DNA of 58,875 bases from NCBI GenBank assembly GCA_016935415.1, contig JAFGRA010000318.1, positions 1 to 58,875 of the forward strand, in the 5' to 3' direction. The stretch comes from Anaerolineales bacterium (GTDB taxonomy: Bacteria; Chloroflexota; Anaerolineae; Anaerolineales; UBA11579). Both the position numbers and the translations under genes were made by a program. Below, in pieces: positions 1 to 58,875 of the stretch. Positions within the stretch are counted from its first letter, which is position 1. The number at the start of each line of letters is the position of its first letter. Below the pieces are notes generated by a model. It was not told where the DNA came from. It searched no databases and saw only the letters and a program-made list of their open reading frames with translations.

Positions 1-326
1 CCGATGCTGTCGATCGTGACATTGCCAGCATAACCTTCGTCCTGGAAACGTTCGGCCATGCGTTCAGCCAACGGGAACACCGTCGAGCTTCCTGCACTTA
101 CCACATCACCTTCAACGGTGAGGGGGTCTACCATTGGCAAAATTGCCTCTGGCATTTCCATGGGCTCTTCTTCCGATGCTTCTTCCATGGGTTCTTCTTC
201 CGGTTCTTCCACCGGCACTTCTTCCATGGGTTCTTCAGTGGGCGTCTCAGTGGCCCCACCACAAGCAGTGAGCGAAAGGGCGAACACTGCGATCAGTGCA
301 AGCAAAATATACAGTTTGCGTTGCAT
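1..326 (-). CDS. pstS: PstS-family phosphate-binding lipoprotein, N-terminal part only (gene runs off the left edge)
   Basis: Absent from the ORF track because no stop lies in the window. Manual reverse translation from ATG at 326-324 gives MQRKLYILLALIAVFALSLTAC (lipobox LTAC), then an acidic EEPMEE-type repeat linker, then VSAGSSTVFPLAERMAERFQDEGYAGNVTIDSIG, a PstS/PBP-like-2 N-terminal signature. AAGGAGG Shine-Dalgarno (complement of 336-342) lies 9 nt upstream. Confidence 0.8.
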   Translation of the reverse strand, partial: MQRKLYILLALIAVFALSLTACGGATETPTEEPMEEVPVEEPEEEPMEEASEEEPMEMPEAILPMVDPLTVEGDVVSAGSSTVFPLAERMAERFQDEGYAGNVTIDSI

Positions 327-401
327 ACAGAAATACCTCCTTAGTATTTTGAGAAAAGCAAATTTCGAGAAATTCTCGCTAGGGAGATGTTAGCATGCGT
401 C

Positions 402-462
402 GATTAATGTCAGGGTAAATTCCCTTTAACGGCAAGTCAATGGATTGTAAACAATAGATTAA
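402..462 (-). promoter_or_regulatory. Pho-box-like array: six direct TTnAnn hexamers phased at about 11 bp upstream of the truncated pstS
   Basis: On the minus strand: TTAATC (462-457), TTTACA (451-446), TTGACT (440-435), TTAAAG (429-424), TTTACC (419-414), TTAATC (407-402). Spacings are 11, 11, 11, 10 and 12 bp. Direct TT(A/T)ACA-like repeats with helical phasing are the known PhoB/PhoP binding architecture. A 13-nt palindrome CGAGAAATTCTCG (366-378) lies in the leader. Confidence 0.5.
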
Positions 463-494
463 CGAACTTCACTAAAAATAGCTTCCCCTTAAAC

Positions 495-528
495 CATTCT
501 TCTCCCCAGCGAGCAGGGGAGAAGAATG
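495..528 (-). terminator. Hairpin downstream of the histidine kinase gene (possible intrinsic terminator)
   Basis: 13-bp perfect stem CATTCTTCTCCCC (495-507) / GGGGAGAAGAATG (516-528) with an 8-nt loop. The trailing U-tract on the minus strand is weak (GTTTAAG), so termination efficiency is uncertain. Confidence 0.35.
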
Positions 529-655
529 TTAGAAGAGAAAGAAAAAGAAAATCAACTAGTAATTTTTATCGTTGCTCCTATGTTATCAAGGTTGGATTAA
601 AGTTAGGCGAAGAAGAGTTTAACGTCTTGTCAAGCCCCCGTAAACAAAATGTTAA

Positions 656-2428
656 TTACGATTTGTCAGCGATTGGGATGGTCAAATAGAAGGTACTGCC
701 TTCTCCTTCAACACTTTCAACCCAGATGCTTCCCCCGTGCGCCTCAACCAGATGGCGGGAAATCGCCAGTCCCAGTCCAGTGCCGCCATCGGCGCGGGCT
801 CGGTCTGCTTTATAGAAACGCTCAAACACCCTCGGTAGATCATCTCTGGGAATTCCTACACCTGTATCTTTGATTACAAATTGAACAAAATCCTTATTGC
901 CCAACTGGCAGGACAACTCGATCTCGCCACCAGCAGGGGTAAACTTGATCGCATTATGGACCAAATTGACCAGTACTTGTTCAAGCCGCGGTGGGTCGGC
1001 CAAAACAACAGGAAGGCCCTCCGGGCAGCTCACCTGCATCAATAAGTCTGCTCGTTCCGCTTGGAGCTTCAACCGGTCGCCTGCTTGTTGCAACAATAAA
1101 CATGGATCTGTTTCCTGCAATTGCAGCGGAACGCGACCGGATTCAATCCGAGACAACTCCAGCAATTCAGCCACCATATGTACAAGCGTATCTACTTCTA
1201 CTTCCATACGCTGTAGAAAGCGCCGGGCTGTTGGCGGATCATCCAAGGCACTGTCATAAAGTGTCTCAGCCAGAGCCTTTAACGACGCCAATGGAGTACG
1301 CAACTCATGGGAAATGTTGCTAATGAAATCTCTGCGGATTGTCTCGAGCCGGCGCACATCGGTGAAATCCTGGAATAGCAACAGCGAGTGTCCAGGCAGC
1401 GATTCACCTAATGGAGAAGCAATACCTTGAATGAATTTCTTCTTCTGCGGCAATTCCAGCGTGATTACCTGCTCTTCAGCTGTTTCTCGGCACTGTCGCC
1501 AAAGCTCAACGAATTGGTGATGCCGCAAAACGTGTACCAGCGACCGCCCAATTGCTTCCGGCGCGCTAGTCTCAAATAGATTCTCCCCGGCAGGATTAAT
1601 CAGGACAACATGTCCCTGGTCGTCAACGATCAGCACCCCATCCGTCATTTGGAGAAGCACGGCAGACAATTTGCTGCGTTCCGCCTGCAAATCATTGATC
1701 TGAGATCGCTGCTGCTGTGCCATATTATCCAAAGCCGTTGCAAGCGTTTCTATTTCTGAATTCCCGGGAGTCGAAATATATAAACGCCCCTCGAATTCAC
1801 CTTCGGCCATTCGTCTGGCCACAGTTGTCAATTCACGTAGCGGCCGCAACTCCCGCCAGGAAAGCCACCCCGCGATCAAGATGATCAACAACGCCGCTAG
1901 GATGGTACCGATCGTAATGTTTTCGCGCAATTTGAATAGACGGGCATCGATTTCTTCCAGCGCCAACGCTACTCGCGCCACACCAACTTCGCTTCCATCC
2001 ATAACAACTGGGACGCTGGCATAGAGCATGTCCGCCCCAATGGTCTGACTGAAGCGCAGGCTCGTTCCTGCCCCTTCCTCCAAAGCAGCAATCACTTCAG
2101 GTCGATCTCGATGATTTTCCATTATGGTTTGGTCTTCATGCGATTCCCCCAAAACCGTCCCATCCAGAGTAATTACCGTAATCCGGGCATCTAACTTATT
2201 GGACCAATCAAGCACCAACGCATCAAGGTCTTCTTGGTCTTCCAATATCCCTGGAGCGACCTTGAGGCTGTAAGCAACCAGGTCTGCCTTCGCTAACAAA
2301 GTCTCTTCCAGGTTATTGATATACAACTGGCGGATAAACCCAGTCAGGTAGACTTGAAATACCACAACCGTAATTACCAAAAGCAGGATATAGGGAAAAG
2401 CAATCCGCCAGCGAATACTCTTAAACAT
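656..2428 (-). CDS. phoR: Sensor histidine kinase, PhoR-type (TM - HAMP - PAS - HisKA - HATPase_c)
   Basis: H-box FISNISHELRTPLASLKALAETL, N-box LVNLVHNAIKF, G-boxes DTGVGIP and GGTGLGLAI. The motif ERFYKADRAR is typical of PhoR-like kinases. N-terminal TM helix plus a second TM before a HAMP-like segment. Adjacent to an OmpR-family regulator and pst genes. Confidence 0.85.
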   Translation of the reverse strand: MFKSIRWRIAFPYILLLVITVVVFQVYLTGFIRQLYINNLEETLLAKADLVAYSLKVAPGILEDQEDLDALVLDWSNKLDARITVITLDGTVLGESHEDQTIMENHRDRPEVIAALEEGAGTSLRFSQTIGADMLYASVPVVMDGSEVGVARVALALEEIDARLFKLRENITIGTILAALLIILIAGWLSWRELRPLRELTTVARRMAEGEFEGRLYISTPGNSEIETLATALDNMAQQQRSQINDLQAERSKLSAVLLQMTDGVLIVDDQGHVVLINPAGENLFETSAPEAIGRSLVHVLRHHQFVELWRQCRETAEEQVITLELPQKKKFIQGIASPLGESLPGHSLLLFQDFTDVRRLETIRRDFISNISHELRTPLASLKALAETLYDSALDDPPTARRFLQRMEVEVDTLVHMVAELLELSRIESGRVPLQLQETDPCLLLQQAGDRLKLQAERADLLMQVSCPEGLPVVLADPPRLEQVLVNLVHNAIKFTPAGGEIELSCQLGNKDFVQFVIKDTGVGIPRDDLPRVFERFYKADRARADGGTGLGLAISRHLVEAHGGSIWVESVEGEGSTFYLTIPIADKS

Positions 2429-2439
2429 CTTGAAAGAAT

Positions 2440-3144
2440 TTAACCCTCAAACCGGTAGCCTGCGCCGCGTACCGTCACGATTCTCACCGGATTAGACGAA
2501 TCCGGCTCAATCTTCGAGCGCAGCCAGCGCACGTGCACGTCCACAGTGCGTGTTCCACCACTGAAATCCCATCCCCACACACGTTCCAAAATCAAAGAAC
2601 GCGACAAAACTTGTCCACGATGACGCGCAAAAAAAAGGAGCAGGTCATATTCCTTTGGCTTTAATGCCAAAGCCTCATCTTTCAGGCGAACTTCATGCCG
2701 GGATTGATCGATCTCTAAATCGCCAAATTCGAGCATATCGGCCACCGGCGGTGCCTGTGTATCAGCTTCTTCTCGGATCAAACGCACCCGCCGCAATACG
2801 GCCTTCACCCGCGCCAGGAATTCGCGCATGGAAAAGGGTTTGGTCATGTAGTCATCAGCACCTAATTCCAGGCCCAAGACCCGGTCGATCTCCTCATCTT
2901 TCGCGGTCAACATCAAGATCGGCAGGTTCATTTCCTTACGGAGAATGCGCGTCACATCAAAACCATCCAGCCCCGGCAGCATAATGTCCAATACAATCAA
3001 ATCTGGTTGTATTCGCCGAGCAGCTTCCAAGGCCACTGTCCCATCCCCCACTGCTTCAACCTCGTACCCTTGCCTTTCTAGGTTATAGGCTAATGTTTCC
3101 CGCAAGGAGACTTCATCTTCGACTACGAGTATTTTCTCAACCAT
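2440..3144 (-). CDS. phoB: OmpR/PhoB-family response regulator (receiver + winged-helix DNA-binding domain)
   Basis: ILVVEDE...[14 protein letters not shown]...MLTAKDEE receiver motifs. C-terminal [31 protein letters not shown]...[13 protein letters not shown]...[11 protein letters not shown] trans_reg_C signature. 11-nt gap to the kinase gene. Confidence 0.85.
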
Positions 3145-3294
3145 TGTGCCTCAACTTTTCCACGCATGATTGTTAACAAGCGCCTGCATTCTATCATAGC
3201 CTATATGAATTAGGAAACCAGCAATTCTATTGTTTTTAAGAATTCAAGTTAGAGATTTAACCAACACTCAATTGGCTATGCGCAATTCAATAAT

Positions 3295-5262
3295 TTAAGG
3301 CAAAAAGTGCACACAGACATCATGCCTGGAAATAATTTGTCGAGACCAAATCCATGCCCCCGATTCATCCAATTCCAGAAGTTCGCCCGTCTCGCATGCA
3401 ACAGCTTCATACCCTACCGGAGGAATAACACGAACTTGAACATTTATTTCATCCACACCAGCCTGCTTTCCCACCCTGATGCGATAAGTCAGATTGCCTG
3501 CATTGTCTGATTCGACAATGGCGGCAGGCAGCATATAATTGAGTTCAACGGTTTCTGTCGTATGCGTAGGCAAGACGAGCAAACCTGATAAAACTGTTGT
3601 ACCGTTTTCTCCAACCGCTTGAAGCACTGTACCCGGCCAGTCTTCGCCGCTCAACAGCCATTCACCCAGAACCTGAGCTGTCGAGTAACCGACCAGTTCA
3701 GTTTGCGCGGGTGTATAGATACGCCAGTAATCCCAATAGCAAGCTTCCTGCAAGTTTTGGTAAACGCCACCCCCAAATGATGGCTGGTGAACGCACTCGA
3801 CATCTTTCTGTACCAGGTTCGTGTACGTGACAGCCAGAGCAGCTTTGGGGTCAGCAGGCTCACTGAGATCAACTTCGTATTCGATTGAGCGGGCGATATT
3901 GGGATCGACCTTGTTGAAGCCAATATTCGAGTCGACCAGCAACAGGTAGTCGCCTTTTCCATGATCCAGCCCTCCATCCCAATCTAGCGCCGTCAACAGC
4001 GCCTGTGCGCCAGGATCATGCAAATAGATTTGCAGATGCCCTTGCTGCGCCGCCTGTTGAAGCCCTAGAGCCAAGTTTTTCAGCGTTCGCACATCACGCG
4101 TTTGTAAAAGTGCATTCAGCAGCGCGCTGCCTAATTCCTTCATAAAATCTTTCCGGCTGGCCCGCCACGCCTGCGACAAATCACCACCCTCTCCCGGAGA
4201 CCACGCTTCCTGCAAATATAGTTCAATATTTTCCGATGATAAAGTTTGATCTATCCCCGCCACCTGGATTGGCCCGGTTGCCTCAAGGATAAAGCCAATC
4301 GCCTGCTGGTCAAAGGCCACCACCCCACGAGTTTCCACCCCGGTCGAATAAGTATACAAGGCTTGCATCTGTCGAGCTGCCGCAGGAAAGTCCGGCGACC
4401 AATTCCCATCTCGCGGCATCCAATAATCAGCCAACATAAAATCACGCAATGGCGCTGGCGGCGAAGGATAGCGCTTTGACAAATCATCCACCTGATACGA
4501 ATCCCCCAATTCGAAGGCGACCAATTCGCCGTGATATAACTGCACCGTTCCTAAGCCGGTCACAAATCCACCCGTCGCCCTGATCTCATCGCTGTTCTGT
4601 GCCATCAGCAAGTAGTGTGCCGGTTCAGATTCCCCCATCATCTCCGACAACTGCCCCAGCACCACCACGCCTTGGTACAACTGCACCCAATGGGTATCTA
4701 GTAACTTCAGGTAATGTGCCAGACGCTCCGGCAAACGCTCTGCATCCAATTGCTGCCGGGACTGTGTCGCCTTATCTAAAGCACTGCGCGCAGCCATAAA
4801 CTCCGGTTGCCCATCCAGCGCACCCTGGTACATCAATTCTGGCGTCGATAGTTCCTCACCACCCTCGCCTTGAACAACAGCGAGCATTGGCAAGAAACCG
4901 CGATACAGCGCGTTCCCGGCAACTAGCATATCCACGCCAAAATCAATTCCCGGGGTAACCTGCGCCGCGTATGGCCCAACGATTGGCAAATGCGCGGCCA
5001 ACCTACATCCAAATAAAACCGGCTGAGTATAAATACGGATCATACGCAGATCGCGTTCCACATGCTCTAGTTGGACACCTACTTGCTCGAAATCGAAACT
5101 ATCCAGGTCAATCGTGTCCAGGGAATAAGCGCGAAGCTGGCGAGCGGTCAACAGCAGTCTCCCGCCATGAAAGCCAAGCAGCAATGCCCAAATCCCCACA
5201 ATCACCATTAGCCAAAGGGGAAATTTTTTGATCCAAAACTCTCGAATTACTTGCATAACCAA
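3295..5262 (-). CDS. DUF4012-like membrane-anchored extracytoplasmic protein
   Basis: N-terminal TM helix (FPLWLMVIVGIWALLLGF). Central NSDEIRATGGFVTGLG motif resembles the conserved E-x-R-x-x-GG-F core of DUF4012 proteins. Function unknown. Confidence 0.6.
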   Translation of the reverse strand: MVMQVIREFWIKKFPLWLMVIVGIWALLLGFHGGRLLLTARQLRAYSLDTIDLDSFDFEQVGVQLEHVERDLRMIRIYTQPVLFGCRLAAHLPIVGPYAAQVTPGIDFGVDMLVAGNALYRGFLPMLAVVQGEGGEELSTPELMYQGALDGQPEFMAARSALDKATQSRQQLDAERLPERLAHYLKLLDTHWVQLYQGVVVLGQLSEMMGESEPAHYLLMAQNSDEIRATGGFVTGLGTVQLYHGELVAFELGDSYQVDDLSKRYPSPPAPLRDFMLADYWMPRDGNWSPDFPAAARQMQALYTYSTGVETRGVVAFDQQAIGFILEATGPIQVAGIDQTLSSENIELYLQEAWSPGEGGDLSQAWRASRKDFMKELGSALLNALLQTRDVRTLKNLALGLQQAAQQGHLQIYLHDPGAQALLTALDWDGGLDHGKGDYLLLVDSNIGFNKVDPNIARSIEYEVDLSEPADPKAALAVTYTNLVQKDVECVHQPSFGGGVYQNLQEACYWDYWRIYTPAQTELVGYSTAQVLGEWLLSGEDWPGTVLQAVGENGTTVLSGLLVLPTHTTETVELNYMLPAAIVESDNAGNLTYRIRVGKQAGVDEINVQVRVIPPVGYEAVACETGELLELDESGAWIWSRQIISRHDVCVHFLP

Positions 5263-5290
5263 TTACACTCAATCCAATTGAACCACATTC

Positions 5291-6814
5291 TCATTCTGCC
5301 TGGCATTGAAACTCAATCCCATAAGTGCTGCTCTCATCCGCCCAACTAAGACAAACCGGGCGAGAGGTATTTAATTGCACTAACGCTGCTTGCCAGGCCG
5401 CGGAAGGCTCCACATCTATGGCCGGATAATCCAGGTCAGGATAAGTATGCATCAAATTTTGGCGATACCAGGTAAACTGAGTAAGCGCTGGAACGACAAT
5501 ACGCACGTCCGGTCGTATCCCCAGACCAAAGTGATAATACCAAAGCGGGAAGATATCCTGATCCGATTCTGGAGCCAGGATTGCATCCGATGGAATGGTT
5601 TCAAGATAATGTTCTGCAAACCGCGCCGGACGGACATCGTTGCGCGGATCGACCACGGAATAATTCCCTGGCACGCGCGCCAAGATCAAAAGCATACCAA
5701 CCACCACGGCAAATTTTCCCCAAGGTATTTTTTGAGTACCCAATTGCCACAAACCTTCAATCCCTCTGCCAATCCAGACAACCAAGGCAATCAGCGCCGG
5801 AATCAGATATGCGACCGAATCAGCCGTGTTGTAACCAATCGCAAAAATCGAATACACCGCAAACACCCAGATCAGCGCGCCTTGCATAAATCTATTCTTA
5901 GGCGGAAATTGGACTGCCCCCACCACGCCAAGCAACAAACCGGCCACACCAAATTGTTCTTTCAGAAGACTCGCCCAGGCGAACAAACGCTGCTGGATCA
6001 TCGCCGGAGGGATTCCAAATGCCAGTTGACCATAAGCCTGCCCACTTACTTCCCACACGAAACCATCCCATGTTTGCGGGTTGCCCCAGTTCACAGCCGG
6101 ATGCCGGCTGGCGGCAAGCGGCAAATAAATATATACACATAACCCCAGCAGCCCGAAAAAAAATTGTCCCACAAAAATTCTGCGCGCCAATCCCTGCTTG
6201 CTAGCCCGCCAGACCGCAAGCGCAACTATCGGAACGATCAATACCAAAGTAATGTGATTCCCAAAACCTGCTCCAAAGGCAAACGCCAATCCATAGAGCA
6301 AAGCATCGCCCGGTTGCAAAACTTGATATTTCAAAAGTAAGCTCGACCAATATAGTGCCAATACGATGAACAACGCTTGCAAAGCGTACACTTCAACAAT
6401 TACAGCATGTCCCCAGAAAAGCGGTGCCACCCCTACCACCAATCCAGACAACGCGCCAATCAGCATCCCCCTATTCTTGTCCTCGCCTTCTTCTGCACCC
6501 AACAACTGATACCAACTCGCCATCAGCCCCACTGCCAATACCGCCGCCACCATCGACAAAAGTGAGGCGCGCAAATAAGGCGTCCCGACAGGAATGAGTT
6601 GGAACAGCTTACCTAGTAAAGTATAAGTCGGGTAGCCGGTTGGATGCGGAACGCCGCTTACCAACATAGCCGTCAATAAATCCCCGCCATCAGCGCCATA
6701 CGCGTTCCCGGTCAAATCGCCAGATGCCATTGAAAGATAAAGCGCCAAAAGCGCCAGGATCAAAATAGCATTTGCGTTCCGGCTGAAGTTATGGAATAAT
6801 TTATCTTTCGGCAT
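5291..6814 (-). CDS. GT-C-fold polytopic membrane glycosyltransferase-like protein (DUF2723/TMEM260-like)
   Basis: More than 10 predicted TM helices. N-terminal loop GDLLTAMLVSGVPHPTGYPTYTLLGKLF resembles the DUF2723 (protein O-mannosyltransferase-related) signature. Confidence 0.6.
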   Translation of the reverse strand: MPKDKLFHNFSRNANAILILALLALYLSMASGDLTGNAYGADGGDLLTAMLVSGVPHPTGYPTYTLLGKLFQLIPVGTPYLRASLLSMVAAVLAVGLMASWYQLLGAEEGEDKNRGMLIGALSGLVVGVAPLFWGHAVIVEVYALQALFIVLALYWSSLLLKYQVLQPGDALLYGLAFAFGAGFGNHITLVLIVPIVALAVWRASKQGLARRIFVGQFFFGLLGLCVYIYLPLAASRHPAVNWGNPQTWDGFVWEVSGQAYGQLAFGIPPAMIQQRLFAWASLLKEQFGVAGLLLGVVGAVQFPPKNRFMQGALIWVFAVYSIFAIGYNTADSVAYLIPALIALVVWIGRGIEGLWQLGTQKIPWGKFAVVVGMLLILARVPGNYSVVDPRNDVRPARFAEHYLETIPSDAILAPESDQDIFPLWYYHFGLGIRPDVRIVVPALTQFTWYRQNLMHTYPDLDYPAIDVEPSAAWQAALVQLNTSRPVCLSWADESSTYGIEFQCQAE

Positions 6815-6908
6815 AGCAGTAAATGGTTCAATGAAGTGTTTTGTTGTGCCAGTATATCATTACATTTATAATTAGACAGAATTTTTCACTCAAATCAAAT
6901 CAGGAATT

Positions 6909-8147
6909 ATGCCAGATCAAACCCTCCCCAAATTGCGTCGGTCGATCGATCCTCGGTCAATCCATCATAATGGTCACACGTACATCCTTTTACGCGACCC
7001 TTTGCAACTTTCGGAGATGAACGTGCTGGTGCCTCAGACCCTGGCACCTGTCCTCATACTGTGCGACGGAACCCGCGATCAGCTTAGCATGCAAAAAATT
7101 CTGGCGGAACACTTTCACATCCGTGTTGAGATCGATGAAATCGAGGAACTTATCTCAACCCTGGATAATTCCTGCCTGCTGGAGAACGTCCACTTTCAAG
7201 AAGCTCAAGCTGAAGCCATCAAAGCCTACCGCGCCGCCTCCCACCGCAAACCCCTGCTGGCAGGAAACTCCTATCCAGAACATCCCGACAGTCTCCGAAA
7301 ATCCCTGGACGAATACCTGCAAAATATAGCAAGCATCGCACCAGTATCGCTCAACGGCAACTCACCAGATCATTTCCTGCATGGTGTGATCAGCCCGCAT
7401 ATTGATTATCTGCGCGGCGGGAATGTCTATGCGCAAACCTGGAAATGCGCTCAGCAACTGGCTCAGGAAGCTGATTTAGCGATCATTTTAGGTACCGATC
7501 ATTACGGCGCCAGCGAAACTCCGACCTTGACCCGTCAAAACTATGCCACGCCATACGGCGTTTTGCCTACCGCCGTAGACATCGTTGATGCGCTGGCCGA
7601 GGTAATCGGCCCCGAACAGGCCTTTTCCGGCGAGTTGCGCCATATCGGTGAACACTCCGTCGAGCTTTCGTCCGTATGGCTGCACCATATGCGGCAAGGT
7701 AAGCCCTACGAGATCCTCCCCATCCTATGCGGCTCATTTGAGCGCTACACCTTTGGTGAGGGGATACCAGAAAGTGACACTCCCACTAACCATTTCATCG
7801 ATACCATTCTAGAAATGACCAAAGACAAGCGCGTATTAGTAGTCGCTTCGGCCGACCTATCCCACGTCGGGCCGGCATTTGATGGCGACCCCTTGGATGA
7901 TACCGGTAAAGCAGTTGTGCAAACTGCCGACACGGTGCTGCTCGACAACATCTGCCAGGGAGATGCCCAGGGCTTCTTTGCTGCCAACAAGAAAGATAAA
8001 GACCAGTACAACGTGTGCGGTCTCGTGCCCATCTACATGGCGCTGCGCTTGCTTGGCGGGCAAACCGGCGAACTGGTTTCTTACGAGCAGTGTCCGGCTG
8101 ATGATGTTAATACTTCTATCGTCTCGGTCTGCGGTGTTGTATTTTAG
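6909..8147 (+). CDS. MEMO1-family protein (AmmeMemoRadiSam system protein B type) with an extra N-terminal domain of about 100 aa
   Basis: MEMO motifs: GVISPHIDYLRGGNVYA, ILGTDHY, VVASADLSHVG, YNVCGLVPIYMAL. N-terminal residues about 20-100 resemble a PqqD-like domain (see findings). Confidence 0.75.
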   Translation: MPDQTLPKLRRSIDPRSIHHNGHTYILLRDPLQLSEMNVLVPQTLAPVLILCDGTRDQLSMQKILAEHFHIRVEIDEIEELISTLDNSCLLENVHFQEAQAEAIKAYRAASHRKPLLAGNSYPEHPDSLRKSLDEYLQNIASIAPVSLNGNSPDHFLHGVISPHIDYLRGGNVYAQTWKCAQQLAQEADLAIILGTDHYGASETPTLTRQNYATPYGVLPTAVDIVDALAEVIGPEQAFSGELRHIGEHSVELSSVWLHHMRQGKPYEILPILCGSFERYTFGEGIPESDTPTNHFIDTILEMTKDKRVLVVASADLSHVGPAFDGDPLDDTGKAVVQTADTVLLDNICQGDAQGFFAANKKDKDQYNVCGLVPIYMALRLLGGQTGELVSYEQCPADDVNTSIVSVCGVVF

Positions 8148-8187
8148 ACATCTTTTTGATTACAATTTTTTGTGAAGGAGAATTGCT

Positions 8188-8952
8188 ATGAATTGGATCA
8201 CCGACCCAGAAGTTTGGATCGCATTGATTACCCTAACCACCCTGGAGATTGTCCTCGGCATTGATAATATCGTTTTCATCACCATCCTGGCGGACAAACT
8301 CTCCAAGGATCAAAGGGAACGAGCGCGTGCGATCGGTTTAGCGCTTGCCATGGTCTCACGCATCATTTTGCTGCTTTCGCTTTCCTGGATCATCCGCCTG
8401 ACCGCCCCTCTCTTTACAGTTTTCTCATTGGAGATTTCAGGCCGAGATATCATCCTGATCGTCGGCGGCGTTTTCTTGCTGGCAAAGAGCACCTTTGAAA
8501 TTCACGATAAGCTCGAGGGTGAGGAAGGCCACGCCAGCGCGGCCACGCAAGCAACACTTGGCGCCGTACTTGTCCAGATCATGCTGCTGGACGTGGTTTT
8601 TTCTCTGGACTCAGTGATTACTGCGGTCGGCATGGTTGATCAGGTTGGTGTAATGATCGCCGCCATCATCATTGCCGTGGCCGTCATGCTGCTCGCCGTC
8701 AACTCGATCAGTGCATTCGTCACCGAACACCCCACTATTAAAATTCTGGCACTTAGTTTCCTGCTGCTGATCGGTTTCTCCCTGGTCGTTGAGGGTTTAC
8801 ACCAACACATCCCCAAGGGCTACATTTACTTCGCCATGGGCTTCTCAGTTTTTGTTGAATTCCTCAACCTGCGTTTGACCACAAAATCGGACAAGCCCGT
8901 GAAGCTCAAGGAAGCTTACGTCGAAGAAAAGAAAGTCGCGCCCAAAAACTAA
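8188..8952 (+). CDS. TerC-family integral membrane protein
   Basis: LEIVLGIDNIVFITILA and second-repeat VFSLDSVITAVGM motifs typical of TerC/YoaE-type proteins. Seven or more TM helices. Confidence 0.8.
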   Translation: MNWITDPEVWIALITLTTLEIVLGIDNIVFITILADKLSKDQRERARAIGLALAMVSRIILLLSLSWIIRLTAPLFTVFSLEISGRDIILIVGGVFLLAKSTFEIHDKLEGEEGHASAATQATLGAVLVQIMLLDVVFSLDSVITAVGMVDQVGVMIAAIIIAVAVMLLAVNSISAFVTEHPTIKILALSFLLLIGFSLVVEGLHQHIPKGYIYFAMGFSVFVEFLNLRLTTKSDKPVKLKEAYVEEKKVAPKN

Positions 8953-11000
8953 GGTGTACACGCCAATTTCTCGAACATAGCCGAGGAAGCAATTGATGCT
9001 TCCTCGGTGCTTGTTTCCATCGTTTCGATCTCTCTCCACGCCTGGCAAAGCATCGGTGCAATGTTTTCATTACCGCGCAAAGCCTCCCGAGTAAGCGCCT
9101 GTGCGGTTTCCAAATCGTTTTGGTACGCGTACCCCAGGATGAACGGGATATATTCAGCATAGTTATATGGCGTATCGTACTGCGCCAATGCTTCGTCACC
9201 TAACGCTACCACGCGTTCCCAATCTTCTAACTGCCGGGCCAAATCGGCTTTTTCGAAGTAATAGCACCAATCCGGCGCAAGTTCAGCCCCGAATTGTTTT
9301 TCAGGCAACCGCGCTGGATCATCACTGTCACTAATCACGCCAGCCGGATTTGAAACATTGAGCGCTGCCAAGGAAGGTTCACCCAGTTCGGGGAACTCGC
9401 TATCATAGGCTGGATCAAGCACTCGTAGGCAGTTCGTTGAAGGCGAAAAATACACCACAATTGCCTGAGACATCGAACCATTGAACATATAGTTGCGATA
9501 TTCTTGCTCGATCGCCAACTCCGGTTCAAATTCCGGCAAGAAAATTCCCCACCTAGGCCCAATGTAGCTCAAGAAATACGGCATCTGATAACCTTCCAGA
9601 TCAGGAGCATAGATCCAATTCAACGGGCCGGTCAATGAATTATCCGTGTAATACTTTATTGGCAGCTCTTCTGACATGACGATGGTATCTGGTTCCAGCG
9701 CAGGTGCCCGCCAGGTCAACTGCTGGAAGAAAGCTTTCTGAATCCGCCAATGCAGCAAATAGGACATCCCGGTTTGAAAGTGAAAACCCACTGTAGTCGC
9801 AATGATCGTTGCCAATAGAATATTGCGCGCCACTTTAGGCCGCAGTGCACTGACCAGCGCGCCTAAGAGAATACTCGACCCAAACGCCATCGGTAACATT
9901 CCCCGATCCCAAGGCCAATCCAGGCGAATCGGTAGTTCAGCCATCCAAAAAGAAAGCCCACCGATAAAAAGCGCCGCAATACCCAGTGGGATCACCTGCA
10001 AATACCACCCTTTTGACTGCGTTTTCTGTTCCATCCTTCTACGCAGCCAAAAGAAAAGCAACACGCCAATAAAAGCCGCACCCACCAATAACCAGTTCAA
10101 TATGATCACCCGCGTGCCATAATCTCCAAGATCAGGCCAGCGGAATACCCGCGCCCAAACCGTAACCATCGCTTCGTACACGTCTCCCAGAATGGTTCTT
10201 CGCAAGTACCGGATCGCGTCCGATGGGCTGGCCCGGAAACGCTTCAAGTACATAACTGAGTAGCTGTATTCCTTGGATGCAAAGAATCGCCACACGAACA
10301 CCAATCCGGCAACCAACACATACGGCAAGTAACGCTTTACCGTCGTCCAGGCACGCGGCCAGAAGCGGGCAACCTCATCCTTTACATAGAACCATATAAT
10401 CAACACCCGCAGCAATTCCAGACCGTAGAAATATTCGGTAGAGAGCATAGCCGCGGCCATTAGCGTCACCGCCACAATCGTCCACCCCCATGTTTTCTTT
10501 TCGAATGCTAGCAGCATTGCGTTCAAAGAGAATATGAACAATGCATAATATATGTAATACAGGCTGTAAATCAGGGCAATGCTTTGCTGTGTAAAACCCG
10601 GATAGATCGCGAACAAGCAGGCGATGACCGTGGCTTCTCGCTTCCGATCGGGCCATAATTTACGCAGGAACCACCAGAAAGCCAGCACCATCACCCAGCG
10701 CCAAAACAAGGCATAGATCTGCCAAAAGATCGGTTTTTCGCCAACCAGCGCCGTAGAGATGAAGTACAGCACGCCCGAAAACGGTCTTTGTGGTGCAAAA
10801 CCAATAAAGCTCTCTGGGCCTAAAGCATGCGTATACCAGGCCAGGGGCCAATCATCCCAAAAGAAACCCAACCAGGGAATCAAAACACCGAAACTGATCA
10901 GACATAATAAAAGCAGCGCGAGTGGGATAAGATATTCTTCTTTGAGTAGTTTATTCAAGAAAGCTTTGAAGGTTTCTGTTTGCAAGTAACGATACCTCAA
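8949..11000 (-). CDS. Large polytopic membrane protein, GT-C-like N-terminal domain plus C-terminal soluble TPR-like domain; function unknown
   Basis: About 12 TM helices. First-loop acidic motif FFWDDWPLAW is analogous to the catalytic D/E motifs of GT-C enzymes. The C-terminal 250 aa are hydrophilic and end in helical repeat-like sequence. Confidence 0.5.
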   Translation of the reverse strand: MRYRYLQTETFKAFLNKLLKEEYLIPLALLLLCLISFGVLIPWLGFFWDDWPLAWYTHALGPESFIGFAPQRPFSGVLYFISTALVGEKPIFWQIYALFWRWVMVLAFWWFLRKLWPDRKREATVIACLFAIYPGFTQQSIALIYSLYYIYYALFIFSLNAMLLAFEKKTWGWTIVAVTLMAAAMLSTEYFYGLELLRVLIIWFYVKDEVARFWPRAWTTVKRYLPYVLVAGLVFVWRFFASKEYSYSVMYLKRFRASPSDAIRYLRRTILGDVYEAMVTVWARVFRWPDLGDYGTRVIILNWLLVGAAFIGVLLFFWLRRRMEQKTQSKGWYLQVIPLGIAALFIGGLSFWMAELPIRLDWPWDRGMLPMAFGSSILLGALVSALRPKVARNILLATIIATTVGFHFQTGMSYLLHWRIQKAFFQQLTWRAPALEPDTIVMSEELPIKYYTDNSLTGPLNWIYAPDLEGYQMPYFLSYIGPRWGIFLPEFEPELAIEQEYRNYMFNGSMSQAIVVYFSPSTNCLRVLDPAYDSEFPELGEPSLAALNVSNPAGVISDSDDPARLPEKQFGAELAPDWCYYFEKADLARQLEDWERVVALGDEALAQYDTPYNYAEYIPFILGYAYQNDLETAQALTREALRGNENIAPMLCQAWREIETMETSTEEASIASSAMFEKLACTP

Positions 11001-11129
11001 CGAGTAATCATAGCAAAATGTCCGTAAAGTCTAACACAAAATTCAGGTAACCCAAATCCATCCACGGAATGGTCAGTGTATAATGACTTCCCGACTCCAA
11101 CACTTACTCTGGCAGGCAAAGGCGATGAA

Positions 11130-11900
11130 ATGAACGTTTTAGAAAGTTTCAAACTTAATGACCGGGTTGCTTTGATCACTGGCGGCAACCGTGGCTTGGG
11201 AAAAGCAATTGCCCGTGCGCTGGCAGAAGCCGGTGGGCGCGTCGCGCTGACCAGCAGGGATACAGCGCGCGCCCAGGCTGCCGCAGCTGAGATCGCCGCG
11301 GATACCAGACAGATGTGCCAGGGATACGCTTGTGACGTAACCGATCCTCAATCAGTAAAAACCGTCGTCTCCCAGGTTGCGAATGATTTCGGGCAGATCG
11401 ATATCTTGGTCAACAATGCCGGAATCAACATCCGGGGCGCGATTGACACTTTATCGCTAGAAGAATTCAAGGCTGTACAAGATGCTAACGTAACCGGAGT
11501 CTGGTTGATGTGCCGGGCGGTTGGGCCTTACTTCAAAACCCAGCAATACGGGCGCGTCATCAATATGGGTTCGATCCTATCCCTGGTCTCCATGCCAGAT
11601 CGCACACCCTATTCCACAAGTAAAGGTGCCGTGCTGCAAATGACTCGCGCCCTGGCACTGGAGTGGGCATCCTTTGGCATCACCGTCAACGCCATCCTGC
11701 CGGGCCCATTCGGCACCGATATGAACCAATCATTACTGGACGATCCTGAAAAATATCAGGCCTTTGTCTCTAGAATCCCCTTAGGCCGTTGGGGAGAACT
11801 CAATGAAATCGGCGGGTTGGCCGTTTTCTTGGCCAGTAACGCATCCAGTTTCGTCACCGGAGCTGGGATTCTGATCGATGGGGGCTGGGCCGCACAGTAA
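11130..11900 (+). CDS. SDR-family oxidoreductase (gluconate 5-dehydrogenase/3-oxoacyl-ACP-reductase-like)
   Basis: ALITGGNRGLGKAIA (TGxxxGxG), NNAG, and catalytic S...YSTSKGAV (YxxxK). Start moved to the MNVLESF methionine, because the upstream 18 codons of the track ORF lack similarity to SDR N-termini. Confidence 0.8.
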   Translation: MNVLESFKLNDRVALITGGNRGLGKAIARALAEAGGRVALTSRDTARAQAAAAEIAADTRQMCQGYACDVTDPQSVKTVVSQVANDFGQIDILVNNAGINIRGAIDTLSLEEFKAVQDANVTGVWLMCRAVGPYFKTQQYGRVINMGSILSLVSMPDRTPYSTSKGAVLQMTRALALEWASFGITVNAILPGPFGTDMNQSLLDDPEKYQAFVSRIPLGRWGELNEIGGLAVFLASNASSFVTGAGILIDGGWAAQ

Positions 11901-12019
11901 ACTGATTATAAATCCCATAGAAAAAACCTGTCACCTAAGGGTTATTCAATCAGAGATTTTCCCTACAATTATGCCCCAAACATAAAGCTTAAGCACAGAT
12001 TAAGGTGCTTTAGCGATGC

Positions 12020-12048
12020 TTGACGGGTCTATTTGGGAGTGTTATCAT
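12020..12048 (+). promoter_or_regulatory. Sigma-70-type promoter for the first LysM-M23 peptidase gene
   Basis: TTGACG (12020-12025), 17-nt spacer, TATCAT (12043-12048). The TTG used as the ORF-track start is the -35 element itself, which argues for the downstream ATG at 12068. Confidence 0.4.
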
Positions 12049-12067
12049 CGCGGTTGGAGCGTATTTC

Positions 12068-13282
12068 ATGGAAAACGATTCGGAAAAAGAAAAAAATCAA
12101 ACTAATCAGCAAGCAGAACAGGCTACATCTGAAGAAAAATCCCCTCGAAGATTTGCTCTCTCACCAAATCTTACCCGCTACGGCACGATTGGCCTGATCG
12201 CCATCTTGCTCGTCGGTCTGGGGCTGACTGTACGCAAAGTCTTTTTTACTAATACCGCTACAAACCCAGAAGATCTGCAAGCCACTGCGCAAGCAATGGC
12301 TGCCGCCACGCTCAATCCTGGCGCTGAAAGTGAAGCGATATCACAATCTTCTTCAGCAGGCTTGGCTATGCCAGCCTACGTTGTCCCCGATAAAAATCTT
12401 TCGGATGGCATCGAGCGCGAACTGGATATGGATACTATTATCCCCAGCCGCGAACGCGTCGATGTGGCCACCTATGAAGTCGAACAGGGCGACAATATTT
12501 TTGCAATTGCCGATCAATACGGGCTACAGCCCGAATCGATTTTATGGGGCAATGAAGCAGTCTTGAAAGACGATCCGCGTCTGATCTCTCCCGGTCAACT
12601 GCTCAATATCCTACCCATTGACGGCGTTTACTATGAATATGAAGAAGGCAAAACGCTGCGCCAGATCGCGCAAGAATTCGAAGTTGAACCGGAAGCCATC
12701 GTTGAATGGCCCGGCAATCATCTCGACCCCTACGAAACCGACCTAGATACCCCCCTCCTGGCAGCTGCTGGCAGCCACCTCATCATCCCTGGCGGCGTAA
12801 GCGAAATTACCGACTGGGGTCCCCCGGCTATTTCACGCGCCAACCCGGCTGTCGCCGCTTACTATGGCGCTGGGTCTTGCGGTCAGATCTACGAAGGCCC
12901 GATCGGCAATGGGACATTTGTCTGGCCTACCACAGAAACCTTCCTTTCCGGCTACGATTACGATCCAGCCATTCACCCTGCCATCGATATTGCTGGGAGT
13001 ATTGGCAATGCGATCTACGCCACGGATAGCGGCGTGGTCGTTTATGCTGGGTGGAGTGAGTATGGGTATGGCTACATGATTGTCATTGACCACGGTAACG
13101 GTTGGCAATCTGCCTATGCCCACTTGAATTCCGTTGGCGTAGGCTGTGGGCAGAGCGTTTACCAGGGACAGGTCATCGGTGGTCTAGGTACATCCGGCAA
13201 TTCTTCCGGCCCTCACTTGCACCTTGAATTACGCAGTGAGATCTACGGCAAGGTAAATCCCTGGAACTACCTGATTCCTTGA
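12068..13282 (+). CDS. Membrane-anchored LysM-domain M23 metallopeptidase (peptidoglycan endopeptidase-like)
   Basis: TM anchor (GTIGLIAILLVGLGL). Two LysM-like segments (YEVEQGDNIFAIADQYG, YEEGKTLRQIAQEF). M23 motifs HPAIDIAG and GNSSGPHLHLELR (HxxxD and HxH zinc ligands). Confidence 0.85.
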   Translation: MENDSEKEKNQTNQQAEQATSEEKSPRRFALSPNLTRYGTIGLIAILLVGLGLTVRKVFFTNTATNPEDLQATAQAMAAATLNPGAESEAISQSSSAGLAMPAYVVPDKNLSDGIERELDMDTIIPSRERVDVATYEVEQGDNIFAIADQYGLQPESILWGNEAVLKDDPRLISPGQLLNILPIDGVYYEYEEGKTLRQIAQEFEVEPEAIVEWPGNHLDPYETDLDTPLLAAAGSHLIIPGGVSEITDWGPPAISRANPAVAAYYGAGSCGQIYEGPIGNGTFVWPTTETFLSGYDYDPAIHPAIDIAGSIGNAIYATDSGVVVYAGWSEYGYGYMIVIDHGNGWQSAYAHLNSVGVGCGQSVYQGQVIGGLGTSGNSSGPHLHLELRSEIYGKVNPWNYLIP

Positions 13283-13331
13283 TCCACACCACTTTCTCCA
13301 ATAACGATTGCGCTAGAAAATCGGATATCTG

Positions 13332-14573
13332 ATGGCTGAAAATCCCCTTGGAGATACCCGCTTGAATCCAAAAGCGCCAAAGTCCGAACCACCTGCCGAT
13401 AAAGAACCAGCAGATGACCGGACCAATCGCTTTATTGAACTGTGGCAGCGCATCAGCAACTTAGGCCTAGGCGAACCAGTTCTGCGTGCCAGCACGCACA
13501 TCCTCATGTTGATTATCGTCGCCATTGTGATTTTTGCAATGCGCGCTTTCTACACTAACGTAGAGCGAGCTAACCAGGCCGATATCCGCGCCACCGCCCA
13601 GGCAATCGCTATGCCTACGATCAACCCCAACGGCGAAGGAGCATTGTCCGTTGCTGCAATGCCCGCTTACGTTCCCCCTGAAACCAGGTTTTCCGACGGC
13701 ATCCCCCGTTTTGCGCTGGCTGATACAGATATCCCCAGCCGTGAACGCGTCGAGGTTGTCAAATATACTGTACAATCCGGCGATAACATATTTGACATCG
13801 CCGAGAAATACAACCTGGAACCAGAAACTCTGCTATGGGGGAATTACGAAACGCTCCAGGACAATCCCCAATTCATCGCTCCTGGGCAAGAACTCAATAT
13901 CCTACCGACCAATGGCGTCTATTACCAATGGAACGCAGGAGAAAATCTCCAGAAGGTAGCCGAATTCTTTGGCGTCACCCCGGATGCGATCGTGGAATGG
14001 CCTGGCAACCATTTAGACACCTACGAAATAAACGTAGAGAATCCTCCTATTGCTGATGGCACCTGGCTGATTATCCCAGGTGGGTCGCGCGAAGTACGTG
14101 ATTGGGGACCGCCGGTCATCCCGCGCACAGACCCGGCTTCTGCGGCCTATTACGGCACCGGTCACTGTGGTGAAATCTACGAAGGCATTATCGGTACCGG
14201 CGGATTCATCTGGCCGACCACACAGACCGCCATTTCTGGTTACGACTACAATCCAAACGTCCACCCTGCGATCGATATCGCCGGGAGCGAGGGTAATGCG
14301 GTATTCGCATCAGACGGCGGCGTGGTCGTGTTCGCAGGCGAATCCAGTTTCGGCTACGGCAATCTAATCGTGATCGACCATGGCACCGGTTGGCAGTCCG
14401 CCTACGCTCACCTGCAAACCGTCAATGTACTCTGCGGGCAAAGCGTCACCCAGGGCACAGTGATCGGCACAGTTGGCAATACCGGCAACTCATACGGTGC
14501 ACACCTGCACTTCGAACTGCGCAGTGACCTCTACGGTAAAATCAATCCGCTCGATTACCTGATTGCACCATAA
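13332..14573 (+). CDS. Membrane-anchored LysM-domain M23 metallopeptidase, tandem paralogue of the preceding gene
   Basis: Same architecture and collinear similarity over about 300 aa (AMPAYVPPE..., HPAIDIAG, GNSYGAHLHFELR). Confidence 0.85.
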   Translation: MAENPLGDTRLNPKAPKSEPPADKEPADDRTNRFIELWQRISNLGLGEPVLRASTHILMLIIVAIVIFAMRAFYTNVERANQADIRATAQAIAMPTINPNGEGALSVAAMPAYVPPETRFSDGIPRFALADTDIPSRERVEVVKYTVQSGDNIFDIAEKYNLEPETLLWGNYETLQDNPQFIAPGQELNILPTNGVYYQWNAGENLQKVAEFFGVTPDAIVEWPGNHLDTYEINVENPPIADGTWLIIPGGSREVRDWGPPVIPRTDPASAAYYGTGHCGEIYEGIIGTGGFIWPTTQTAISGYDYNPNVHPAIDIAGSEGNAVFASDGGVVVFAGESSFGYGNLIVIDHGTGWQSAYAHLQTVNVLCGQSVTQGTVIGTVGNTGNSYGAHLHFELRSDLYGKINPLDYLIAP

Positions 14574-14582
14574 TTATTAATC

Positions 14583-14630
14583 TTCACATAGTGTCACCAG
14601 AGTTCAAAGCCAGTCTTTTTGCGATATAAT
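14583..14630 (+). promoter_or_regulatory. Candidate Pho-regulated promoter of pstSCAB
   Basis: Three direct hexamers at exactly 10-bp spacing: TTCACA (14583), GTCACC (14593), TTCAAA (14603). The last one occupies the -35 position. After a 16-nt spacer comes a consensus TATAAT (14625-14630). Confidence 0.4.
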
Positions 14631-14659
14631 TTCCCCTAGTGAAGAGAAAGAAAAACTTA

Positions 14660-15547
14660 ATGCATTTCCGTACTATCGCGCTGATCGGCGCGGTACTATT
14701 ACTATTCGCGTGTAATAGTCAAAGCAGCATATCAGGGGATAGTTCAACGTCTCTCCAGCAAGAAACTTACATCGAAAATAAAGGTTCCGACACCATCGTC
14801 AACCTGGCACTGGCCTGGGCTGAAGCCTATCAAAGTCAACATCCCAATATCAGCATCTCGGTCACCGGCGGCGGTTCCGGTACCGGCATTGCCGCCTTGA
14901 TCAACAACACTGTCGATATCGCCAATGCCTCGCGCCAGATCAAAACCGAAGAAATCGAGAAAGCCCTGGAGAACGGCAGCGAACCCAACGAGATTGTGAT
15001 TGCCCGCGATGCAATTGCGGTGATTGTCAATCCTGAGAACCCTGTCGACCGCTTGACCTTACAGCAGGTTTCAGATATTTATAGTGGCAAGATCGAATAC
15101 TGGTCTGAGGTCGGTGGTGAAGATCGTCCCATCGTGCGCCTTTCACGCGAAACCAACTCGGGCACACATGTTTATTTCCTCGAAGAAGTCCTCAGGTTGG
15201 GCGACCCCGACAACCAGACGCTGTTCACCCCTAATACACTGTTACTCCCTTCCTCAGAAGGCATCACCGCTGAAGTCCGCCAGAACCCCAACGCAATCGG
15301 CTATGATGGCCTGGGCTACATCACTGAAGAAGAAAAGGTGTTAGCTATTGCCAGAAATACAGACAGTGAATACATTTACCCATCCGTAGAAACAGTAAAC
15401 AACGAGCAGTACCCCATTGCCCGCGACCTCTATATGTACACCAACGGCGAGCCGCAAGGTGACATTCAAACCTATCTCGAATGGATCCTATCCTCGGAAG
15501 CGCAGAAAATCGTGGCAGAACTGGGTTTCGTGCCTATCTCCCCATAA
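14660..15547 (+). CDS. pstS: Phosphate ABC transporter substrate-binding lipoprotein PstS
   Basis: Lipoprotein signal (IALIGAVLLLFAC). KGSDTIVNLALAWAEAY and VTGGGSGTGIAAL motifs of the PstS family. First gene of pstSCAB. ATG at 14660 is preferred because the TATAAT box ends at 14630. The ORF-track GTG at 14639 (MKRKKNL...) remains possible. Confidence 0.85.
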   Translation: MHFRTIALIGAVLLLFACNSQSSISGDSSTSLQQETYIENKGSDTIVNLALAWAEAYQSQHPNISISVTGGGSGTGIAALINNTVDIANASRQIKTEEIEKALENGSEPNEIVIARDAIAVIVNPENPVDRLTLQQVSDIYSGKIEYWSEVGGEDRPIVRLSRETNSGTHVYFLEEVLRLGDPDNQTLFTPNTLLLPSSEGITAEVRQNPNAIGYDGLGYITEEEKVLAIARNTDSEYIYPSVETVNNEQYPIARDLYMYTNGEPQGDIQTYLEWILSSEAQKIVAELGFVPISP

Positions 15548-15554
15548 GGCTTCT

Positions 15555-16463
15555 ATGCAAACTACCGCAAAACCCAAATTGAAGTGGCAAGAATTTTTCA
15601 TAACCAGGTTGGTCAAAGCAGCTGGGTATTCAGCAATTCTATTTGTATTTTTGATCTTCTATTTCCTGCTTGGGCAAGGATTACCTACGCTGGGTGAAGT
15701 TTCCTTTGGAAACCTGTTCAGCACACGCTGGTACCCCATCGAGGAATATTTTGGTATCCTGCCACTCATTGGCGGGTCAATCATCGTCACCGTTGGCGCG
15801 ACGTTGATCGCCGTTCCGCTGGGTCTGGGCACAGCAATTTACATTGCCGAGATCGCACCGCGCTGGACACGCGAGATATTGAAACCGCTTGTTGAAATCC
15901 TGGCCGGGCTACCTTCTGTGGTGCTGGGTTTTTTGGGCATCGTCGCCATCTCTCCGCTCATCCGCAATCTTTTCAACCTACCAACCGGCCTCTCGGCGTT
16001 AACCGGCGCGTTATTGTTAGGCGCGATCTCAATTCCCACAATCGTATCCGTCGCCGAGGACGCCCTGGATGCCGTCCCGCAGCGCTATCGCCAAGCCGCG
16101 CTGGCCCTTGGCGCCACCGAGTGGCAAACGATCTGGCGAGTCACCCTGCCTGCCGCGCGCTCCGGTGTGGTTACTGCAATCATGCTGGGTATTGCCCGCT
16201 CGATTGGCGAAACCATGACAGTAATGATGGTCACCGGCAATGCCCCCGTCATGCCCATTTCACCGGGAGCCATCTTCGCGCCCGTGCGCACCATGACGGC
16301 GACGATTGCGGCCGAAATGGGCGAAGTCGCTAACGGCAGCACGCATTATCACGTCTTATTCTTCATCGGAATCGTATTGTTCACCATTTCTATGATCGTC
16401 AATATTACTGCTTCCGCCATTGTTTTCCGGCAAATTAAACGAGAGGATCGCTTGCTATCATGA
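15555..16463 (+). CDS. pstC: Phosphate ABC transporter permease PstC
   Basis: Six-TM BPD_transp_1 permease with the EAA-like loop (AALALGATEWQTIWRVTLPAA). Start set at ATG 15555 (MQTTAKPK) just after the pstS stop. The track ORF start at 15417 lies inside pstS. Confidence 0.85.
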   Translation: MQTTAKPKLKWQEFFITRLVKAAGYSAILFVFLIFYFLLGQGLPTLGEVSFGNLFSTRWYPIEEYFGILPLIGGSIIVTVGATLIAVPLGLGTAIYIAEIAPRWTREILKPLVEILAGLPSVVLGFLGIVAISPLIRNLFNLPTGLSALTGALLLGAISIPTIVSVAEDALDAVPQRYRQAALALGATEWQTIWRVTLPAARSGVVTAIMLGIARSIGETMTVMMVTGNAPVMPISPGAIFAPVRTMTATIAAEMGEVANGSTHYHVLFFIGIVLFTISMIVNITASAIVFRQIKREDRLLS

Positions 16464-17326
16464 ATGCATCCAAATCGGTCGTATCTCGACGGCGAAGCCA
16501 GAAGATCGCCTACACGATCCTCACCCTGATCGCTATCGTAACAGTCACTCCGATCATCTTAGTGGTTGGATATATCGTCTGGCAAGGCTTCCCGGCGTTT
16601 TCGTGGGAATTCATCACCGGCTTCCCCAGTGACGGCATGCGCGCCGGGGGCATCCTACCGGCACTGCTTGGAACACTCTACCTGACATTGGGTACGGCCA
16701 TTTTCGCGGTTCCCTTGGGTATCAGTGCTGCCATCTACCTATCCGAATATGCCCCAGATACACGCTGGACACGCACAATTCGCATCGCCATTATCAACCT
16801 GGCCGGAATTCCTTCGGTGGTTTACGGACTGTTCGGGTTAGGACTATTCGTTTTGTTCCTCAACTTTGGCACCAGTATCCTGGCCGGTTCCCTGACTCTG
16901 GCGATCATGACCCTGCCGATCATCATCAGCACCACCGAAGAAGCCCTACGCGCCGTACCTCACTCTTTCCGCATCGTCAGCGTATCGGTGGGCGGAACCA
17001 AGTGGCAGACCATCCGCCGCATCGTACTGCCTCAGGCCCTGCCCGGCATTATCACCGGTGTGATCCTCGGCCTGGAGCGCGCCGCCGGTGAGACCGCCCC
17101 AATCCTGTTCACTGTTGCAGCCTTCTTCCTCCCCCGCTTGCCAGACTCACCATTCGACGCCACCATGGCGCTGCCTTATCATCTTTTCGTGATCTCCACC
17201 CAAGTTCCTGGGATGCCGATCAAAATTCAGTTCGGCACCGCCCTGGTCTTATTGATTTTTGTACTGTCAATGAACATCACCGCTACTATCATTCGTTCCA
17301 GAGCAAGGGCTAAAAGAGAATGGTAA
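16460..17326 (+). CDS. pstA: Phosphate ABC transporter permease PstA
   Basis: ATGA overlap with pstC. Permease with SVSVGGTKWQTIRRIVLPQALPGI EAA loop. Confidence 0.85.
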   Translation: MNASKSVVSRRRSQKIAYTILTLIAIVTVTPIILVVGYIVWQGFPAFSWEFITGFPSDGMRAGGILPALLGTLYLTLGTAIFAVPLGISAAIYLSEYAPDTRWTRTIRIAIINLAGIPSVVYGLFGLGLFVLFLNFGTSILAGSLTLAIMTLPIIISTTEEALRAVPHSFRIVSVSVGGTKWQTIRRIVLPQALPGIITGVILGLERAAGETAPILFTVAAFFLPRLPDSPFDATMALPYHLFVISTQVPGMPIKIQFGTALVLLIFVLSMNITATIIRSRARAKREW

Positions 17327-18096
17327 CGCCACCCGGAACCGCGGATAAGATCGACGTCCGCGACGTCACTTTGCATTACTCGGATGGCACCGAGTCGCTG
17401 CGGAATATTAACGTAAAGTTCAAGACCAACGCCATCAATGTACTCTTTGGCCCGGCGGGTGGCGGCAAGTCCAGCTTGTTGCGCCTGTTCAACCGCCTCA
17501 ATGATCTGGCCGACGTGGTTAAAATGCAAGGCGAAGTACTCCTCGATGGCGAAAACATTCTCAGTTCAAAGACAGATATCAACGAACTGCGCCGGCGAGT
17601 CGGCATGGTCTTTGCCCAACCCATCGCGCTACCGATGAGCATCCGCGATAACCTGACCTACGGCCTGAAACTTGCCGGAGAAAAGCGCCAGGCAGTACTC
17701 GACGAAGCTGTAGAATCTAGCTTGAAGCAAGCTGCCATTTGGGATGAGGTCAAAGACCGCCTGGATACTTCCGCCAACGCCCTCTCCGGCGGCCAGCGGC
17801 AGCGCGTTTGTCTGGCGCGAACCCTCGCCCTACATCCCGAAGTTATCCTGCTCGACGAACCAACTTCCGGCCTTGACCCGGTTTCCACCGGTAAGGTAGA
17901 AGAGTCTCTCCAGGTTCTGAAAGAGAAATACACCATTATCCTGGTCCCTCATTCCGTCCAACAAGCCGCCCGCACCGCCGATTATGCCGCCTTCATGCTG
18001 CAAGGCGAAATGATCGAGTGGGCACCGGGGAAAGAGATTTTCATCAACCCTCAGGATGAGCGCACAGAAGATTACGTTTTAGGACGGTTTGGCTAA
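17320..18096 (+). CDS. pstB: Phosphate ABC transporter ATP-binding protein PstB
   Basis: Walker A GPAGGGKSS, signature LSGGQRQR, Walker B ILLDEPTSGLD. 7-nt overlap with pstA. Confidence 0.9.
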   Translation: MVTPPGTADKIDVRDVTLHYSDGTESLRNINVKFKTNAINVLFGPAGGGKSSLLRLFNRLNDLADVVKMQGEVLLDGENILSSKTDINELRRRVGMVFAQPIALPMSIRDNLTYGLKLAGEKRQAVLDEAVESSLKQAAIWDEVKDRLDTSANALSGGQRQRVCLARTLALHPEVILLDEPTSGLDPVSTGKVEESLQVLKEKYTIILVPHSVQQAARTADYAAFMLQGEMIEWAPGKEIFINPQDERTEDYVLGRFG

Positions 18097-18178
18097 GCAC
18101 CGCCATCACTTTTCCCGTTCAGATGTGTTTTATAAGGTGAATTATTTGATCTTGTGCTTATGAGTTGAGGAGGTAGAA

Positions 18179-18976
18179 ATGGAACGCGCACGTATTCTTT
18201 GGGGGCTGGGATTGATCCTGATCGGTGGTTTCCTGTTATCACTCACCCTCGGCTGGATTCCTGAACTATCGGACAGCGCCTGGGCGGTGGTCTTCGCCAT
18301 CATCAGCCTGCTTTTGTTCATCAACTATTTCACTGTCGGTTTTAGGCAATGGGGTTGGCTCTTTCCGGCTACCACTACCGGATCGATTGCTGCCATCATC
18401 TGGCTCAGTTCGACCACGCTCGAAGGCGAATGGCTGGGGGCGCTGTTCTTGTTTTCGGTATCCATTCCGTTCTGGGTAGCATACATTTCCAATCGTAGTG
18501 CGAACTGGTGGGCGCTCATCCCCGGCGGCGTGTTATTGGCGCTTTCGTTGATCCCCTTATTGCTCGTCGAAGCCTTCAGTGGCGAAATGTTTGGTGCAGT
18601 CTTTATGGCCGCCATTGGTTTGGTCTTTCTCCTCGTTTATCTGACCCGGCGAGAGCAGTGGTGGGCCATTATTCCGGCCGGGACTACGCTGACGATTGGC
18701 ATAGTTGTGGCGCTCTCTACACTGCAATTCAACAGTACTTTCTCCGAAGCCATCATCGGTGGGGCATTCTTCGCAGGCCTGGCGCTGACCTTCGGCGTGT
18801 TGTGGCTTTTACGAGGACAGTATGATACCGAATGGGCCAAATACCCTGGCATCGCATTAGCTGCCGTAGCCCTCATCTCCCTGGTTGCGGGCACCAACGC
18901 CAACCTGGCTTTCCCCATCCTACTGGTTGGGGGTGGTTTGTGGCTGCTGATTCGCAACCTCCGGCGGGCGAATTAA
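18179..18976 (+). CDS. Hypothetical polytopic membrane protein (about 8 TM helices)
   Basis: Uniformly hydrophobic helices with W-rich boundaries. No catalytic motif recognised. phoU is not found here after pstB. Confidence 0.45.
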   Translation: MERARILWGLGLILIGGFLLSLTLGWIPELSDSAWAVVFAIISLLLFINYFTVGFRQWGWLFPATTTGSIAAIIWLSSTTLEGEWLGALFLFSVSIPFWVAYISNRSANWWALIPGGVLLALSLIPLLLVEAFSGEMFGAVFMAAIGLVFLLVYLTRREQWWAIIPAGTTLTIGIVVALSTLQFNSTFSEAIIGGAFFAGLALTFGVLWLLRGQYDTEWAKYPGIALAAVALISLVAGTNANLAFPILLVGGGLWLLIRNLRRAN

Positions 18977-18986
18977 GCCCAAAAAC

Positions 18987-19015
18987 TTGCCATCGCAGGG
19001 CGAAGGTGCTATAAT
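18987..19015 (+). promoter_or_regulatory. Sigma-70-type promoter for tRNA-Val
   Basis: TTGCCA (18987-18992), 17-nt spacer, consensus TATAAT (19010-19015), 14 nt before the mature tRNA 5' end. Confidence 0.55.
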
Positions 19016-19029
19016 ATCGCCCTGTCCTA

Positions 19030-19103
<74 letters not shown>

Positions 19104-19156
19104 CTTTTCCACTCTTGCTAAACCATCACATTTATAAATAGGGGAAAGGGGTTGCT

Positions 19157-19606
19157 TTGGCTAAGTATTTTAGAACACGGTTCTTTGTCCGGCTGGCAAT
19201 ACTCGCGTTTGTGGGTTTTGTTTATTGGGTCAGCTCCATAGCCGGAAACGTATCCAGTGATTGCCCGCTTGACGAAGTGGAACAGGCCGAAGAAGAAATC
19301 TACGATGCCTACAAACACTTCATTCGGGTTGGAGAAGATGCTATCAATGCAAGGAACATGACTGCCAACATTACCCAAATGTGGGGCATCGTGCACGAGG
19401 TAGAAAATGTCACCACCCCGCCCTGCCTACTCACCGCCAAGAACCTTGCTATCCGTAGCATGAAAACAGGGATAGAAGGCTTCGAGGCCGTAAGCGCCGG
19501 GAATTTGGTTCTTGCCGAGAGTAAGTTCGATGTTGCTGGGGATCTGTCCGAAAGCTTCGAGGATGAACTGGCGAGAATACACAGATGTGCACCGGACTGT
19601 GAATGA
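19157..19606 (+). CDS. Hypothetical small membrane-anchored protein
   Basis: TTG start, N-terminal TM helix (FFVRLAILAFVGFVYWV), helical acidic ectodomain with 4 Cys. No recognised family. Confidence 0.4.
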   Translation: MAKYFRTRFFVRLAILAFVGFVYWVSSIAGNVSSDCPLDEVEQAEEEIYDAYKHFIRVGEDAINARNMTANITQMWGIVHEVENVTTPPCLLTAKNLAIRSMKTGIEGFEAVSAGNLVLAESKFDVAGDLSESFEDELARIHRCAPDCE

Positions 19607-19704
19607 TTTTATTTGGGGGTAACTAACATCTGAATTAGCTAACCTGGATTCCTTTCCGGAGTCTGTTTTGCATCCCGCTCCTGGTGTGGCGGTAGAATCC
19701 GCGC

Positions 19705-20985
19705 TTACCCCACTAAACTTTCAATCGCACTTACAGCTTTTCCCCCCTCCGTAAATTCTCGCAGCCGCACCCCAAGTTCTTGCGCGGCTGTTTTATATTG
19801 GCTGTTCCCTAAAACATTCTCCACTGCCTCCCGAATGCGTTCTAGCGAGCCGTGGTCAGCTTTCGTCGCCAGGAAGGAATACTTCCCGTAACGCCAACGC
19901 TGCTGGATCAGGCGCATTTCTCCGGCATCCATTGGGCTAAGCACCTGAGCAACCGAGAGGCTTTCCAGTCTGCGCCCGTTAGCTTCCTGCTCGCTGTGGA
20001 AGGGTACCACCACGCTCGGTTTCCCAAACCAGAGCACTTCCATCGTCGTGCCATAACCTCCATGATAGACCACCAGATCGGCCTGCGCGATCACCGCCGG
20101 ACCAGTCACCCAATCCTTGACGATGAAATTCTCCGGCACCGGGGCAAGTTCCTCGGCCGGAATTTTGCCGCTCGTTGAAACGATCACCGTCATCTCGCGG
20201 CCACCTAATGCCTGAAAGACTTTTTCAAAGAAAGTCTTATTACCTACCGCACCTCCGCCAATTGTCACGTAGACCAATGGCCGCGTCCGGTCAAGTGATT
20301 CCAGCCAATTTGCGCCTTCGAGTGAAGCCACCGGGCGCGTCAGCGCCCCCACATATGCAGTATTTTCCAGATCATCGGGCAATGGGTCAAGTAGCGGGAT
20401 GCTGGGGATCAGGGTCAGGTCGCCAAACAGCATTTCTTCTGTCCGTTCGATCTCTGCCAGATCATACTTTCGCAGCACTTTCCCAAACAGTCGGCGCGGG
20501 TCGGGCGGCACGACGTTATCAAGCACATCCCGCCACCATACCAACCCGCTGCCACGCGGGTGCAGGATCGAGCGTACAATCTGCACAACCGGAATACCAG
20601 TCGCCTTACCGAGCATACCGGTCGGCAGCCAAGCGTCGCCAATCAACACCTGGGGCTGTACCTGCTGGATGAAGCGCAGTTGCTCCCGCATTGTCCGCCG
20701 CCACATACGCGGTGAATCTAGACGGTCGCGCACAAGTTGATAATCCATGTTGGTGAAAAACGTATACATGTTATGCCCGGATTCTTTCTCCACCGGGCGG
20801 AACGGGTAGCGCGGTTCAGATGCAGAAAATCCTTTTTTGCGCACACCTTCCAGGTGCTTCCCCGCCAGCACAAAATGGGATTCCCAGCCCGCGGCCTTTA
20901 ACGAATCCGCCAATGCCAGGCAGCGCCCAATATGCCCAAAACCACTTCCCAGGTAGCTGGGAAAGAACAGCGCCTTCTTCTTCAT
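19705..20985 (-). CDS. GT1-family (MGT/UDP-glycosyltransferase-type, GT-B fold) glycosyltransferase
   Basis: N-terminal GSGFGHIGRCLALA and C-terminal donor-binding motif VVYHGGYGTTMEVLWFGKPSVVVPFHSEQEANGRRLE, typical of macrolide/rifamycin-type GT1 enzymes. Start overlaps the upstream stop by 1 nt. Confidence 0.8.
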   Translation of the reverse strand: MKKKALFFPSYLGSGFGHIGRCLALADSLKAAGWESHFVLAGKHLEGVRKKGFSASEPRYPFRPVEKESGHNMYTFFTNMDYQLVRDRLDSPRMWRRTMREQLRFIQQVQPQVLIGDAWLPTGMLGKATGIPVVQIVRSILHPRGSGLVWWRDVLDNVVPPDPRRLFGKVLRKYDLAEIERTEEMLFGDLTLIPSIPLLDPLPDDLENTAYVGALTRPVASLEGANWLESLDRTRPLVYVTIGGGAVGNKTFFEKVFQALGGREMTVIVSTSGKIPAEELAPVPENFIVKDWVTGPAVIAQADLVVYHGGYGTTMEVLWFGKPSVVVPFHSEQEANGRRLESLSVAQVLSPMDAGEMRLIQQRWRYGKYSFLATKADHGSLERIREAVENVLGNSQYKTAAQELGVRLREFTEGGKAVSAIESLVG

Positions 20986-23348
20986 CAGTCTACTTCCTCT
21001 GCTTCCGTCGACTCAGACGACAAGATCACAATCTGGCCGCGGTCACCGTCCAGCCGGATGTAGTCGCCATCTTGGATCAATTGGGTAGCATCACGCACAT
21101 TCACTACTGCTGGAATACCATACTCGCGCGCTACCGTTGCCCCATGCGACAATATCCCGCCAATCTCGGTCACCAGACCGGCGCAGCTCAAAAACAACGG
21201 CGTCCAGCCCGGATCGGTATGCGGGGCTACCAGGATGCTGCCTGGCCGGAAGTGTTGCAATTCACTCAAATCGTGCAGTACGCAAGCCGTCCCCTCGACC
21301 ACACCAGGACTGCACGGGATGCCCAACAAACCGCCCTCAGCTACTTGCTCAACTGAGTCCGCCCGCGAGAGCACCAGTTCCGGGGCGTGCTGCTGACTGT
21401 GCGTGTTGTATTGCGCTTTCCGTTCCGCGATCAATTCAAGCGGTGAACTCGACAGACCGCGGCCTTCAATCAACGCGCGCAATTCGATGCGCTTGAAGAA
21501 GAACACGTCAGCCACTTCTGGGATGCTCTGCTCCGTGGCTAATTTCTCGCCGATCCTGAGATAATGCTGCCGCAACGCCGCAAACCCGGTGATCAACCGG
21601 TACTTGACTTCTTCACGCAGCACAGTATAGGCGCGTAGTTTCGCAACAGCCTGCTCCACCAATTTGCGCTGCCACGATGGCAATCCGGTTGCGGCAAATT
21701 TGCGCGCTGGTTTTGCTCTTGAAGAACTTATCCCACCGGCTTGGATCACACCAATATTATTGCGAATGATCTCCAACGCGTAGGTCGGGTCTTCTCCCCA
21801 GCGCGGCTGTGAAAGCTCAAATTCGCCCGCTGTTCGTCCACCATGAATTTCAAAGAAAGTATCCATTTCAGCTGCAATCCGTGCCCCAGGTTCGCTATCC
21901 AGCAACACCACCCGGATAGCAGGCCATGATTTATCATTTGTAAATAGACCAGCAAGCGTTTCATCTTCCGCCGCGATCTCAGCCACGCGCCAGAGCACTT
22001 TGCCCGGCTCGGAGGTACGCAGCTCTTCACCCGTCGACAAGATATCGGATAACAGCTTCTCGGTATCGGCTGGTGCCCAGGCATACAGCATACGCTCCAA
22101 AACCGCAAACGCGCCAATCGCGTACGTCGTCACCTTTAAATGCAAAGAGAAACACCCCGCCGTCCAACGCAGCAGTTCCGGCACATCTTCATCTAAAGGC
22201 AAAGCGGGGTAAGTATCCACCAGGCGAGAAAGCCGGTCAATCACACCCAACAGATCGCCCCAAAAGATCAATTTCGCCAGCATCACCGGTAGATTGCGCA
22301 CCGGTCGGTAAGGTAACACGGTATCCGGGTAGCGCAGGCCCAGCACTTTGCCAACCACATCCGGCGTCAAGTAAGGCAGGTAACAAAAACGGTGCAGCAT
22401 GCCAATGACCTGCACGTAGACGCGCCCGTAGAAGCGGTTCACGCCCTGACCTTCCGCGACGGAGGCGTCCTCACTCACGTTTTGGGTAAGCGTGGCCTGG
22501 AACACATCCCAGGTCAGCGGCGTGGCGACGTCAGGCAATACCTCACCCACGTTGGCACGCGTCCAAAGCTGCTCAATCTCGATGTGCTTGGGCACGGTAG
22601 TGATCGGCCTGCTTTGCAAAGCATACAAGTTCTCACCGTCCAACGCCCATTCGATATCTTGATCCGGCCCCAACAACTGCTCTACGCCTAACGCCAAGGC
22701 AATCAAGTCCGTGATCTCGCTGTCAGTCAAAATATTAGAATCGGGGATGGATAATGTCTCTGAGTGCCACGCTAATCGCAGCATCTCCGGTTCCTGGCGG
22801 CCGGACAACAATTCTTCGCCCAGTCCAGGCACAGTTTCGACCACCAATACGTTCCGGTCACCGGTGCTCGGATCAGCAGTGAACATCACTCCACTCTTGG
22901 TGGCATTCACCTGGCGCTGCACCAGCAGGGGCAAAGCCAGCGCATCGCCATCCAGACCCTGCCGTCGCAAATATACTTGCAGTTCCTCAGCATCCACTCC
23001 CGCCCAACATTCCTCAATGGCGGCTCTGAGTTGGTCAAAATTGGAAATCGAGAGGATCGTCTTGTACAATCCTGCAAAAGAAGCATCTGGCAAATCTTCG
23101 TTCAGGCCGGACGAACGCACCGCTACCAATTCACCCTGAGGGGCTAGTTCACGATAGGCGCGCACCACTTCTTCCCAGAAACTAGCCTCATCGATCCCTT
23201 CGGGTGCTTGTAGGATACAAAAACCGGGCGGCACCGGCAGCCCAGCCTGGCACAACGCCCCCAAAACAGCAGCCTTATTGCCAACCCGGTCGCCGTCCGT
23301 TAAGGTAACCGCATCCAATGGCAAAATATAACGGGAAGTCTGGCCCAT
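20985..23348 (-). CDS. PEP-utilising-enzyme family phosphotransferase: N-terminal PPDK_N ATP-grasp, long middle domain, C-terminal swivel phosphohistidine domain (rifampicin-phosphotransferase-like architecture)
   Basis: N-terminus VGNKAAVLGALCQAGLPVPPGF. C-terminus ILVAPHTDPGWTPLFLSCAGLVTEIGGILSHGATVAREYGIPAVVNV (mobile His domain). No C-terminal PEP/pyruvate TIM barrel, so it is not a canonical PpsA/PPDK. Confidence 0.75.
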   Translation of the reverse strand: MGQTSRYILPLDAVTLTDGDRVGNKAAVLGALCQAGLPVPPGFCILQAPEGIDEASFWEEVVRAYRELAPQGELVAVRSSGLNEDLPDASFAGLYKTILSISNFDQLRAAIEECWAGVDAEELQVYLRRQGLDGDALALPLLVQRQVNATKSGVMFTADPSTGDRNVLVVETVPGLGEELLSGRQEPEMLRLAWHSETLSIPDSNILTDSEITDLIALALGVEQLLGPDQDIEWALDGENLYALQSRPITTVPKHIEIEQLWTRANVGEVLPDVATPLTWDVFQATLTQNVSEDASVAEGQGVNRFYGRVYVQVIGMLHRFCYLPYLTPDVVGKVLGLRYPDTVLPYRPVRNLPVMLAKLIFWGDLLGVIDRLSRLVDTYPALPLDEDVPELLRWTAGCFSLHLKVTTYAIGAFAVLERMLYAWAPADTEKLLSDILSTGEELRTSEPGKVLWRVAEIAAEDETLAGLFTNDKSWPAIRVVLLDSEPGARIAAEMDTFFEIHGGRTAGEFELSQPRWGEDPTYALEIIRNNIGVIQAGGISSSRAKPARKFAATGLPSWQRKLVEQAVAKLRAYTVLREEVKYRLITGFAALRQHYLRIGEKLATEQSIPEVADVFFFKRIELRALIEGRGLSSSPLELIAERKAQYNTHSQQHAPELVLSRADSVEQVAEGGLLGIPCSPGVVEGTACVLHDLSELQHFRPGSILVAPHTDPGWTPLFLSCAGLVTEIGGILSHGATVAREYGIPAVVNVRDATQLIQDGDYIRLDGDRGQIVILSSESTEAEEVD

Positions 23349-23357
23349 CCGCTAACC

Positions 23358-24782
23358 TCAGCGCACCAACAATGTATAGGCACTGCGCGCCGGGAAAGTA
23401 TATGGAAAGCATCCCGCGCTGTCTAATGTCCCTATATCGGCTGGCTCGCTACCTTCCAGGTTATTCAGAATTTCCACATCCCCGGCCAGCGCGTATTCAG
23501 CTGCCATGCAGAAAGTCACCGGCGCTTTTTGTGGCCCGGCGTTGACTACCCACACAGCCACTTCATCACCAGTTGCAGAGCCTTGCCGAACGGCAAAGAG
23601 TTCCAGACCGCTCTCATTTTCAACGGCTACCAGTTGACCTTCCCCTAAATGATTATATATATTGGCGAACACCCAATAGGTTGGGTATAGATGGTAGGCA
23701 TCACCACGCGCGTTCGTGCCGCGCGAATCGGCAAATAGGCCATGTCCCGACCACCCCAATACGCTCGTGTAGGTATCTGCCAGCCGGAAGTGGATCACGC
23801 CATCGATGCCGCCCGGCCACAGGTAGGCCAACGTTTGCGAAAAATGCAGTGCGGCCGCTTCAGTCGAGAAATCCATGCCACCATCCGGGCTGCCGTGCTC
23901 AGTGCTGGCAAATTCGGTTATCCATACCGGCCCAAAGACGGAAAGCCGATCCAAACGCTGCAACAGGGCATCATTCAAGTTCTCCTGCCCGGCTTCATAA
24001 ACATGGTACGCCCAGCCGTCGCAACAGCCTTCTGGCTGTGCATTGTAGAAAGCCGCCGTCCAATCCGTGCCATGCACTTCGTCCAAACCAAACATACCAA
24101 TCTCCGGCGAGACTGCGTCAAGAGCTGCGCGTGTCTCTATCGCCATACGCAGCAAATCATCCTGGCTGCCCGTGAAAAAGGGCTCTAAATTAGGTTCGTT
24201 TACGAAAGCAAACGAAAGCCGTGCTGGTGCGATGTCGCAATCCTCCACCAGCCAGCGGAACAGTTCACGCACGAATTCGCGGTGTTCGGCGTAATCCACC
24301 GGGGGGAAGGTACCGCCCAACCCAACATAGCCGCCCGGCGTATCGGCATTCCAGCGCGCCGGCAGCCACATATTGATCTGGAAAACCATCTCGGGGAATT
24401 CTTGCCCCAATCGAGTGAACATTTCCTGATAGGTCAGGGTCTTGCCATTCTCCGGGTCGAGCGGGATCGTCAATCCAAAATTGATCTCCGAGAAATTGGG
24501 ATCGGCGTTGTCATTGACCGGTTCAATGTATTCCTGCGTGATCTGCACACGCAATACATTCGCCCCCAATGTCCGGATGCGCTCCACAAACAAATCAGTA
24601 TCCTGATCGACCCAGGCATACTCCACGCCATAATAACTTGGCAAGGATACATCCAACACATCCGCCGAGATATGTACCGTAGTTTCCTCCGCCGTTCCCC
24701 CGGCACACGCAAAGTTCGCCAAGAGCAGCAAAATCACTCCACTAAGCATATAAAAACTTCTAGCTCCCATTACGCGCCTCAT
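23358..24782 (-). CDS. Secreted lipoprotein, clan GH-A (beta/alpha)8 glycoside-hydrolase-like
   Basis: Lipobox LLLLANFAC. Acid/base motif FVNEPN and nucleophile motif VWITEFAS, as in GH5/GH39-type enzymes. Start set at ATG 24782, forming an ATGA overlap with the upstream stop. The track ORF start 24902 lies inside the upstream gene. Confidence 0.65.
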   Translation of the reverse strand: MRRVMGARSFYMLSGVILLLLANFACAGGTAEETTVHISADVLDVSLPSYYGVEYAWVDQDTDLFVERIRTLGANVLRVQITQEYIEPVNDNADPNFSEINFGLTIPLDPENGKTLTYQEMFTRLGQEFPEMVFQINMWLPARWNADTPGGYVGLGGTFPPVDYAEHREFVRELFRWLVEDCDIAPARLSFAFVNEPNLEPFFTGSQDDLLRMAIETRAALDAVSPEIGMFGLDEVHGTDWTAAFYNAQPEGCCDGWAYHVYEAGQENLNDALLQRLDRLSVFGPVWITEFASTEHGSPDGGMDFSTEAAALHFSQTLAYLWPGGIDGVIHFRLADTYTSVLGWSGHGLFADSRGTNARGDAYHLYPTYWVFANIYNHLGEGQLVAVENESGLELFAVRQGSATGDEVAVWVVNAGPQKAPVTFCMAAEYALAGDVEILNNLEGSEPADIGTLDSAGCFPYTFPARSAYTLLVR

Positions 24783-26014
24783 TCCACCGTGTCTTTCTCT
24801 TTCATCAACGCCCGCAACTTCTCCACTATTCCGCGCCGGGTGCGTCCCAGCAGATCGTATCCGGCCAGCAGAAAGATCTGCCACCAGGGTAATTGCGGCC
24901 AATTAGTGCGCAGGCGCATCAGCATTTGTTCCGAAGTCAAGTCCTGCACACGCGGGATCTGGCTATTCCAACTCTCGGCGCTCTGCCCCCAACTCGGCAC
25001 CGCCAGCCATTTTCCCTGCTGGTAGATGCGTTTGTAATCTGCGTCCCAGCCGGATTGGTAATGATTCAAGGTTTTGGTTGAGAAATCATTCTGGCTATGC
25101 GCAATTATCGCTGCTTCACCCGCCAACTTGCCACTCAACAGGGCCGGCTCGCTGCCCATGCAAGACCAGATCGTCGCCAGCCCGGCCGCATCCCCCACGC
25201 GCATCACGCCGTCATTGACCATGCGGTTCGGCGGGCAGATTGGGATCGATCCGGCTTCGTTATGCACCACTTCGGCATCTTTAAACCAGTTTGCATACGG
25301 CTCGAATTCGCGGAAAGCAGCATCATAACGCGCCTTGGCCAGCTTGCCGGGAAAGGCTACATTATCACCCAACGTAGCATAGCCGAAACTCACCAGGCCG
25401 TCATCCAGCGGATAGATCCAACCGCCACCATCACCATAATCATCACTCGGTGCCAGGAAGTAGACTTCTTCCGGATCGGGTACAGGGCAGTTCTTCAACA
25501 ATTGTCCGAAACTATGGCTGTACATGGTCGGCCGTGGCAAATCCAACCAACGGCTGGTCAGCATTGCTTTGCCGGAAGCATCAATGACCAGTGGGGTTTG
25601 GATACGCTCTCCGGAGCCGGTCGACAGTTTCCAACCGCCCTCGCGCCCGCGTTTGATTCCGGTCACATTATCTTTGAGCAGAGAGAGGTTTCCACCAGCT
25701 AAAGCCCGTTCCTGCAGAATTTCACAGGCTTTTCGGTAATGCAGTGCCACTAGGGGGTTCCCATCAAAAGGATGAGAGGACTTATTGCCAAGCGGACTAT
25801 CGAACGTAAAGCGATTGTAAGTACCCTGCACACTCTCCTGTAGACCGAAGCGCTCCACCACATCTACGAAGGTCATTGGCGTAGTCCGGTTGCTGCCCAC
25901 ATGCCTTTTCTCAAATAAGGCCACTGATAGCTCGGAGGCGGTGGAAAGCACCTCGGCTGCCGATAATCCTGCCAACCCTGCGCCAATGATCACAACATCA
26001 TACTGCATATCCAT
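24779..26014 (-). CDS. FAD-dependent oxidoreductase of the geranylgeranyl-reductase type
   Basis: N-terminal dinucleotide fold YDVVIIGAGLAGLSAAE. Internal VIDASG and RVGDAAGLA motifs typical of the GGR/FixC/UbiH superfamily. Sits between prenyl-related genes. Confidence 0.7.
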   Translation of the reverse strand: MDMQYDVVIIGAGLAGLSAAEVLSTASELSVALFEKRHVGSNRTTPMTFVDVVERFGLQESVQGTYNRFTFDSPLGNKSSHPFDGNPLVALHYRKACEILQERALAGGNLSLLKDNVTGIKRGREGGWKLSTGSGERIQTPLVIDASGKAMLTSRWLDLPRPTMYSHSFGQLLKNCPVPDPEEVYFLAPSDDYGDGGGWIYPLDDGLVSFGYATLGDNVAFPGKLAKARYDAAFREFEPYANWFKDAEVVHNEAGSIPICPPNRMVNDGVMRVGDAAGLATIWSCMGSEPALLSGKLAGEAAIIAHSQNDFSTKTLNHYQSGWDADYKRIYQQGKWLAVPSWGQSAESWNSQIPRVQDLTSEQMLMRLRTNWPQLPWWQIFLLAGYDLLGRTRRGIVEKLRALMKEKDTVE

Positions 26015-26049
26015 ACCTATTAAACTAAGCGACTAAAAGAATAACAGCC

Positions 26050-27132
26050 TTATTGATTTTGCTGCTGCTCGGGCGCAGGATGTCGCCAGCGGTTGTAGAG
26101 CGCCCGCAGCGGCCATAGCCAATCTGCCTGTCCCAATACCAGCCTCCAGAACAGGAACACCAGCAGCAGCCCCCATACATACACATTTTGCAAACAAGCC
26201 AGGAACAAGAGGTAAGCCGGAATACCCAGGTTGGGCAGCGTCTCGTGCAGCAGTTTAGTAGTGCTGTGTCCCGGCGTGTAATACGGCTCGACCACCACGC
26301 CCGGTTCGCCGCGCGCCATCTCGACAAAAGCCAGCACCAGAAACAGCAGGTAAAGCAGGAACAACGGCAGACCTACCGGAAATCGCAGACCGAAAATCTC
26401 CCATTGGCCCAGGTTCAGCCAAACCACCAGACATACCAACCCGACCGCCAGCTTATCGGCAAGCAAAGCGATGCAGTACAACGCGTCCATTTTGCTCGTC
26501 GAAGCCCTGGCTCCCAGCGTGCCCGCGCCGGTCTCCCGGTCGCGCAGTTGGTCATGACGCTGGTGAGCCACTTCCAGGGTGGCGCCGCTGATCGTATAGG
26601 CAGCCACCAAAGCCCACATATCCCAGCCACCCAATTCGCCCAAGGCAGCAAAGGTCAACAACAAAGGCAGCGTCCACTGCGCCACTGCCGAGACCGAAAG
26701 CCCCAATGTGCCCTTTTCTTTCAGGCGCACGGGCGGCAGCGAATAACCCAAAGCAAAGAAAATCCACAATAGCCACAGTACCACAAAACCCGGTTGCCCA
26801 ATAAAGGGAACACCAGACATCAACGCCAGCAGAAAAAGCATCATCAGTGCGGTAATACCCTGTCCCAATGACAGGTTCAGAAAAACATTCGGCTTCCCCT
26901 GGCGGCGGTCCAGATCGCGGTCGCCCCAATCGTTGGCAACGTAACCCAAGGCGGAATGCAGTAGAGCATAAACAAAGAACAGGCCAACTCGCAATAGGAA
27001 ACCGGCCGAGATCAGCTGATCGGAAAGGCCGATGTAAAAACCAAGCGAGAGCAAGACCGGGATTTTTCCCGGTCCCCAATCACGCCAGCGCACAAATACG
27101 CCTGCTTTTTGGAAGATTTGCTTCAAACTCAC
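26050..27132 (-). CDS. UbiA-superfamily membrane prenyltransferase
   Basis: About 9 TM helices. First Asp-rich motif YVANDWGDRDLDRRQGKPN (NDxxDxxxD) and a second acidic motif HQRHDQLRDRE. Confidence 0.8.
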   Translation of the reverse strand: MSLKQIFQKAGVFVRWRDWGPGKIPVLLSLGFYIGLSDQLISAGFLLRVGLFFVYALLHSALGYVANDWGDRDLDRRQGKPNVFLNLSLGQGITALMMLFLLALMSGVPFIGQPGFVVLWLLWIFFALGYSLPPVRLKEKGTLGLSVSAVAQWTLPLLLTFAALGELGGWDMWALVAAYTISGATLEVAHQRHDQLRDRETGAGTLGARASTSKMDALYCIALLADKLAVGLVCLVVWLNLGQWEIFGLRFPVGLPLFLLYLLFLVLAFVEMARGEPGVVVEPYYTPGHSTTKLLHETLPNLGIPAYLLFLACLQNVYVWGLLLVFLFWRLVLGQADWLWPLRALYNRWRHPAPEQQQNQ

Positions 27133-28460
27133 AACGCGCCCTTCTCCGCGCTCTTCCGCATCCTAAAACGCACGATCATGTCTTTGAGTACGCCAAATTG
27201 CTGTTTCACTTCAGCTAACTTAGGCAGCAACATGTCCCGCCAGTTGAGGGACGTTTCGCCAATGAACTTGAACGACAACACCAGCGTCATGACAGCGTAG
27301 CCGAATGCCGTAGCTGCCGCCGCTCCGTTCGTTCCCCACAGCGGTAGAAGTACAAAGATCGCGATGGCAGTAACAGCCACACCAATCACTGCGGCCAACA
27401 CCATCCATTGCTGTCGGTCTTTGGCCGTAAAATAGCGGATCAGCACCTTGTACAATCCCATCGCCATAATGCCGGGCATCAGCACGATCAATGGGATCAC
27501 ACTGGCCTGGTAATCTGCGCCATACACCAGCGGGATCAATAACCAGCCAGTCGACAACAGCCCGATCCCGATTAGCGCCGTAAATACCATTGTAAAACGT
27601 CCAACCTTGGCGGTGAGTGGTCCGATCTCAGCATCCTCCACAGCAGTCAAGCGCGGGAACAGCACCAGCCCAACCGAGTCGGGAATATACCACACCATTT
27701 CTCCCAGTGAAGCTGCCAGGCTGTAATAAGCCACTTCAACCGGAGAGAGGTAAATCGCCAGCAGGTACATGGATAGGCGATAATTCAAGAAGCCCAACAT
27801 ATTATGGGCATAGATCTTGGAGCCATACAAGAATGATTCTTTGAGCATCCCGCCATTAAAGCCCAATTCCACCGGTATGGTGATCATCAACGAGACCAGG
27901 GCGAACAACAACGTGGTGGTCATCACCCCAAAATAAAGTGCGATCACCTGTGTCAACCCACCATGGAATCCAAAAAAGATTACCGAGATTCCAGTCAGCA
28001 GCAAAATTCCTTCCAATAGACGCTGCAAGTTGAACAGGTCGAAACGGTCATAGGCGCGCAGGAAGGAAAGCAGCATCCGGCTCAAAAGCAAAACAGGTAC
28101 TAACAGCACCATCCAGATATACGCTTCTTTCGGCATGCCCTTCAAAACCAATTCCTGGACCGGAATGCGCAGCAGCCACAACCCGATTGTAGCCACCAGC
28201 CCCACCACCAGGCAATACGCCAGTGAATTCCCCAGCACGTAACGCGGCGCGTACTCTTTTTTCTTTAACATATAAATATTGGCCTGTGACAATCCCACGT
28301 CTAGGAAGCTATACACCAGGATCGGCAACGTCATCACCAGAAACATAATGCCCCGGTCCAGCACGGTCAGGAAGCGCGCCAACAGGATGCCGACTACCGC
28401 ATTGATGCCAACCATGATAATCTCGGCCGAGAAGGTGAAGAGTACGTTTTTGAAAAACAA
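27129..28460 (-). CDS. MOP-superfamily polysaccharide/lipid-linked oligosaccharide flippase (Wzx-like)
   Basis: About 12-14 TM helices and size typical of Wzx/polysaccharide biosynthesis proteins. ATGA-type 4-nt overlap with the UbiA gene. Confidence 0.7.
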   Translation of the reverse strand: MFFKNVLFTFSAEIIMVGINAVVGILLARFLTVLDRGIMFLVMTLPILVYSFLDVGLSQANIYMLKKKEYAPRYVLGNSLAYCLVVGLVATIGLWLLRIPVQELVLKGMPKEAYIWMVLLVPVLLLSRMLLSFLRAYDRFDLFNLQRLLEGILLLTGISVIFFGFHGGLTQVIALYFGVMTTTLLFALVSLMITIPVELGFNGGMLKESFLYGSKIYAHNMLGFLNYRLSMYLLAIYLSPVEVAYYSLAASLGEMVWYIPDSVGLVLFPRLTAVEDAEIGPLTAKVGRFTMVFTALIGIGLLSTGWLLIPLVYGADYQASVIPLIVLMPGIMAMGLYKVLIRYFTAKDRQQWMVLAAVIGVAVTAIAIFVLLPLWGTNGAAAATAFGYAVMTLVLSFKFIGETSLNWRDMLLPKLAEVKQQFGVLKDMIVRFRMRKSAEKGAL

Positions 28461-28469
28461 AGCGAATCC

Positions 28470-29483
28470 TTATTCTGCTACCTGTAAACTATGCGTCATC
28501 GCCGCCAGAAACTGCATAGCGTGGTTCTCGCGTGGTACTTGCGAGAGGGCTTGCAGCGCCTGTCCATGATATTGTTTGAAGGTCGCAACACTGTTCGCTT
28601 TTGCATCCGATTTCTCAAGCAACCCCAACACCTGCTCCACTTCCGCAGCATCCAACTCTCCTTCATTCCGGGAGTAGATGGCTTGCAATTGTTTGCGTCC
28701 CTCCGCCGATAAAGTTTCCAGTGCATAGATCACTGGTAGGCATTTCTTTTTCTTGCGGATATCGCTGTACATCTTGAGGCCAAGCACTTCCGCGTCCCCC
28801 CAAATATTAAGGTAGTCGTCCCGGATCTGGTAGGCAACGCCCAGGTTCCAGCCGAACTGATTGAAAGCCTCGATGATCGCTTCATCCTCAGTCGCCAACG
28901 TGGCGGCCATCAGGGTTGGGTAGGAAAGCAAGGTAGCCGTCTTCTTTCCGATCACCTCAAAATACATATCCTGCGTGATCTCAGCCGTATTTTCGTACAT
29001 CAGATCCAAATGTTGGCCTTCCGCAAGCGAAATGGACGCCTGAGAGAACAACGAAAGCATATGCGCCATTTTCGAACGGTCGATGTCAAGATTATTCATC
29101 GACTGGAAAGCCAGCGAATACAACAAACTACCTGCATTCACTGCCAACCCTTCGCCCAATTTCTTCCACAAAGTCGGGCGGCCGCGCCGTTCCAGGTCGC
29201 GGTCTTCCATATCATCCAGGATCAAAGTGAAATTATGGGTCAGTTCAATGGCAACAGCCAACGGAATTGCGGGGTTAAAATCGCCAGTGGTCGCCTCATG
29301 GACCAGCAACGTGAGGATAGAGCGCACTTTTTTACCCTGGCTGCCCGACATTTCAACCCCGTCTTCCCATCCAAAATGATAATAAATGATTTCGCGAATA
29401 CCGGGCGACAACTGGTCAACGAGCACCTTCATACCCTGGTCGATGCAATCATGATATTGCTTAAAAACAGCCGTCTTGTCCAT
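28470..29483 (-). CDS. trans-Polyprenyl diphosphate synthase (GGPP/long-chain type)
   Basis: First Asp-rich motif LILDDMEDRD and second motif YQIRDDYLN(IWG), plus the GKKT lysine-rich segment of polyprenyl_synt enzymes. Confidence 0.85.
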   Translation of the reverse strand: MDKTAVFKQYHDCIDQGMKVLVDQLSPGIREIIYYHFGWEDGVEMSGSQGKKVRSILTLLVHEATTGDFNPAIPLAVAIELTHNFTLILDDMEDRDLERRGRPTLWKKLGEGLAVNAGSLLYSLAFQSMNNLDIDRSKMAHMLSLFSQASISLAEGQHLDLMYENTAEITQDMYFEVIGKKTATLLSYPTLMAATLATEDEAIIEAFNQFGWNLGVAYQIRDDYLNIWGDAEVLGLKMYSDIRKKKKCLPVIYALETLSAEGRKQLQAIYSRNEGELDAAEVEQVLGLLEKSDAKANSVATFKQYHGQALQALSQVPRENHAMQFLAAMTHSLQVAE

Positions 29484-29526
29484 TGTTAGTCCAATTCTCT
29501 AATTATTATTCGTTAAAAATACCACA

Positions 29527-31041
29527 CTACTTCCTTCGATATAAATTATAAGCACCAATCGACTCGTCCAGTTCATAATGTGCTGCGATTGACGCAGGGT
29601 CATAGACTTGCGTCCACTCTCCGAACTCGCCGACCAAGAGATACTCAGGTTGACCTGCTTCGTAGAAATCATAGTAAGCATAGGGCGGCTGCTCCTGGTA
29701 CCAAATATATTTGATGGCAATATTCAAGATATCGCCCGGCGGCATGCTGCAGGCATGCTCGGCCATGAAACAAATCTCCGGGTCGTAAGTTTCGATTTCA
29801 ACATCAGCCGGGACATACTCACGAATATAGGCGCTAATCTGTTGGGGAGTATCATCATTATTGTGGACAATGTCAAGTGCACGACCTTGCAGGGAACGCC
29901 CGGCAATGATTACCAGTAATGCCAGCAAAGCGATCTTTGCCACCACCCGGGGCTGGATTTCACCCCCAGCAAAAAACCCCTTGACCTCATCCCAATGCAA
30001 CGAAAACCCATCCGTGAGATCATGGAAAATCAACGCCGTGAACAAAGCGGAGAGTGTGAACGGCAGGAAGGCATAGCGCGGCCAACCCACTGAAAGCAAC
30101 GCAAACCAGGCAATCCAGGCTAATGTCACCACCACCAGCAAACCATAAACCACGTTCGCGCGCGTCTTTTTGATACTTCTGATTCCAACGTACAATACGC
30201 TTGGGAAGATCCAGCCATAGAACGCGTCCTGCCCGGTCAGAAATTTGATCGCATCCATCATGCGCGGCATCGAGAACGTCATAATCCCCCGATCGAGCGC
30301 ACCGCTCCATTCATTGAGATTAGCACTCGCCAATTGTTCTCCATCCGGGAACAGAAAGACTTGCCCAACGTACCAGGCCAATACCGTCACCAGCGCAATC
30401 CCGAACGGTAGCAAAAAATCCCGATGGCGCAATTGTTTGTAGTAAAAATGATTCAATACCCACATCAACAGCCAGGCAGGGAAGAGCAGAAATAATTGGT
30501 TTTTGGTCAATACCGCTAATCCAAGAAACAGCCCGGTAAAGGTCAAACCCCTCAATTTTGATTTCTCCGTTTTCGGAACGATAGTCTGATACCACACCAG
30601 GATTGCGGCATAGAAGAACATCCCCGCCGGTATTTCGCCGATTACCTGGCGTCCCCAACGGATCAGATTCACCCCGCTAGAGGTGACCAACAGCAGCGTA
30701 GCGACCGATGCCACCTTCCAGTTCACCAGATTCTTAGAGAAGAGGTAAAAGACCAGAATCAACAAGAAGCAATAGATCACCATCACGATCCGTCCGGCGG
30801 TCAGGGTAGCTCCAAGCATCTTAAAAGCAATCGCCACTGGGAAGAATAGGGTCGGACCGACGGCAGGGCCGAACCGGTAGCGCCCTTCTAGTGCCAGTTT
30901 CTTGGCAACCAATAAGTGAATACCTTCATCGAAGGCAGCCTTCGGATAGGTCGTTAAGTTAAACATCAGCAAGAATGCAATCAGCAGCAACAAGAGCACA
31001 TTCAGCAGTGTGGGCAAATATTTTTTTATGATATCCATCAA
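29527..31041 (-). CDS. GT-C-fold membrane glycosyltransferase (ArnT/PMT, GT39/GT83-like)
   Basis: About 12 TM helices. First-loop motif AAFDEGIHLLVAKKL (the DE motif of ArnT/PMT-type enzymes). C-terminal soluble domain. Confidence 0.7.
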   Translation of the reverse strand: MMDIIKKYLPTLLNVLLLLLIAFLLMFNLTTYPKAAFDEGIHLLVAKKLALEGRYRFGPAVGPTLFFPVAIAFKMLGATLTAGRIVMVIYCFLLILVFYLFSKNLVNWKVASVATLLLVTSSGVNLIRWGRQVIGEIPAGMFFYAAILVWYQTIVPKTEKSKLRGLTFTGLFLGLAVLTKNQLFLLFPAWLLMWVLNHFYYKQLRHRDFLLPFGIALVTVLAWYVGQVFLFPDGEQLASANLNEWSGALDRGIMTFSMPRMMDAIKFLTGQDAFYGWIFPSVLYVGIRSIKKTRANVVYGLLVVVTLAWIAWFALLSVGWPRYAFLPFTLSALFTALIFHDLTDGFSLHWDEVKGFFAGGEIQPRVVAKIALLALLVIIAGRSLQGRALDIVHNNDDTPQQISAYIREYVPADVEIETYDPEICFMAEHACSMPPGDILNIAIKYIWYQEQPPYAYYDFYEAGQPEYLLVGEFGEWTQVYDPASIAAHYELDESIGAYNLYRRK

Positions 31042-31161
31042 TCAATCGTCCTCTTGCAAAAACTCTTCGGCGAATTTCCAAATTGGCACAGCAATACAAC
31101 GCGCAAATTGAAACGCTAATAACTGATACTTGTTATCGTCTAGATGCTACGCAAACAGTCA

Positions 31162-32160
31162 TTAATTCTCCCCTCGCTGTTCACTCATCTTCGATGCCAG
31201 CTTGTCAATAATCGGGTCTTCAAGTCCACCCCAGCCGCGGATACCGCTTAACTGCGTTGTGGCTCCGGCCGCAAATCCACGCGTCCACCAAATGATCCCT
31301 AAAACCAGATTGACGATCAAGGATGGATGCCGCATCATGATGCCAGGGTAGACCCGCACCATCGCCACAAAGGCGCGCAAGAATTTGACCGCACCCAATG
31401 CGGGAGACATCACAAAAGACAGGAACGCGCTCCGTCCAATGAAACTCCCCGGAAGGTCAAGCTGCGCCAGTGTACAGCGCGTCACCCGGCCAATGCGGTG
31501 CAGATGAGATAGGCAATCCCGCAGGTTGCTACGCGCGTAGTGGCGCACGAGGATAGCCGGATCGAACCAAACTTCGTGGCCGTACATGCCCAGCAGGTAA
31601 TTGAATAATAAATCTTCCTGGGGATAGTAAGCATTCGGGAAACCCTCATGCTCCAGGAAAAGATCACGCTGGTAAGAAATATTACAAGTTGGGATGTGTA
31701 TTACCGTGCGCGACTCACCGACCGGGGAAAATTCACGAAACTCATATAGATGTGCAGCCCAGGCCACCGCGTCGTCCATATCGGCCGGTTCGATCGCGCC
31801 CCCTACAATCATGTGGCCGTCGGCATGGCGCGCTTCGATATTCTCAATCCAGGCTGGGTCAGCGAGACAATCCGCATCAATGAAAGCCACCACCGGGCTT
31901 TTCGCTTCCTGCACACCGTGATTGCGCGCCGGTCCTGGGAAAATGCGATGGTCATAGACAATCACGCGCACTTCAGGATAATGTACTTTGATGATCTCCA
32001 CCGTGTTATCTTCCGAAGAATCAACGATGATGACCTCTTTTGGCAGCACAGTTTGAGTGTAAAGCGATTCCAGGCAGCCGAGAATCGTCGCTCCACTATT
32101 ATAGGAAGGGATGATTACGCTGATCTCAGCAGTCCGTCTCTCTTCAGCCGCGCTACTCAC
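31162..32160 (-). CDS. GT2-family (GT-A fold) glycosyltransferase
   Basis: ISVIIPSYNSGATILGCLESL, VIIVDSSED, FIDADC (DxD) motifs. 4-nt overlap with the upstream epimerase gene. Confidence 0.85.
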   Translation of the reverse strand: MSSAAEERRTAEISVIIPSYNSGATILGCLESLYTQTVLPKEVIIVDSSEDNTVEIIKVHYPEVRVIVYDHRIFPGPARNHGVQEAKSPVVAFIDADCLADPAWIENIEARHADGHMIVGGAIEPADMDDAVAWAAHLYEFREFSPVGESRTVIHIPTCNISYQRDLFLEHEGFPNAYYPQEDLLFNYLLGMYGHEVWFDPAILVRHYARSNLRDCLSHLHRIGRVTRCTLAQLDLPGSFIGRSAFLSFVMSPALGAVKFLRAFVAMVRVYPGIMMRHPSLIVNLVLGIIWWTRGFAAGATTQLSGIRGWGGLEDPIIDKLASKMSEQRGEN

Positions 32161-33215
32161 GATTCCATCACCTCTGTGCCGGTATAGTTTGTATGCAGAC
32201 TACCGGCAAAGTTCCGCTCTTCGATCAACCAGGTGAGCGTGCGCGCTAGACCGGCTTTTAAATCCACATCGGGATGATATCCTAAGGCGTCTTCTGCTGC
32301 CTTTATGGAAAAACTCCGGTGCTTGCTCACCACGTTCACTTTATCACGCGTAAGAAATGGCGCTTGCGTAGAACGAATAATACCCAACCAATTCCCAAAC
32401 CGGTAAGCTGCTTCTATTATACTCGCGGAAACTGTCGCAAAGGCCAACGGAATGTGAACATCGGGGCTACGCACTTCCAACAAACCAGTAATTGTATCCA
32501 CAATTTCGACCATCGAATTCGAACTCGGGCCACCAATATTGAACGTCTGTCCCGGCGCAGTTGGATGCGTGCTCGCCAATAAAATGCCCTTCACCAGATC
32601 ATCGATATAGGTTAGGTGAATGTGATTATGACCATTGCCCATGTACATGAACTGGCCTACACTTAACATACCAATTAAACGCGTCACCATGCCATCTTCA
32701 TCACCGGGGCCGTAGGTAATCGTCGGGCGCACGATCACAATTTCCATCTGGTCGGCATATTCCCTGACAACTATTTCAGCTTTCGCTTTGGTGCGGTGAT
32801 ACCCGTGTCCACTTTTCTCGGTCTCGGTCGAAAAACGCTCATCGATCCCGGTCTTACCCGGAAATCCGTACACTCCAACCGAACTGATATACACAAACCG
32901 CTTAACTCTGTTCTGCGCGCATTCCAACAACCGGCGCGTGGCTTCCACGTTGACGCGCTCATAAGCTTCCTCAGATGTGCCCCAGCGATTGCGGATCGCG
33001 GCAGTGTGGATGACTAAATCATACCCGGCCAGGAAATCCTCATCCCCGCGCAGATCACTCAAATCCTTCGAGACCACATCCAGGTTTTCAATCTCTGACA
33101 CCGTGTCCAGGCTGGCGGCGCGCACCAACGCGCCGACCTCCCAGCCCATTTCTGCAAATGTGCTGGCTAGCGAACGTCCAATAAACCCCGTTATCCCGGT
33201 TAGGAAAACTCGCAT
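32157..33215 (-). CDS. NAD(P)-dependent sugar epimerase/dehydratase (extended SDR)
   Basis: MRVFLTGITGFIG (GxxGxxG), SSVGVYG, YHRTKAKAE (YxxxK). Confidence 0.85.
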   Translation of the reverse strand: MRVFLTGITGFIGRSLASTFAEMGWEVGALVRAASLDTVSEIENLDVVSKDLSDLRGDEDFLAGYDLVIHTAAIRNRWGTSEEAYERVNVEATRRLLECAQNRVKRFVYISSVGVYGFPGKTGIDERFSTETEKSGHGYHRTKAKAEIVVREYADQMEIVIVRPTITYGPGDEDGMVTRLIGMLSVGQFMYMGNGHNHIHLTYIDDLVKGILLASTHPTAPGQTFNIGGPSSNSMVEIVDTITGLLEVRSPDVHIPLAFATVSASIIEAAYRFGNWLGIIRSTQAPFLTRDKVNVVSKHRSFSIKAAEDALGYHPDVDLKAGLARTLTWLIEERNFAGSLHTNYTGTEVMES

Positions 33216-33223
33216 CCGATCAG

Positions 33224-33502
33224 CTACTCCTCATACTTCATGACCGGGCGATACATACAGCGGCATTCAGCTTTCATCGTACATTCCGGCAAAGGCAGCG
33301 TCGGCGCATCGTCAGGTAAATAAACGGTATCAGGATCGAGTTCTTGGGCTGCCTGACAGCAATCAGGAAACGAGAGCACTCGCACACCGCGGATCGAGCC
33401 ACCGGCGCGGATGCCCAGCTTGTAAGCCGCCAAGGTCTTTTCGGCATAGTTTTCCGGCTTTTCTTGATTGCGTGCGAAATCCTTGAGCCAGTTAAGCGGC
33501 AT
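33224..33502 (-). CDS. Small Cys-rich hypothetical protein (92 aa)
   Basis: ATG at 33502 overlaps the radical SAM stop by 11 nt. Six Cys (DCC, ECTMKAECRC). No recognised family. The longer track ORF start 33553 lies inside the upstream gene. Confidence 0.45.
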   Translation of the reverse strand: MPLNWLKDFARNQEKPENYAEKTLAAYKLGIRAGGSIRGVRVLSFPDCCQAAQELDPDTVYLPDDAPTLPLPECTMKAECRCMYRPVMKYEE

Positions 33503-34637
33503 GATCCACTTCCTTTCGCTTGACGTCCTGCGGCTTGGATTTATCATTCTCACTCAGACTGAGAATATTCGTGCTAACCCGGATAAGGGTGGGCACATCG
33601 TGCAGCATATTGGTATAAGCCGCGTTTGCTAACGGGCAATTGCATTCCTTGGCAGCAATACTGCGGCGCACTTCCTTGATCTTTTCGCCAAACCAGATTG
33701 CCTTGAAGTCGTAGTCGAAGTCACGCAGGTTGCCCAGATCGTCTGCGCGGATACAACACGGCCACACCGTACCATCGGCGTAGATCTGGCAGCTTGCCCA
33801 CCCGGCATAACAGGGGATCACCTGGTCCTCTTCGGCCAGGATGCGCTGCACCAGATTGTAGTACTCCAGGCGGAACGCTTCCGTAATGCGAGACATTCCA
33901 CGGTACGTACGGCTGCGGACATATTCACCAAGGCGGTTCACCGCCTTGGCATACGCCTCTCGGTCAGGGGTGATCGGCAGGCCAATCGTATCCAACTCCA
34001 CGCGTGGTTCAGCGATCTCAGTGATGAACTGATCCACGCCCGTAGTCTCAACGTATTCAATAATCTCATCCAGGTCTTTAACGTTGAAGGTCGATAGCAC
34101 CGTATGGATACCCAGGTTCAAATTGTCATATTTCTCGCGCAGTTCCAGCAAGGCGTTCAGTGTGCGCTCGAACTTCTCGAAGTTGTTGGCTACCCCACGG
34201 ATGAAATCATGCTTTTCGCCTACCCCATCGAGGGATAAATTGATAATGACTTGGGAATCCGGGCAAGACTCGCAAATTGCCGCCACCCGCTCCGGGATTA
34301 CTTTCAAGATACTGTTGGTGGGGATATTGATGATCCCAGGACGACAGTGTTTGTAAGCCGATTGTGCCAGTTCAACGATTTCATTATTAAGGAAAGGCTC
34401 ACCGCCACTGATCGTGAACCAATACGGCGCCCTGCCCAAAGAAGCCAGGGTCTTATCCCACTCTTCCAGGGTCATTTCATTCTCGCGCTTCATCCAGATG
34501 TTGCAGGTCAGGCAGCGCGAATTGCAGCGCGGCGAAGGGGATAGGGTCAGATTGATCGGCACCATTTTCGGCCAGCCGGTCAGCCGGTAAAGCCAGAACA
34601 AAGGAACGCGTGCTAAAACACCAATCATAGATTGCAT
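33492..34637 (-). CDS. Radical SAM enzyme with C-terminal SPASM/twitch-type auxiliary cluster domain
   Basis: CNSRCLTCNIW (CxxxCxxC), GGEPFL SAM-binding motif, C-terminal CYAGWASCQIYADGTVWPCC...CNCP Cys cluster. N-terminal hydrophobic segment. Start set at ATG 34637 (MQSMIG), preceded by a GAAAGG SD, 4 nt after the upstream stop. Confidence 0.8.
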   Translation of the reverse strand: MQSMIGVLARVPLFWLYRLTGWPKMVPINLTLSPSPRCNSRCLTCNIWMKRENEMTLEEWDKTLASLGRAPYWFTISGGEPFLNNEIVELAQSAYKHCRPGIINIPTNSILKVIPERVAAICESCPDSQVIINLSLDGVGEKHDFIRGVANNFEKFERTLNALLELREKYDNLNLGIHTVLSTFNVKDLDEIIEYVETTGVDQFITEIAEPRVELDTIGLPITPDREAYAKAVNRLGEYVRSRTYRGMSRITEAFRLEYYNLVQRILAEEDQVIPCYAGWASCQIYADGTVWPCCIRADDLGNLRDFDYDFKAIWFGEKIKEVRRSIAAKECNCPLANAAYTNMLHDVPTLIRVSTNILSLSENDKSKPQDVKRKEVDHAA

Positions 34638-34641
34638 TACA

Positions 34642-35487
34642 TTAAGCCTTTCTCGCCCATACCGCAGTATGGTGAGCAAATAATCGTTTTATAAACCGTA
34701 TCCGCGTATTCTCAAAATAGGCCAATCGATCCATATCAGCGTGCACTTCGGCGAATTCTGCCCGATCGTAATATGGCAGTCCATCTGCGGGCCATAGGTA
34801 GCGGCTTTCCGGTTTTACTTTGTCGGCTGCCGAACGCATGAACGGAAAAAAGTCGACGATCAATTGGCTGATATCGATAATATCCGGCCACCATGGGCAG
34901 TCCACGTGATCGTTCTGAATATCTTTGAAACCCAAACGCTCAAAATACTTTTCCCAAGAGCGCGCCTGCATTAAATCGATCCGCCCATGATCCCACAGAT
35001 CGTGAGCCACCCGGTGATGCAAGCGATGCATCCAGAAACTGTAATTATGCCGGTTTGGAACGCAGATCAATACAGCTTTGCGAGCAACCCGCCCCATTTC
35101 GGCCAACACCTGGAACGGGTCAGCTTCCCGGGGCATCACGTTGAAATTCCAGACCAGGTCGAAGCTGTTATCAGGGAACGGCAAACAGGCGCCATTAAAT
35201 TCGGTCATGAATTGAACTTCGGCATCCGGCGCGTAGCGCTCCCAGATCGCGCGTGAAAAAGCTGCGCGCTCCGCTCCTCTCAGCAGCACAGTTGCCTTTG
35301 CACCCTTTCGGGCTAAGTTCAGGCTGTTAATGCCATCGATCCCGGCAATGCCGTCGTCCGGCCCTTCCAGCACACTCTCGATTTGCATATCTGCCGTAAT
35401 GCGCAGCAGGAAACGATTAAGCGCCCATCGCTCGTAAGTTGTGCCTAGTCCACGATCGGCCGAATCAAAATACAATTCAGAATCCAT
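34642..35487 (-). CDS. Class I SAM-dependent methyltransferase
   Basis: Rossmann-type VLEGPDDGIAG...ARKGAKATVL and FPDNSFDLVWNFNV, LAEMGRVARKAVLI motifs (Methyltransf_11-like). Start set at ATG 35487 (MDSELYF), downstream of the GT2 stop. Confidence 0.7.
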   Translation of the reverse strand: MDSELYFDSADRGLGTTYERWALNRFLLRITADMQIESVLEGPDDGIAGIDGINSLNLARKGAKATVLLRGAERAAFSRAIWERYAPDAEVQFMTEFNGACLPFPDNSFDLVWNFNVMPREADPFQVLAEMGRVARKAVLICVPNRHNYSFWMHRLHHRVAHDLWDHGRIDLMQARSWEKYFERLGFKDIQNDHVDCPWWPDIIDISQLIVDFFPFMRSAADKVKPESRYLWPADGLPYYDRAEFAEVHADMDRLAYFENTRIRFIKRLFAHHTAVWARKA

Positions 35488-35500
35488 AAAGTATTGCTGC

Positions 35501-36391
35501 CTATATGATCTCAGGAAGCTTCTTTGTAGACTCGGCAATCGCCCAGGAAAACGGGTTTCGGCGCATGATCAAATAATCATACGTTGCTAAGAGTCGCACA
35601 AAAACTTCCAGCACAACGATCCCTGGCCCCCAAATGAAATACCGCCAATCGAACTTGGCGTTTTGCAGATAAAGGCGCACAATCCGCGCCCCATTCATGG
35701 TCGACACCTTGTATCCCAACGTTTCTTTAACGTAGAGATGTCCGGCAAAGATCCGGCGACGCTGCTTGATGAAATCGCGGATGTTTTCCGGGCCGCGATT
35801 GTATACAAGCGCCTCCGGCGCGTATGCCAGACGCATGCCCTGCCCGATGACCAACGGCTCAATGCTGGCCTCATCGACAGCAGTTTCATTGGGGATTTGA
35901 TAGAAAATATTGCGGAAGGCGATCAATTCACCAATCTTCGGGTAGCGCAGGGAAACCAGGTGATGTAGGTCCCACAACAAATTGATTCCGAAGCCAATAA
36001 ATGTATCGTCTAAATTGGTAGGTATAGGATGTCCGCCCACCATACCAACGTTCGGGTCCTCAAAAGGCGACACCAAAGCTTCAATTGTGCCTTCAACCGG
36101 GACGGTATCCGCGCTTTGCATAACCACGATCTTGTGGTCAATATTGCGCATGAACAGATTAACTGCCGACGCCTTACCCTCCCGCTTTTCCTGCACAAGC
36201 AGTTCTACCCGGGAATCTTTCTGGGCAATTTCGCATACAATATCCTCAGTGCCGTCCGTACAACCACTGGCTACGACAATAATCCGATCGATAGCTACTT
36301 TCTCGGTCTTCTGATTTAACAGTCCCTCGAGTAAACGGCCAATATTGGCTGCCTCATTATATGCCATAATACCAATACAACAGTGAAGCAT
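35501..36391 (-). CDS. GT2-family glycosyltransferase, first gene of the operon
   Basis: CIGIMAYNEAANIGRLLEGL, IIVVASGCTDGT, MQSADT (DxD-equivalent). GGAGGAG SD at 36394-36400 (complement). Confidence 0.8.
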   Translation of the reverse strand: MLHCCIGIMAYNEAANIGRLLEGLLNQKTEKVAIDRIIVVASGCTDGTEDIVCEIAQKDSRVELLVQEKREGKASAVNLFMRNIDHKIVVMQSADTVPVEGTIEALVSPFEDPNVGMVGGHPIPTNLDDTFIGFGINLLWDLHHLVSLRYPKIGELIAFRNIFYQIPNETAVDEASIEPLVIGQGMRLAYAPEALVYNRGPENIRDFIKQRRRIFAGHLYVKETLGYKVSTMNGARIVRLYLQNAKFDWRYFIWGPGIVVLEVFVRLLATYDYLIMRRNPFSWAIAESTKKLPEII

Positions 36392-36801
36392 GACTCTCCT
36401 CCGCGATCAAGGATAATTACTTTTTTGCTCTGCCAAGCCCTTTGCTTATTCTGCCTACCGGAAACCAGTTCAAGGAAAAACTCTAATCCCAAAGTTTCCA
36501 TACGTTAATCGACATCATGTTACTACTTAAAAACAGTCAGCATCACAAAAAAATTACCAGACGATTACAAAAACCTTTCCTGCAAATTAACACCTTATTA
36601 CCTATACTATACTAAACTAATCAGACCATTTAAATCTAGGAAATGTTTTATAATTTCTAAGAAATATTATAGTTTGAATCCGGAAAGATCAGGGATTCTA
36701 CTAACCCAATTTTATTTTCTCGGCTTGGAAGCAGACATTTCGAATTGCTTTAACCACTCGACCACAATCCACAGATGACCTTTGCCGGACGGTACTCTTT
36801 T

Positions 36802-37002
36802 CTAATCGTGGTCGTGTTCAGTCACATCCCAATCTTTTGCTTCAGGGAACAGCTCTTCGAGTTGGGTTGGTTTGTGGATCAGAATGGGTAAGTGCTGTGG
36901 ACATATCCAAAGCGTTTCATTTTTGTAGTTCAGCGCCAGCAAGGGAACTTGTTCACTCGTGCGCTGGCAATGCAAACATTTATTTTCACTCATCGACTTC
37001 AT
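36802..37002 (-). CDS. Small zinc-ribbon-like hypothetical protein (66 aa)
   Basis: MKSMSENKCLHCQ...WICPQHLPILIHKP gives a CxxC plus C-P-x-H metal-binding-like arrangement. The upstream 73 codons of the 139-aa track ORF are AT-rich, low-complexity and probably non-coding. Confidence 0.35.
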   Translation of the reverse strand: MKSMSENKCLHCQRTSEQVPLLALNYKNETLWICPQHLPILIHKPTQLEELFPEAKDWDVTEHDHD

Positions 37003-37276
37003 CCAATCAGATAGTAGATAGTTAAGCAGTATAGCCGTAGCATAGGAACATGTCAAGAAAATTAGAGATAAATGATAAACAATAGTACTTTTGTAAGAAA
37101 AACACGATGATTCACGACTGGACAATAGAGCGTTTTCTTCATCATCTTTTCTCCTCTGATCAGACCCCGCTTTTTGCAACAGCGAGGTCTGATCGCTTAA
37201 CAATCTCTCCACTGGGTCCAATAAACTGATTCAAATTTAACAACTGAAACGATTTTTCGGATAAAATAGGAAGTAC

Positions 37277-37288
37277 GTTAGCGCTAAC
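37277..37288. promoter_or_regulatory. Perfect 12-bp palindrome GTTAGCGCTAAC, LacI/cre-like operator candidate
   Basis: Resembles the LacI-family/cre consensus TGTAAGCGCTTACA (central CG). Lies 12 nt upstream of the hydrolase-LarA-kinase operon start. Confidence 0.4.
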
Positions 37289-37299
37289 AAAAACTAGAG

Positions 37300-38364
37300 A
37301 TGAGAGCATGGTATTCAATGTACAATGCCATTAAACATTTTGAGACCCTCTACCAAAATGCTCCCCGGGAGTTTGCTTTTTCGGCCGCATCCCAGTTCGA
37401 ATTGCAATCCTGGCAAGCAGCCTTTCGTCCGCGCCTACATCAGATTCTAGGACTGGAAAACCTAAAAAACGACCTGGCAGGTCATACTACTTATGCCGAG
37501 CAGCGCGATACCAAAGATAAGGGGAATTACATCCAGGAAACGTGGCACTTATGGGTTGAGCCAACCGTACCTTTACCCTTCTATCTGCTCCGGCCAAAAT
37601 ACACACCCAGCCCTTTGCCACTGATGCTTACGCCGCATGGTCATCATCCGCCTCATCTTTACGCCGGAATCGTTCATACTAAAGAAGACGCCGCTTCAAT
37701 CCGGGAATTCGACCGTGACATCGCCCTCCAAGCAGTCAATGCCGGTTACCTCACCATCGCCCCCACCGCGCGTGGGTTTGGTGAAACCCGCACCGAAAAC
37801 GCCAAAGCAAACGACGAGCTGCATGCTTGCCGCATCGAATTAATGCACGGCTTGCTGGTCGGACGCACCCCGCTTGGTGAGCGCGTTTGGGATATTTCCC
37901 GCCTGATCGATTGGGCGCTTGCTAACCTGGACGTCGACCCACACAGAGTTGCGGTGACCGGCAATTCTGGCGGAGGCGCGACCACATTATTTGCCGCCGC
38001 CTGCGACCCCCGCATTACCGTAGCCGTTCCCAGTTCATATTTCTGCACATTTGCCGCCAGCATCGGCTCCATCTGGCACTGCGCCTGCAATTACGTCCCC
38101 GGCATGTTGCGCCTCGGCGAAATGTACGATGTCGCCGGGCTGATTGCTCCCCGTCCATTCCTGGCGATCAACGGCGAGCACGATGACATTTTCCCCATCG
38201 ATGCTGCCCGCTTCGCTTTTGAAAAACTCCAGCAAGTTTATGCCGTTGCTGGAGTGCCTCAAGATTGCCAACACTACATCGGTGCTGGCGGCCATCGCTA
38301 CTATAAAGCTGCCGCATGGTCATTTATCAACCACTATCTTCAACAAGGATCGCAAAATGGATAA
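37300..38364 (+). CDS. Alpha/beta hydrolase (acetyl-xylan-esterase/dienelactone-hydrolase-like)
   Basis: Nucleophile elbow VTGNSGGGA (GxSxG). Candidate acid and base in NGEHDDIF and GGHRYY. Confidence 0.7.
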   Translation: MRAWYSMYNAIKHFETLYQNAPREFAFSAASQFELQSWQAAFRPRLHQILGLENLKNDLAGHTTYAEQRDTKDKGNYIQETWHLWVEPTVPLPFYLLRPKYTPSPLPLMLTPHGHHPPHLYAGIVHTKEDAASIREFDRDIALQAVNAGYLTIAPTARGFGETRTENAKANDELHACRIELMHGLLVGRTPLGERVWDISRLIDWALANLDVDPHRVAVTGNSGGGATTLFAAACDPRITVAVPSSYFCTFAASIGSIWHCACNYVPGMLRLGEMYDVAGLIAPRPFLAINGEHDDIFPIDAARFAFEKLQQVYAVAGVPQDCQHYIGAGGHRYYKAAAWSFINHYLQQGSQNG

Positions 38365-39619
38365 TACTGTGATCGGTACTGGAAACGCCCAGGAATATTT
38401 ATCGGAAGTACAGACGCGCACAATTCTTACCGACGCGCTAAACCATTGGGACTTAAGCGGAAAGCGCGTCCTGGTCATTATCCCCGACAGCACTCGCACT
38501 GCCCCCATCCCGATGATGTTCCGCCTGCTCTTCGAACTCCTCCACGATCAAGTCAAAGCACTCGACTACATGATCGCGCTGGGGACGCACCCGGCCATGT
38601 CGAAAGAAGCTATCAATAAACTGATCGGGGTCAACGAGGCAGAGCGTACCGAAAAGTACAGCCATGTGAAGGTTTTCAATCATCTTTGGGACAATCCCGA
38701 AACTTTCACCACCATCGGTACGATCACTGCCCAGGAAACCGAAGCCGTAAGCAATGGCTTACTCTCTCTGGAAGTCCCCGTACGAGTTAATAAACTGATC
38801 TACAACTATGACCAGATCGTGATCTGTGGGCCGGTGTTTCCACACGAAGTAGTGGGCTTTTCCGGTGGTAACAAATACTTCTTCCCCGGGATTAGCGGCG
38901 CAGAGGTTATCAACTTTACGCATTGGTTGGGCGCGCTGAACAGCAGCTACAAGACCATCGGCGTGAAAGAAACCGCCATCCGCTCAGCCATCAATCAGGC
39001 CGCCAGCTATATCGATCTACCCAAACTGGCCATGTGCATGGTCGTTAGAGAAGCAGGGATGAACGGTCTGTTCATTGGAGAACCACAAGCCGCCTGGGAA
39101 AAAGCTGCCGACCTTTCCGCTCAGGTGCACATCTTCTATGTCGATAAGCCCTTCAAGCAGGTACTTTCTGTGATCCCGTCCATGTACGATGACTTATGGA
39201 CCGGCGCAAAGGGCATGTACAAACTCGAACCGGTAATTGCCGATGGTGGCGAGGTGATCTTATTTGCACCTCATATCAGCGAATTATCCTATACTCACGG
39301 CCCCATCATCGAAGAACTCGGCTTCCACGTGCGCGATTATTTTGCCAAGCAATGGGATCAGTTCAAAGATTATCCCTGGGGTGTGATCGCCCATTCCACC
39401 CACGTCCGCGGATTGGGCAGCTACGAAAACGGGATCGAAAAACCGCGCATCACCGTAACCCTCGCCTCCAGCATCTCCAAAGAACGCACCGCACGTGTTT
39501 GCCTGAACTATCGCGACCCGGTCAGCATCGATCCACAAGACTGGGCTAAACGTGAGGACGAAGGCATCTTGCTCGTTCCCCACGCCGGGGAGATCCTCTA
39601 CCGCCTGAAAGATGCCTGA
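38357..39619 (+). CDS. LarA-family nickel-pincer (NPN) dependent 2-hydroxyacid racemase/epimerase homologue
   Basis: VLVIIPDSTRTAP, ALGTHP, PHEVVGFSGGNKYFFPG...INFTHW. H-x9-K and K-x15-H spacing is identical to the L. plantarum LarA His174/Lys184/His200 arrangement. Start at ATG 38357 (AAGGA SD), 8-nt overlap with the upstream gene. Confidence 0.75.
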   Translation: MDNTVIGTGNAQEYLSEVQTRTILTDALNHWDLSGKRVLVIIPDSTRTAPIPMMFRLLFELLHDQVKALDYMIALGTHPAMSKEAINKLIGVNEAERTEKYSHVKVFNHLWDNPETFTTIGTITAQETEAVSNGLLSLEVPVRVNKLIYNYDQIVICGPVFPHEVVGFSGGNKYFFPGISGAEVINFTHWLGALNSSYKTIGVKETAIRSAINQAASYIDLPKLAMCMVVREAGMNGLFIGEPQAAWEKAADLSAQVHIFYVDKPFKQVLSVIPSMYDDLWTGAKGMYKLEPVIADGGEVILFAPHISELSYTHGPIIEELGFHVRDYFAKQWDQFKDYPWGVIAHSTHVRGLGSYENGIEKPRITVTLASSISKERTARVCLNYRDPVSIDPQDWAKREDEGILLVPHAGEILYRLKDA

Positions 39620-41123
39620 AACAGCCACCGTCCCTCCAGAAAAAGCAGCCGCGCCATTGATCCTATCCTTGGACATCGGCACCTCTTCCACGCGCGCTTT
39701 GCTCTTCGACCGGCTCGGCCGCGCTGTGGATGGTGCACTGGCGCGTCGTCCCGTTGAGCTTATCACCAACGCAGGCGGTAAAGCCGAGATCGATCCTAAT
39801 GAACTCCTTGAAGCGACCTGGCACTGCATCGACAAGATCCTCGCCGAAAATCAAGCCGTCTCGAAGCAAATTGCTGCAGTGGTCTCCTGTTCGTTTGTCA
39901 GCAACCTGATGGGCATCGATTCTGATGGCAACCCCACTACCCCGTTGATGATCTACGCCGACACTCGGCCGGCAGCAGAAAGCCAAATTCTGCAAAATGA
40001 ATTGGATCTCTCCGCTACCTACGCCCGCGTCGGTTGCCTCTTTTACCACCCCAGCTACCAGCCAGCCAGATTCCTATGGTTAGATCGCCTCCACCCCAAC
40101 ATCCTGGCACGCACCGAACGCTGGATTTCGTTTGGCGAATACATGACCCTGAAACTATTTGGGACGAATGCGGTCAGCTTTTCCACTGCCTCCTGGACCG
40201 GCCTACTCAACCGCCACCAGCTCACCTGGGATGAAGAATTGCTTTCCGCCCTGCCCATCACAGCAGAAAATTTATCGCCATTGGTTGATATCGATGATCC
40301 CTGGCGCGGCCTTATCAGTGACTATGCGCAGCGCTGGCCGGTTTTAGCCAATTTACCCTGGTTTCCAACCATCGGCGACGGTGCCACCGCCAATATTGGC
40401 AGCGGCTGCGACTCGCCGGATGAGATCGCCATCACGATGGGCACTTCCAGCGCCATCCGCGCTGTCATTCCCGGCACCACAAAAAATATCCCGCAGGGTT
40501 TGTGGTGCTATCGCGTCGACAGCCACCATTCACTATTAGGCGGCGCGATGAGCGAAGGCGGCAACATATCAGGTTGGATGAAGAAAAATCTAAAACTCAA
40601 ATCGAAAGCTGAATTGGATGCTCGCATTGCCCAGCTAGAACCAGACGCCCACGGACTAACCTTCTTACCCCTGTTATCCGGAGAGCGCAGTCCCGGCTGG
40701 GTTGGCGACGCTCGCGGCGCGCTGACTGGCATCTCCCTCTCAACCACCGCCCTGGAAATCTATCGCGCCGGATTGGAAGGCGTTGCCTGCCGCCTGGGAT
40801 TGATCTTCGATCTGCTCAAACCGGCCGTCTCTCCGCAGCCACAGGTCATCGCCAGCGGCGGCGCTTTGCTGCACTCCCCCACTCTGCTGCAAATCGTCGC
40901 TGATGTATTGGGCAATCCGGTGACCACCTCCCAAGTCCTGGAGGCATCGGCGCGCGGCGCGGCCTTATTAGGGTTGAAAGCCCTCGGCGAAGTCGAAGAC
41001 TTACGCAGTTTCCCCAAATTCACCGGCCAGACTTACCAACCGGACCTCCAGAACCACGCAATTTACGCCGAGGCTAAAGCGCGCCAACAGGCGCTCTACC
41101 AACAGGCAATTCGTGCTGAATAA
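39612..41123 (+). CDS. FGGY-family carbohydrate kinase (gluconokinase/xylulokinase-like)
   Basis: LSLDIGTSSTRALLFD phosphate-1 motif and later GDGATANIGSG, ASGGAL motifs. 8-nt overlap with the LarA-like gene. Confidence 0.8.
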   Translation: MPETATVPPEKAAAPLILSLDIGTSSTRALLFDRLGRAVDGALARRPVELITNAGGKAEIDPNELLEATWHCIDKILAENQAVSKQIAAVVSCSFVSNLMGIDSDGNPTTPLMIYADTRPAAESQILQNELDLSATYARVGCLFYHPSYQPARFLWLDRLHPNILARTERWISFGEYMTLKLFGTNAVSFSTASWTGLLNRHQLTWDEELLSALPITAENLSPLVDIDDPWRGLISDYAQRWPVLANLPWFPTIGDGATANIGSGCDSPDEIAITMGTSSAIRAVIPGTTKNIPQGLWCYRVDSHHSLLGGAMSEGGNISGWMKKNLKLKSKAELDARIAQLEPDAHGLTFLPLLSGERSPGWVGDARGALTGISLSTTALEIYRAGLEGVACRLGLIFDLLKPAVSPQPQVIASGGALLHSPTLLQIVADVLGNPVTTSQVLEASARGAALLGLKALGEVEDLRSFPKFTGQTYQPDLQNHAIYAEAKARQQALYQQAIRAE

Positions 41124-41138
41124 TCCCCCTAACCAATT

Positions 41139-42770
41139 TTAGATTTGCAGCCAAAGGTATTCGAATGGCTGCAAGGTTAGCGACAAACCAGAGTCACCAG
41201 ATACCGAAATTTCCTTTTCGGATAGGATATCCTTCAATTTCTCGGGTACACCCGCCGGCAGTTTGAGCGTCAGCACTTGCTCATCCGCAGACAAATTTTG
41301 CACGACCAGCACACTGTCCTTATCAGCAGAACGCAGATACGCCAGGATCGATTTGTTGCCATCCCCTTCCACCCAGAAAAAATCCCCATTTTGTAACGCT
41401 GCACTTTGCTTCTTGGCCGCGATCATCGCCTTGATGGTATGGTAAAGCGAATCCGAGTCAGCGCGCTGCACCTCCACATTGACTTTCTGGTAACCGAATA
41501 CGGCATCGTCGATCACAGGAGCATATAAGTCGCCATCCGCTTTGGAAAATCCGGCATTTGGACTGGCATCCCACTGCATCGGCGTACGGACACCATTCCG
41601 GTCAGAGAGCCAAACGTTATCCCCCATACCAATCTCATCCCCATAATAGACGATTGGCACCCCGGGCAATGTGAACAACAAAGAGTTAGCCAGCTCGATC
41701 TTGCGACGGTCATTGTCCAATAATGGCGCCAGGCGGCGACGGATACCCAGGTTCAGCCGCATGCGCGGCTCTGGAGCGTATTCCTGCCACATCCATTGGC
41801 GCTCTTCCTCGGTAACCATTTCCAAGGTCAACTCATCGTGATTACGCAGGAACGTACACCATTGGCAGTTATCCGGAATAGTGGGCGTACGGTTCAAGAT
41901 ATCAATCACCGGCGTCCCATCCCCGCTTCGGATCGCCATATAAATGCGCGGCATTACTGGGAAATGAAAGCCCATATGGAACTCATCCCCATCTCCAAAA
42001 TACGGGCGCACATCCTCCGGCCACTGGTTCGCCTCACAAAGCAGGATTCTTCCAGGATAATACTTATCCATAAAAGCGCGCAGCTTTTTAAGGAAAGCAT
42101 GCGTTTCCGGTAAGTTCTCACAATTCGTGCCTTCGCGTTCATATAAATACGGCACAGCATCAGCGCGGAAACCATCAATCCCCAGGTCAAGCCAGAATTT
42201 CATCACCTTGAACATCTCGGCATGCACCTGCGGATTGTCATAATTTAAATCGGGCTGGGAAGAATAGAACCGATGCCAGAAATATTGTCCGGCAGTCTCA
42301 TCCCAGGTCCAGTTTGATTCCTCTGTATCCAGGAAAATGATGCGTACATCCTGATATTTGTCCTTCGTATCGGACCAAACATAATAATCGCGATATTTCG
42401 AATTGCGACCGGCCCGCGCCGCCTGGAACCAGGGATGCTGGTCAGATGTATGATTGAGCACCAGGTCGGCAATCACGCGGATATCACGTTCGTGGGCTGC
42501 GTTCACCAGCGCTTTAAAATCCTCGATGGTGCCGTAATCTGCGTGTACACCATAATAATCGGCAATGTCGTAGCCATCATCTTCCAATGGAGAGGGGTAA
42601 ATTGGCAGTAGCCAGATACAATCCACTCCCAATTCCTTCACATAATCAAGTTTTTCTACAACTCCGCGCAGATCACCATGTCCGTCCCCCCTACTGTCGT
42701 TAAATGCCCGTACGTAAAGTTCATAAAAAATTGCGTTCTTATACCACAAAAGATTGTCGTTCATCGTCAC
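41139..42770 (-). CDS. treS: GH13 alpha-amylase-family enzyme, trehalose synthase (maltose alpha-D-glucosyltransferase)-like
   Basis: N-terminus [55 protein letters not shown]13 regions [36 protein letters not shown]. The length fits short TreS enzymes. Confidence 0.7.
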
Positions 42771-42805
42771 CTTACTTTAAGTTATGGGGATATGTAACGA
42801 ATAGA

Positions 42806-42826
42806 ATGCCAAACCGGTTATTGCAT
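42806..42826. promoter_or_regulatory. Imperfect palindromic operator candidate upstream of treS
   Basis: ATGCCAAACCGGTTATTGCAT has TGC...GCA arms around the palindromic core AACCGGTT, the same core as the perfect palindrome upstream of the LacI gene. Confidence 0.4.
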
Positions 42827-42868
42827 ACGATCACATTTAGCTTCCTCCTGCAATCACCATAAACCGGC

Positions 42869-43885
42869 CTACGAGATTGGCGCGGTGGTCTTGCGCTCCA
42901 CCAATTCAATCTCCTGGAGCACGGTTTTCGTTTCCTTATTTCCAGTTCGTAGGCGGTCAAGCAGCATCATCGCTCCTGTGTATCCCGATTCGAACAATGG
43001 CTGTCTGATCGTCGTCAGACCTACCAATTCGGCATCACGGATATCATCGAACCCAATGATCGATAAATCTTCAGGAACGCGCAGTCCCAATTCCCTGGCC
43101 GCGAAAAGCGCGCCAATCGCCTGCATATCACTGGAGGCAAAAATAGCCGTTGGTCGATGCTCACCAGCCAACCATTCTTTCGCAACCTCCCGCGCTTGTT
43201 CACGATCATGCGGAACTTGCCGATGATATGCTGGGTTGAACTCAATTCCAGCATCCTTTAACGCCTGACAATATCCATCAAACCGATCTTTCATTGCACT
43301 GAAACGAAATACATTTTTAAGATAATCGCTCAGAAAAGCGATCTTATGATGCCCTAGACCAAGCAAATACTGGGTAGCCATCATACCGCCTTTAAAATTA
43401 TCAACATAAACGCTCGAAAATTTCGGATAAGTCACATCGACGAGAATGATTGGCACATCCGATTGCAGCATGCGCTGCACTTGTATTTCATCTGGTCGCA
43501 GCGATAAGATCAAAATGCCATCGGTTCTGGATTTACGCGGTAAGATCGAAAATAAATAGTCAATGCGTTCAGAAGTATCCGCACCATAGAGCACCAAATC
43601 ATACTCACAATCCAAACCACAATCGGCCATCGCATGTTGGACGCCGCGCAGGCGTTCCACAAATGAAGGGATGGTCAGAAAGGGCAAGATCACAGAAATC
43701 GTGTGCGTTCGCCCTAAGGATAATCTTTGTGCAGTAGGATTGGGAGTGTAGTCCAAATCCTCAATGGCTTTGAGGACTTTTTCACGGGTACTGGGGCTAA
43801 CAGCAGGATTATCATTTAATACTCGAGAGACCGTCGCGATACCGACATTAGCTTTCTTCGCTACATCTCGAATAGTAACTGTCAC
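42869..43885 (-). CDS. LacI-family transcriptional regulator
   Basis: N-terminal HTH VTIRDVAKKANVGIATVSRVLN, followed by a periplasmic-binding-protein-like sugar-binding core. Confidence 0.9.
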   Translation of the reverse strand: MTVTIRDVAKKANVGIATVSRVLNDNPAVSPSTREKVLKAIEDLDYTPNPTAQRLSLGRTHTISVILPFLTIPSFVERLRGVQHAMADCGLDCEYDLVLYGADTSERIDYLFSILPRKSRTDGILILSLRPDEIQVQRMLQSDVPIILVDVTYPKFSSVYVDNFKGGMMATQYLLGLGHHKIAFLSDYLKNVFRFSAMKDRFDGYCQALKDAGIEFNPAYHRQVPHDREQAREVAKEWLAGEHRPTAIFASSDMQAIGALFAARELGLRVPEDLSIIGFDDIRDAELVGLTTIRQPLFESGYTGAMMLLDRLRTGNKETKTVLQEIELVERKTTAPIS

Positions 43886-43944
43886 AAATAGCTCCAGTAA
43901 AGCCTTGTATTGGGATTGTTACAAGAGGAGAATTCATTCAATGA

Positions 43945-43962
43945 GCTGGAACCGGTTCCAGC
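43945..43962. promoter_or_regulatory. Perfect 18-bp palindrome GCTGGAACCGGTTCCAGC, autoregulatory operator candidate for the LacI-family gene
   Basis: Read directly from the sequence. Located 60 nt upstream of the regulator start, followed by the direct repeat ATTAACAT-n3-ATTAACAT. Confidence 0.5.
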
Positions 43963-44021
43963 ATTAACATAATATTAACATGCTGAATTTACGTTGTCAA
44001 GTAGAAATGCAAATATTGGAG

Positions 44022-46016
44022 CTAGAAATCCGGATATGCCGTTTTGACTGCCGTCAGAATATCGAGTGATGGGGCCAGAATCCAAAGCGTTTGGTTGTCA
44101 TGAATGTAGGTGCAACTAACCAACGATTCACCTTGCCAGCACGAACCCCTCCCAACTGGCTCGATTGTGGTACCAAATCGCGCCAATTGATACTCTCTCA
44201 TCCTCTCGTCGAAATCCAGGGCATCATCAGGCGTATCCCAGGACCATTGTCCTGCCAGAACAATTTCTCGCGTTCCCTGCCGGTGATAAGCCTGGTACAA
44301 GTCTCCGTCCCACCCTTCTGCGATTCCAAATGCGACATTATCTTCAAATGGTGTCCCACCATTCAAGCCATAACGCATAATCAGGTAGGTATACCATTCA
44401 CCCCAAGATCCCTTCCCGATCAATTCCCAATCAGCGGAGAGATTCTCCCCAACCGGTACATCCGGCATCTCCTCTGGAACTTCACCGGCCAAATACCGTT
44501 CTGGGTGCATGATCTGTTCGCTCGAAACCGGGGGTGAAATATAGGCCTGATTTACCTGTTCCCAACCACCTTGTTCGAATAGGTAATTTACAAAGTTATA
44601 ACCATACAAATTTGCAAATTCATCATTACGCCGGGCAAAAGCCGGGGCAAATTCATCGGAAAACAATTCAATCGGCGAAGTATAGGCAGCAATTTCGCTC
44701 TGTATGGTCCCATCCGCGTACTGATTGAACCACCGCTCTTCAACTACCCTGGAATCGCCAGCCAACACGGCCCCTAAAATTTGACATTGCCCGTCGAGGA
44801 ACAAGCACCCCGGAAAATACCCCAAACCGACAAGATCATAGTGCTGGTCTATCAACGCTTGGTCGAACTCATACGCGTAAACAACCTTCTGAACGCTTGA
44901 AAAGCCAAGTCCCACAAGCAAAATTTCATTCGCTTCCGGCCGGTACATACCACCCCGTGGATCGACCATTTTGTTCATAAAATACCGGTCCAGGTTCTGC
45001 GCCGAAGTCATCATTCCTAGTGCAACAAGAATCCGCTCTTGATCTTCGATTAAATCTCTTGTAGTTTCATCCAGATAAGCTTCCCGCAAATTATTCTCTA
45101 ATTCAGCCTGTGAAATAATATACTGCCCGGTATTTGTGATCACTTCCAGCTCACGGATCGAAATCAATTGCTGCTGAATACGCTCCATTTCGGTAACGAT
45201 TTCCGGGTTCAAAGGTTGTGGGGTGATCGTAGGCGTAAGTGTGGGGGTTGGCGTGGGTACCCAGGTTTCAGTCGGCATAATCGTGACCGTTGGCGTGTAG
45301 GTAGGAGGTAGCTGCCGGAAACCTATCGTCGGCGAGGGCGTTGCAGTTCCAAGAAAAATACTTGCTATAGAAATTCCATCTCCGCCACCGCCAATCGAAT
45401 TAAGCAGAATTATGCCGATAATAATAATGCCAATCACCCCACCCACTCCAATTCCAACCCGCGTTAAAATCTTTTTTGTGCGCGGTGACTTCAAAAATTC
45501 TAACCGTTCCGCAATATTGAATCGTGCTCTTGGTTTGGGCTTTGTCTCGGACTCAACTTCAAATTGCGGTTCAGCGGTTGGCTGTGTGGGAACTGCCATA
45601 GTTGCTGGCACCGCGGTCTGTGCTTCTGGTTGGCTTTCTCCCTCAGAAACCTGCTCGCTCTCCTGGTACCCTTCGTCCCAACCAAAGATGCGTTTCTCCA
45701 ACAGAGACGCGTCATCCTCAGTCGCCTCGAAATTATCTTCTGGCGATGCTTCTTCAGCCTTCTCGATTTCACCGGATTGGATTTTTTGCAAGCGCGCCAG
45801 CGCTTTTTCGTTCTCAGGATTGACCCGCAGCACTTGTTGAAGCGCGTAGACTTGTCGGCGGCGATCAGAAACAGCCACGCTCAACAACAGCCAAGCCTGC
45901 TCGTTGTCCGGCGCATCCTTTAATACCCTGACCAGAATCGGGCGCGCTTCCTTATGTTTTCCTTCCCGGAGCAATTGATAAGCTTGGGTCAGTTCCCTGA
46001 TAATCTCTAATTCCAT
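44022..46016 (-). CDS. Single-pass membrane protein: cytoplasmic TPR-like N-domain, acidic linker, TM helix, Pro/Thr-rich linker, extracytoplasmic domain of about 390 aa with unknown function
   Basis: TPR-like AYQLLREGKHKEARPIL...NEQAWLLL...VNPENEKALARL. TM VGIGVGGVIGIIIIGIILL. Linker PTPTPTLTPTITPQP. Confidence 0.5.
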   Translation of the reverse strand: MELEIIRELTQAYQLLREGKHKEARPILVRVLKDAPDNEQAWLLLSVAVSDRRRQVYALQQVLRVNPENEKALARLQKIQSGEIEKAEEASPEDNFEATEDDASLLEKRIFGWDEGYQESEQVSEGESQPEAQTAVPATMAVPTQPTAEPQFEVESETKPKPRARFNIAERLEFLKSPRTKKILTRVGIGVGGVIGIIIIGIILLNSIGGGGDGISIASIFLGTATPSPTIGFRQLPPTYTPTVTIMPTETWVPTPTPTLTPTITPQPLNPEIVTEMERIQQQLISIRELEVITNTGQYIISQAELENNLREAYLDETTRDLIEDQERILVALGMMTSAQNLDRYFMNKMVDPRGGMYRPEANEILLVGLGFSSVQKVVYAYEFDQALIDQHYDLVGLGYFPGCLFLDGQCQILGAVLAGDSRVVEERWFNQYADGTIQSEIAAYTSPIELFSDEFAPAFARRNDEFANLYGYNFVNYLFEQGGWEQVNQAYISPPVSSEQIMHPERYLAGEVPEEMPDVPVGENLSADWELIGKGSWGEWYTYLIMRYGLNGGTPFEDNVAFGIAEGWDGDLYQAYHRQGTREIVLAGQWSWDTPDDALDFDERMREYQLARFGTTIEPVGRGSCWQGESLVSCTYIHDNQTLWILAPSLDILTAVKTAYPDF

Positions 46017-46176
46017 CGGCTAGACTACACCTTGTTCATGGCGTTTTAGTTAAATAATGGTGTATAAACATTATACCTTTCCACCCAATTATTGATATTA
46101 AATTATCATAACGAATTTATTCCTGCTTTGGTACTATACGATCTGCCGTCAGTTGTCCCGCATTTTCTGGAAGAAA

Positions 46177-46404
46177 TCAGAAATCGTCGTCATCATCCAG
46201 CCAGATGTCCTCTTCATCGAAATCATCTTCCCAATCGTCCAGGTCATCGTCATCACCTTCCCAGGCGTCATCTCCCTCCACCAAAGTCCCACCGGCGGTA
46301 TAGGTCAGACAACCCTCGTCCGGGTCTAATTCGACCGCGCCTTTGCTGCAATAACCATCTTCTAGAAAAACGCAGTCGATATAGAGGCAACGTATGCGAG
46401 GCAT
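46177..46404 (-). CDS. Small Cys4 (DUF1540-like) protein with polyacidic aromatic-punctuated C-terminal tail
   Basis: C6-x4-C11-x7-C19-x12-C32 pattern (IRCLYIDCVFLEDGYCSKGAVELD) resembles DUF1540. 22 of the last 34 residues are D/E, interspersed with W/F, ending DDDDDF. 3-nt gap to the VKOR gene. Confidence 0.55.
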   Translation of the reverse strand: MPRIRCLYIDCVFLEDGYCSKGAVELDPDEGCLTYTAGGTLVEGDDAWEGDDDDLDDWEDDFDEEDIWLDDDDDF

Positions 46405-46407
46405 AAA

Positions 46408-46869
46408 TCACTCTCCTCCTTCAATATTTTCAAAGTCTTGTGGCTCCTTGAGATACCGAACGAGTGTCAATGCGAATAACAGTACCAGAACAATTGCTGA
46501 TATCACACAAAATGGGCAAACCGCATGTAGAACAAAAAGCTCCAAATAGGTTAGATAAGCAGAATAAAGCACGCCAATGAACGAAAGTCCCAATACGAAA
46601 AGGATTGAATTTTCACCCAAAACATTTTTCTGCCGATCGAAGATCAGGAAAAACAAGATCATCAGATAAGCAACCGCACCCAATAAAGCGATTGGAATTC
46701 CAGCGACTTCTGCATAGCGGCTTGAATTGACCGCATCGCAATCACCAATGCCGGCACAGGCTGCTTCTTTATGGGCTAATTTGATGTAGGTCAGGTAAAC
46801 CGCGTCAACCAAACCAATAAGTGTGAGAAAGATCGAAACAATCCGAAGTCGTGCGTCAGTGTTTGTCAA
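46408..46869 (-). CDS. Vitamin K epoxide reductase (VKOR) family membrane protein
   Basis: Four TM helices, loop Cys pair CAGIGDC, and active-site CPFC at the start of the last helix. Confidence 0.75.
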   Translation of the reverse strand: MTNTDARLRIVSIFLTLIGLVDAVYLTYIKLAHKEAACAGIGDCDAVNSSRYAEVAGIPIALLGAVAYLMILFFLIFDRQKNVLGENSILFVLGLSFIGVLYSAYLTYLELFVLHAVCPFCVISAIVLVLLFALTLVRYLKEPQDFENIEGGE

Positions 46870-46890
46870 AGCAATGCACCTCTAAATAAG

Positions 46891-48126
46891 TTATCGGTCT
46901 AGGAGCCACACAGTGACCTGCTCGCCAGCGGAGATGCGCTTTACGCCAGCTGGGATAACGATCAAACCATTGGCTCGTACCAATGAATATAGATTACCCG
47001 AACCTTGATGCCCCGTCAAGCGCGCAAACATGCGGTTATTCTCCTGGTTTATTTGTGCTCGGAGGTAGGTTTCGCGGCCATCCGATTCTACATCTTCCCG
47101 CAAGGTAGCTTGCATTACAGGACGTTCCCAGTTCACCTGACCCGCTAATTTATACAGCGCTGGGCGGAGAAAAACCTCAAAGCCTGCGAATGCCGAAACC
47201 GGGTTGCCCGGCAAGCCCATAAAGGGAATCCCCCTGTAACTGCCAAATGCCAGCGGTTTACCCGGACGCATATTCACGCGCCAGAAATTCAATTCGCCAT
47301 ATTCTTCCACAACCGCGCGCACAAAATCAAACGCCCCTACACTTACACCTGCCGAGGATACAATCAAGTTTACATCACTTTCGGCGGCTTCATCCAGGCG
47401 TTGTTTTACAATTTCAAAACGGTCGGGCACGATGCCCAAGCGGACAATTTCCCCACCGGCAGCTTCGATCAATGCTGAAAGCGTATAGGTATTCGTATCA
47501 CGGATCTTGCCTGGTGTCAGGTCTGCATCAATGGGAAGCAGTTCATCCCCAGTAGACATTACAACCACGCGCGGTTTTTCATAAACAGCGACTGCGCTCA
47601 TCCCCATCATCGCCAACATACCGATATCCTGTGGGCGAATGCGCTGGCCTTTCTTTAATAGCGGCTCTCCTTGCTTGAAATCTTCCCCGCGTGGACGCAC
47701 GTACTGTCCAGACACGGAAGGAGAAAAGATTGCTACATTCTCCGGCAATTGCGCCTCGAGATCACGATAATTGAAATCGGTTTCTTCCACCGGCACGACC
47801 GTATCAGCACCATCCGGCATAGGCGCGCCGGTCATGATACGATGCGCCTGTCCAGCTTTCAAAGATGTTTTCTGCACCGAGCCGGCCGGGATGTCCCCGG
47901 CAACTTCAAGGATCACCGGTGTGTCCTTTGTGGCCACAGCCACATCCGCAGCATACACTGCGAAACCATCCATTGCCGAATTCGAAAAAGACGGCGCGTC
48001 ATATTGTGCCAACACATCCTCCCCCAAAACACTTCCATAAGCCTCTGTCGTCGAGACCCGCGTAATTCCAGTCGGAGACAACGCGTCCAACAACCGTTGA
48101 CGCACCTCAGAAACAGGTAAAAGCAA
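46891..48126 (-). CDS. moeA: Molybdopterin molybdenumtransferase MoeA
   Basis: FSNSAMDGFAV, RIMTGAPMP.GADTVV, MSTGDEL, SSAGVSVGAFDF, MRPGKPLAFG, GLPGNPVSA motifs in canonical order. Confidence 0.9.
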   Translation of the reverse strand: MLLPVSEVRQRLLDALSPTGITRVSTTEAYGSVLGEDVLAQYDAPSFSNSAMDGFAVYAADVAVATKDTPVILEVAGDIPAGSVQKTSLKAGQAHRIMTGAPMPDGADTVVPVEETDFNYRDLEAQLPENVAIFSPSVSGQYVRPRGEDFKQGEPLLKKGQRIRPQDIGMLAMMGMSAVAVYEKPRVVVMSTGDELLPIDADLTPGKIRDTNTYTLSALIEAAGGEIVRLGIVPDRFEIVKQRLDEAAESDVNLIVSSAGVSVGAFDFVRAVVEEYGELNFWRVNMRPGKPLAFGSYRGIPFMGLPGNPVSAFAGFEVFLRPALYKLAGQVNWERPVMQATLREDVESDGRETYLRAQINQENNRMFARLTGHQGSGNLYSLVRANGLIVIPAGVKRISAGEQVTVWLLDR

Positions 48127-48165
48127 CGCTAAAACTCCTTCCTAACCTCATCCTCATCCTACCGA

Positions 48166-50427
48166 TCAGCCCGGCTTGACCCGGCGAGCCTGCAAAACAT
48201 TGGGTAAATTCTCCACCCGGCTGAGCACCCGGCTCAACTGAGCAATATCGTCCACATTTAAGATCAGATCAAAAACCGCCTGGTTCTGCTGCACGTTCAC
48301 GCTAACCGAACTCATGCTGATGTCTTCCTCGGCGATCACGGTAGAAACATCCCGCATCAGCCCTTCGCGGTCGAACGCCTTGATACGCACGGCCACCGGA
48401 TAGGTATTCTTGGCCTCTCCCCAGGAAACCTTTACCAGGCGCTCACGATCGCGGATACGCATAGCATTGGGGCAATCAGAGCGGTGAATGGTCGCGCCGC
48501 GCCCGCGCGTAATATAACCAATGATCTCATCACCCGGGGCAGGTTTGCAACATTTTGCAATCGTGGTCAGTAAGCCCTTCAGCCCCAGAATCGAGATCGA
48601 GCCATCACTCAACTGCACCGCTTTTTCTTCGCGTCCCCCAAACTCGAGTGGCTCTTCCTCCTGGGTCTGCTTCTCGACTAATGTCAAGCGATTGACCAAC
48701 CGCCCCATCGACAAGTCGCCACAACCGACCGCCTCATAAAAATCTTCGGTGTTCTGGAATTCAAAATCTTTCGCTAACCCATCTATCGAAGCATCGGTGA
48801 TATTGAGGCGGCGCAATTCACGATCGAGTTGCGCTTTCCCAATGCTGATGTTCTGTTCACGATCCTGATATTTGAACCAACGCCGGACTTTGGTGCGCGC
48901 CCTTTGGGTATGAACGATTCCAAGGTGTGGATTCAACCAGTCTCGGCTGGGACCACCGCGCTTGGCGGTCAGAATTTCCACCTGATCACCGGTCTTCAAT
49001 TTGTAATCCAACGAAACCAACTTGCCGTTGATTTTGGCGCCCCGGCAGCGATGGCCTACGTCGGTGTGCACGTGATAGGCAAAGTCAATCGGCGTCGATC
49101 CCGTGGGCAGATCGATAATGTCTCCACGTGGGGTAAACGCATACACTCGATCGCTGAAGACATCCGTTTTCATGCTATCCACAAATTCAGTAGCGTCTTC
49201 AACGTCCTGCATCCACTCCATCAACTGGCGCAACCAGATCACGCGCGCCTCATAATCTCGGTCGCGCGGCACGCCTTCTTTATATCGCCAGTGCGCGGCG
49301 ATACCATACTCGGCGCTCTGGTGCATTTCCTGGGTGCGGATCTGTACCTCAAGCGTTTTACCATCATCATACAGTACCGCAGTATGCAAGGAACGATAGA
49401 AGTTATCTTTCGGGGCAGCAATATAATCATCGAATTCCCCTGGGATGGGCCGCCAATGGGTGTGAATCAAACCCAAGATACTATAGCAGGCTGGGATATC
49501 TACCGCCATGATACGGATACCGCGCACATCGCGCACCATTTCAAAGGGCACACCCTTCCGGCTCATTTTCTTAAAGATCGAGTAAATGTGTTTGGGACGC
49601 CCGGAAACCTCAGCCTCGATATTATTCTGGGCAAGTAAATCCTTGATATATTTGACGATATCCTTGAGTTGCTCTTCTCGTTCCGAGCGTCGCTCGGCCA
49701 GCTTGGCAGCAATTTCGCGATACGTGTCCGGATTTTCATGCCGGAAAGCCAGGTCTTCCAATTCCCATTTCATTTGCCAGATTCCCAAACGGCTGGCAAG
49801 TGGGGCGAAAATATCCAGGGTTTGGCGGGCAATCCGGCGGCGTTTACGCTCCGGCACGTAGCCGAGCGTGCGCATATTATGCAGCCGGTCGGCCAGCTTG
49901 ATCAAGACGACGCGCACGTCTTCGCTCATCGCCAGGAAAGTCTTACGCAGGGTCTCCTGGGCTAAATTGGCCTTGCGGCTGCGCTCGAGTTGTTCAGCCT
50001 CTTCCTCTGGGTCAGGCAGCCCGCGCCGAGAAGCCACTTCGGCCTGTTTGGCTTCCTGCGCTTCGCGCTGCTCACTTCTGGCTTGCCCGATACGCGATAC
50101 GCGTGGCAAAGATGTCAGCTTGGTCACCCCATCGACCAGGCGGGCAATCTCTTCACCAAAGTCACGCGTCAGGTCTTCCAGCGTGATCCCGGTATCTTCT
50201 ACCGTATCATGCAACAGTCCCGCCGCGATAACTTCAGGCGGGACATGCATTTCGGCCAGGATCAGCGCTACGGCCAGACAATGATTGACGTAAGGCTCAC
50301 CAGAGGCACGGAACTGATCTTTATGCGCCTCGTCGGCCACACGAAAAGCGCGCTGAATCAGCTCCCGGTCGGCGGGAGTATAACGTGTAGGCAAAGCTTC
50401 CATCAATGTTTCAATGCGCATGGGCAC
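48166..50427 (-). CDS. relA: Bifunctional (p)ppGpp synthetase/hydrolase Rel (RelA/SpoT homologue)
   Basis: HD hydrolase motif LLHDTVEDT, synthetase core YRSLHTAV...EVQIRT..MH..AEYGIAAHW.YKE, TGS domain (VYAFTPRGDIIDLPTGSTPIDFAY) and C-terminal ACT domain. Confidence 0.95.
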   Translation of the reverse strand: MPMRIETLMEALPTRYTPADRELIQRAFRVADEAHKDQFRASGEPYVNHCLAVALILAEMHVPPEVIAAGLLHDTVEDTGITLEDLTRDFGEEIARLVDGVTKLTSLPRVSRIGQARSEQREAQEAKQAEVASRRGLPDPEEEAEQLERSRKANLAQETLRKTFLAMSEDVRVVLIKLADRLHNMRTLGYVPERKRRRIARQTLDIFAPLASRLGIWQMKWELEDLAFRHENPDTYREIAAKLAERRSEREEQLKDIVKYIKDLLAQNNIEAEVSGRPKHIYSIFKKMSRKGVPFEMVRDVRGIRIMAVDIPACYSILGLIHTHWRPIPGEFDDYIAAPKDNFYRSLHTAVLYDDGKTLEVQIRTQEMHQSAEYGIAAHWRYKEGVPRDRDYEARVIWLRQLMEWMQDVEDATEFVDSMKTDVFSDRVYAFTPRGDIIDLPTGSTPIDFAYHVHTDVGHRCRGAKINGKLVSLDYKLKTGDQVEILTAKRGGPSRDWLNPHLGIVHTQRARTKVRRWFKYQDREQNISIGKAQLDRELRRLNITDASIDGLAKDFEFQNTEDFYEAVGCGDLSMGRLVNRLTLVEKQTQEEEPLEFGGREEKAVQLSDGSISILGLKGLLTTIAKCCKPAPGDEIIGYITRGRGATIHRSDCPNAMRIRDRERLVKVSWGEAKNTYPVAVRIKAFDREGLMRDVSTVIAEEDISMSSVSVNVQQNQAVFDLILNVDDIAQLSRVLSRVENLPNVLQARRVKPG

Positions 50428-50542
50428 CTCATCGTTGAAGATTAAGTATAACCATCCCGGTCTTTTGCGGCAAGAGGATTGCGGAACATCTTATATGAAT
50501 CTCATCCAATCGCCAAAATGACAAAGTCGCCTGCGCAGAATC

Positions 50543-50571
50543 TTGACTTCGGTCACGGCGTATGGTAAACT
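50543..50571 (+). promoter_or_regulatory. Sigma-70-type promoter for tRNA-Asp
   Basis: TTGACT (50543-50548), 17-nt spacer, TAAACT (50566-50571), 18 nt before the tRNA 5' end. Confidence 0.5.
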
Positions 50572-50589
50572 ACAGCCCGCTTGACTTGA

Positions 50590-50665
50590 GGTCCCGTGGT
50601 GTAGCTTGGTTCAACATGCCGCCCTGTCAAGGCGGAGATCGCGGGTTCAAATCCCGTCGGGACCG
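50590..50665 (+). tRNA. tRNA-Asp (anticodon GTC)
   Basis: Manual cloverleaf: acceptor GGTCCCG/CGGGACC, anticodon arm CCGCC-CTGTCAA-GGCGG, T-arm GCGGG-TTCAAAT-CCCGT, discriminator G. Confidence 0.9.
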
Positions 50666-50670
50666 CTCAG

Positions 50671-50703
50671 AAAAACCCCGCCTTTTTGCGGGGTTTTTGT
50701 TTT
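50671..50703 (+). terminator. Intrinsic terminator after tRNA-Asp
   Basis: AAAAACCCCGC-CTTTTT-GCGGGGTTTTT hairpin followed by TTTTTGTTTT. Confidence 0.85.
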
Positions 50704-50876
50704 AATGCTCATCGTGATCCATCTTTATAAATTGGGAGGTAGCATGCGTCATGTTACCTCCCAATTACTTATCCACTTTATATTACGAGATCTCATTATA
50801 AGCCGCAACAGGAATTGTACTTTTCACTGGCATGATATCGATTTACAGCTTTGTCGATCCAGAAGCTTCCTTGCGT

Positions 50877-51497
50877 TCATTTTTTCACCGCCTCTTCTTT
50901 CTTTGCCAGATAAGCGAATGCTTCTTCTGTTGGCTCTTCAAAGGTCATTTGCTTTTCGAGACTGATCGATACTCGTTCTGAACCATCTAGAAGCCGGAAT
51001 ATGACTTCTTTACGATGCAGGTAGCCATCATCCTGGCCGAAAAGGGCGCGGATCTCTGTCCCGATTACCGGCAACTCATAACTTATCAATTCCACCGGGC
51101 TATCCTCAAACTCATCCCGGATAACAAAAAGAAGGCCTGCCCCGCCATCCGGCAAGATTTCTTCCGTGATCTGGGGTTGGGAACCGGAAGCTTCAAATTG
51201 GCCCAAGTCCCATAGGAACTGGCTGTCAAAAGCACTCAAGACATACGGCTCCGAGGGTTCAATAGCTCCCGTTGCAGAATTCCATCCAGTACCATCGCTG
51301 TAAACGCCGACCTGCACGATCTGTCCTTCTCCAGAGCGCATGATGCTTACCATTTCGATCACCCGCTGCGATTCGTCTACCCGATACCAAGTATCATTGA
51401 CTTGATGATGAGGGATAGCGATACCATTGGGAAGCACGCCATTGTTTTCGGAATCCCGATCAAGCACCTTCTCTATTCGAATATGAATCCATCCCAC
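50877..51497 (-). CDS. Hypothetical protein (possible C-terminal part of a frameshifted secreted protein)
   Basis: 206-aa ORF with GTG start and no signal peptide. Overlaps the upstream signal-peptide ORF by 25 nt in another frame. Confidence 0.4.
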   Translation of the reverse strand: MGWIHIRIEKVLDRDSENNGVLPNGIAIPHHQVNDTWYRVDESQRVIEMVSIMRSGEGQIVQVGVYSDGTGWNSATGAIEPSEPYVLSAFDSQFLWDLGQFEASGSQPQITEEILPDGGAGLLFVIRDEFEDSPVELISYELPVIGTEIRALFGQDDGYLHRKEVIFRLLDGSERVSISLEKQMTFEEPTEEAFAYLAKKEEAVKK

Positions 51498-51814
51498 AGG
51501 GAGCTGATCAATCGCCTTCTGATTGAGATTTCAACCATTTCGGAAGCGCTGGCGACGATTGCAGTTGCTTCTGCAGTTGGTGGCGAGGTATCCACGGCAT
51601 CCGATTCGCTTGCGTATTCTTCAAGGGCCGGCTGCCCAGATGAGGTAATGTCCAGTTGCCCCTCCCCAGAAGAAGCCAGCTCATTTGCTGCCACAGATCG
51701 ACCGCGAAAAATCCGATCGAAGCCCAATTTTGTACTTGCCAGACCGATACCTATACCAACACTAAACAGCAAAACCACAGATAGAACGAAACGTCTTTTC
51801 ATCGGCATCAACAC
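51473..51814 (-). CDS. Hypothetical signal-peptide ORF (possible N-terminal part of the same gene)
   Basis: MKRRFVLSVVLLFSVGIGIGLAS signal/anchor, then a low-complexity acidic S/A/E region and no globular domain. Confidence 0.35.
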   Translation of the reverse strand: MLMPMKRRFVLSVVLLFSVGIGIGLASTKLGFDRIFRGRSVAANELASSGEGQLDITSSGQPALEEYASESDAVDTSPPTAEATAIVASASEMVEISIRRRLISSLWDGFIFE

Positions 51815-51897
51815 TCCTTTCAGTATGTGTACCAGTCGGAATACATAAGGTGCTGTCTACTTATTATATCGTCGATAAATCTGGATTCAAAGTGGGG

Positions 51898-53565
51898 CTA
51901 TTTCCCCACTTTCACATCACCACACAGGTGCACGTGCAATCCCATTTCAGCAAACATGGCTGCCTTGACTGTCAGGGCCTGATCGGCAACCTCGGCAGAG
52001 GGTGCATAGGCTACGTTGAGATGGTTCGCTTTATGGCGCGCCATCATCTGGTCACGTGTCACGCCATGCAGCACCGCATGCATGATCGGCCATTGCGGTG
52101 TGGTTGCTCGCCAGCGGCGCTCGGTTTCCTCATCCGACAACGCAACCACCGTCGCCCGGCCAATATCGGCGTGCAGCTCATTATCCATCACAAACACGCG
52201 GCTCCACACAATCTCCCCGGGCTTGCTGACACCCTTCAGCGTGCCGCCGCCCAGGCGGAAATACATCGGCGGTTGGCGTTCGCTGGTAGCACCCGTGTAG
52301 CCATTGATAAAATGGGAGGCTGGGGCCGCTCCAGAGATCAAGAATACCCACACATAATCATCGACGCCCTCACCGGTATAATGCTCGCCCCAGCGCAAAT
52401 CATGCAGCGTAGTGGCAGGATCAAGTCCTAGCGCCGTCCACACGCGGTTGGTCACCAGTGCATCTACGGCTGCACCTTCATCCACCTCATTGAAATGCGG
52501 TATCGCTTGCCCGGCGAACAATTCCTCTTTGGTCTCTGGATCAAAGACTGGCGGGCGCTCGACATTATTGAGCAAACCTTCTGCCAGATCAGAGGCTGGC
52601 ACCATATCTTTCAGCCCTTGCTGGTACTGGATTCCGATGGCTGCACAGCCAAATTCGTGCGCAATTCGCACCGCCGCGATATACATCTTCAGTTGCTCCA
52701 AGATTTGCGCATCGGTCAGTTCAGTAGCTTCATCCGTCCCGATCACAAAACGCATCCCGCTCGCATCCAACCAATTGCGTACTTGCTGCGCTTCGGCATC
52801 ACTCACCTTACGCATCCCGGCCACCAACGCAGACTGGCTTAGGCGTTCCTTGTAAATCCCCGTCGGGTTGAGCAGTTCATCATCAATAATGGCATTATAC
52901 ATGCCCATGCAACCCTCATCGAAGATCCCCATGATCGCCTTCTGCTGCTTCAACTGCCGGGCGAGTGCCTTTCCCAATTCCGCTTCTGCAGTTGGCAGCT
53001 TTGAAACGGCCAGGTCACGCACGTGACTGGTATCGTGTGCAATGTGCTGCCCCTGGATCCATTGGCGGATACCACTCAGAAAATACTCGTCCGTGAAATC
53101 TTCGCTCCAGATCGTACTGTAAGTCACCCCCATCTTGGTCAGGCTGCCGTTCAGGTTCAACAATCCTACCAGTCCGGGCCATTGCCCGTTCCAATTCGCT
53201 ACCGTCAGGATCGGGCCGCGATGATCGCGCAGTCCCGCCAACACATGGTGACTGTACTGCCAGACCGCCTCGGCCACGATCAACGGTGCATCAGGATGGA
53301 TGGATTGAAACACATCCATACCCATGCGCTGGTTCCAGATAAAGCCATGCCCCAATGCTTCATCGTAAGGGTGTGCCCGCCGCACAGTGATACCTTCACT
53401 GGCAAAAGCCGCTGTCAATTTTTGCTCCATATCCACCTGGGCAGGCCAGCAGGTTTGGTTCGCAGACAAACGCAAATCGCCGTTGGCAACTAGTAAAACT
53501 TCTTGCGCGCCCACAGGCTGTGGTGAAACTGGTTCGGGAATACGATAGGTCGTCATCTCCATCAT
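51898..53565 (-). CDS. L-fucose isomerase-family sugar isomerase
   Basis: Collinear resemblance to E. coli FucI: N-terminal [10 protein letters not shown] (cf. IGIRPVIDGRR region), [12 protein letters not shown] (cf. ENDSLNGVAML), YFRLGGG (cf. YFRGGG), ...QWP...ANHLNVAY (cf. TWPTTW...ANHGVL). Substrate is not assignable. Confidence 0.6.
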
Positions 53566-53793
53566 CCTTTGTGCACAATAGTTTTTAGAAATCGTATTAG
53601 GTTTTCAGCTAAATTTTTGGAATTCAACGAGCATATTATCACAGCCGGGCAAAGCTGTAAATCAGCACGGCTATCCTGAGAATTATTGCTCTAACTTTTA
53701 CATCCGATCACAAGTAATCGCAGAAAAAAGCAGACTATTTGATATACTACTATCCGCTACACTAAAAAATCTAATTCAGCGCTTAGTTGACAA

Positions 53794-55260
53794 ATGACAG
53801 ACAAATTGAAATTCAACCTGGGTAAATCTTTGCCTTTTCTTCAAATTTTTAAGAAGGATGGGAAAACGGATAAGCTGCTTTTAAGTATATTTATCCTAAT
53901 TAATCTACTTGTACTTGTTAATGCCCTCCTGCACCCACCCGAGATCGGCTATGATGCCAACGACCACCTCGAGTATGTGCGCACGCTGCCATTTCAACTA
54001 CCCGACAAAGAAGAAAATCGCGAATTCTTTTCGCCGCCGCTGCCCTACTTCGTGCCTTCCCTCGTCGATGAAGCTTGTGTTGCCATCTTCGGAGAAGAAG
54101 ATTTTGCCGGGCCAGACATCAGCTGTCGCCGGGTAAGCGGAAAATTCGCCCAATTCGTGAATCTGTTGTTGTCAGTTGGATTGACTTTTCTGCTTCTGCA
54201 TATCGCCGAGTTGTTGCACCCCGGCGACCGCATCCTCAAACTCACTACCCTGGCTTTATTAGCCGTGCTAAGTGTATATTACAAAACTTTTGCCCAGGTG
54301 CGTGGCGAACCGTATGTAGCCTTCTTCACCATTTTGGCAATCTTTCTTGTCTTAAAAATCTTGACAGCTGATGACGCTGCCAACTGGAAAGCTGGTATCC
54401 CTTTGGGGATCGCGTTGGGCTGTGCGCTACTCAGCCGCCAATGGAGTATCTTGATCTTCCCGGCGCTCTTTAGCCTGGGATTGCTCATTTTCTTCAAGGA
54501 TAAAGCTTCTGGAATTGCGTTTGGCAAAATCATACTTACCGGGTTACTGGTCGCTTTCGTGGTCAGCAGTTGGTTCTATTTCAGCCTCTATTTCCGCTAT
54601 GGCTCTTTTACCGCCTTCAATCGCCCCCAAACAGAATTTGCCTTCTCAAACATGCCGCGTACTTTCTACCGCAATACTGGCCTGGGCGAACTACAACTCT
54701 TCAAGACACCCCGGCGGCCATTCTTCGATAACCAGTTCATTCCCACCTTCTATTCCGACACCTGGGGAGATTATTGGGGCTATTGGATTCTTGTACGCCG
54801 CACACCTTACCGCAATTGGGTCTGCCCAAACAACATCCAGGAAATTACCCCCTATCTCGGCAGGGCAAACTTCGTGTCCTTGATTCCAACTTTGATCCTG
54901 GCGGGCGGATTTTTACTGGGTAGCCTGAATATCTTCGGTGTGATTATCGAGAAGAGAAAATCAAACACAATACAACTTTTCCATGCCTTCCTGATCCTGA
55001 TCGTCCTCTTCTCATTCGCCGGATATTTGTACTTTGTGATCAGTTACCCGTTTATGACCAATGGTGACACAATCAAAGGCACGTATATGCTGCACATGTT
55101 CATTGCCTTGGTCATGCTTGGTGCAGCTTTCCTTCGATGGGTGACCGAAAGGATTCCCAAGTCAACTTACATATACTTCATTATCCTTGCCCTGGTGTTC
55201 CTGCACAACCTACCGGTCTTCATCACTCGCTATTACGTGATCTGTGAACGCGCCACCTGA
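53794..55260 (+). CDS. GT-C-fold polytopic membrane glycosyltransferase-like protein (ArnT/PMT_2-like)
   Basis: About 12 TM helices. First-loop acidic motif GYDANDHLEYV. No large soluble domain. Confidence 0.55.
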   Translation: MTDKLKFNLGKSLPFLQIFKKDGKTDKLLLSIFILINLLVLVNALLHPPEIGYDANDHLEYVRTLPFQLPDKEENREFFSPPLPYFVPSLVDEACVAIFGEEDFAGPDISCRRVSGKFAQFVNLLLSVGLTFLLLHIAELLHPGDRILKLTTLALLAVLSVYYKTFAQVRGEPYVAFFTILAIFLVLKILTADDAANWKAGIPLGIALGCALLSRQWSILIFPALFSLGLLIFFKDKASGIAFGKIILTGLLVAFVVSSWFYFSLYFRYGSFTAFNRPQTEFAFSNMPRTFYRNTGLGELQLFKTPRRPFFDNQFIPTFYSDTWGDYWGYWILVRRTPYRNWVCPNNIQEITPYLGRANFVSLIPTLILAGGFLLGSLNIFGVIIEKRKSNTIQLFHAFLILIVLFSFAGYLYFVISYPFMTNGDTIKGTYMLHMFIALVMLGAAFLRWVTERIPKSTYIYFIILALVFLHNLPVFITRYYVICERAT

Positions 55261-55284
55261 CTCCAAACCCTTAATCGGCTATAC

Positions 55285-56031
55285 TCACTCAACCGGTTTC
55301 GCTGCAGTTAGATAGCCATAACGTTCATGCCGGTTCTCTGGCAATGGCATATCAAAAAAGATCTCCATTTTCTCCACCACAAAGCCCGCTGCGGTGACCA
55401 ACTCGCGCCACTTCTCTTCATCAAAATCATCTGAAAGCGGCTCAACGGAATACAGCCACCCGCCAGGAGCAATCACCCGGCCGATCTCACCCAGCAAGCC
55501 GGTCGCGGGTACATCCGGTGCATCGTGATGCAACACCCAACCGATCACCACACCTTGGAAGCTATCGGCCGGAAAACATAGCTGCTGCCCAGGACAACAC
55601 GCCGAACGCGTCAGGCCATTTCGGCGCATCAAACGGCAACCCAGATCAAAAGGCTCGACAAAAAAAGCCTGGAGTCCACACGCCGCGTACAGATCGCCAA
55701 AACGTCCCCAGCCCGCCCCCACATCCAGCAACCGCCCGGTCGTCCGCGCAAGGTCTGTCCGCAACAAGTCCAGTTCGATTTTTTCAGCTTCGGAATCGGA
55801 GCGCGCATTGCGAACAGCGAGTTCCGCATAATCCTGCACGGTCGTTTCCCAATCTTTGCCGCGGTTTTTCACCACAATGCAGGCAAAATAAGCATAAGCT
55901 GTGATCGCTTCTTCCAGATCGAAATCCGCGGGGAAATGATCGCCAGTCAAGCGTCTCAACTCATTGCGCGTCAAATCGTATAAAGCCAGATCATCCACTT
56001 CTGTCTCCTCTAACCATGTTGAATTGTCCAT
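55285..56031 (-). CDS. Class I SAM-dependent methyltransferase
   Basis: Motif I LLDVGAGWGRFG, motif post-I FFVEP, later FQGVVIGWVLHH and IAPGGWL. Confidence 0.75.
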   Translation of the reverse strand: MDNSTWLEETEVDDLALYDLTRNELRRLTGDHFPADFDLEEAITAYAYFACIVVKNRGKDWETTVQDYAELAVRNARSDSEAEKIELDLLRTDLARTTGRLLDVGAGWGRFGDLYAACGLQAFFVEPFDLGCRLMRRNGLTRSACCPGQQLCFPADSFQGVVIGWVLHHDAPDVPATGLLGEIGRVIAPGGWLYSVEPLSDDFDEEKWRELVTAAGFVVEKMEIFFDMPLPENRHERYGYLTAAKPVE

Positions 56032-56054
56032 GCCCCCATTGCCTCATCGCTGCA

Positions 56055-56417
56055 CTACCACAAGCAGACAACCTTTTTGCTGCCGCGCATCTCGCCACGC
56101 GTTTTTTCCATATGTCGCAATGTAGCCAGCTCAACTTCCAGATCAATTATTTTTATCCTCAGCCGTTCAGCCAATTCAGCAGTCTCCAGGCCGCCGGTCT
56201 CCGCCAGAACGGTCAGGATTTCCTCTTGGGTTTCACTCAAATGCACATCCCCACCACTCATTTGCGAAAGCACCTGGGCACTGCGTACAGCCCACGGATT
56301 ACAAGCCTTCACCGGCGAAAGCGCACGCATATAGCATACTTCGCAAAGCGTCTGCTCGTGATATTCCATTTCCTCTTCAGAAGGGATTTCCTCTCCGCAG
56401 CGATCACACTTCATCAC
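56055..56417 (-). CDS. Zinc-ribbon plus winged-helix (FeoC/MarR-like) small putative regulator
   Basis: N-terminal CDRC...CEVC ribbon. C-terminal LSETQEEILTVLAETGGLETAELAERLRI... helix-turn-helix-like segment. Confidence 0.45.
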   Translation of the reverse strand: MMKCDRCGEEIPSEEEMEYHEQTLCEVCYMRALSPVKACNPWAVRSAQVLSQMSGGDVHLSETQEEILTVLAETGGLETAELAERLRIKIIDLEVELATLRHMEKTRGEMRGSKKVVCLW

Positions 56418-56440
56418 AAAAACTCCTTGTCAAATAAATA

Positions 56441-56517
56441 GCAATTCCTCAAAATTCTAATCCCCGCAGGAAGTTGCGGTGTATGTTGGAATTTTGTTCC
56501 TGCGGGCATAGAATTGC
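56441..56517. repeat. Composite inverted repeat / structured element in the divergent intergenic region
   Basis: Outer arms GCAATTC (56441-56447) / GAATTGC (56511-56517). Inner 10-bp arms CCCGCAGGAA (56463-56472) / TTCCTGCGGG (56497-56506) around a 24-nt loop. A further hairpin CCCCAG-CAAA-CTGGGG lies at 56545-56560. Confidence 0.5.
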
Positions 56518-56660
56518 TTCTATATTCCTTCTCTCCATTCATTCCCCCAGCAAACTGGGGATATTCTGGAAAAAAGGAATAAAACCCATACGTTCTCATA
56601 GAGCTATTTTACCTGAACCTGGAACCAAAAAATTTTAGAATCCTAATCCACAGCATCCCT

Positions 56661-56689
56661 TTGACTGAATAGCCCTAAGCACATACAAT
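56661..56689 (+). promoter_or_regulatory. Near-consensus sigma-70 promoter for the P-loop kinase gene
   Basis: TTGACT (56661-56666), 17-nt spacer, TACAAT (56684-56689), then GAGGAGGG SD (56691-56698) and ATG at 56708. Confidence 0.6.
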
Positions 56690-56707
56690 AGAGGAGGGCA
56701 TCGAGTA

Positions 56708-57349
56708 ATGCATACATCAAGTCCCATTTTCAAAGTTCTGCTAATCGGCGGCACATCCCACACCGGCAAGTCAACACTCGCGGCTGCCCTGGCCGAACAG
56801 TTAGGCTGGCATGTTCGCACCACAGATACGCTGGCACGCCATCCGGGCCGACCCTGGCCCACACCTACCTGGTCAGTCCCACCTCACGTAAGCGAGCATT
56901 ATGCAACACTTTCGGTTAGAGAACTATTCGATGATGTACTGCGGCATTACCAAATCACCATTTGGCCCATGGCGAAAGCCCTAATCGAGTCATACGCTCA
57001 GAGCGATTCAGAAGCAGGTCTGGTGCTGGAAGGTTCTGCCCTCTGGCCGGAAAAAATCGTTACGTTAAAATTGGATAATGTCGGCGCACTCTGGCTGACA
57101 GCACCCCGCCACCTAATCGTAAAACGGATTTACGAAGAAAGCAAATACTTGCAAAAGACGCCATCCGAAAAAGAACTCATCGATAAGTTCGCCCAACGCG
57201 CCCTGCTGTTTAATGACCGCATGCTGCAAGCTGTCACCCGATTGGGATTAGCACACGTTGATATCAGCATCACTGACAATCTACCCCAACTTACTGGGTT
57301 GTGCTTACAACGCTTCGCTCCGCTTAAAAGATTTGACGAGGAACTGTAG
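56708..57349 (+). CDS. P-loop NTPase/kinase-like protein (2-phosphoglycerate-kinase/AAA_33-like)
   Basis: Walker A LLIGGTSHTGKSTLAAALA. Walker B-like GLVLEGSAL. Small single-domain size. Confidence 0.55.
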   Translation: MHTSSPIFKVLLIGGTSHTGKSTLAAALAEQLGWHVRTTDTLARHPGRPWPTPTWSVPPHVSEHYATLSVRELFDDVLRHYQITIWPMAKALIESYAQSDSEAGLVLEGSALWPEKIVTLKLDNVGALWLTAPRHLIVKRIYEESKYLQKTPSEKELIDKFAQRALLFNDRMLQAVTRLGLAHVDISITDNLPQLTGLCLQRFAPLKRFDEEL

Positions 57350-57504
57350 AGTGAATACAATTAGGCATATGGATTAATCGTTACAACATTGTACAAGGAG
57401 ATAGCACGACAAGTACGGTTTACTACGGATCACCACGCCAGGCGCGCCTGGAGGCCAAAGAAACTCTCCCCGCCAAACTCGACCTGATCCTCGAAAAACT
57501 GAAC

Positions 57505-58575
57505 GTGCGCGACCGGGTCAAGGACGAAGTTGTTGCCCTCAAGCTGCACGTCGGCAATAATATCGGTTACTCCACCATCCACCCGGTATTCGTGCGCAAG
57601 GTCGTTAACGCCATCAAGGAAGGCGGCGGCAAGCCCTTTGTCTGCGATGTAGATTGGGATGTTTCTGGAGCTGAGACGCGCGGCTATACCGCCGAAGTGC
57701 TCGGCTGCCCGGTCCTCCCGGTCGGCGGGATCGGCGACAAGTATTATTACGCCCACAAACGTCCCTTCAAGAACATCCAAGAATGGAAGGTGGCTGGATT
57801 GGTGCAAGACGCCACCTTTATGATCAATTTCGCCCATATCAAAGGGCATCCCAGTTGTGGTTTTGGCGGTGTGTTCAAGAACATCGCCCTGGGTTGTATG
57901 ATCGGTGAAACCCGCAGCACCATCCATGACACCTGCCACTATGAGCCATATTGGTTCAAGGATAAATGCCCGGATGAAGCCACTCGTAAAAAGCTCATCC
58001 AGGTTTGTCCTCATGGGGCAATAGTCGAGGACAAAAACGATCCCGAAGAGTTGCACCTGCACATTGAGCAATGCAACCAGTGCGGGCGCTGCCTGGAAGT
58101 TGCCCCGCCTGGAAGCCTAAAAATCGACGCCGCCAATTTCCACGTTTTCCAGGAAGCCTGCGCCAACAGCGTCGACATCACGCTTTCCACCTTTGAACCG
58201 GGCAAGATCACCAATCTGGCGCTGGCCACCCAAATGACCCCGGTCTGCGATTGCTTCGGTTTCACAGGCATGGCCGTCCTGCCGGATGCCGGCATCTTTG
58301 GCTCCGACGACATCGTCGCCCTCGACCAGGCCGTCCTCGACATGACCGGGAGGTCAAAACTGATCGAGGAGAACGTACCTACCTTCATGGAAGTTCACAC
58401 CCGCGAGGGCCATCCCTTCCAGGTGCTGCACGGCCCCTTGAAAGATCCGTACTTGGTTCTGGAGTATGGTGAGGCGTTGGGCCTGGGCAGCCGCGATTAT
58501 GAACTGATCGATATACTGCCAGTCGATGAGGTCGAATACGCCCCAATGGGCTACATCCCCGCCAGCGCAGACTGA
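57505..58575 (+). CDS. DUF362-domain protein with embedded 4Fe-4S ferredoxin-type motif
   Basis: VALKLHVGN..., GGKPFVCD, INFAHIKGH motifs of DUF362. CNQCGRCLEVAP and VCPHGAI Fe-S motifs. Coordinates follow the track GTG, but the true N-terminus probably lies near 57403-57412 (see findings). Confidence 0.7.
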   Translation: MRDRVKDEVVALKLHVGNNIGYSTIHPVFVRKVVNAIKEGGGKPFVCDVDWDVSGAETRGYTAEVLGCPVLPVGGIGDKYYYAHKRPFKNIQEWKVAGLVQDATFMINFAHIKGHPSCGFGGVFKNIALGCMIGETRSTIHDTCHYEPYWFKDKCPDEATRKKLIQVCPHGAIVEDKNDPEELHLHIEQCNQCGRCLEVAPPGSLKIDAANFHVFQEACANSVDITLSTFEPGKITNLALATQMTPVCDCFGFTGMAVLPDAGIFGSDDIVALDQAVLDMTGRSKLIEENVPTFMEVHTREGHPFQVLHGPLKDPYLVLEYGEALGLGSRDYELIDILPVDEVEYAPMGYIPASAD

Positions 58576-58599
58576 ACCCCACCGAATAAGTTTAAAGAA

Positions 58600-58638
58600 C
58601 AGAACCCTGAGAGCTTAGATTCAGGGTTCTGCTTTTTT
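58600..58638. terminator. Bidirectional intrinsic terminator between convergent genes
   Basis: AGAACCCTGA (58601-58610) / TCAGGGTTCT (58621-58630) 10-bp stem, followed by GCTTTTTT on the plus strand and preceded by an A-rich run that serves the minus strand. Confidence 0.75.
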
Positions 58639-58655
58639 AAATCTTTAGGTTTTCC

Positions 58656-58875
58656 CTATTTTGAGTTTTGCGCCTCTTTTTGTCGCTCACAAAGCTTAGT
58701 GAGCTTGTCAATGATCTTATCTCGCTCTGCTTCAGCGAGTTTTGCATCCTGCCAGATATTGCCAATTTCATCAGAGAGCCGATCATAACGCCATACGGCC
58801 ACCGAAGGATTTTCAATATATAATGCCCCTTCCCTATTTGCCCAAACAACGGCCGCATTCACAAATACATTTAGA
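58656..58875 (-). CDS. Hypothetical protein, C-terminal part (frame stays open to the right edge of the window)
   Basis: ...NAAVVWANREGALYIENPSVAVWRYDRLSDEIGNIWQDAKLAEAERDKIIDKLTKLCERQK. No stop between 58862 and the window end. Composition is more protein-like than the overlapping alternative ORF 58637-58858. Confidence 0.35.
   Translation of the reverse strand, partial: LNVFVNAAVVWANREGALYIENPSVAVWRYDRLSDEIGNIWQDAKLAEAERDKIIDKLTKLCERQKEAQNSK

Follow-up and report, generated by a model that had tools for sequence, protein, structure and literature searches.

What is made by a bacterial locus that encodes, in one unbroken series, isoprenoid enzymes, glycosyltransferases, a flippase, a radical SAM enzyme and an Rph-like dikinase? 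The question is posed by positions 19705–36391 of contig JAFGRA010000318.1 from an Anaerolineales bacterium, the whole 58,875 nucleotides of which were analyzed and are referred to here as the window.

A compact and conserved locus of fourteen genes

The interval is filled by 14 ORFs, all on the minus strand, and ORF calling thus confirms the co-directional arrangement given in a preliminary description of this DNA. Read 5′ to 3′, they encode a GT2 glycosyltransferase (GT2a), a methyltransferase, a radical SAM/SPASM protein, a small ORF product, an SDR, a second GT2 (GT2b), a GT-C glycosyltransferase, a prenyl diphosphate synthase, a Wzx flippase, a UbiA prenyltransferase, a GGR-fold flavoprotein, a glycoside hydrolase (GH), an Rph-like dikinase, and a GT1. 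With in-frame starts at 35487 (methyltransferase), 34637 (radical SAM), 33502 (small ORF), and 24782 (GH), all 13 junctions reported earlier are reproduced exactly: gaps of 13 nt (GT2a/methyltransferase) and 4 nt (methyltransferase/radical SAM), an 11-nt overlap (radical SAM/small ORF), an 8-nt gap (small ORF/SDR), a 4-nt overlap (SDR/GT2b), gaps of 120 nt (GT2b/GT-C), 43 nt (GT-C/synthase), and 9 nt (synthase/Wzx), a 4-nt overlap (Wzx/UbiA), a 35-nt gap (UbiA/flavoprotein), an ATGA overlap (flavoprotein/GH), a 9-nt gap (GH/dikinase), and a 1-nt overlap (dikinase/GT1). The 120-nt stretch (31042–31161, minus strand, 41% GC) is the sole sizeable gap within the locus. A simple scan of it found no minus-strand promoter-like or terminator-like site, and it is here that the gene order of relatives departs from that of the window.

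Upstream of GT2a lies an AT-rich region of 410 nt (36392–36801, minus strand, 37% GC) that is the probable promoter and leader of the locus; it contains, by a scan, the promoter-like site TTTAAA-17-TATAGT at 36634–36606, and it has no Rfam match. The 3′ end meets a convergent gene and a tRNA-Val, and the flanking genes, which encode M23 peptidases, an ABC transporter, an esterase, a LarA-like protein, and an FGGY kinase, are unrelated. The locus boundaries are sound, and GC3 within them is homogeneous with the rest of the contig.

Profile-HMM searches support the families first assigned from the sequence alone, with 13 of 13 confirmed by Pfam and all scoring below NCBIfam curated cut-offs. As no protein of the locus attains a curated or equivalog cut-off in NCBIfam, the substrates cannot be read from homology. 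A literature search found no description of the cluster, which matches no characterized cluster gene for gene; the preliminary description, too, could not match the combination to a characterized pathway.

The genes are not scattered in related genomes. About ten Anaerolineae/Chloroflexota metagenome loci share a near-identical gene order at 40–57% protein identity, and keep the methyltransferase, radical SAM/SPASM, SDR, GT2, Wzx, GT-C, UbiA, GGR-like, GH, Rph-like, and GT1 genes; because the same genes are co-located in these other loci, the arrangement is far beyond chance. A locus from Thermodesulfobacteriota (L012) retains nine of them (GT2a, radical SAM, SDR, methyltransferase, GT2b, UbiA, GGR-like, Rph-like, and Wzx) and also has a GT-C-like membrane protein, while L027 is a mini-cluster with a UbiA-Rph-GT1 core. 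The most faithfully co-conserved genes are UbiA, GGR-like, and Rph-like, including across phyla in L012, and UbiA and the Rph-like gene persist in the minimal core of L027. UbiA, the GGR-like flavoprotein, and the GH each form a small cluster-specific family essentially confined to such loci. Neither the GGPP synthase nor the small Cys-containing protein belongs to the core; both are accessory, and in many relatives RtcB and an unknown gene occupy the position of the synthase. None of the cluster's hosts is cultured.

The isoprenoid genes

The synthase gene (28470–29483, minus strand; PF00348, 209 bits) had been described as a polyprenyl diphosphate synthase. The family stands, and its type can be refined: the top NCBIfam matches are short-chain/GGPP synthases, the motifs are DDMED with F at −5 and DDYLN, and members of its 90% cluster carry the JGI name GGPP synthase type I. 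A short-chain synthase of the GGPP type makes a C20 anchor more likely than a long polyprenyl carrier. The enzyme is missing from most relatives, an observation that counts against an isoprenoid-anchored product. In some relatives, other isoprenoid genes are found near UbiA. In the P0054 locus, which ends with a DXP synthase gene, a prenyl diphosphate synthase gene immediately precedes UbiA; in L030 one that is not orthologous to the window's stands one gene from UbiA; and in both L029 and L019 a canonical GGR gene adjoins UbiA. Judging from these neighborhoods, the isoprenoid link is one recruited repeatedly and independently, which reinforces the lipid reading and supports the involvement of an isoprenoid lipid proposed in the preliminary description.

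The signature gene of the cluster encodes a UbiA-superfamily intramembrane prenyltransferase (26050–27132, minus strand; PF01040) whose subfamily is cluster-specific, for a search recovered only 84 relatives, each of them metagenomic or chloroflexotal in origin. The family keeps the two Asp-rich motifs, NDWGDRDLD (at 67) and DQLRD (at 194), which correspond to the two-Mg prenyl diphosphate site described in PMC10994848. The closest characterized relative, and the best-scoring one, is chlorophyll synthase (PDB 9sau, 7e-9), an enzyme that uses GGPP or phytyl diphosphate, and ChlG models match 24 of 24 family members.

The third isoprenoid gene (24779–26014, minus strand; DAO/Lycopene_cycl in Pfam) encodes a divergent FAD flavoprotein. 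Its assignment as a GGR-type enzyme holds for the fold, as the top seven Foldseek matches of its AF2 model (pLDDT 92) are archaeal GGRs (TMq 0.76–0.77), but not for the canonical cysteine signature, since the protein has no CGG cysteine motif and carries a conserved WSCMG in its place. It scores 82 bits on the NCBIfam model GG-red-SF (cut-off 159), and its family comprises about 37 clusters, followed by a gap to canonical GGR. In L029 the GGR-like flavoprotein co-occurs with a true GGR. This co-occurrence, together with the missing cysteine, makes the reaction uncertain and weighs against the isoprenoid-anchored product as well; the enzyme may catalyze a reaction other than double-bond reduction.

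The same three enzyme families, with a C20-type prenyl donor, make up the archaeal GGPPS/DGGGPS/GGR set and, with ChlG and ChlP, that of chlorophyll synthesis; the flavoprotein fold is nearest to archaeal GGR and the UbiA protein nearest to chlorophyll synthase. The locus differs from both in having no GGGP synthase, G1P dehydrogenase, or tetrapyrrole genes, in a UbiA and a flavoprotein that fall far under the family cut-offs, the latter without the CGG motif, and in that the trio here sits inside a glycosylation and export locus.

Genes for glycosylation, tailoring, phosphorylation, and export

GT2a (35501–36391, minus strand; PF00535, 82 bits), the first gene of the locus, encodes a membrane-anchored enzyme with one C-terminal hydrophobic helix (residues 252–270); its best PDB match is the membrane GT2 6yv7, and it has orthologues in L009, L026, and L012. 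GT2b (31162–32160, minus strand; PF00535, 97 bits) is soluble, matches MftF, EpsD, and AglG in NCBIfam, all below threshold, and is conserved in eight Anaerolineae loci, L012, and L030. The last gene encodes a GT1 of the GT-B fold (19705–20985, minus strand; PF04101 and PF06722, Glyco_tran_28_C/EryCIII-like) of the small-molecule or lipophilic-acceptor type. It scores 104 bits on the NCBIfam MGT subfamily, below the cut-off, its PDB matches are CalG1, EspG2, OleD, YjiC, and sterol glucosyltransferases, and relatives keep it as their terminal gene; L027 has it as well.

Three of the intervening genes encode enzymes that could tailor the sugars. The divergent class I SAM-dependent methyltransferase (34642–35487, minus strand) matches Methyltransf_11 weakly (1e-6), has no NCBIfam match, and is conserved in L001, L004, L007, L009, L026, L012, and L030. 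The radical SAM protein with a SPASM/twitch-type auxiliary cluster domain (33492–34637, minus strand; PF04055 and PF13186) carries the motif CNSRCLTC at residue 38. Its best NCBIfam model is 'twitch domain radical SAM' (83 bits, cut-off 170), its PDB matches, which include SkfB and the sugar-acting BlsE, are weak throughout, and orthologues at 47–71% identity occur in seven loci and L012. The extended SDR (32157–33215, minus strand; PF01370, 131 bits), an NAD-dependent epimerase/dehydratase/reductase, has the motifs TGxxGxxG and YHRTK; its best NCBIfam matches, HpnA-like and OleD-like, are below cut-off, its PDB matches include the UDP-GlcA 4-epimerases 6zl6 and MoeE5, and it is retained wherever a locus extends far enough to include it.

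Between the radical SAM and SDR genes lies an accessory ORF for a 92-aa Cys-containing protein without a Pfam family (33224–33502, minus strand). It is a real gene: it is 53% identical to L026:3471–3767 (E 3e-36), which holds the same radical SAM/small/SDR position, a search of 1.84 billion representative proteins yields 65 relatives, and its GC3 of 0.60 is like that of its neighbors. In P0098 the domain is fused N-terminally to an Epimerase-family SDR, and the family shows tandem duplications and a conserved, well-folded-looking N-terminal half, which together argue that it is a partner domain of the SDR and not a precursor peptide.

The Rph/PigC-like ATP-dependent dikinase (20985–23348, minus strand; PF01326 and PF00391) consists of an ATP-grasp domain, a middle domain, and a swivel phospho-histidine domain, with the motif GGILSHGATVAR at residue 730, and lacks the PEP/pyruvate TIM-barrel domain; orthologues also have PF27448 (Rph_4th). 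Its NCBIfam matches (PEP-synthase-like, Rph, RedH, and PigC; 286–382 bits) are all below cut-off, and it is conserved in every locus that reaches that far, including L012 and L027. A single NCBIfam model of an 854-aa fusion protein, NF004520, matches both the SDR and the dikinase, and we take this to be a model of Rv2047c. The mycobacterial Rv2047c has an SDR plus PEP-utilizing architecture; in the published proposal, it reduces a lipid and then phosphorylates it ahead of GT2 mannosylation (PMC2443190, PMC7058343). The pks12-Rv2047c-ppm1 genes, proposed to make mannosyl-beta-1-phosphomycoketide (PMC2443190, PMC7058343), thus resemble the locus in linking an extended SDR to a PEP-utilizing swivel-His module, with a proposed role in providing a lipid phosphate that is then glycosylated by a GT2. 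They differ in that their lipid is of polyketide and not of isoprenoid type, what Rv2047c does is still a proposal, and the SDR and phosphotransfer parts fused there are separate proteins encoded 9 kb apart here.

Three further proteins point to the membrane and beyond. The GT-C glycosyltransferase (29527–31041, minus strand; PF13231, with a sub-threshold NCBIfam match to Agl23) is PMT_2/ArnT-like, has at least five strongly hydrophobic helices, and has a predicted extracytoplasmic site of action. TM1 is followed by an FDEG motif, as in GT-Cs of relatives, and an [F/I/V]DE loop motif is common to all the GT-Cs. The L009 orthologue shares 47% identity with it, and in other loci divergent PMT_2 genes, one to three in number, stand next to Wzx and UbiA. 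The Wzx-like flippase of the MOP superfamily (27129–28460, minus strand; PF01943 and PF13440) has at least nine hydrophobic helices, and the end of its gene shares 4 nt with the UbiA start. Wzx is kept next to UbiA and GT-C in all Anaerolineae loci, the three genes form an uninterrupted run in nearly all loci, and L012 too has a Wzx gene. The clan GH-A glycoside hydrolase (23358–24782, minus strand), GH30/GH39-like and PslG-like, matches PF11790 (Glyco_hydro_cc) weakly. Its AF2 model (pLDDT 86) combines a TIM barrel with a beta-sandwich, and Foldseek returns GH30/GH39 enzymes and PslG (TMq 0.64, sequence identity ~14%). The NEP at 195 and ITEF at 288 are conserved with the catalytic-motif glutamates intact, an N-terminal hydrophobic segment, which serves as a predicted export signal, is followed by a Cys, so that the secreted enzyme is possibly a lipoprotein, and its family counts 37 clusters, all at least 47% identical.

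A candidate pathway and its alternatives

Given the gene families and catalytic motifs, the topology of the membrane and secreted proteins, the close linkage, and the conservation of the genes as a set, we consider it an even bet that a single dedicated pathway produces a tailored glycolipid or lipid-linked glycan with an isoprenoid anchor and exports it as part of the cell envelope. The preliminary description had arrived at much the same interpretation, and the enzyme families, the compact co-directional locus, and the co-conservation on which it drew have all held.

The main rival, which we regard as unlikely though worth serious consideration, is a three-component donor system in which UbiA would transfer a phospho-sugar onto prenyl phosphate, like DPPR synthase or Citrobacter ORF15. 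The synthase, GGR-fold flavoprotein, and dikinase would supply a dedicated prenyl phosphate, short and partly saturated, the SDR, radical SAM enzyme, and methyltransferase would convert the lipid-linked sugar, Wzx would flip it, and the GT-Cs would decorate a surface protein or a glycan assembled by the GT2 and GT1 enzymes. Known pentofuranosylation systems (Citrobacter youngae ORF15/14/12/13 and the mycobacterial Rv3806c-DprE1/E2-GT-C arabinan pathway; PMC11127046, PMC10994848) likewise encode together a UbiA membrane enzyme, a MOP/MATE flippase, one or more GT-Cs, and a cytoplasmic SDR, the SDR epimerase being an optional component (PMC11127046), and make a lipid-linked unit inside that is flipped and used outside. 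The near-constant Wzx, GT-C, and UbiA contiguity with its stop/start overlap and the ever-present SDR fit this scheme, the Rv2047c analogy would give the dikinase a role in making a lipid phosphate for a GT2, and the DPPR-synthase model is matched, weakly, by 7 of 24 UbiA family members. In L011, L013, L014, and L019, more distant UbiA relatives also come immediately after ~600-aa proteins that end in a TPR domain. The N-terminal ~430 residues of these proteins are without a Pfam match. UbiA being beside, and translationally coupled to, flippase and GT-C genes is characteristic of UbiA-type systems that supply lipid-phospho-sugar donors (PMC11127046), and fits the donor scheme at least as well as an isoprenoid anchor. 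Against it, all 24 UbiA members score higher on chlorophyll synthase than on DPPR synthase, their profile does not recover Rv3806c (8j8j) even at E ≤ 10, and the family keeps the second Asp-rich motif, which holds the second Mg in canonical prenyl diphosphate-using UbiAs and is replaced by a Lys/Arg cluster in Rv3806c (PMC10994848). The locus UbiA is not a DPPR/PPPR synthase orthologue and is closer to ChlG. Pfam finds no HAD/PAP2 phosphoribose phosphatase and no DprE1-type oxidase in the locus, which is no appendage of an O-antigen locus, and which adds the GGPP synthase, GGR-fold flavoprotein, dikinase, radical SAM enzyme, GT1, two GT2s, and GH.

It is improbable that the locus instead makes a specialized metabolite, either a secreted glycosylated terpenoid or a phosphoglycolipid resembling moenomycin, whose role would be ecological (e.g. 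antibiotic) and not that of a structural part of the envelope. The GT1 is closest to natural-product enzymes (CalG1, EspG2, OleD), Rph, PigC, and RedH are relatives of the dikinase, clusters of this kind typically encode tailoring by radical SAM enzymes and methyltransferases, and accessory genes vary among the loci. In moenomycin, too, an isoprenoid lipid and a tailored oligosaccharide are connected through a small phosphorylated head group, and its synthesis involves an NAD-dependent sugar epimerase (MoeE5, a PDB match of the SDR), methylation, and several GTs. Its pathway is not known to include a Wzx, GT-C, GH, or Rph-like enzyme, however, and its prenyl-attaching enzyme is a soluble GGGPS-like protein and not a UbiA. 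Envelope glycan assembly is what Wzx, the GT-C genes (one to three per locus), and a secreted PslG-like hydrolase characteristically mark, the same order at ~50% identity across many Anaerolineae lineages and the homogeneous GC3 look like a vertically inherited housekeeping trait, and the locus has no antibiotic-cluster-type regulator, resistance gene, or efflux pump.

Very unlikely, in our view, is an ordinary Wzx/Wzy exopolysaccharide or O-antigen-like locus on the general undecaprenyl carrier, with the isoprenoid, dikinase, and radical SAM genes as unrelated neighbors. Wzx, several GTs, an SDR, a methyltransferase, and a GH are indeed a common polysaccharide-locus set, but Pfam finds no initiating transferase (PF02397 or PF00953), Wzy polymerase, or Wzz chain-length regulator in the locus, the supposed neighbors UbiA, GGR-like, and Rph-like are its most faithfully co-conserved genes, and the junctions between 'lipid' and 'sugar' genes are overlaps or gaps of at most 35 nt. 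The Psl locus of Pseudomonas aeruginosa similarly includes a secreted clan GH-A hydrolase, PslG, with a TIM barrel and beta-sandwich; its initiating transferase, polymerase, and co-polymerase are absent here, and identity to PslG is ~14%. Archaeal Agl N-glycosylation loci resemble the locus in their GT2s (AglJ/G), SAM methyltransferase (AglP), Wzx-like flippase (AglR), and GT-C-like proteins (AglS/Agl23). Its own matches to AglJ and AglG (GT2s) and Agl23 (GT-C) are all far under the cut-offs, and it has no AglB/STT3 oligosaccharyltransferase and no cis-prenyltransferase. Archaeal lipid carriers are partly saturated by GGR-family enzymes.

The idea that the radical SAM/SPASM enzyme cross-links the small Cys-rich protein as a RiPP, which the rest of the locus decorates or exports, can be set aside as exceedingly improbable, and the small ORF was rejected as a precursor: the two genes overlap by 11 nt and SkfB, a weak PDB match, is a peptide maturase, but the small ORF is absent from nearly all related loci that keep the radical SAM gene, its family is fused to an SDR and tandemly duplicated with a conserved N-terminal half, and the enzyme falls far under every peptide-maturase cut-off in NCBIfam.

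For the envelope lipid pathway that we favor, the gene set suggests a route from the cytoplasm outward. The GGPP-type synthase would provide a C20 prenyl diphosphate, which in relatives would come from elsewhere in the genome, and the ChlG-like UbiA would move the C20 chain to a hydroxyl or carboxyl of a polar head at the cytoplasmic face, taking the place of the missing initiating phosphoglycosyltransferase. The chain could then be saturated or otherwise modified by the flavoprotein, and a hydroxyl of the lipid or of the first sugar phosphorylated by the dikinase. Sugars would be added by the GT1, whose type suits lipophilic acceptors, and the two GT2s, and tailored by the SDR, with the small Cys-protein as its partner, the radical SAM enzyme, and the methyltransferase. 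The Wzx-type flippase would move the product outward, where the GT-C may extend it or transfer it to its final acceptor and the secreted PslG-like hydrolase may trim or release it.

Organization and boundaries of the locus

The ORF coordinates bear out the preliminary description of this locus as 14 co-directional minus-strand genes at 19705–36391, and all 13 of the junctions quoted there are reproduced exactly when the starts of the methyltransferase (MT), radical SAM/SPASM enzyme (rSAM), small ORF and glycoside hydrolase (GH) are set at 35487, 34637, 33502 and 24782, respectively. Eleven of the 13 junctions are overlaps or gaps of at most 35 nt, and the remaining two are gaps of 43 nt and 120 nt (31042–31161). 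No competing long ORF with better support is found on the opposite strand of 19705–36391. A scan of the 120-nt gap for an internal promoter was empty, which is weak evidence given a consensus that is not tuned to Chloroflexota.

On its downstream side the locus is bounded by a convergent ORF and a tRNA-Val gene (anticodon CAC; 19030–19104, plus strand), the latter 600 nt past the 3′ end of the locus, and on its upstream side by a 410-nt stretch of 37% GC. A riboswitch or leader RNA in this upstream region was rejected, as there is no Rfam match anywhere in the locus. The flanking genes, which encode M23 peptidases, an ABC transporter, an esterase, a LarA-like protein, an FGGY kinase, an amylase and a LacI protein, are unrelated to the locus. 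The GC3 of the fourteen genes is even (0.56–0.68) and therefore does not suggest a recent insertion; with no integrase among the annotated neighbours of the tRNA-Val gene, a genomic island or recent transfer is unsupported. The window is a complete NCBI contig of 58,875 bp, and an identical segment is present in a Logan assembly of SRR13394437.

Upstream of the locus, at a distance of 410 nt, the same strand carries a 66-aa ORF (36802–37002, minus) with a CxxC...CPxH pattern and no family match. It is preceded, at 37056–37028, by the best sigma-70-like match of the region, TTGACA-17-TATACT (11/12 against a consensus not tuned to Chloroflexota). Tandem paralogous LysM + M23 peptidase genes of near-identical architecture occupy 12020–13282 and 13332–14573 on the plus strand. 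About 13 kb from the locus, a second GT-C gene, of the TMEM260-like protein O-mannosyltransferase family (5291–6814, minus), adjoins a gene for a DUF4012 protein (3295–5262), and this pair is followed on the same strand by a two-component system (656–3144); in related loci, a TMEM260_N/PMT_2 GT-C heads the locus itself.

Sugar-side enzymes, the dikinase and the small ORF

Pfam and NCBIfam confirm every protein family named in the preliminary description. All 14 proteins stay short of the curated NCBIfam cut-offs, so that each is placed only at the level of its family. The first glycosyltransferase, GT2a, has a C-terminal membrane helix and the membrane GT2 6yv7 as its best PDB match, and GT1, at the other end of the locus, has its closest matches among natural-product and sterol glycosyltransferases, enzymes that use lipophilic acceptors. 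The GT-C is polytopic, matches PF13231 at 31.5 bits (cut-off 26.1), and carries an FDEG motif at residue 37, right behind TM1, with equivalent motifs in three GT-Cs of related loci. The Wzx flippase, a protein with at least nine hydrophobic helices, falls in PF01943 and PF13440.

The GH returned nothing in a PDB sequence search, and a fold search was needed. Its AF2 model (pLDDT 86) consists of a TIM barrel and a beta-sandwich, for which Foldseek returns GH30 and GH39 enzymes and PslG (TMq 0.60–0.67). The clan GH-A catalytic Glu residues are intact in its NEP (acid/base) and TEF (nucleophile) motifs; across 25 family sequences, N191 and E192 of the former are invariant and E286 of the latter is at least 90% conserved. 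Motifs and modelled fold thus place the enzyme in clan GH-A, with no CAZy family assigned. A hydrophobic segment followed by a Cys is found at its N-terminus, and lipoprotein status is no more than plausible because the lipobox in the window breaks the PROSITE rule at position −3.

The short-chain dehydrogenase/reductase (SDR) has the TGxxGxxG and YxxxK motifs, HpnA and OleD as its best-scoring NCBIfam models, and UDP-GlcA 4-epimerases, including MoeE5, as its best PDB matches. The dikinase pairs an ATP-grasp domain (PF01326, PPDK_N) with a PF00391 swivel domain bearing the catalytic-His motif GGILSHGATVAR. This is the architecture of Rph, with a middle domain between the two and without the PEP/pyruvate TIM barrel, and the orthologues additionally carry PF27448 (Rph_4th). 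Its scores of 338, 286 and 329 against the Rph, PigC and RedH equivalog models fall below the respective cut-offs of 999, 1300 and 1350, so its substrate cannot be read from them. The SDR and the dikinase match the N-terminal and C-terminal parts, respectively, of one model, NF004520 (854 aa, 'sugar epimerase family protein'), which we take to correspond to mycobacterial Rv2047c. Rv2047c, encoded in the pks12 operon, has an SDR + PEP-utilising architecture and is proposed, unproven, to carry out reductive mycoketide release and phosphorylation before mannosylation by the GT2 Ppm1 (PMC2443190, PMC7058343). By this analogy, the SDR and the Rph-like enzyme of the locus would share one lipid-linked intermediate as their substrate, and the dikinase would make a phosphate ester that is glycosylated afterwards.

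The rSAM has a CNSRCLTC motif and a SPASM/twitch-like Cys set, and its PDB sequence matches, SkfB and the sugar-acting decarboxylase BlsE, are too weak to assign a function. The neighbouring small ORF is a real gene, as a 53% identical ORF (E 3e-36) sits at the same rSAM/SDR position in a related metagenome locus, L026, and HMMER, run in full over 1.84 billion representative proteins, returns 65 relatives. An rSAM next to a small Cys-rich ORF could be read as a RiPP system with the ORF as its precursor. This reading was rejected: among the related loci the small gene occurs only in L026 and is missing from seven that keep the rSAM, and in one relative, P0098, its domain is fused to the N-terminus of an Epimerase-family SDR. 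As most related loci have the rSAM but no small gene, the product of the latter fits an accessory partner of the SDR better than a precursor peptide. One relative, P0085, is a tandem duplication of the domain, and the C-terminal Cys motif (CxxC ... P.LP.P.C....CRC.Y.P) also ends 320–360-aa proteins with a SAP-like motif (P0132, P0139, P0141 and P0147); it looks like a widespread, unnamed four-Cys module.

Isoprenoid genes and the UbiA reaction

The prenyl diphosphate synthase is of the short-chain type, with a first Asp-rich motif of DDMED preceded by Phe at −5 and a second of DDYLN. Phe at this position restricts the product of such synthases to C20 or shorter. Short-chain/GGPP synthases head the NCBIfam matches of the enzyme, and the proteins that cluster with it at 90% identity bear the name GGPP synthase type I.

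The flavoprotein scores 82 bits against the geranylgeranyl reductase (GGR) family TIGR02032 (cut-off 159), and its PDB sequence matches (a halogenase, FixC and a GGR) are too weak and mixed to assign a function. For its AF2 model (pLDDT 92), the top seven PDB fold matches are archaeal GGRs (TMq 0.76–0.77), ahead of FixC and halogenases, and the motifs GxGxxG, IDASG, GDAAG and GGGWxYP, FAD-binding motifs among them, are present. The conserved Cys of the (P)CGG motif is a defining feature of GGRs. Across the flavoprotein family the CGG motif near residue 47 is replaced by GSNxxTP, and a conserved WSCMG is present. Canonical GGRs that keep the CGG motif are found in two related loci, L019 and L029, and in L029 the canonical and GGR-like enzymes are both present, flanking UbiA on either side. 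The model thus gives the protein a GGR fold, and its reaction may differ from that of a GGR. In the archaeal ether-lipid pathway, GGPP synthase, DGGGP synthase and GGR are accompanied by GGGP synthase and G1P dehydrogenase; neither of these was found in the locus or in the scanned ORFs of the window, which cover most of its large ORFs, and only two of 24 UbiA family members match the DGGGP synthase model, weakly.

The UbiA protein matches PF01040 at 51 bits (cut-off 34) and has at least six strongly hydrophobic helices. Its Asp-rich motifs, NDxxDxxxD at 67–75 and DxxxD at 194–198, are conserved in 24 sequences, with D194 invariant and D198 present in at least 90%. Against chlorophyll/bacteriochlorophyll synthase models it scores 34 bits (cut-off 313) and 33 bits (cut-off 212), and the window contains no chlorophyll genes. 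UbiA is not a ChlG/BchG member; ChlG is its nearest characterised relative.

Two reactions can be considered for this enzyme. In the first, which we rank first and give about an even chance, UbiA would move the prenyl chain of a C20 diphosphate to a polar acceptor. In the second, which we rank second and consider unlikely, it would move a phospho-sugar onto a prenyl phosphate, the reaction that DPPR/PPPR synthases carry out when mycobacteria make arabinan and in three-component pentofuranosylation systems (Kelly et al. 2024, PMC11127046). The genomic context favours phospho-sugar transfer. Three-component systems likewise pair a UbiA enzyme with a MOP/MATE flippase, a GT-C and an SDR epimerase (PMC11127046); the window has the order GT-C, prenyl diphosphate synthase, Wzx and UbiA, with the Wzx stop overlapping the UbiA start, and in the relatives Wzx, GT-C and UbiA are contiguous, often with a further GT-C. 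The protein itself, however, does not belong to the DPPR/PPPR synthase family. All 24 members match the ChlG model, whereas the DPPR-type models NF008977 and NF008978 are matched by only seven and three of them (E ≥ 5e-5). A PDB search with the family profile finds chlorophyll synthase only, with which the family shares the motifs NDxxDRxxD and YSxxPLxLK, and does not find the mycobacterial DPPR synthase Rv3806c (8j8j) even at E ≤ 10. The second Asp-rich motif, which binds the second Mg in canonical prenyl-diphosphate-using UbiA enzymes, is kept, whereas Rv3806c uses a Lys/Arg cluster (Gao et al. 2024, PMC10994848). DprE1 is absent, as is a phosphoribose 5-phosphatase (HAD PRP domain or Rv3807c-type): HAD and PAP2 domains are missing from all 14 proteins. 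The ChlG matches, the second Asp-rich motif and the lack of a phosphatase and DprE1 are the reasons for ranking prenyl transfer above phospho-sugar transfer. Membership of the DPA pathway is ruled out at the level of orthology by the DPPR models and the PDB profile, and we retain that pathway as a mechanistic rival.

Conservation among relatives and the predicted product

Of the large proteins, homology searches covered UbiA, the GGR-like protein and GH, and related loci were gathered through the UbiA relatives and a scan of one genome per GTDB species. Among 5.8 billion clusters, UbiA finds just 84 relatives, which are all metagenomic and, where named, from Chloroflexi or Anaerolineales; the families of the GGR-like and GH proteins are likewise small and tight, at about 37 clusters apiece, and a wide gap separates them from anything else. 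All 21 matches of the genome scan are MAGs, and no cultured host is therefore known. About 10 loci from Anaerolineae/Chloroflexota, at 40–57% identity, share the order MT-rSAM-GT2-(GT2)-SDR-(unknown-RtcB)-Wzx-GT-C-UbiA-(GT-C)-GGR-like-GH-Rph-like-GT1. Given these ordered relatives and the cluster-specific UbiA, GGR-like and GH families, the genes are not scattered, and the co-conservation expected of a dedicated system holds.

Beyond this group, the Thermodesulfobacteriota locus L012 keeps GT2a, rSAM, SDR, MT, GT2b, UbiA, the GGR-like protein, the Rph-like enzyme and Wzx, and has in addition a GT-C-like membrane protein in which the motif reads VDEF, a further two flavoproteins and a B12-binding radical SAM enzyme. 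The two extra flavoproteins are amine-oxidase/CrtI-like and lie between UbiA and the GGR-like gene; the B12-binding radical SAM gene follows the Rph-like gene there (17799–19268), as it does in the P0054 locus (JGI 3300075153), which was read as a gene list. Another locus, L027, has a UbiA-Rph-unknown-GT1 core adjoining a polysaccharide pyruvyl transferase gene, and in L019 (Desulfatiglandales), where UbiA is 33% identical, the genes that accompany it are those for a canonical GGR, an rSAM and two GT2s. The Bacteroidota UbiAs (27–33% identical) sit among genes for SPASM-rSAM, GDSL, GT4, epimerase and UDP-glucose dehydrogenase proteins; these are not ebo genes, and an Ebo-type operon was rejected for them. 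Distant UbiA members are directly preceded by a protein of about 600 aa with an unannotated N-terminal part of about 430 residues and C-terminal TPR repeats (L011, 3081–4916; L013, 8170–9981; L014, 8209–9981; L019, 6811–8835), which could be a TPR-bearing, GT-C-like enzyme.

The GGPP synthase and the small ORF of the window are accessory genes. At the GT-C/synthase position, many relatives instead carry a protein of about 375 aa without a Pfam family and, after it, a homologue of RtcB, of the RNA 3′-phosphate ligase family (L001, 4530–7084; L026, 5923–8555; L029, 3130–5726; also L003, L006 and L007). Neither is found anywhere in the window. An RtcB is unexpected where a glycolipid or glycan is made; it might serve there to couple a phosphate monoester with a hydroxyl. 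In two distant loci, the Rph-like gene is separated from GT1 by the gene for a second conserved protein, helix-rich and without a Pfam match (L009, 14834–16261, 475 aa; L027, 5567–6697, 376 aa), which is absent from the window. A prenyl diphosphate synthase gene is directly upstream of UbiA in the P0054 locus, which a DXP synthase gene closes, and another lies one gene from UbiA in L030, where it is of the DDxxxxD type and not orthologous to that of the window. Together with the canonical GGRs of L029 and L019, they show that isoprenoid genes were recruited repeatedly, and nothing else argues as strongly for a pathway that uses up a prenyl diphosphate.

In bacteria, the priming of surface glycans is nearly always the work of a phosphoglycosyltransferase that acts on undecaprenyl phosphate. 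No initiating enzyme of this kind (WbaP/PF02397 or WecA/PF00953) is found among the 14 proteins or in the Pfam lists of the relatives, and the locus contains no Pfam family for a Wzy polymerase or a Wzz/PCP chain-length regulator, the GT-C being the only other polytopic candidate; it is therefore not of the standard Wzx/Wzy type. In place of the phosphoglycosyltransferase, the locus has a cluster-specific UbiA, genes for C20 supply and reduction, a swivel-His dikinase and a radical SAM enzyme. From comparative genomics, the reading with the best support is a dedicated pathway that would make a glycolipid or lipid-linked glycan on a C20 isoprenoid anchor, with phosphorylation and other tailoring; this supports, with refinements, the modified polyprenyl-linked glycoconjugate or glycolipid of the preliminary description. 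Wzx would flip the isoprenoid-anchored product outward, and the GT-C and the PslG-like hydrolase would complete it outside the cell. Candidates for the final acceptor are the lipid itself, a glycan and a surface protein; the FG-GAP proteins, whose genes lie downstream in relatives, would be an example of the last and may be acceptors or partners. These large, adhesin-like FG-GAP repeat proteins follow GT1 directly in four related loci (L001, from 19584; L003, 18036–20000; L026, 17951–19732; L029, from 19499), and none is adjacent in the window.

We found no paper describing this gene combination, which is conserved and brings known enzyme families together in what appears to be a novel form of lipid-linked glycoconjugate assembly. 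A bolder reading, which we hold only tentatively and think doubtful, is an unrecognised class of envelope molecule in Chloroflexota and a few other phyla: a glycan or phosphoglycan on an archaeal-style saturated C20 isoprenoid, attached by a UbiA of a new subfamily in place of the universal initiating phosphoglycosyltransferase, with a phosphate from the Rph-like enzyme and, in many relatives, perhaps a phosphodiester made by RtcB. Such a class would mean that bacteria can prime and anchor their surface glycans in a way not recognised before, and that isoprenoid glycolipid biomarkers now ascribed to archaea can have a bacterial source. The UbiA-Rph-GT1 core of L027 is a small gene set, amenable to expression in another host. 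If the predicted pathway is correct, it would provide functions for three orphan protein families and for an Rph-like kinase outside antibiotic resistance, and would bear on how sedimentary isoprenoid glycolipids are read. The gene set is conserved in many uncultured Anaerolineae and recurs in other phyla; a correct prediction would also mean that envelope glycoconjugates can be primed or anchored by a novel chemistry, and would bear on the poorly understood envelope of the Chloroflexota.

Follow-up and report, generated by a model that had tools for sequence, protein, structure and literature searches.

A UbiA-superfamily clade embedded in bacterial glycan-assembly loci, with candidate isoprenoid-lipid genes in a surface-glycan operon of an Anaerolineales bacterium

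The window (i.e. the whole 58,875-nt stretch analysed) contains a 14-gene operon that runs on the minus strand from position 36391 to 19705. It encloses genes for a polyprenyl synthase (28470–29483; 337 aa), a Wzx/MOP-type flippase (27129–28460; 443 aa), a UbiA-family prenyltransferase (26050–27132; 360 aa) and an FAD Rossmann flavoprotein (24779–26014; 411 aa), separated by 9 nt, a 4-nt overlap and 35 nt, respectively. The synthase matched Pfam polyprenyl_synt (PF00348, E 1e-61; motifs DDMED and DDYLN), the flippase matched Polysacc_synt (PF01943, 49.3 bits, E 5.8e-13) and Polysacc_synt_3 (PF13440, 46.7 bits, E 3.3e-12), and the UbiA protein scored 51.1 bits against PF01040 (cut-off 34.2; motifs NDWGDRDLD and HDQLRD). 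The best NCBIfam match of the flavoprotein was TIGR02032 (GG-red-SF, E 5e-23), at 82 bits against a family cut-off of 158.8. The E-values of these four genes are well past chance level, and the ORFs that a sequence-only reading had placed at 24779–29483 were all confirmed by profile matches on the minus strand.

The remaining operon genes, also on the minus strand, were assigned largely from Pfam and NCBIfam matches. The upstream half (31162–36391) encodes a GT2 (35501–36391), a methyltransferase (34642–35538), a SPASM radical SAM protein (33492–34679), a small Cys-rich protein (33224–33553), an extended SDR (32157–33215) and a second GT2 (31162–32160); a GT-C membrane glycosyltransferase (29527–31041; PMT_2, PF13231, 31.5 bits, cut-off 26.1) follows. 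The downstream half encodes a secreted glycoside-hydrolase (GH)-like protein with a signal-anchor segment (23358–24782; probable start M41), which overlaps the flavoprotein stop as ATGA, an Rph-like ATP-grasp/swivel-His dikinase (20985–23348) and a GT1 (19705–20985). No classical phosphoglycosyl transferase Pfam family was found among the genes scanned, or with precomputed Pfam data, in the window operon and loci L001, L003 and L025, which leaves the priming or lipidation step free for the UbiA enzyme. The four core genes are best explained as the lipid part of a surface-glycan operon.

The UbiA protein is a member of an uncharacterised UbiA-superfamily clade (212 cluster representatives at E≤1e-30) and is the core of the module. 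In a tree whose references were haem O synthase CtaB, MenA, BchG and DPPR-synthase-like proteins (DGGGPS and UbiA/COQ2 not included), the clade stood apart from all of these (support 94/96), and no NCBIfam subfamily model reached its own cut-off for the window protein or the clade. By both approaches the protein lies outside the quinone and haem clades. Within the family alignment N67, D71 and D75 are invariant and D194 and D198 at least 90% conserved; both Asp-rich metal motifs are kept. The AF2 model (pLDDT 93.6) has a UbiA-like fold. Nearest named families were PRK12875 and ChlG/BchG for 26 of 27 clade members (ChlG/BchG for 24–26, according to the model used), with homogentisate phytyltransferase also among them for five of the 27, in every case well under cut-off, and the sole PDB sequence match was 9sau, of ChlG/BchG type (E 3e-5). 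The substrates of ChlG/BchG and homogentisate phytyltransferase are C20 prenyl diphosphates. An analogy to DPPR synthase, drawn in the sequence-only reading, did not hold: the protein falls outside the DPPR/PPPRS clade, and a separate DPPR-synthase-like gene lies on another contig of this genome.

Members of this clade sit within glycan-assembly loci in several phyla, where they are genetically tied to a recurring set of partners, namely SPASM radical SAM proteins, SDRs, GT2s, flippases and polytopic GT-C/TPR proteins. Conservation is widest for the SDR and radical SAM genes, and UbiA–radical SAM fusions occur in both orders (P0213, P0228 and P0276). Anaerolineae loci and Syntrophorhabdus share the upstream half of the operon together with UbiA; Anaerolineae loci, L004 and the Caldithrix locus L020 share the downstream half together with both UbiA and the flavoprotein. 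The flavoprotein, secreted hydrolase, Rph-like dikinase and GT1 recur in the Anaerolineae and Caldithrix loci too. The strongest partners of the clade (radical SAM/SPASM, SDR, GT2, Rph-like dikinase and GT1) had not figured in the sequence-only reading. At least five independent metagenome loci repeat the gene order flippase–UbiA–flavoprotein. In related loci the flippase (about 12 hydrophobic segments) keeps its place directly upstream of UbiA, with 38–43% identity, and P0255 is a single Wzx-like/UbiA fusion protein.

The flavoprotein is a GGR-fold FAD protein of its own small clade (about 37 clusters, beyond which similarity falls to E 1e-14) that lacks the GGR catalytic cysteine. The archaeal GGR 3oz2 was its best match both in Foldseek comparison of the AF2 model (pLDDT 92.6; TM 0.78/0.80) and in profile searches of the PDB (E 6.6e-21). 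Fold and profile are nearest to geranylgeranyl reductases, as had been proposed, and not close to aromatic hydroxylases or VAO-type DprE1. In the profile alignment to 3oz2, Cys47, reported as essential in S. acidocaldarius GGR, aligns with Phe49; given this and the score below the family cut-off, a saturating role is putative. The flavoprotein co-occurs with UbiA in L001, L003, L012, L014, L020, L035 and L036, and is co-inherited with it in Anaerolineae; the Caldithrix homologue is weaker (31% identical), the FAD protein of the Desulfatiglandales locus L026 is only 25% identical, and the Syntrophorhabdus cassette has none.

The synthase is a divergent trans-isoprenyl diphosphate synthase of the short-chain type-I GGPP-synthase pattern: its DDMED is unextended and is preceded by Phe (−5) and Thr (−4). 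Its best NCBIfam matches were GGPP/IdsA-type models, all below cut-off, and its PDB neighbours were 3nf2 and the P. horikoshii GGPP synthase 1wy0. It is 32–39% identical to the short-chain synthases of eight relatives, which are 41–63% identical among themselves. Synthase and adjacent GT-C are lineage-specific inserts: both are missing from 16 related loci and confined to the window and a sister contig (UbiA 91% identical), so the proposed synthase–UbiA–flavoprotein triad does not form a conserved unit. In five other cassette-bearing genomes there are two synthases each and no more; in Syntrophorhabdus, the only one of the five in which they were mapped relative to the cassette, both lie ∼1 Mb away. 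A canonical short-chain synthase, present in 40/40 sampled genomes of the order, was not found in this 95% complete assembly, and the window synthase could therefore be housekeeping rather than dedicated. The GT-C (at least six hydrophobic segments) scored 42.6 bits, below cut-off, against the Agl23-like model TIGR03663, and among related loci only L035 encodes a homologue of it (41% identity); elsewhere UbiA is flanked by other PMT_2/STT3-like or polytopic+TPR proteins. The GT-C is presumed to use a lipid-linked donor; the usual donors of such enzymes are polyprenyl-phosphate-sugars.

We tentatively favour, at a probability of about 0.4, a reading in which a sugar or sugar phosphate receives a C20 prenyl group and is then tailored, extended and flipped. 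As in canonical prenyltransferases, the UbiA enzyme would use two Mg2+ to ionise an allylic prenyl diphosphate, whose prenyl moiety would be joined to an oxygen nucleophile of a sugar or sugar phosphate that the upstream enzymes produce. The donor in this lineage would be GGPP (a C20 unit), and the divergent, type-I GGPP-synthase-like enzyme encoded two genes upstream would supply it. The GGR-fold flavoprotein would then alter the redox state of the isoprenoid tail, most likely by saturating at least one double bond. The lipid-linked saccharide would be extended by the GT2 and GT1 enzymes, flipped by the Wzx-type protein and used outside the membrane by the GT-C, with the secreted hydrolase trimming the polymer. 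The product may be a short isoprenoid glycolipid, possibly partly saturated, that serves as an anchor or lipid-linked donor, replacing or acting beside undecaprenyl phosphate.

This reading is supported by the operon anatomy (Pfam identities, tight spacing), the family-wide catalytic motifs, the nearest named families combined with a separate tree clade, and the GGPP-type synthase that the operon carries in both this and the sister lineage. Further support comes from the flavoprotein's archaeal GGR likeness and co-inheritance with UbiA, and from the glycan context across phyla with UbiA fusions to radical SAM and Wzx-like proteins. Its logic resembles that of ChlG/BchG with ChlP/BchP, where UbiA puts a C20 prenyl on an oxygen nucleophile and a GGR-type flavoprotein reduces the tail, as we infer for the window. 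However, the clade scores only 33–35 bits against ChlG/BchG models (cut-offs 212–313) and lies outside BchG in the tree, the flavoprotein lacks Cys47, and BchG, the one photosynthesis gene sought, was not found in this genome at E≤1e-40. The weak ChlG similarity and the flavoprotein's missing cysteine and low score count against the favoured reading, as do the absence of the synthase from 16 loci, its possible housekeeping role, and the usual need of GT-C enzymes for polyprenyl-phosphate-sugar donors, which fits a PRPP-type system at least equally.

Such a system is the main rival, although we consider it rather unlikely. Here UbiA would move a phospho-sugar from a diphosphate-activated sugar (e.g. 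PRPP) to polyprenyl phosphate; the SDR, radical SAM and perhaps flavoprotein would epimerise or tailor the lipid-linked sugar, in a role like that of DprE1/DprE2 but independent of oxygen; the MOP protein would flip it; and the GT-C would add the sugar to an extracellular glycan. Anaerolineae, Syntrophorhabdus and Desulfatiglandales are known as anaerobes, for which an FAD/quinone-dependent DprE1 would be awkward. The wide conservation of SDR and radical SAM, the three radical SAM fusions, and the GT-C or polytopic+TPR genes directly adjoining UbiA in L001, L017, L019, L021 and L026 favour this view. The parts list equals that of the three-component system for extracytoplasmic pentofuranose glycosylation in Citrobacter youngae, which comprises a UbiA-type lipid-phospho-pentose synthase (ORF15, PPPRS), a MATE flippase (ORF14), a GT-C (ORF12, GT136) and an optional extended-SDR epimerase (ORF13) (PMC11127046). 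It gives bacterial precedent for the supply of a lipid-linked donor to a GT-C, as suggested by the sequence-only reading. That system and the mycobacterial DPA pathway (Rv3806c, DprE1/E2, Emb/Aft) share with the window a UbiA-superfamily enzyme, MOP flippase, GT-C and extended SDR in a glycan locus with no evident GtrB-type GT2 donor synthase. In contrast to both, the window UbiA lies outside the DPPRS/PPPRS clade and keeps its second Asp-rich motif, where the genome's own DPPR-synthase-like paralogue has KRRAE. The kept second motif counts against the rival; in PRPP-bound Rv3806c a single Mg2+ was resolved (PMC10994848). Moreover, no 5-phosphate phosphatase (HAD or PAP2) was found in the operon by Pfam, the flavoprotein has a GGR rather than VAO/DprE1 fold, and the radical SAM, methyltransferase, dikinase, GT1 and prenyl synthase genes are extras. 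The in-operon GGPP-type synthase would be left without a role, and a DPPR-synthase-like gene already exists elsewhere in this genome and in 102/151 genomes of the phylum.

Other explanations appear less compelling. The flavoprotein might saturate the glycan carrier to a dolichol-like alpha- or omega-saturated polyprenyl phosphate, with a separate role for UbiA, as archaeal GGR paralogues saturate glycan carrier lipids; this was the first of the two analogies in the sequence-only reading. The GGR fold, the weak GT-C similarity to the archaeal Agl23 family and the abolition of saturated dolichol phosphates on GGR loss in Haloferax (PMC10821996) agree with this, yet the missing Cys47, the sub-threshold score and the absence of the flavoprotein from the Syntrophorhabdus cassette (despite the 25%-identical protein in L026) make it improbable. 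We also know of no saturated bacterial glycan carrier. There is a similarly slim chance that the cluster makes a prenylated, glycosylated, phosphorylated small molecule or modified peptide instead of an envelope glycan, the MOP protein being an exporter and the kinase and GT1 tailoring or self-resistance enzymes. NCBIfam matches of GT1 and dikinase are of macrolide-glycosyltransferase and rifampicin-phosphotransferase type, the SPASM gene adjoins the small Cys-rich ORF, fusions to P450 or CrtC-like domains occur among more distant clade members, and the clade is sporadic (0/400 other genomes of the phylum). Yet those fusions and the window protein fall in different halves of the clade, and the two GT2s, GT-C and secreted hydrolase-like protein, with the FG-GAP surface proteins, Wzt ABC transporters and polytopic+TPR proteins of related loci, point to a polymer.

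An archaeal-type ether membrane-lipid pathway is close to refuted. All three enzyme classes match (GGPP synthase, DGGGP-synthase-like UbiA and GGR), the flavoprotein best matches the reductase (Ta0516, 3oz2; also Sulfolobus GGR) that accompanies archaeal DGGGP synthase, and AfUbiA and M. jannaschii DGGGPS rank high among the structural matches of the UbiA model, although at TM 0.47–0.57 these are generic for the fold. Against this, the 95% complete genome had no match for PcrB/GGGPS (pcrB) and none above cut-off for G1P dehydrogenase (egsA), in line with the original caution against claiming a full pathway. The window UbiA did not match the DGGGPS models NF009521 and NF009522 at E≤0.01, and neither model was listed for the family at E≤0.001. 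Unlike the archaeal system, the context is a glycan operon and the catalytic cysteine is replaced by Phe.

Overall, the sequence-only interpretation was partly supported. On the favoured reading, in which a C20 prenyl group is attached to a sugar or sugar phosphate, this module would link a short isoprenoid lipid to a sugar and modify it, a bacterial glycolipid chemistry for which we found no published description.

The four genes lie on the minus strand between 24779 and 29483, where all of the ORFs proposed by the sequence-only reading were recovered at their exact coordinates. They encode a polyprenyl synthase (28470-29483; PF00348, E 1e-61), a Wzx/MOP-type membrane protein, here termed the flippase (27129-28460; PF01943 and PF13440), a UbiA-family protein (26050-27132; PF01040, 51.1 bits vs. 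a cut-off of 34.2) and an FAD flavoprotein (24779-26014), whose best curated match is TIGR02032, the model of the geranylgeranyl-reductase superfamily (82.1 bits vs. a cut-off of 158.8). The motifs named in that reading were also verified, i.e. DDMED and DDYLN in the synthase and NDWGDRDLD and HDQLRD in the UbiA protein. Between consecutive genes there is first a gap of 9 nt, then an overlap of 4 nt and then a gap of 35 nt, and all four reside inside a 14-gene co-directional block that runs from 36391 down to 19705. The order within this operon is GT2, methyltransferase, radical SAM/SPASM protein, small Cys-rich protein, extended SDR, a second GT2, GT-C (PMT_2), synthase, flippase, UbiA, flavoprotein, secreted glycoside-hydrolase-like protein, rifampicin-phosphotransferase-like dikinase and GT1. 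As called, the long ORF of the hydrolase-like gene begins at 24902 and shares 124 nt with the flavoprotein gene; its most likely start is M41 (24782), which gives an ATGA overlap with the flavoprotein stop and leaves a signal-anchor helix close to the N-terminus. Promoter-like sites showed a modest excess over shuffled sequence (28 vs. 16.3, sd 3.9), terminator-like sites were about as frequent as expected by chance, and neither scan marked the operon ends. No classical phosphoglycosyl transferase Pfam family was found among the genes scanned or already assigned to Pfam families in this operon or in three related loci in other genomes (L001, L003 and L025).

Nearly the full stretch is present in one sediment metagenome, and between 25.8 and 35.3 kb it is matched by numerous short, identical contigs of a hot-spring metagenome from another study. 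The study that produced the source metagenome also includes a metatranscriptome library, in which short identical contigs cover 24512-24736, 25253-25403 and 34401-34537, within the hydrolase-like gene, the flavoprotein gene and the radical SAM gene, respectively. These three do not show transcription, since they are contigs and DNA carry-over is possible.

An unextended DDxxD motif with an aromatic residue at position -5 and a small residue at -4 characterizes type-I (archaeal-type) GGPP synthases in the scheme of Wang and Ohnuma. The first motif of the window synthase reads F-T-L-I-L-DDMED, with Phe at -5, Thr at -4 and the DDxxD unextended, and its homologues have F at -5 in 112 of 119 cases and S or T at -4 throughout. 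The chain-length-determining residues, which the sequence-only reading had singled out for inspection, follow the type-I pattern, and the predicted product is C20. Among solved structures, 3nf2 and the Pyrococcus GGPP synthase (1wy0) come nearest. Elsewhere in the genome, synthase homologues are found on contigs C423 (long-chain type, Ala at -5 and Thr at -4) and C383 (divergent), and a cis-prenyltransferase on C287.

A homologue of the window synthase occurs in 40/40 sampled genomes of the same order. In the eight genomes that were compared, the copies are 41-63% identical to one another and only 32-39% identical to the window protein; a canonical short-chain synthase was not found in the 95% complete assembly, whose sole short-chain-type gene is the divergent copy in the operon. 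Given this difference in identity and the missing canonical copy, the window synthase is a divergent paralogue or xenologue, which may be an extra, dedicated copy or may equally have replaced the housekeeping enzyme. Its nearest homologues (40-42% identical) reside on contigs too short to reveal a gene context. The gene is missing from all 16 related loci compared, and recurs only on a sister contig with a UbiA protein 91% identical to that of the window. Five other genomes bearing the cassette (i.e. a glycan operon with a UbiA gene of the window clade) have two synthases each, both of them located ∼1 Mb from the cassette in Syntrophorhabdus.

The window UbiA protein is divergent, as judged from its sequence. 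None of the NCBIfam subfamily models came near its cut-off; the top three were PRK12875 (35 bits), ChlG (34 bits) and BchG (33 bits), the latter two with cut-offs of 212-313, and this ranking was repeated in 26 of 27 family members, while models of DPPR synthase were faintly matched in 3/27. Chlorophyll synthase was the sole match in a sequence search of the PDB (E 3e-5). Matches to the curated MenA, UbiA and CyoE models were absent at E≤1e-2, as were matches to the curated DGGGPS models NF009521 and NF009522. Among the curated models for decaprenyl/polyprenyl-phosphate phosphoribosyltransferases (DPPRS/PPPRS; NF008976-8 and NF006088), only NF006088 was matched, at 15.2 bits and E 0.006, under its cut-off. 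The AF2 model (pLDDT 93.6) is a polytopic, all-helical, generic UbiA fold, for which Foldseek returned AfUbiA, DGGGPS, Rv3806c, ApUbiA and UBIAD1 with a probability of 1.00 each (TM 0.58-0.70 to target, 0.47-0.57 to query). Assignment to a subfamily from this search was discarded, as the fold matches are generic and the subfamilies not separable.

The genome carries five further UbiA-family genes, of which a haem O synthase, a MenA and a DPPRS-like gene (264.6 bits vs. 207) score above curated cut-offs and two MenA-like paralogues score below. A maximum-likelihood tree was inferred from the window family (46 rows), these paralogues, two BchG and seven DPPRS-like sequences from the same phylum, disregarding one reference row (L054) that is probably a wrongly extracted ORF; with the references confined to these groups, DGGGPS and UbiA/COQ2 were judged from the curated models instead. 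The window family stands apart from every reference with support of 94/96, and the DPPRS-like clade (100/100) falls outside it. An earlier tree, in which a single DPPRS-like sequence fell inside the window clade, reflected a long-branch artefact that disappeared once seven such sequences were included. The sequence-only reading had asked whether the protein belongs to a quinone or haem clade; it lies outside the genome's MenA and CtaB in the tree, in line with the absence of MenA, UbiA and CyoE model matches. It also lies outside BchG, and its ChlG/BchG scores are far under the cut-offs. Membership among the DPPR synthases was ruled out by HMM scores, motif comparison and the tree.

Across 27 family members, N67, D71 and D75 never vary, and conservation of D194 and D198 reaches at least 90%. 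The position of this second Asp-rich motif reads KRRAE in the genome's DPPRS-like protein and DIESD in MenA, and a single Mg2+ only was resolved in PRPP-bound Rv3806c (PMC10994848). With both motifs kept in the window protein, these observations provide moderate evidence that it works like the canonical two-metal, prenyl-diphosphate-ionising members of the superfamily.

For the flavoprotein, the sequence-only reading had weighed a geranylgeranyl reductase (GGR) against DprE1-like and aromatic hydroxylase types. The AF2 model (pLDDT 92.6) has a GGR fold, with 3oz2 as the best Foldseek match (TM 0.78/0.80, rmsd 3.1), followed by Sulfolobus GGR (0.77) and, lower, FixC (0.69), halogenases and UbiI (0.59); the family profile also matched 3oz2 over its full length (E 6.6e-21). 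Pfam matches were restricted to Rossmann types (DAO, Lycopene_cycl and Pyr_redox), and a VAO-type fold was not found. Because both fold and profile match 3oz2 best, the protein is placed nearest the archaeal GGRs and is neither of the DprE1 type (VAO fold) nor closest to the aromatic hydroxylases. Nevertheless, by sequence it is not a demonstrable GGR: the TIGR02032 family cut-off is not reached, and in the profile alignment the GGR cysteine (VRCGEG, Cys47) aligns with Phe49, which is near-invariant in the flavoprotein clade. Cys47 is reported to be shared by all archaeal GGRs and to be essential in that of S. acidocaldarius (PMC10821996). At the substrate-positioning motif YxWxFP the window protein has GGWIYP, in which Trp, an aromatic residue and Pro are kept and Gly stands for the first Tyr. 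The clade comprises ∼37 clusters, past which similarity falls to E 1e-14. The lengths of the longest contigs suggest that many members share a contig with a UbiA-clade member, and direct adjacency of the two genes was read in four related loci (L001, L003, L035 and L036). In L035 (7657-10004), two more flavoproteins (NAD_binding_8 and amine-oxidase/CrtI-type) are located directly upstream of the GGR-fold flavoprotein.

Homologues of archaeal ether-lipid genes were searched for across the 95% complete genome, a check also raised by the sequence-only reading. PcrB/GGGPS (PF01884) gave no matches, and the best match to the G1P dehydrogenase type (egsA/araM; PF13685) scored 24.4 bits, under the cut-off of 28. 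An archaeal ether-lipid pathway was ruled out on these grounds.

Searching 1.84 billion cluster representatives with a profile identified 212 proteins of the UbiA clade at E≤1e-30. Carriers include Anaerolineales and other Anaerolineae MAGs, Syntrophorhabdus aromaticivorans, and MAGs of Desulfatiglandales, Caldithrix, the PVC group, Melioribacteraceae and Eubacteriales (Firmicutes). At E≤1e-25, none of 400 further genomes sampled from the phylum contained a member; in contrast, 102 of 151 had the DPPRS-like gene. The UbiA clade is therefore accessory and sporadic. Conversely, the DPPRS-like gene, with homologues at this frequency, may be a core isoprenoid-related gene in Chloroflexota rather than an arabinan gene. 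In the genome under study (G000) it encodes 353 aa (264.6 bits to NF008978) on contig C334 (locus L031, 9183-12543) and adjoins genes for a GHMP kinase and an amino-acid-kinase-family protein, a pair that looks like mevalonate kinase and isopentenyl phosphate kinase.

Within Anaerolineae, the loci keep the order methyltransferase, radical SAM, GT2, SDR, flippase, UbiA, flavoprotein, hydrolase-like protein, dikinase and GT1. In most relatives, an HprK/PEPCK-like protein and an RtcB homologue replace the GT-C and synthase of the window. The replacing pair, seen at L001:4530-7084, L003:5923-8555 and L036:5006-7571, consists of a 362-379 aa protein and a full-length RtcB homologue; an atlas look-up of a 374-aa representative gave weak HprK/ScmC-like leads only, and the leads to P-loop HprK/PEPCK-like proteins are likewise weak. 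RtcB belongs to an RNA-ligase family, and in a glycan operon such an enzyme might activate a phosphomonoester with GMP. A weak HprK-like domain is also fused to UbiA in the clade protein P0152.

Outside Anaerolineae, the company of the clade UbiA gene is again that of glycan assembly: GT2s, radical SAM/SPASM, SDR and flippase in Syntrophorhabdus; GT2s, radical SAM genes and an FAD protein in Desulfatiglandales; a Wzt ABC-transporter ATPase, preceding UbiA, in Melioribacteraceae; and a secreted GH26-like protein, GT1, flavoprotein homologue (31% identical), flippase and dikinase in Caldithrix. Elsewhere the gene is flanked by two PMT_2 GT-C genes (L001) or immediately follows the gene of a polytopic membrane protein that carries TPR repeats at its C-terminus (L017, L019, L021 and L026). 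Fusions were found to radical SAM/SPASM, in both orders (P0213, P0228 and P0276), and to a Wzx-like 12-TM domain (P0255); farther out in the clade, weak matches indicate fusions with TPR and GT41, P450 and CrtC-like lipocalin domains. The set of fusion proteins also comprises P0231, P0260, P0270 and P0271. The radical SAM proteins were best matched by a generic twitch/SPASM model, SkfB and BlsE, all weakly.

From the family placements, motifs, folds, neighbourhoods and fusions described here, we infer a donor, an acceptor, a saturation step and an order of events. In the best-supported reading, at a probability of roughly 40%, the four genes form the prenyl-lipid module of a glycan operon, placing a C20 prenyl group on a sugar or sugar phosphate. 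The synthase would supply the C20 diphosphate, the UbiA enzyme would attach the prenyl group to an oxygen nucleophile of the sugar or sugar phosphate, and the GGR-fold flavoprotein would tailor the isoprenoid tail. The product would then be lengthened by GT2 and GT1 enzymes and flipped by the MOP protein, after which the GT-C could act on it outside the membrane and the secreted hydrolase could trim the polymer. The triad of synthase, UbiA enzyme and GGR-type flavoprotein observed by the sequence-only reading is confirmed, and its interpretation, an unusual lipid-linked donor for the adjacent GT-C, is supported in part, namely in the short-chain isoprenoid and GGR-like fold and not in its analogy to DPPR synthase and a DprE1-type partner.

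A system is known in which a UbiA-type polyprenyl-phospho-ribose synthase operates with a MATE flippase, a GT-C and an SDR epimerase (PMC11127046), and the window operon resembles it in having a flippase (PF01943/PF13440), a GT-C (PF13231) and an SDR (PF01370). In the main rival reading, a variant of that three-component system, the UbiA enzyme would use a sugar diphosphate and polyprenyl phosphate, with radical SAM and SDR enzymes carrying out the epimerisation without oxygen. The linkage to a GT-C and the SDR and radical SAM partners are in keeping with such a variant; yet the clade placement of the UbiA protein, its intact second Asp-rich motif, the missing phosphatase and the presence of a GGPP-type synthase in the operon all speak against it, and we regard it as unlikely.

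To the best of our knowledge, nearly all bacterial envelope glycans described so far are built on undecaprenyl (or decaprenyl) phosphate, and the only UbiA-family enzymes of glycan assembly known to us are the PRPP-dependent DPPR/PPPRS synthases. Participation of the UbiA family in lipid-linked glycan assembly is known as such, and full-text searches yielded no paper describing this UbiA clade or the flavoprotein clade. Our data indicate a second, unrelated UbiA clade in glycan operons, spanning Chloroflexota, Thermodesulfobacteriota, Calditrichota, Ignavibacteriota, a PVC-group bacterium and a Eubacteriales (Firmicutes) MAG. That it constitutes a new functional class, which lipidates or primes surface glycans with a short C20 isoprenoid that the flavoprotein then saturates, is a tentative proposal with the odds somewhat against it. 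If true, some anaerobes would build a phytanyl-type glycolipid anchor or carrier nearer to archaeal lipids than to undecaprenyl phosphate, and radical SAM enzymes would tailor that glycolipid without oxygen. A new lipid-linked-sugar reaction would follow, and perhaps a new class of isoprenoid glycolipids usable as a sediment biomarker. The clade also presents a defined test case, in which a single membrane enzyme has two candidate donors, a prenyl diphosphate and a sugar diphosphate.

Follow-up and report, generated by a model that had tools for sequence, protein, structure and literature searches.

A small Cys-rich protein beside a radical SAM enzyme in a Chloroflexota surface-glycan operon: a candidate accessory subunit of a sugar-tailoring module

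When a radical SAM/SPASM gene is accompanied by a small Cys-rich open reading frame, the pair is routinely read as a RiPP cluster. Such a pair occurs in the stretch of DNA analyzed here in its entirety (hereafter "the window"; 58,875 nucleotides of contig JAFGRA010000318.1 from an Anaerolineales bacterium), within what appears to be a lipid-linked surface glycan operon that also encodes a flippase and a GT-C transferase. What, then, does the small protein do? A previous sequence-only reading of the window offered three possibilities: that the small protein is a RiPP-like substrate of the radical SAM enzyme, that it is a metal or Fe-S accessory subunit, or that the enzyme acts instead on an isoprenoid lipid. 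We argue that the routine reading is wrong in this case, and we give a probability of roughly one half to the view that the small protein binds a metal and serves as an accessory or adaptor subunit in an uncharacterized module that tailors a membrane-anchored sugar, and that it is not a RiPP precursor.

The locus and its small gene

The genes at this locus are on the minus strand throughout; their principal features, in the order of transcription, are as follows.

35501 to 36391, minus strand: GT2a, a 296-aa family-2 glycosyltransferase with a C-terminal hydrophobic segment (Pfam Glycos_transf_2, 5.7e-23)
34642 to 35538, minus strand: methyltransferase-like protein, 298 aa (partial match to Pfam Methyltransf_11, 1.1e-06)
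33492 to 34637, minus strand: radical SAM enzyme (rSAM), 381 aa, with an abridged SPASM/twitch-like C-terminal domain and a predicted N-terminal helix (Pfam)
34503 to 34526, minus strand: rSAM CxxxCxxC motif (C38, C42, C45) for the radical SAM [4Fe-4S] cluster (99% conserved, 94 family members)
33636 to 33812, minus strand: rSAM auxiliary-cluster region, C276/C294/C295/C332/C334 (Cys conservation; Pfam SPASM, 7.4e-08)
33224 to 33502, minus strand: 92-aa small protein, N-terminal helices and C-terminal Cys4 module (ORF, orthologues, AF2 model)
33422 to 33448, minus strand: YAEKTLAAY motif, small-protein residues 19-27 (orthologue alignment)
33356 to 33358, minus strand: Cys49, first ligand of the putative Cys4 site (invariant; aligns with a conserved Cys of the paralogues)
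33257 to 33283, minus strand: C74-x5-C80-x-C82 followed by the YRPVM strand, the Cys4 core (invariant; common to the paralogues)
32157 to 33215, minus strand: SDR, an NAD-dependent epimerase/dehydratase, HpnA/OleD-like, 352 aa (Pfam Epimerase, 5.4e-38)
31162 to 32160, minus strand: GT2b, a second family-2 glycosyltransferase, 332 aa (Pfam/NCBIfam)
29527 to 31041, minus strand: GT-C type membrane glycosyltransferase, PMT_2/ArnT-like (Pfam PMT_2, 2.5e-07)
27129 to 28460, minus strand: MOP/Wzx-type flippase (Pfam Polysacc_synt, 5.8e-13)

Several of the genes around the pair recur elsewhere. GT2a, whose closest PDB relative is the membrane GT2 6yv7, is the constant upstream partner of rSAM; its orthologues (300-470 bits) adjoin the rSAM gene in 46 of 63 loci. 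The methyltransferase-like gene stops 4 nt ahead of the rSAM start and has orthologues upstream of rSAM in L076, L085, L090, L128, and L146. Downstream, the SDR gene starts 8 nt past the end of the small gene, and GT2b, which overlaps the SDR stop by 4 nt, has orthologues that come after the small gene in L062, L076, L090, and L128. GT-C genes are again found near the module in L009, L011, L148, and L149. The operon of the window further encodes a polyprenyl synthase, a UbiA prenyltransferase, and a GGR-type reductase.

The sequence-only reading had reported that a radical SAM/SPASM-type gene overlaps a 92-aa frame, and this is indeed the case: rSAM (34637-33492) and the small gene (33502-33224) share 11 nt at the rSAM stop codon (33494-33492). 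The rSAM frame begins at 34679 or 34637; we place its start at the ATG at 34637, which yields 381 aa, because the N-terminus M(N/K/Q)SM.GVLAR.PLF is conserved in 54 orthologues. The small gene starts with an ATG at 33502 preceded by an AAGGAAG Shine-Dalgarno sequence, a start borne out by orthologues opening with M(P/S/A)F.WL, and ends with a TAG at 33226-33224.

The small frame is a real gene under purifying selection and no chance frame. Compared with the copy in a genus-mate, it has 39 synonymous and only 8 non-synonymous codon differences (9/3/43 at the first, second, and third codon positions). Its orthologues, which make up 56 protein clusters and 116 genome loci, are about 60% identical along their full length, with 30 invariant positions. 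Eight of the nine positions of the YAEKTLAAY motif are invariant, K22 being present in at least 90% of 21 orthologues, and the tail YRPVM.YE does not vary at all. The protein has five Cys (48, 49, 74, 80, and 82) and not the six initially counted; four of them are among the invariant positions. The AF2 model is confident (pLDDT 86.6). The comparison of orthologues that had been suggested as a means to separate a precursor from a subunit thus gives a subunit-like answer: the whole protein is conserved, and it has no variable part. It also defines a family of its own, since neither Pfam nor NCBIfam has a match to it even at an E value of 10.

The radical SAM enzyme and the Cys4 module

The two Cys-rich elements originally noticed in rSAM are both present. 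Residues 38-45 read CNSRCLTC, a CxxxCxxC motif, and the C-terminal region contains PCYAGWASC...WPCC...ECNCP; Pfam matches Radical_SAM (4.5e-14) and, weakly, SPASM (33 bits). In an alignment of 94 family members, five of the six C-terminal Cys are conserved (C276, C294, C332, and C334 in all 94, C295 in 99%), C283 is kept in 6% only, and the full seven-Cys SPASM motif for two auxiliary [4Fe-4S] clusters is absent. The spacing C-x17-CC-x36-C-x-C would fit one cluster, in a region where the confidence of the AF2 model is below 50.

NCBIfam has no model that rSAM matches at its cut-off. The top one is N_Twi_rSAM (NF033640), with 83 bits against a cut-off of 170; the peptide-maturase models all score far below theirs, and the HMM searches place rSAM in no family of known substrate. 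An HMM assignment to a family with a non-peptide substrate, which the sequence-only reading had named as a refutation of the peptide hypothesis, thus did not come about, nor was it precluded. Foldseek searches with its AF2 model, which is of moderate confidence (pLDDT 66), return SkfB and anSME as the top structural matches, with CteB and PqqE also near and the sugar-acting enzymes DesII (E 3.6e-07) and BlsE (E 6.9e-06) among the best. At the level of sequence only SkfB and BlsE are matched in the PDB, and weakly. Because these structural relatives are a mixture of peptide or protein modifiers and sugar-acting enzymes, the fold gives no substrate call. The best explanation, to judge by sequence, is that rSAM belongs to an uncharacterized family of Chloroflexota radical SAM enzymes of the twitch or abridged-SPASM type; in the literature on radical SAM enzymes in glycan clusters of such a kind we found no description of this family. 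Its GT2a-linked form occurs in about a dozen of the 301 sampled genomes of the class, and the wider family in about half of them. In one locus (L142), a single open frame joins an Amt-like membrane domain with a distant rSAM homologue.

These properties bear on a rival explanation in which rSAM modifies the small protein as its substrate: thioether or other cross-links would be introduced in the Cys-rich C-terminal part of the small protein, and the matured form would have a role in the glycan pathway or as a cofactor carrier. Radical SAM enzymes are well known to act on proteins, such as QhpC, SCIFF, and the sulfatase targets of anSME. The appearance of SkfB, anSME, and CteB among the nearest solved structures is in accord with such a role, as are the translational coupling of the two genes in the window and the invariance of the Cys and of the YRPVM.YE tail. 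The enzyme itself, however, argues otherwise. As the CxxxCxxC motif begins at residue 38, there is no room for an RRE in rSAM, and neither Pfam nor NCBIfam matches a PqqD-like or RRE domain to one of the 14 proteins of the operon; the conserved auxiliary Cys number only five, and the scores of the maturase models are those given above. The lack of an RRE, the five Cys, the absence of a maturase model, and the GT2 and SDR neighbors would all be expected of an enzyme whose substrate is not a peptide.

The small protein leads in the same direction. Its four invariant Cys (C49, C74, C80, and C82; spacing C-x24-C-x5-C-x-C) lie in a module for which hhalign finds a homologous family of paralogues (probability 98%, E 9e-14); 32 of 41 related genomes have this family, that of the window included. 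In none of the 10 paralogue loci examined is there an rSAM gene beside the paralogue, and no conserved neighbors of these rSAM-less paralogues were found. They align with the small protein only from residue 26 on, and the YAEKTLAAY motif is specific to the rSAM-linked subfamily. Since these four Cys are also kept by paralogues with no nearby rSAM, they presumably form a structural metal site, which counts against the substrate explanation.

The metal site could also be imagined as a redox center. In this explanation, the small protein would be a rubredoxin-like Fe(Cys)4 carrier that brings electrons to, or takes them from, the Fe-S clusters of rSAM, for example the electron of a BtrN-type dehydrogenation; twitch dehydrogenases do need an electron outlet via their auxiliary cluster. 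Four invariant Cys in a compact and confidently modeled domain, dedicated to one rSAM clade and in several metagenomes fused to rSAM, would suit a carrier. But the spacing of the Cys is unlike the CxxC...CxxC of rubredoxins, there is no rubredoxin or ferredoxin match in Pfam, NCBIfam, or the PDB, and the fold matches are phage MuF-like head proteins and not redox proteins. Moreover, the module occurs in SAP-domain, GGDEF, GT2-fused, and SDR-fused proteins, none of which needs an electron carrier. We consider this explanation improbable.

The fold matches just mentioned come from the Foldseek BFVD list for the AF2 model of the small protein, which consists mostly of viral proteins annotated as MuF-like or head morphogenesis (best E 7.3e-03). 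The best match has a probability of 1.0, a TM score of 0.54, and an rmsd of 2.7 A over 74 columns with 31% identity. Against the PDB, Foldseek found nothing below E 1.8, and the profile of the small family matched no PDB sequence. Phage_Mu_F (PF04233) did not match the small protein at E values up to 10 and matches one Cys4 paralogue with E 0.22 only; a search of 50,697 phage records (tblastn) gave one chance-level match (E 3). As a PF04233 scan of the whole genome matched nothing, the possible MuF link of the small protein would come from the fold matches only.

A single late gain, linkage, and gene fusions

The history of the pair is readily revealed by the rSAM tree. The rSAMs associated with a small gene form one clade (support 99/86), and the sister of this clade (100/100) is the rSAM of genome G031, which is 71% identical and belongs to an operon with the order MT-rSAM-SDR-GT2b and no small gene. 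Deeper GT2a-linked branches are also without it. The small gene was therefore gained once, and late: a single clade acquired it within a GT2-linked rSAM family that is itself older. In the sister subfamily, the operons contain five rSAM genes, of which three are B12-dependent.

Following the gain, the two genes have largely stayed together, as the suggested search for co-occurring homologues made clear. The rSAM gene is upstream of the small gene and on the same strand in 45 of 63 species-level loci, and within 200 nt of it in 29; in 24 of the 63 an SDR begins no more than 300 nt beyond the small gene, and Promineifilum-like contigs have the order GT2a-rSAM-small-SDR. In 16 genomes the two genes are unlinked, and in 15 of these an rSAM at least 71% identical is still present. 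Among sampled genomes without the matching rSAM clade, none was found with a small orthologue. The co-occurrence is in part the result of shared ancestry within the Ardenticatenales/Promineifilales.

The small gene and rSAM lie apart in about 25-30% of genomes. These unlinked copies lie either beside a GT2 and a glycosidase-like gene, which has no homology to the glycosidase-like gene of the window (23358-24902), or beside an SDR and a methyltransferase-like gene. Together the two contexts account for 14 of 18 unlinked loci. Such placements beside other enzymes imply that the direct partner of the small protein may not be rSAM. They also invite the explanation that the small protein has no functional relation to rSAM, being for instance a regulator that binds nucleic acids, or a factor of general use in the glycan pathway, that merely rides in the operon. 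The distant relatives of the Cys4 module in SAP-domain (DNA-binding) and GGDEF proteins are consistent with this, as is the close relative's operon that works without the small gene. Yet a passenger would hardly be gained once in one rSAM clade and then be retained almost universally with that rSAM, the neighbors in those 14 of 18 unlinked loci are still glycan enzymes (SDR, methyltransferase-like, GT2), and at least four distinct protein clusters have the two proteins fused in frame. This explanation appears very improbable.

The fusions are found in metagenomes and involve three partners. Four proteins have the order rSAM-linker-small (P0178, P0179, P0181, and P0182), one joins the small protein to a GT2 (P0180), and one joins it to an SDR (P0192). 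We take them as a sign, legible in the sequences, that the small protein may be physically coupled to these enzymes, although fusions of neighboring genes can result from the mere loss of a stop codon and a rSAM-small fusion would equally fit a substrate held in cis. The latter can be counted in favor of the substrate explanation, as can the matching rSAM found in all but one genome with a small orthologue. That explanation nevertheless has to contend with an rSAM clade that predates the small gene, with the sister operon that lacks it, and with fusions of the small domain to GT2 and SDR as well. Altogether five results (the older rSAM clade, the rSAM-less paralogues, the missing RRE, the five Cys, and the fusions) oppose a peptide substrate, and it is for this reason that the accessory-subunit reading, one of the three possibilities raised at the outset, is favored by the sequences. 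A RiPP-like role of the small protein is unlikely, and the broader idea of a protein substrate seems to us decidedly improbable.

A proposed tailoring module and its known counterparts

The isoprenoid alternative, in which rSAM would act on the lipid itself (C-C bond formation, cyclization, or methylation) and not on a sugar, has its models in the lipid-acting enzymes Tes, GrsA, and HpnH. It draws on the polyprenyl synthase, UbiA prenyltransferase, and GGR-type reductase of the window operon, on the conserved N-terminal helix of rSAM, which could sit on a membrane, and on the five-rSAM operons of the sister subfamily, which recall lipid-modifying rSAM sets. Set against this, only 1 of 80 related loci has a polyprenyl synthase homologue within 10 kb, the constant neighbors being GT2a and an SDR, and the HpnH model gives 36 bits against a cut-off of 225. 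The case for a lipid substrate is weak, and we regard it as quite unlikely.

The conserved unit in the small-associated clade is GT2 - (methyltransferase-like) - rSAM - small protein - SDR/GT2. In the accessory-subunit reading that we prefer, the small protein would be cytoplasmic and composed of two parts, a subfamily-specific helical N-terminus and the C-terminal Cys4 module, probably a structural Zn or Fe site; it joined, once, a GT2-rSAM-SDR module already working without it. Most likely rSAM abstracts a hydrogen atom from the membrane-anchored sugar made by GT2, with oxidation, epimerization, or ring rearrangement as possible outcomes and SDR carrying out the finishing step, and the small protein most likely couples rSAM physically to the next enzymes, SDR and/or GT2. 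Such chemistry has precedents: for the hopanoid HpnI/HpnJ/HpnA enzymes and the archaeal calditol synthase Cds, a rearrangement of a lipid-attached sugar has been proposed, with the radical SAM enzymes HpnJ and Cds remodeling it (PMC13459092), and three-component systems have SDR epimerases whose substrates are polyprenyl-phosphate sugars (PMC11127046).

A more daring version, which we advance tentatively and consider doubtful, is that the Cys4 mini-protein is dedicated to docking and derives, as a cellular offshoot, from the MuF-type module with which phages tether cargo enzymes. It would lock a twitch-type rSAM sugar oxidase to SDR/GT2 at the membrane and so create a machine, independent of oxygen and flavin, that oxidizes and then reduces (or rearranges the ring of) a polyprenyl-phosphate sugar, an anaerobic counterpart of DprE1/DprE2. 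MuF itself is fused to many different enzymes (PMC5512222). If true, the docking version would give radical SAM enzymes a new type of partner protein, and this module its first assigned role outside viruses. In any event, the single gain and the fusions to three enzymes offer a case in which the wiring of a radical SAM enzyme to the partners in its pathway can be tested, and solving the reaction would reveal a new lipid-linked sugar modification in the poorly known cell envelope of the filamentous Chloroflexota. The named relatives here within this group include MAGs from activated sludge.

How does this module compare with known systems? MuF/SPP1 gp7 head morphogenesis proteins (PF04233) may resemble the small protein in fold, to judge by the Foldseek matches, but the setting here is cellular and not that of a phage. 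Nor does the small protein match rubredoxins, the two CxxC knuckles being absent and Pfam and NCBIfam giving no match.

The peptide maturation systems SkfB/SkfA, anSME, CteB/SCIFF, MftC/MftA/MftB, and QhpD/QhpC share with the window a radical SAM enzyme, a C-terminal Fe-S domain, and an adjacent small Cys ORF. They differ in the seven auxiliary Cys of a full SPASM domain, against the five conserved in rSAM, which has no RRE. Unlike their substrates, the small protein is conserved along its entire length, is missing from the sister operon, and has rSAM-less paralogues; a RiPP precursor would be expected always to accompany its maturase, whereas G031 and the deeper GT2a-linked rSAMs have no small gene. 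A mycofactocin assignment was rejected on NCBIfam scores (MftC 38.7 against a cut-off of 265, MftF 99.6 against 280, MftM 15.3 against 200).

BtrN, DesII, and BlsE are similar to rSAM in several respects: the radical SAM core is followed by a short, Cys-rich auxiliary domain at the C-terminus, an RRE is absent, and the gene lies among others for sugar tailoring. Their sequence identity to it is only 15-19%, and their substrates are soluble nucleotide-sugars or aminocyclitols of antibiotic pathways. In contrast to them, rSAM has a membrane GT2 as its counterpart, belongs to a surface-glycan operon, and comes with a Cys4 protein dedicated to it.

The hopanoid set HpnI (GT)/HpnJ (rSAM)/HpnA (SDR), and Cds, are alike in bringing together a glycosyltransferase, a radical SAM enzyme, and an SDR. 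HpnJ has a B12-binding domain, and we know of no small Cys4 partner in any of these systems; in rSAM Pfam finds no B12-binding domain, and no hopanoid genes were seen. A hopanoid assignment was rejected: in addition to the HpnH score given above, HpnA, the best NCBIfam match of SDR, reaches 135 bits against a cut-off of 368, and HpnB 16.7 against 379.

Three-component extracytoplasmic glycosylation systems consist of a polyprenyl-phosphate sugar synthase, a flippase, and a GT-C transferase, with an auxiliary SDR epimerase; DprE1/DprE2 play their part in mycobacteria. To our knowledge, none has been described with a radical SAM enzyme or a Cys4 mini-protein. The operon of the window resembles them in its GT2s, UbiA-family enzyme, MOP flippase, GT-C, and SDR, and the presence of two GT2s, UbiA, a Polysacc_synt flippase, and PMT_2 at one locus is, at the level of predicted domains, a match to the three-component set. 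In the logic of these systems, it is the SDR epimerase that sets the identity of the lipid-linked sugar (PMC11127046).

The gene pair and its operon

The radical SAM gene examined here lies within a series of co-directional minus-strand genes of the window, given below in order of transcription.

36391-35501, minus: GT2a, a family-2 glycosyltransferase, first in the series
35538-34642, minus: methyltransferase-like gene
34637-33492, minus: radical SAM (rSAM) gene
33502-33224, minus: small ORF
33215-32157, minus: SDR, an NAD-dependent epimerase/dehydratase-like protein
32160-31162, minus: GT2b, a second family-2 glycosyltransferase
31041-29527, minus: GT-C/PMT_2 enzyme
then, minus: polyprenyl synthase, MOP flippase, UbiA prenyltransferase (26050-27132), GGR-type flavoprotein (24779-26014)
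then, minus: glycosidase-like protein, PEP-utilising enzyme (20985-23348), GT1

The junctions are tight: 4 nt separate the methyltransferase stop from the rSAM ATG, and the SDR ATG lies 8 nt past the small ORF stop. The sequence-only reading had proposed an rSAM gene coupled to an overlapping Cys-rich ORF, and this pair was confirmed: the small ORF, its start preceded by AAGGAAG, overlaps the rSAM gene by 11 nt, and the enzyme carries CxxxCxxC (residues 38-45) and matches both Radical_SAM and SPASM in Pfam. The six cysteines ascribed to the small ORF proved to be five; the remainder of that description is present in the sequence. As to the distal genes, the PEP-utilising enzyme is without a TIM barrel and has a rifampicin-phosphotransferase-like domain order. 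The polyprenyl synthase, the sole isoprenoid gene in the neighbour search, occurs within 10 kb in just 1 of 80 related loci.

The small ORF is a genuine gene. Compared with its genus-mate copy it shows 39 synonymous versus 8 non-synonymous codon differences, and third positions account for 43 of the 55 nucleotide differences. In a large protein collection its full-length relatives form 56 clusters of 54-65% identity, named only "hypothetical protein" and coming from Promineifilum, Anaerolineales and similar Chloroflexota.

The radical SAM enzyme and its small partner

The rSAM start at 34637 is confirmed by an N-terminus, M.SM.GVLAR.PLF, common to 54 orthologues. No NCBIfam model reached its cut-off: the best, "twitch domain-containing radical SAM", scored 83 bits versus 170, and peptide maturases 30-50 bits against cut-offs of 265-650. 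Among 94 family members the conserved cysteines are 38, 42 and 45 together with 276, 294, 295, 332 and 334, and the five C-terminal ones are a better match for a single auxiliary cluster than for the pair that a complete SPASM domain binds. The AlphaFold2 model is of moderate quality (pLDDT 66) with ill-defined Fe-S regions; the solved structures closest to it (SkfB, anSME, DesII, CteB, BlsE, PqqE and MoaA) place the enzyme, as modelled, in the SPASM/twitch group and do not separate peptide from sugar substrates. There is no room in it for an RRE, the PqqD-like leader-recognition domain of peptide maturases, since the cluster motif begins after only about 37 residues.

The small protein, for its part, is conserved end to end, with variation limited to the last few residues. 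An alignment of 21 sequences has 30 invariant positions, including eight of nine in the YAEKTLAAY motif, C49, C74, C80, C82 and Y.RP.M.Y, and the AlphaFold2 model is a confident, small alpha/beta fold (pLDDT 86.6). A RiPP-like substrate, one of the roles originally envisaged for it, is unlikely; that of an accessory subunit is best supported.

Fusions bear on the same question. In one fetched locus rSAM and small protein share a single 510-aa frame. A search with the small-domain part only, long proteins being allowed, yielded this fusion again on an independent contig, three more rSAM-linker-small proteins (497-498 aa) and a 407-aa GT2 that begins with the small domain; rSAM-small and small-GT2 fusions sit in the same module context. 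Two further forms came from an exhaustive profile search: a small-SDR fusion of 425 aa and a tandem small-small protein. The fusions could be stop-codon losses, since each of the three enzymes is normally encoded next to the small gene; tolerance of fusion with three different enzymes is nevertheless what one expects when proteins act next to one another. The tandem protein (P0184, 185 aa, metagenomic), with its two copies of the domain, suggests that the module can act as a dimer or repeated unit.

The module also has a life outside the operon. Of 41 related genomes, 32 carry weak matches; the window's own genome is among them, with a second, 110-aa copy outside the window (contig C118:5236-5436; L014:5221-5553, minus), in which an N-terminal double zinc ribbon precedes a Cys4 module ending in YEPVLEEIYP. 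Profile-profile comparison shows the small protein and these paralogues to be homologous over residues 26-89 with cysteines aligned (probability 98%, E 9e-14). None of ten paralogue loci examined adjoins an rSAM, GT2 or SDR gene, and no conserved neighbour was found for the C118 type. Exhaustive search recovered just 183 representative clusters at E <=1e-3; the module is C-terminal in some SAP-domain proteins, follows a GGDEF domain in one, and has no match in Pfam, NCBIfam or PDB. Because the four invariant cysteines are common to proteins with and without rSAM partners, they probably make up a structural metal site and are not positions for cross-links. Compared with predicted viral structures, the small-protein model matched a long series annotated as "phage head morphogenesis / MuF-like minor capsid" (best: E 7.3e-03, probability 1.0, rmsd 2.7 Å, 74 columns). 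The MuF family PF04233 matched one paralogue only (E 0.22) and nothing in the window's genome. The likeness may be taken as a fold-level lead; its interest lies in the fact that phages join MuF to many enzymes (PMC5512222).

Linkage and history of the pair

Scanning one genome per species gave 116 small-gene loci, of which 80 were fetched and 63 had sufficient flank. An intact rSAM orthologue lies upstream on the same strand in 45 of the 63, at most 200 nt away in 29 of these; GT2a is present in 46, and an SDR starts within 300 nt downstream in 24. Three long contigs have the order GT2a-rSAM-(at times one inserted gene)-small-(methyltransferase-like)-SDR. In Promineifilum-like genomes the insertion between rSAM and small gene is ComEA-like, with a helix-hairpin-helix:

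L009:7453-7890, ComEA-like gene (Pfam EAD7 / HHH_3)
L010:3191-3628, ComEA-like gene (Pfam EAD7 / HHH_3)
L011:7522-8019, ComEA-like gene (Pfam EAD7 / HHH_3)

Where no rSAM is nearby, the small gene is flanked either by a GT2 plus glycosidase-like gene and by a ParB/Usp protein, or by an SDR and by a methyltransferase-like gene; 15 of 16 genomes with an unlinked small gene nonetheless have, at another site, an rSAM of at least 71% identity. Among 41 genomes of the window's order, a small orthologue occurs in the window's genus only and a close rSAM in three genomes only. Some GT2a-rSAM-small contigs are labelled Gemmataceae, Planctomycetaceae, Acidobacteria, Verrucomicrobia or Deltaproteobacteria (L081, L085, L113, L120, L125, L134, L136, L139, L140, L141); their rSAMs nest within the Chloroflexota clade, and either horizontal transfer or mis-binning is involved.

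Of 301 sampled genomes of the class, 151 have the rSAM family, which divides into two clades in a maximum-likelihood tree, one of them GT2a-linked. In most fetched loci of the other, the rSAM is the 3'-terminal gene of an operon whose further members include several B12-dependent rSAMs and, in many cases, another rSAM of SPASM type. One such operon (L042:2165-9114) consists of five radical SAM genes, three B12-binding and two SPASM-type, with the sister-subfamily rSAM last; this type has no glycosyltransferase and no evident peptide gene, and similar operons occur in other Anaerolineae (L035, L039, L047, L048, L053, L059, L060). An 899-aa open frame (L142:5115-7814, minus) combines a distant homologue of this rSAM with a polytopic membrane domain of about 510 aa that resembles ammonium transporters; it could be a true fusion or a lost stop codon.

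All small-associated rSAMs fall in one clade inside the GT2a-linked clade (support 99/86), and its sister is the rSAM of genome G031 (100/100), whose operon reads methyltransferase-rSAM-SDR-GT2b with an rSAM-SDR gap of about 15 nt. The small gene occurs nowhere in that genome (98% complete) and is also missing from the deeper GT2a-linked branches. The small gene thus came once, and late, to an already working module, and it has been retained since.

A proposed sugar-tailoring module

Two partners of the rSAM are constant, a membrane GT2 and an HpnA/OleD-like SDR; a methyltransferase-like protein often accompanies them, and GT-C transferases and flippases lie nearby. Because of the GT2/SDR layout and of lipid-linked-sugar precedents (PMC11127046, PMC13459092), we propose a mechanism in which GT2a would make a membrane-anchored sugar, the rSAM would take a hydrogen atom from that sugar, and the SDR, with the methyltransferase-like protein, would finish the change, while the small Cys4 protein would tether the rSAM and its partners to one another. 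What is shown lies at the level of the genes; substrate, chemistry, metal and complex are inferred. We read the system as a radical SAM module for sugar tailoring, as yet uncharacterised, whose lineage-specific Cys4 partner lacks a Pfam or NCBIfam match. Its gene layout is that of the polyprenyl-phosphate sugar pathways, which build and edit on the cytoplasmic side, flip, and transfer outside; in these an SDR epimerase can fix sugar identity (PMC11127046), and radical SAM enzymes have been proposed to rearrange a lipid-attached sugar in calditol and hopanoid cyclitol-ether synthesis (PMC13459092).
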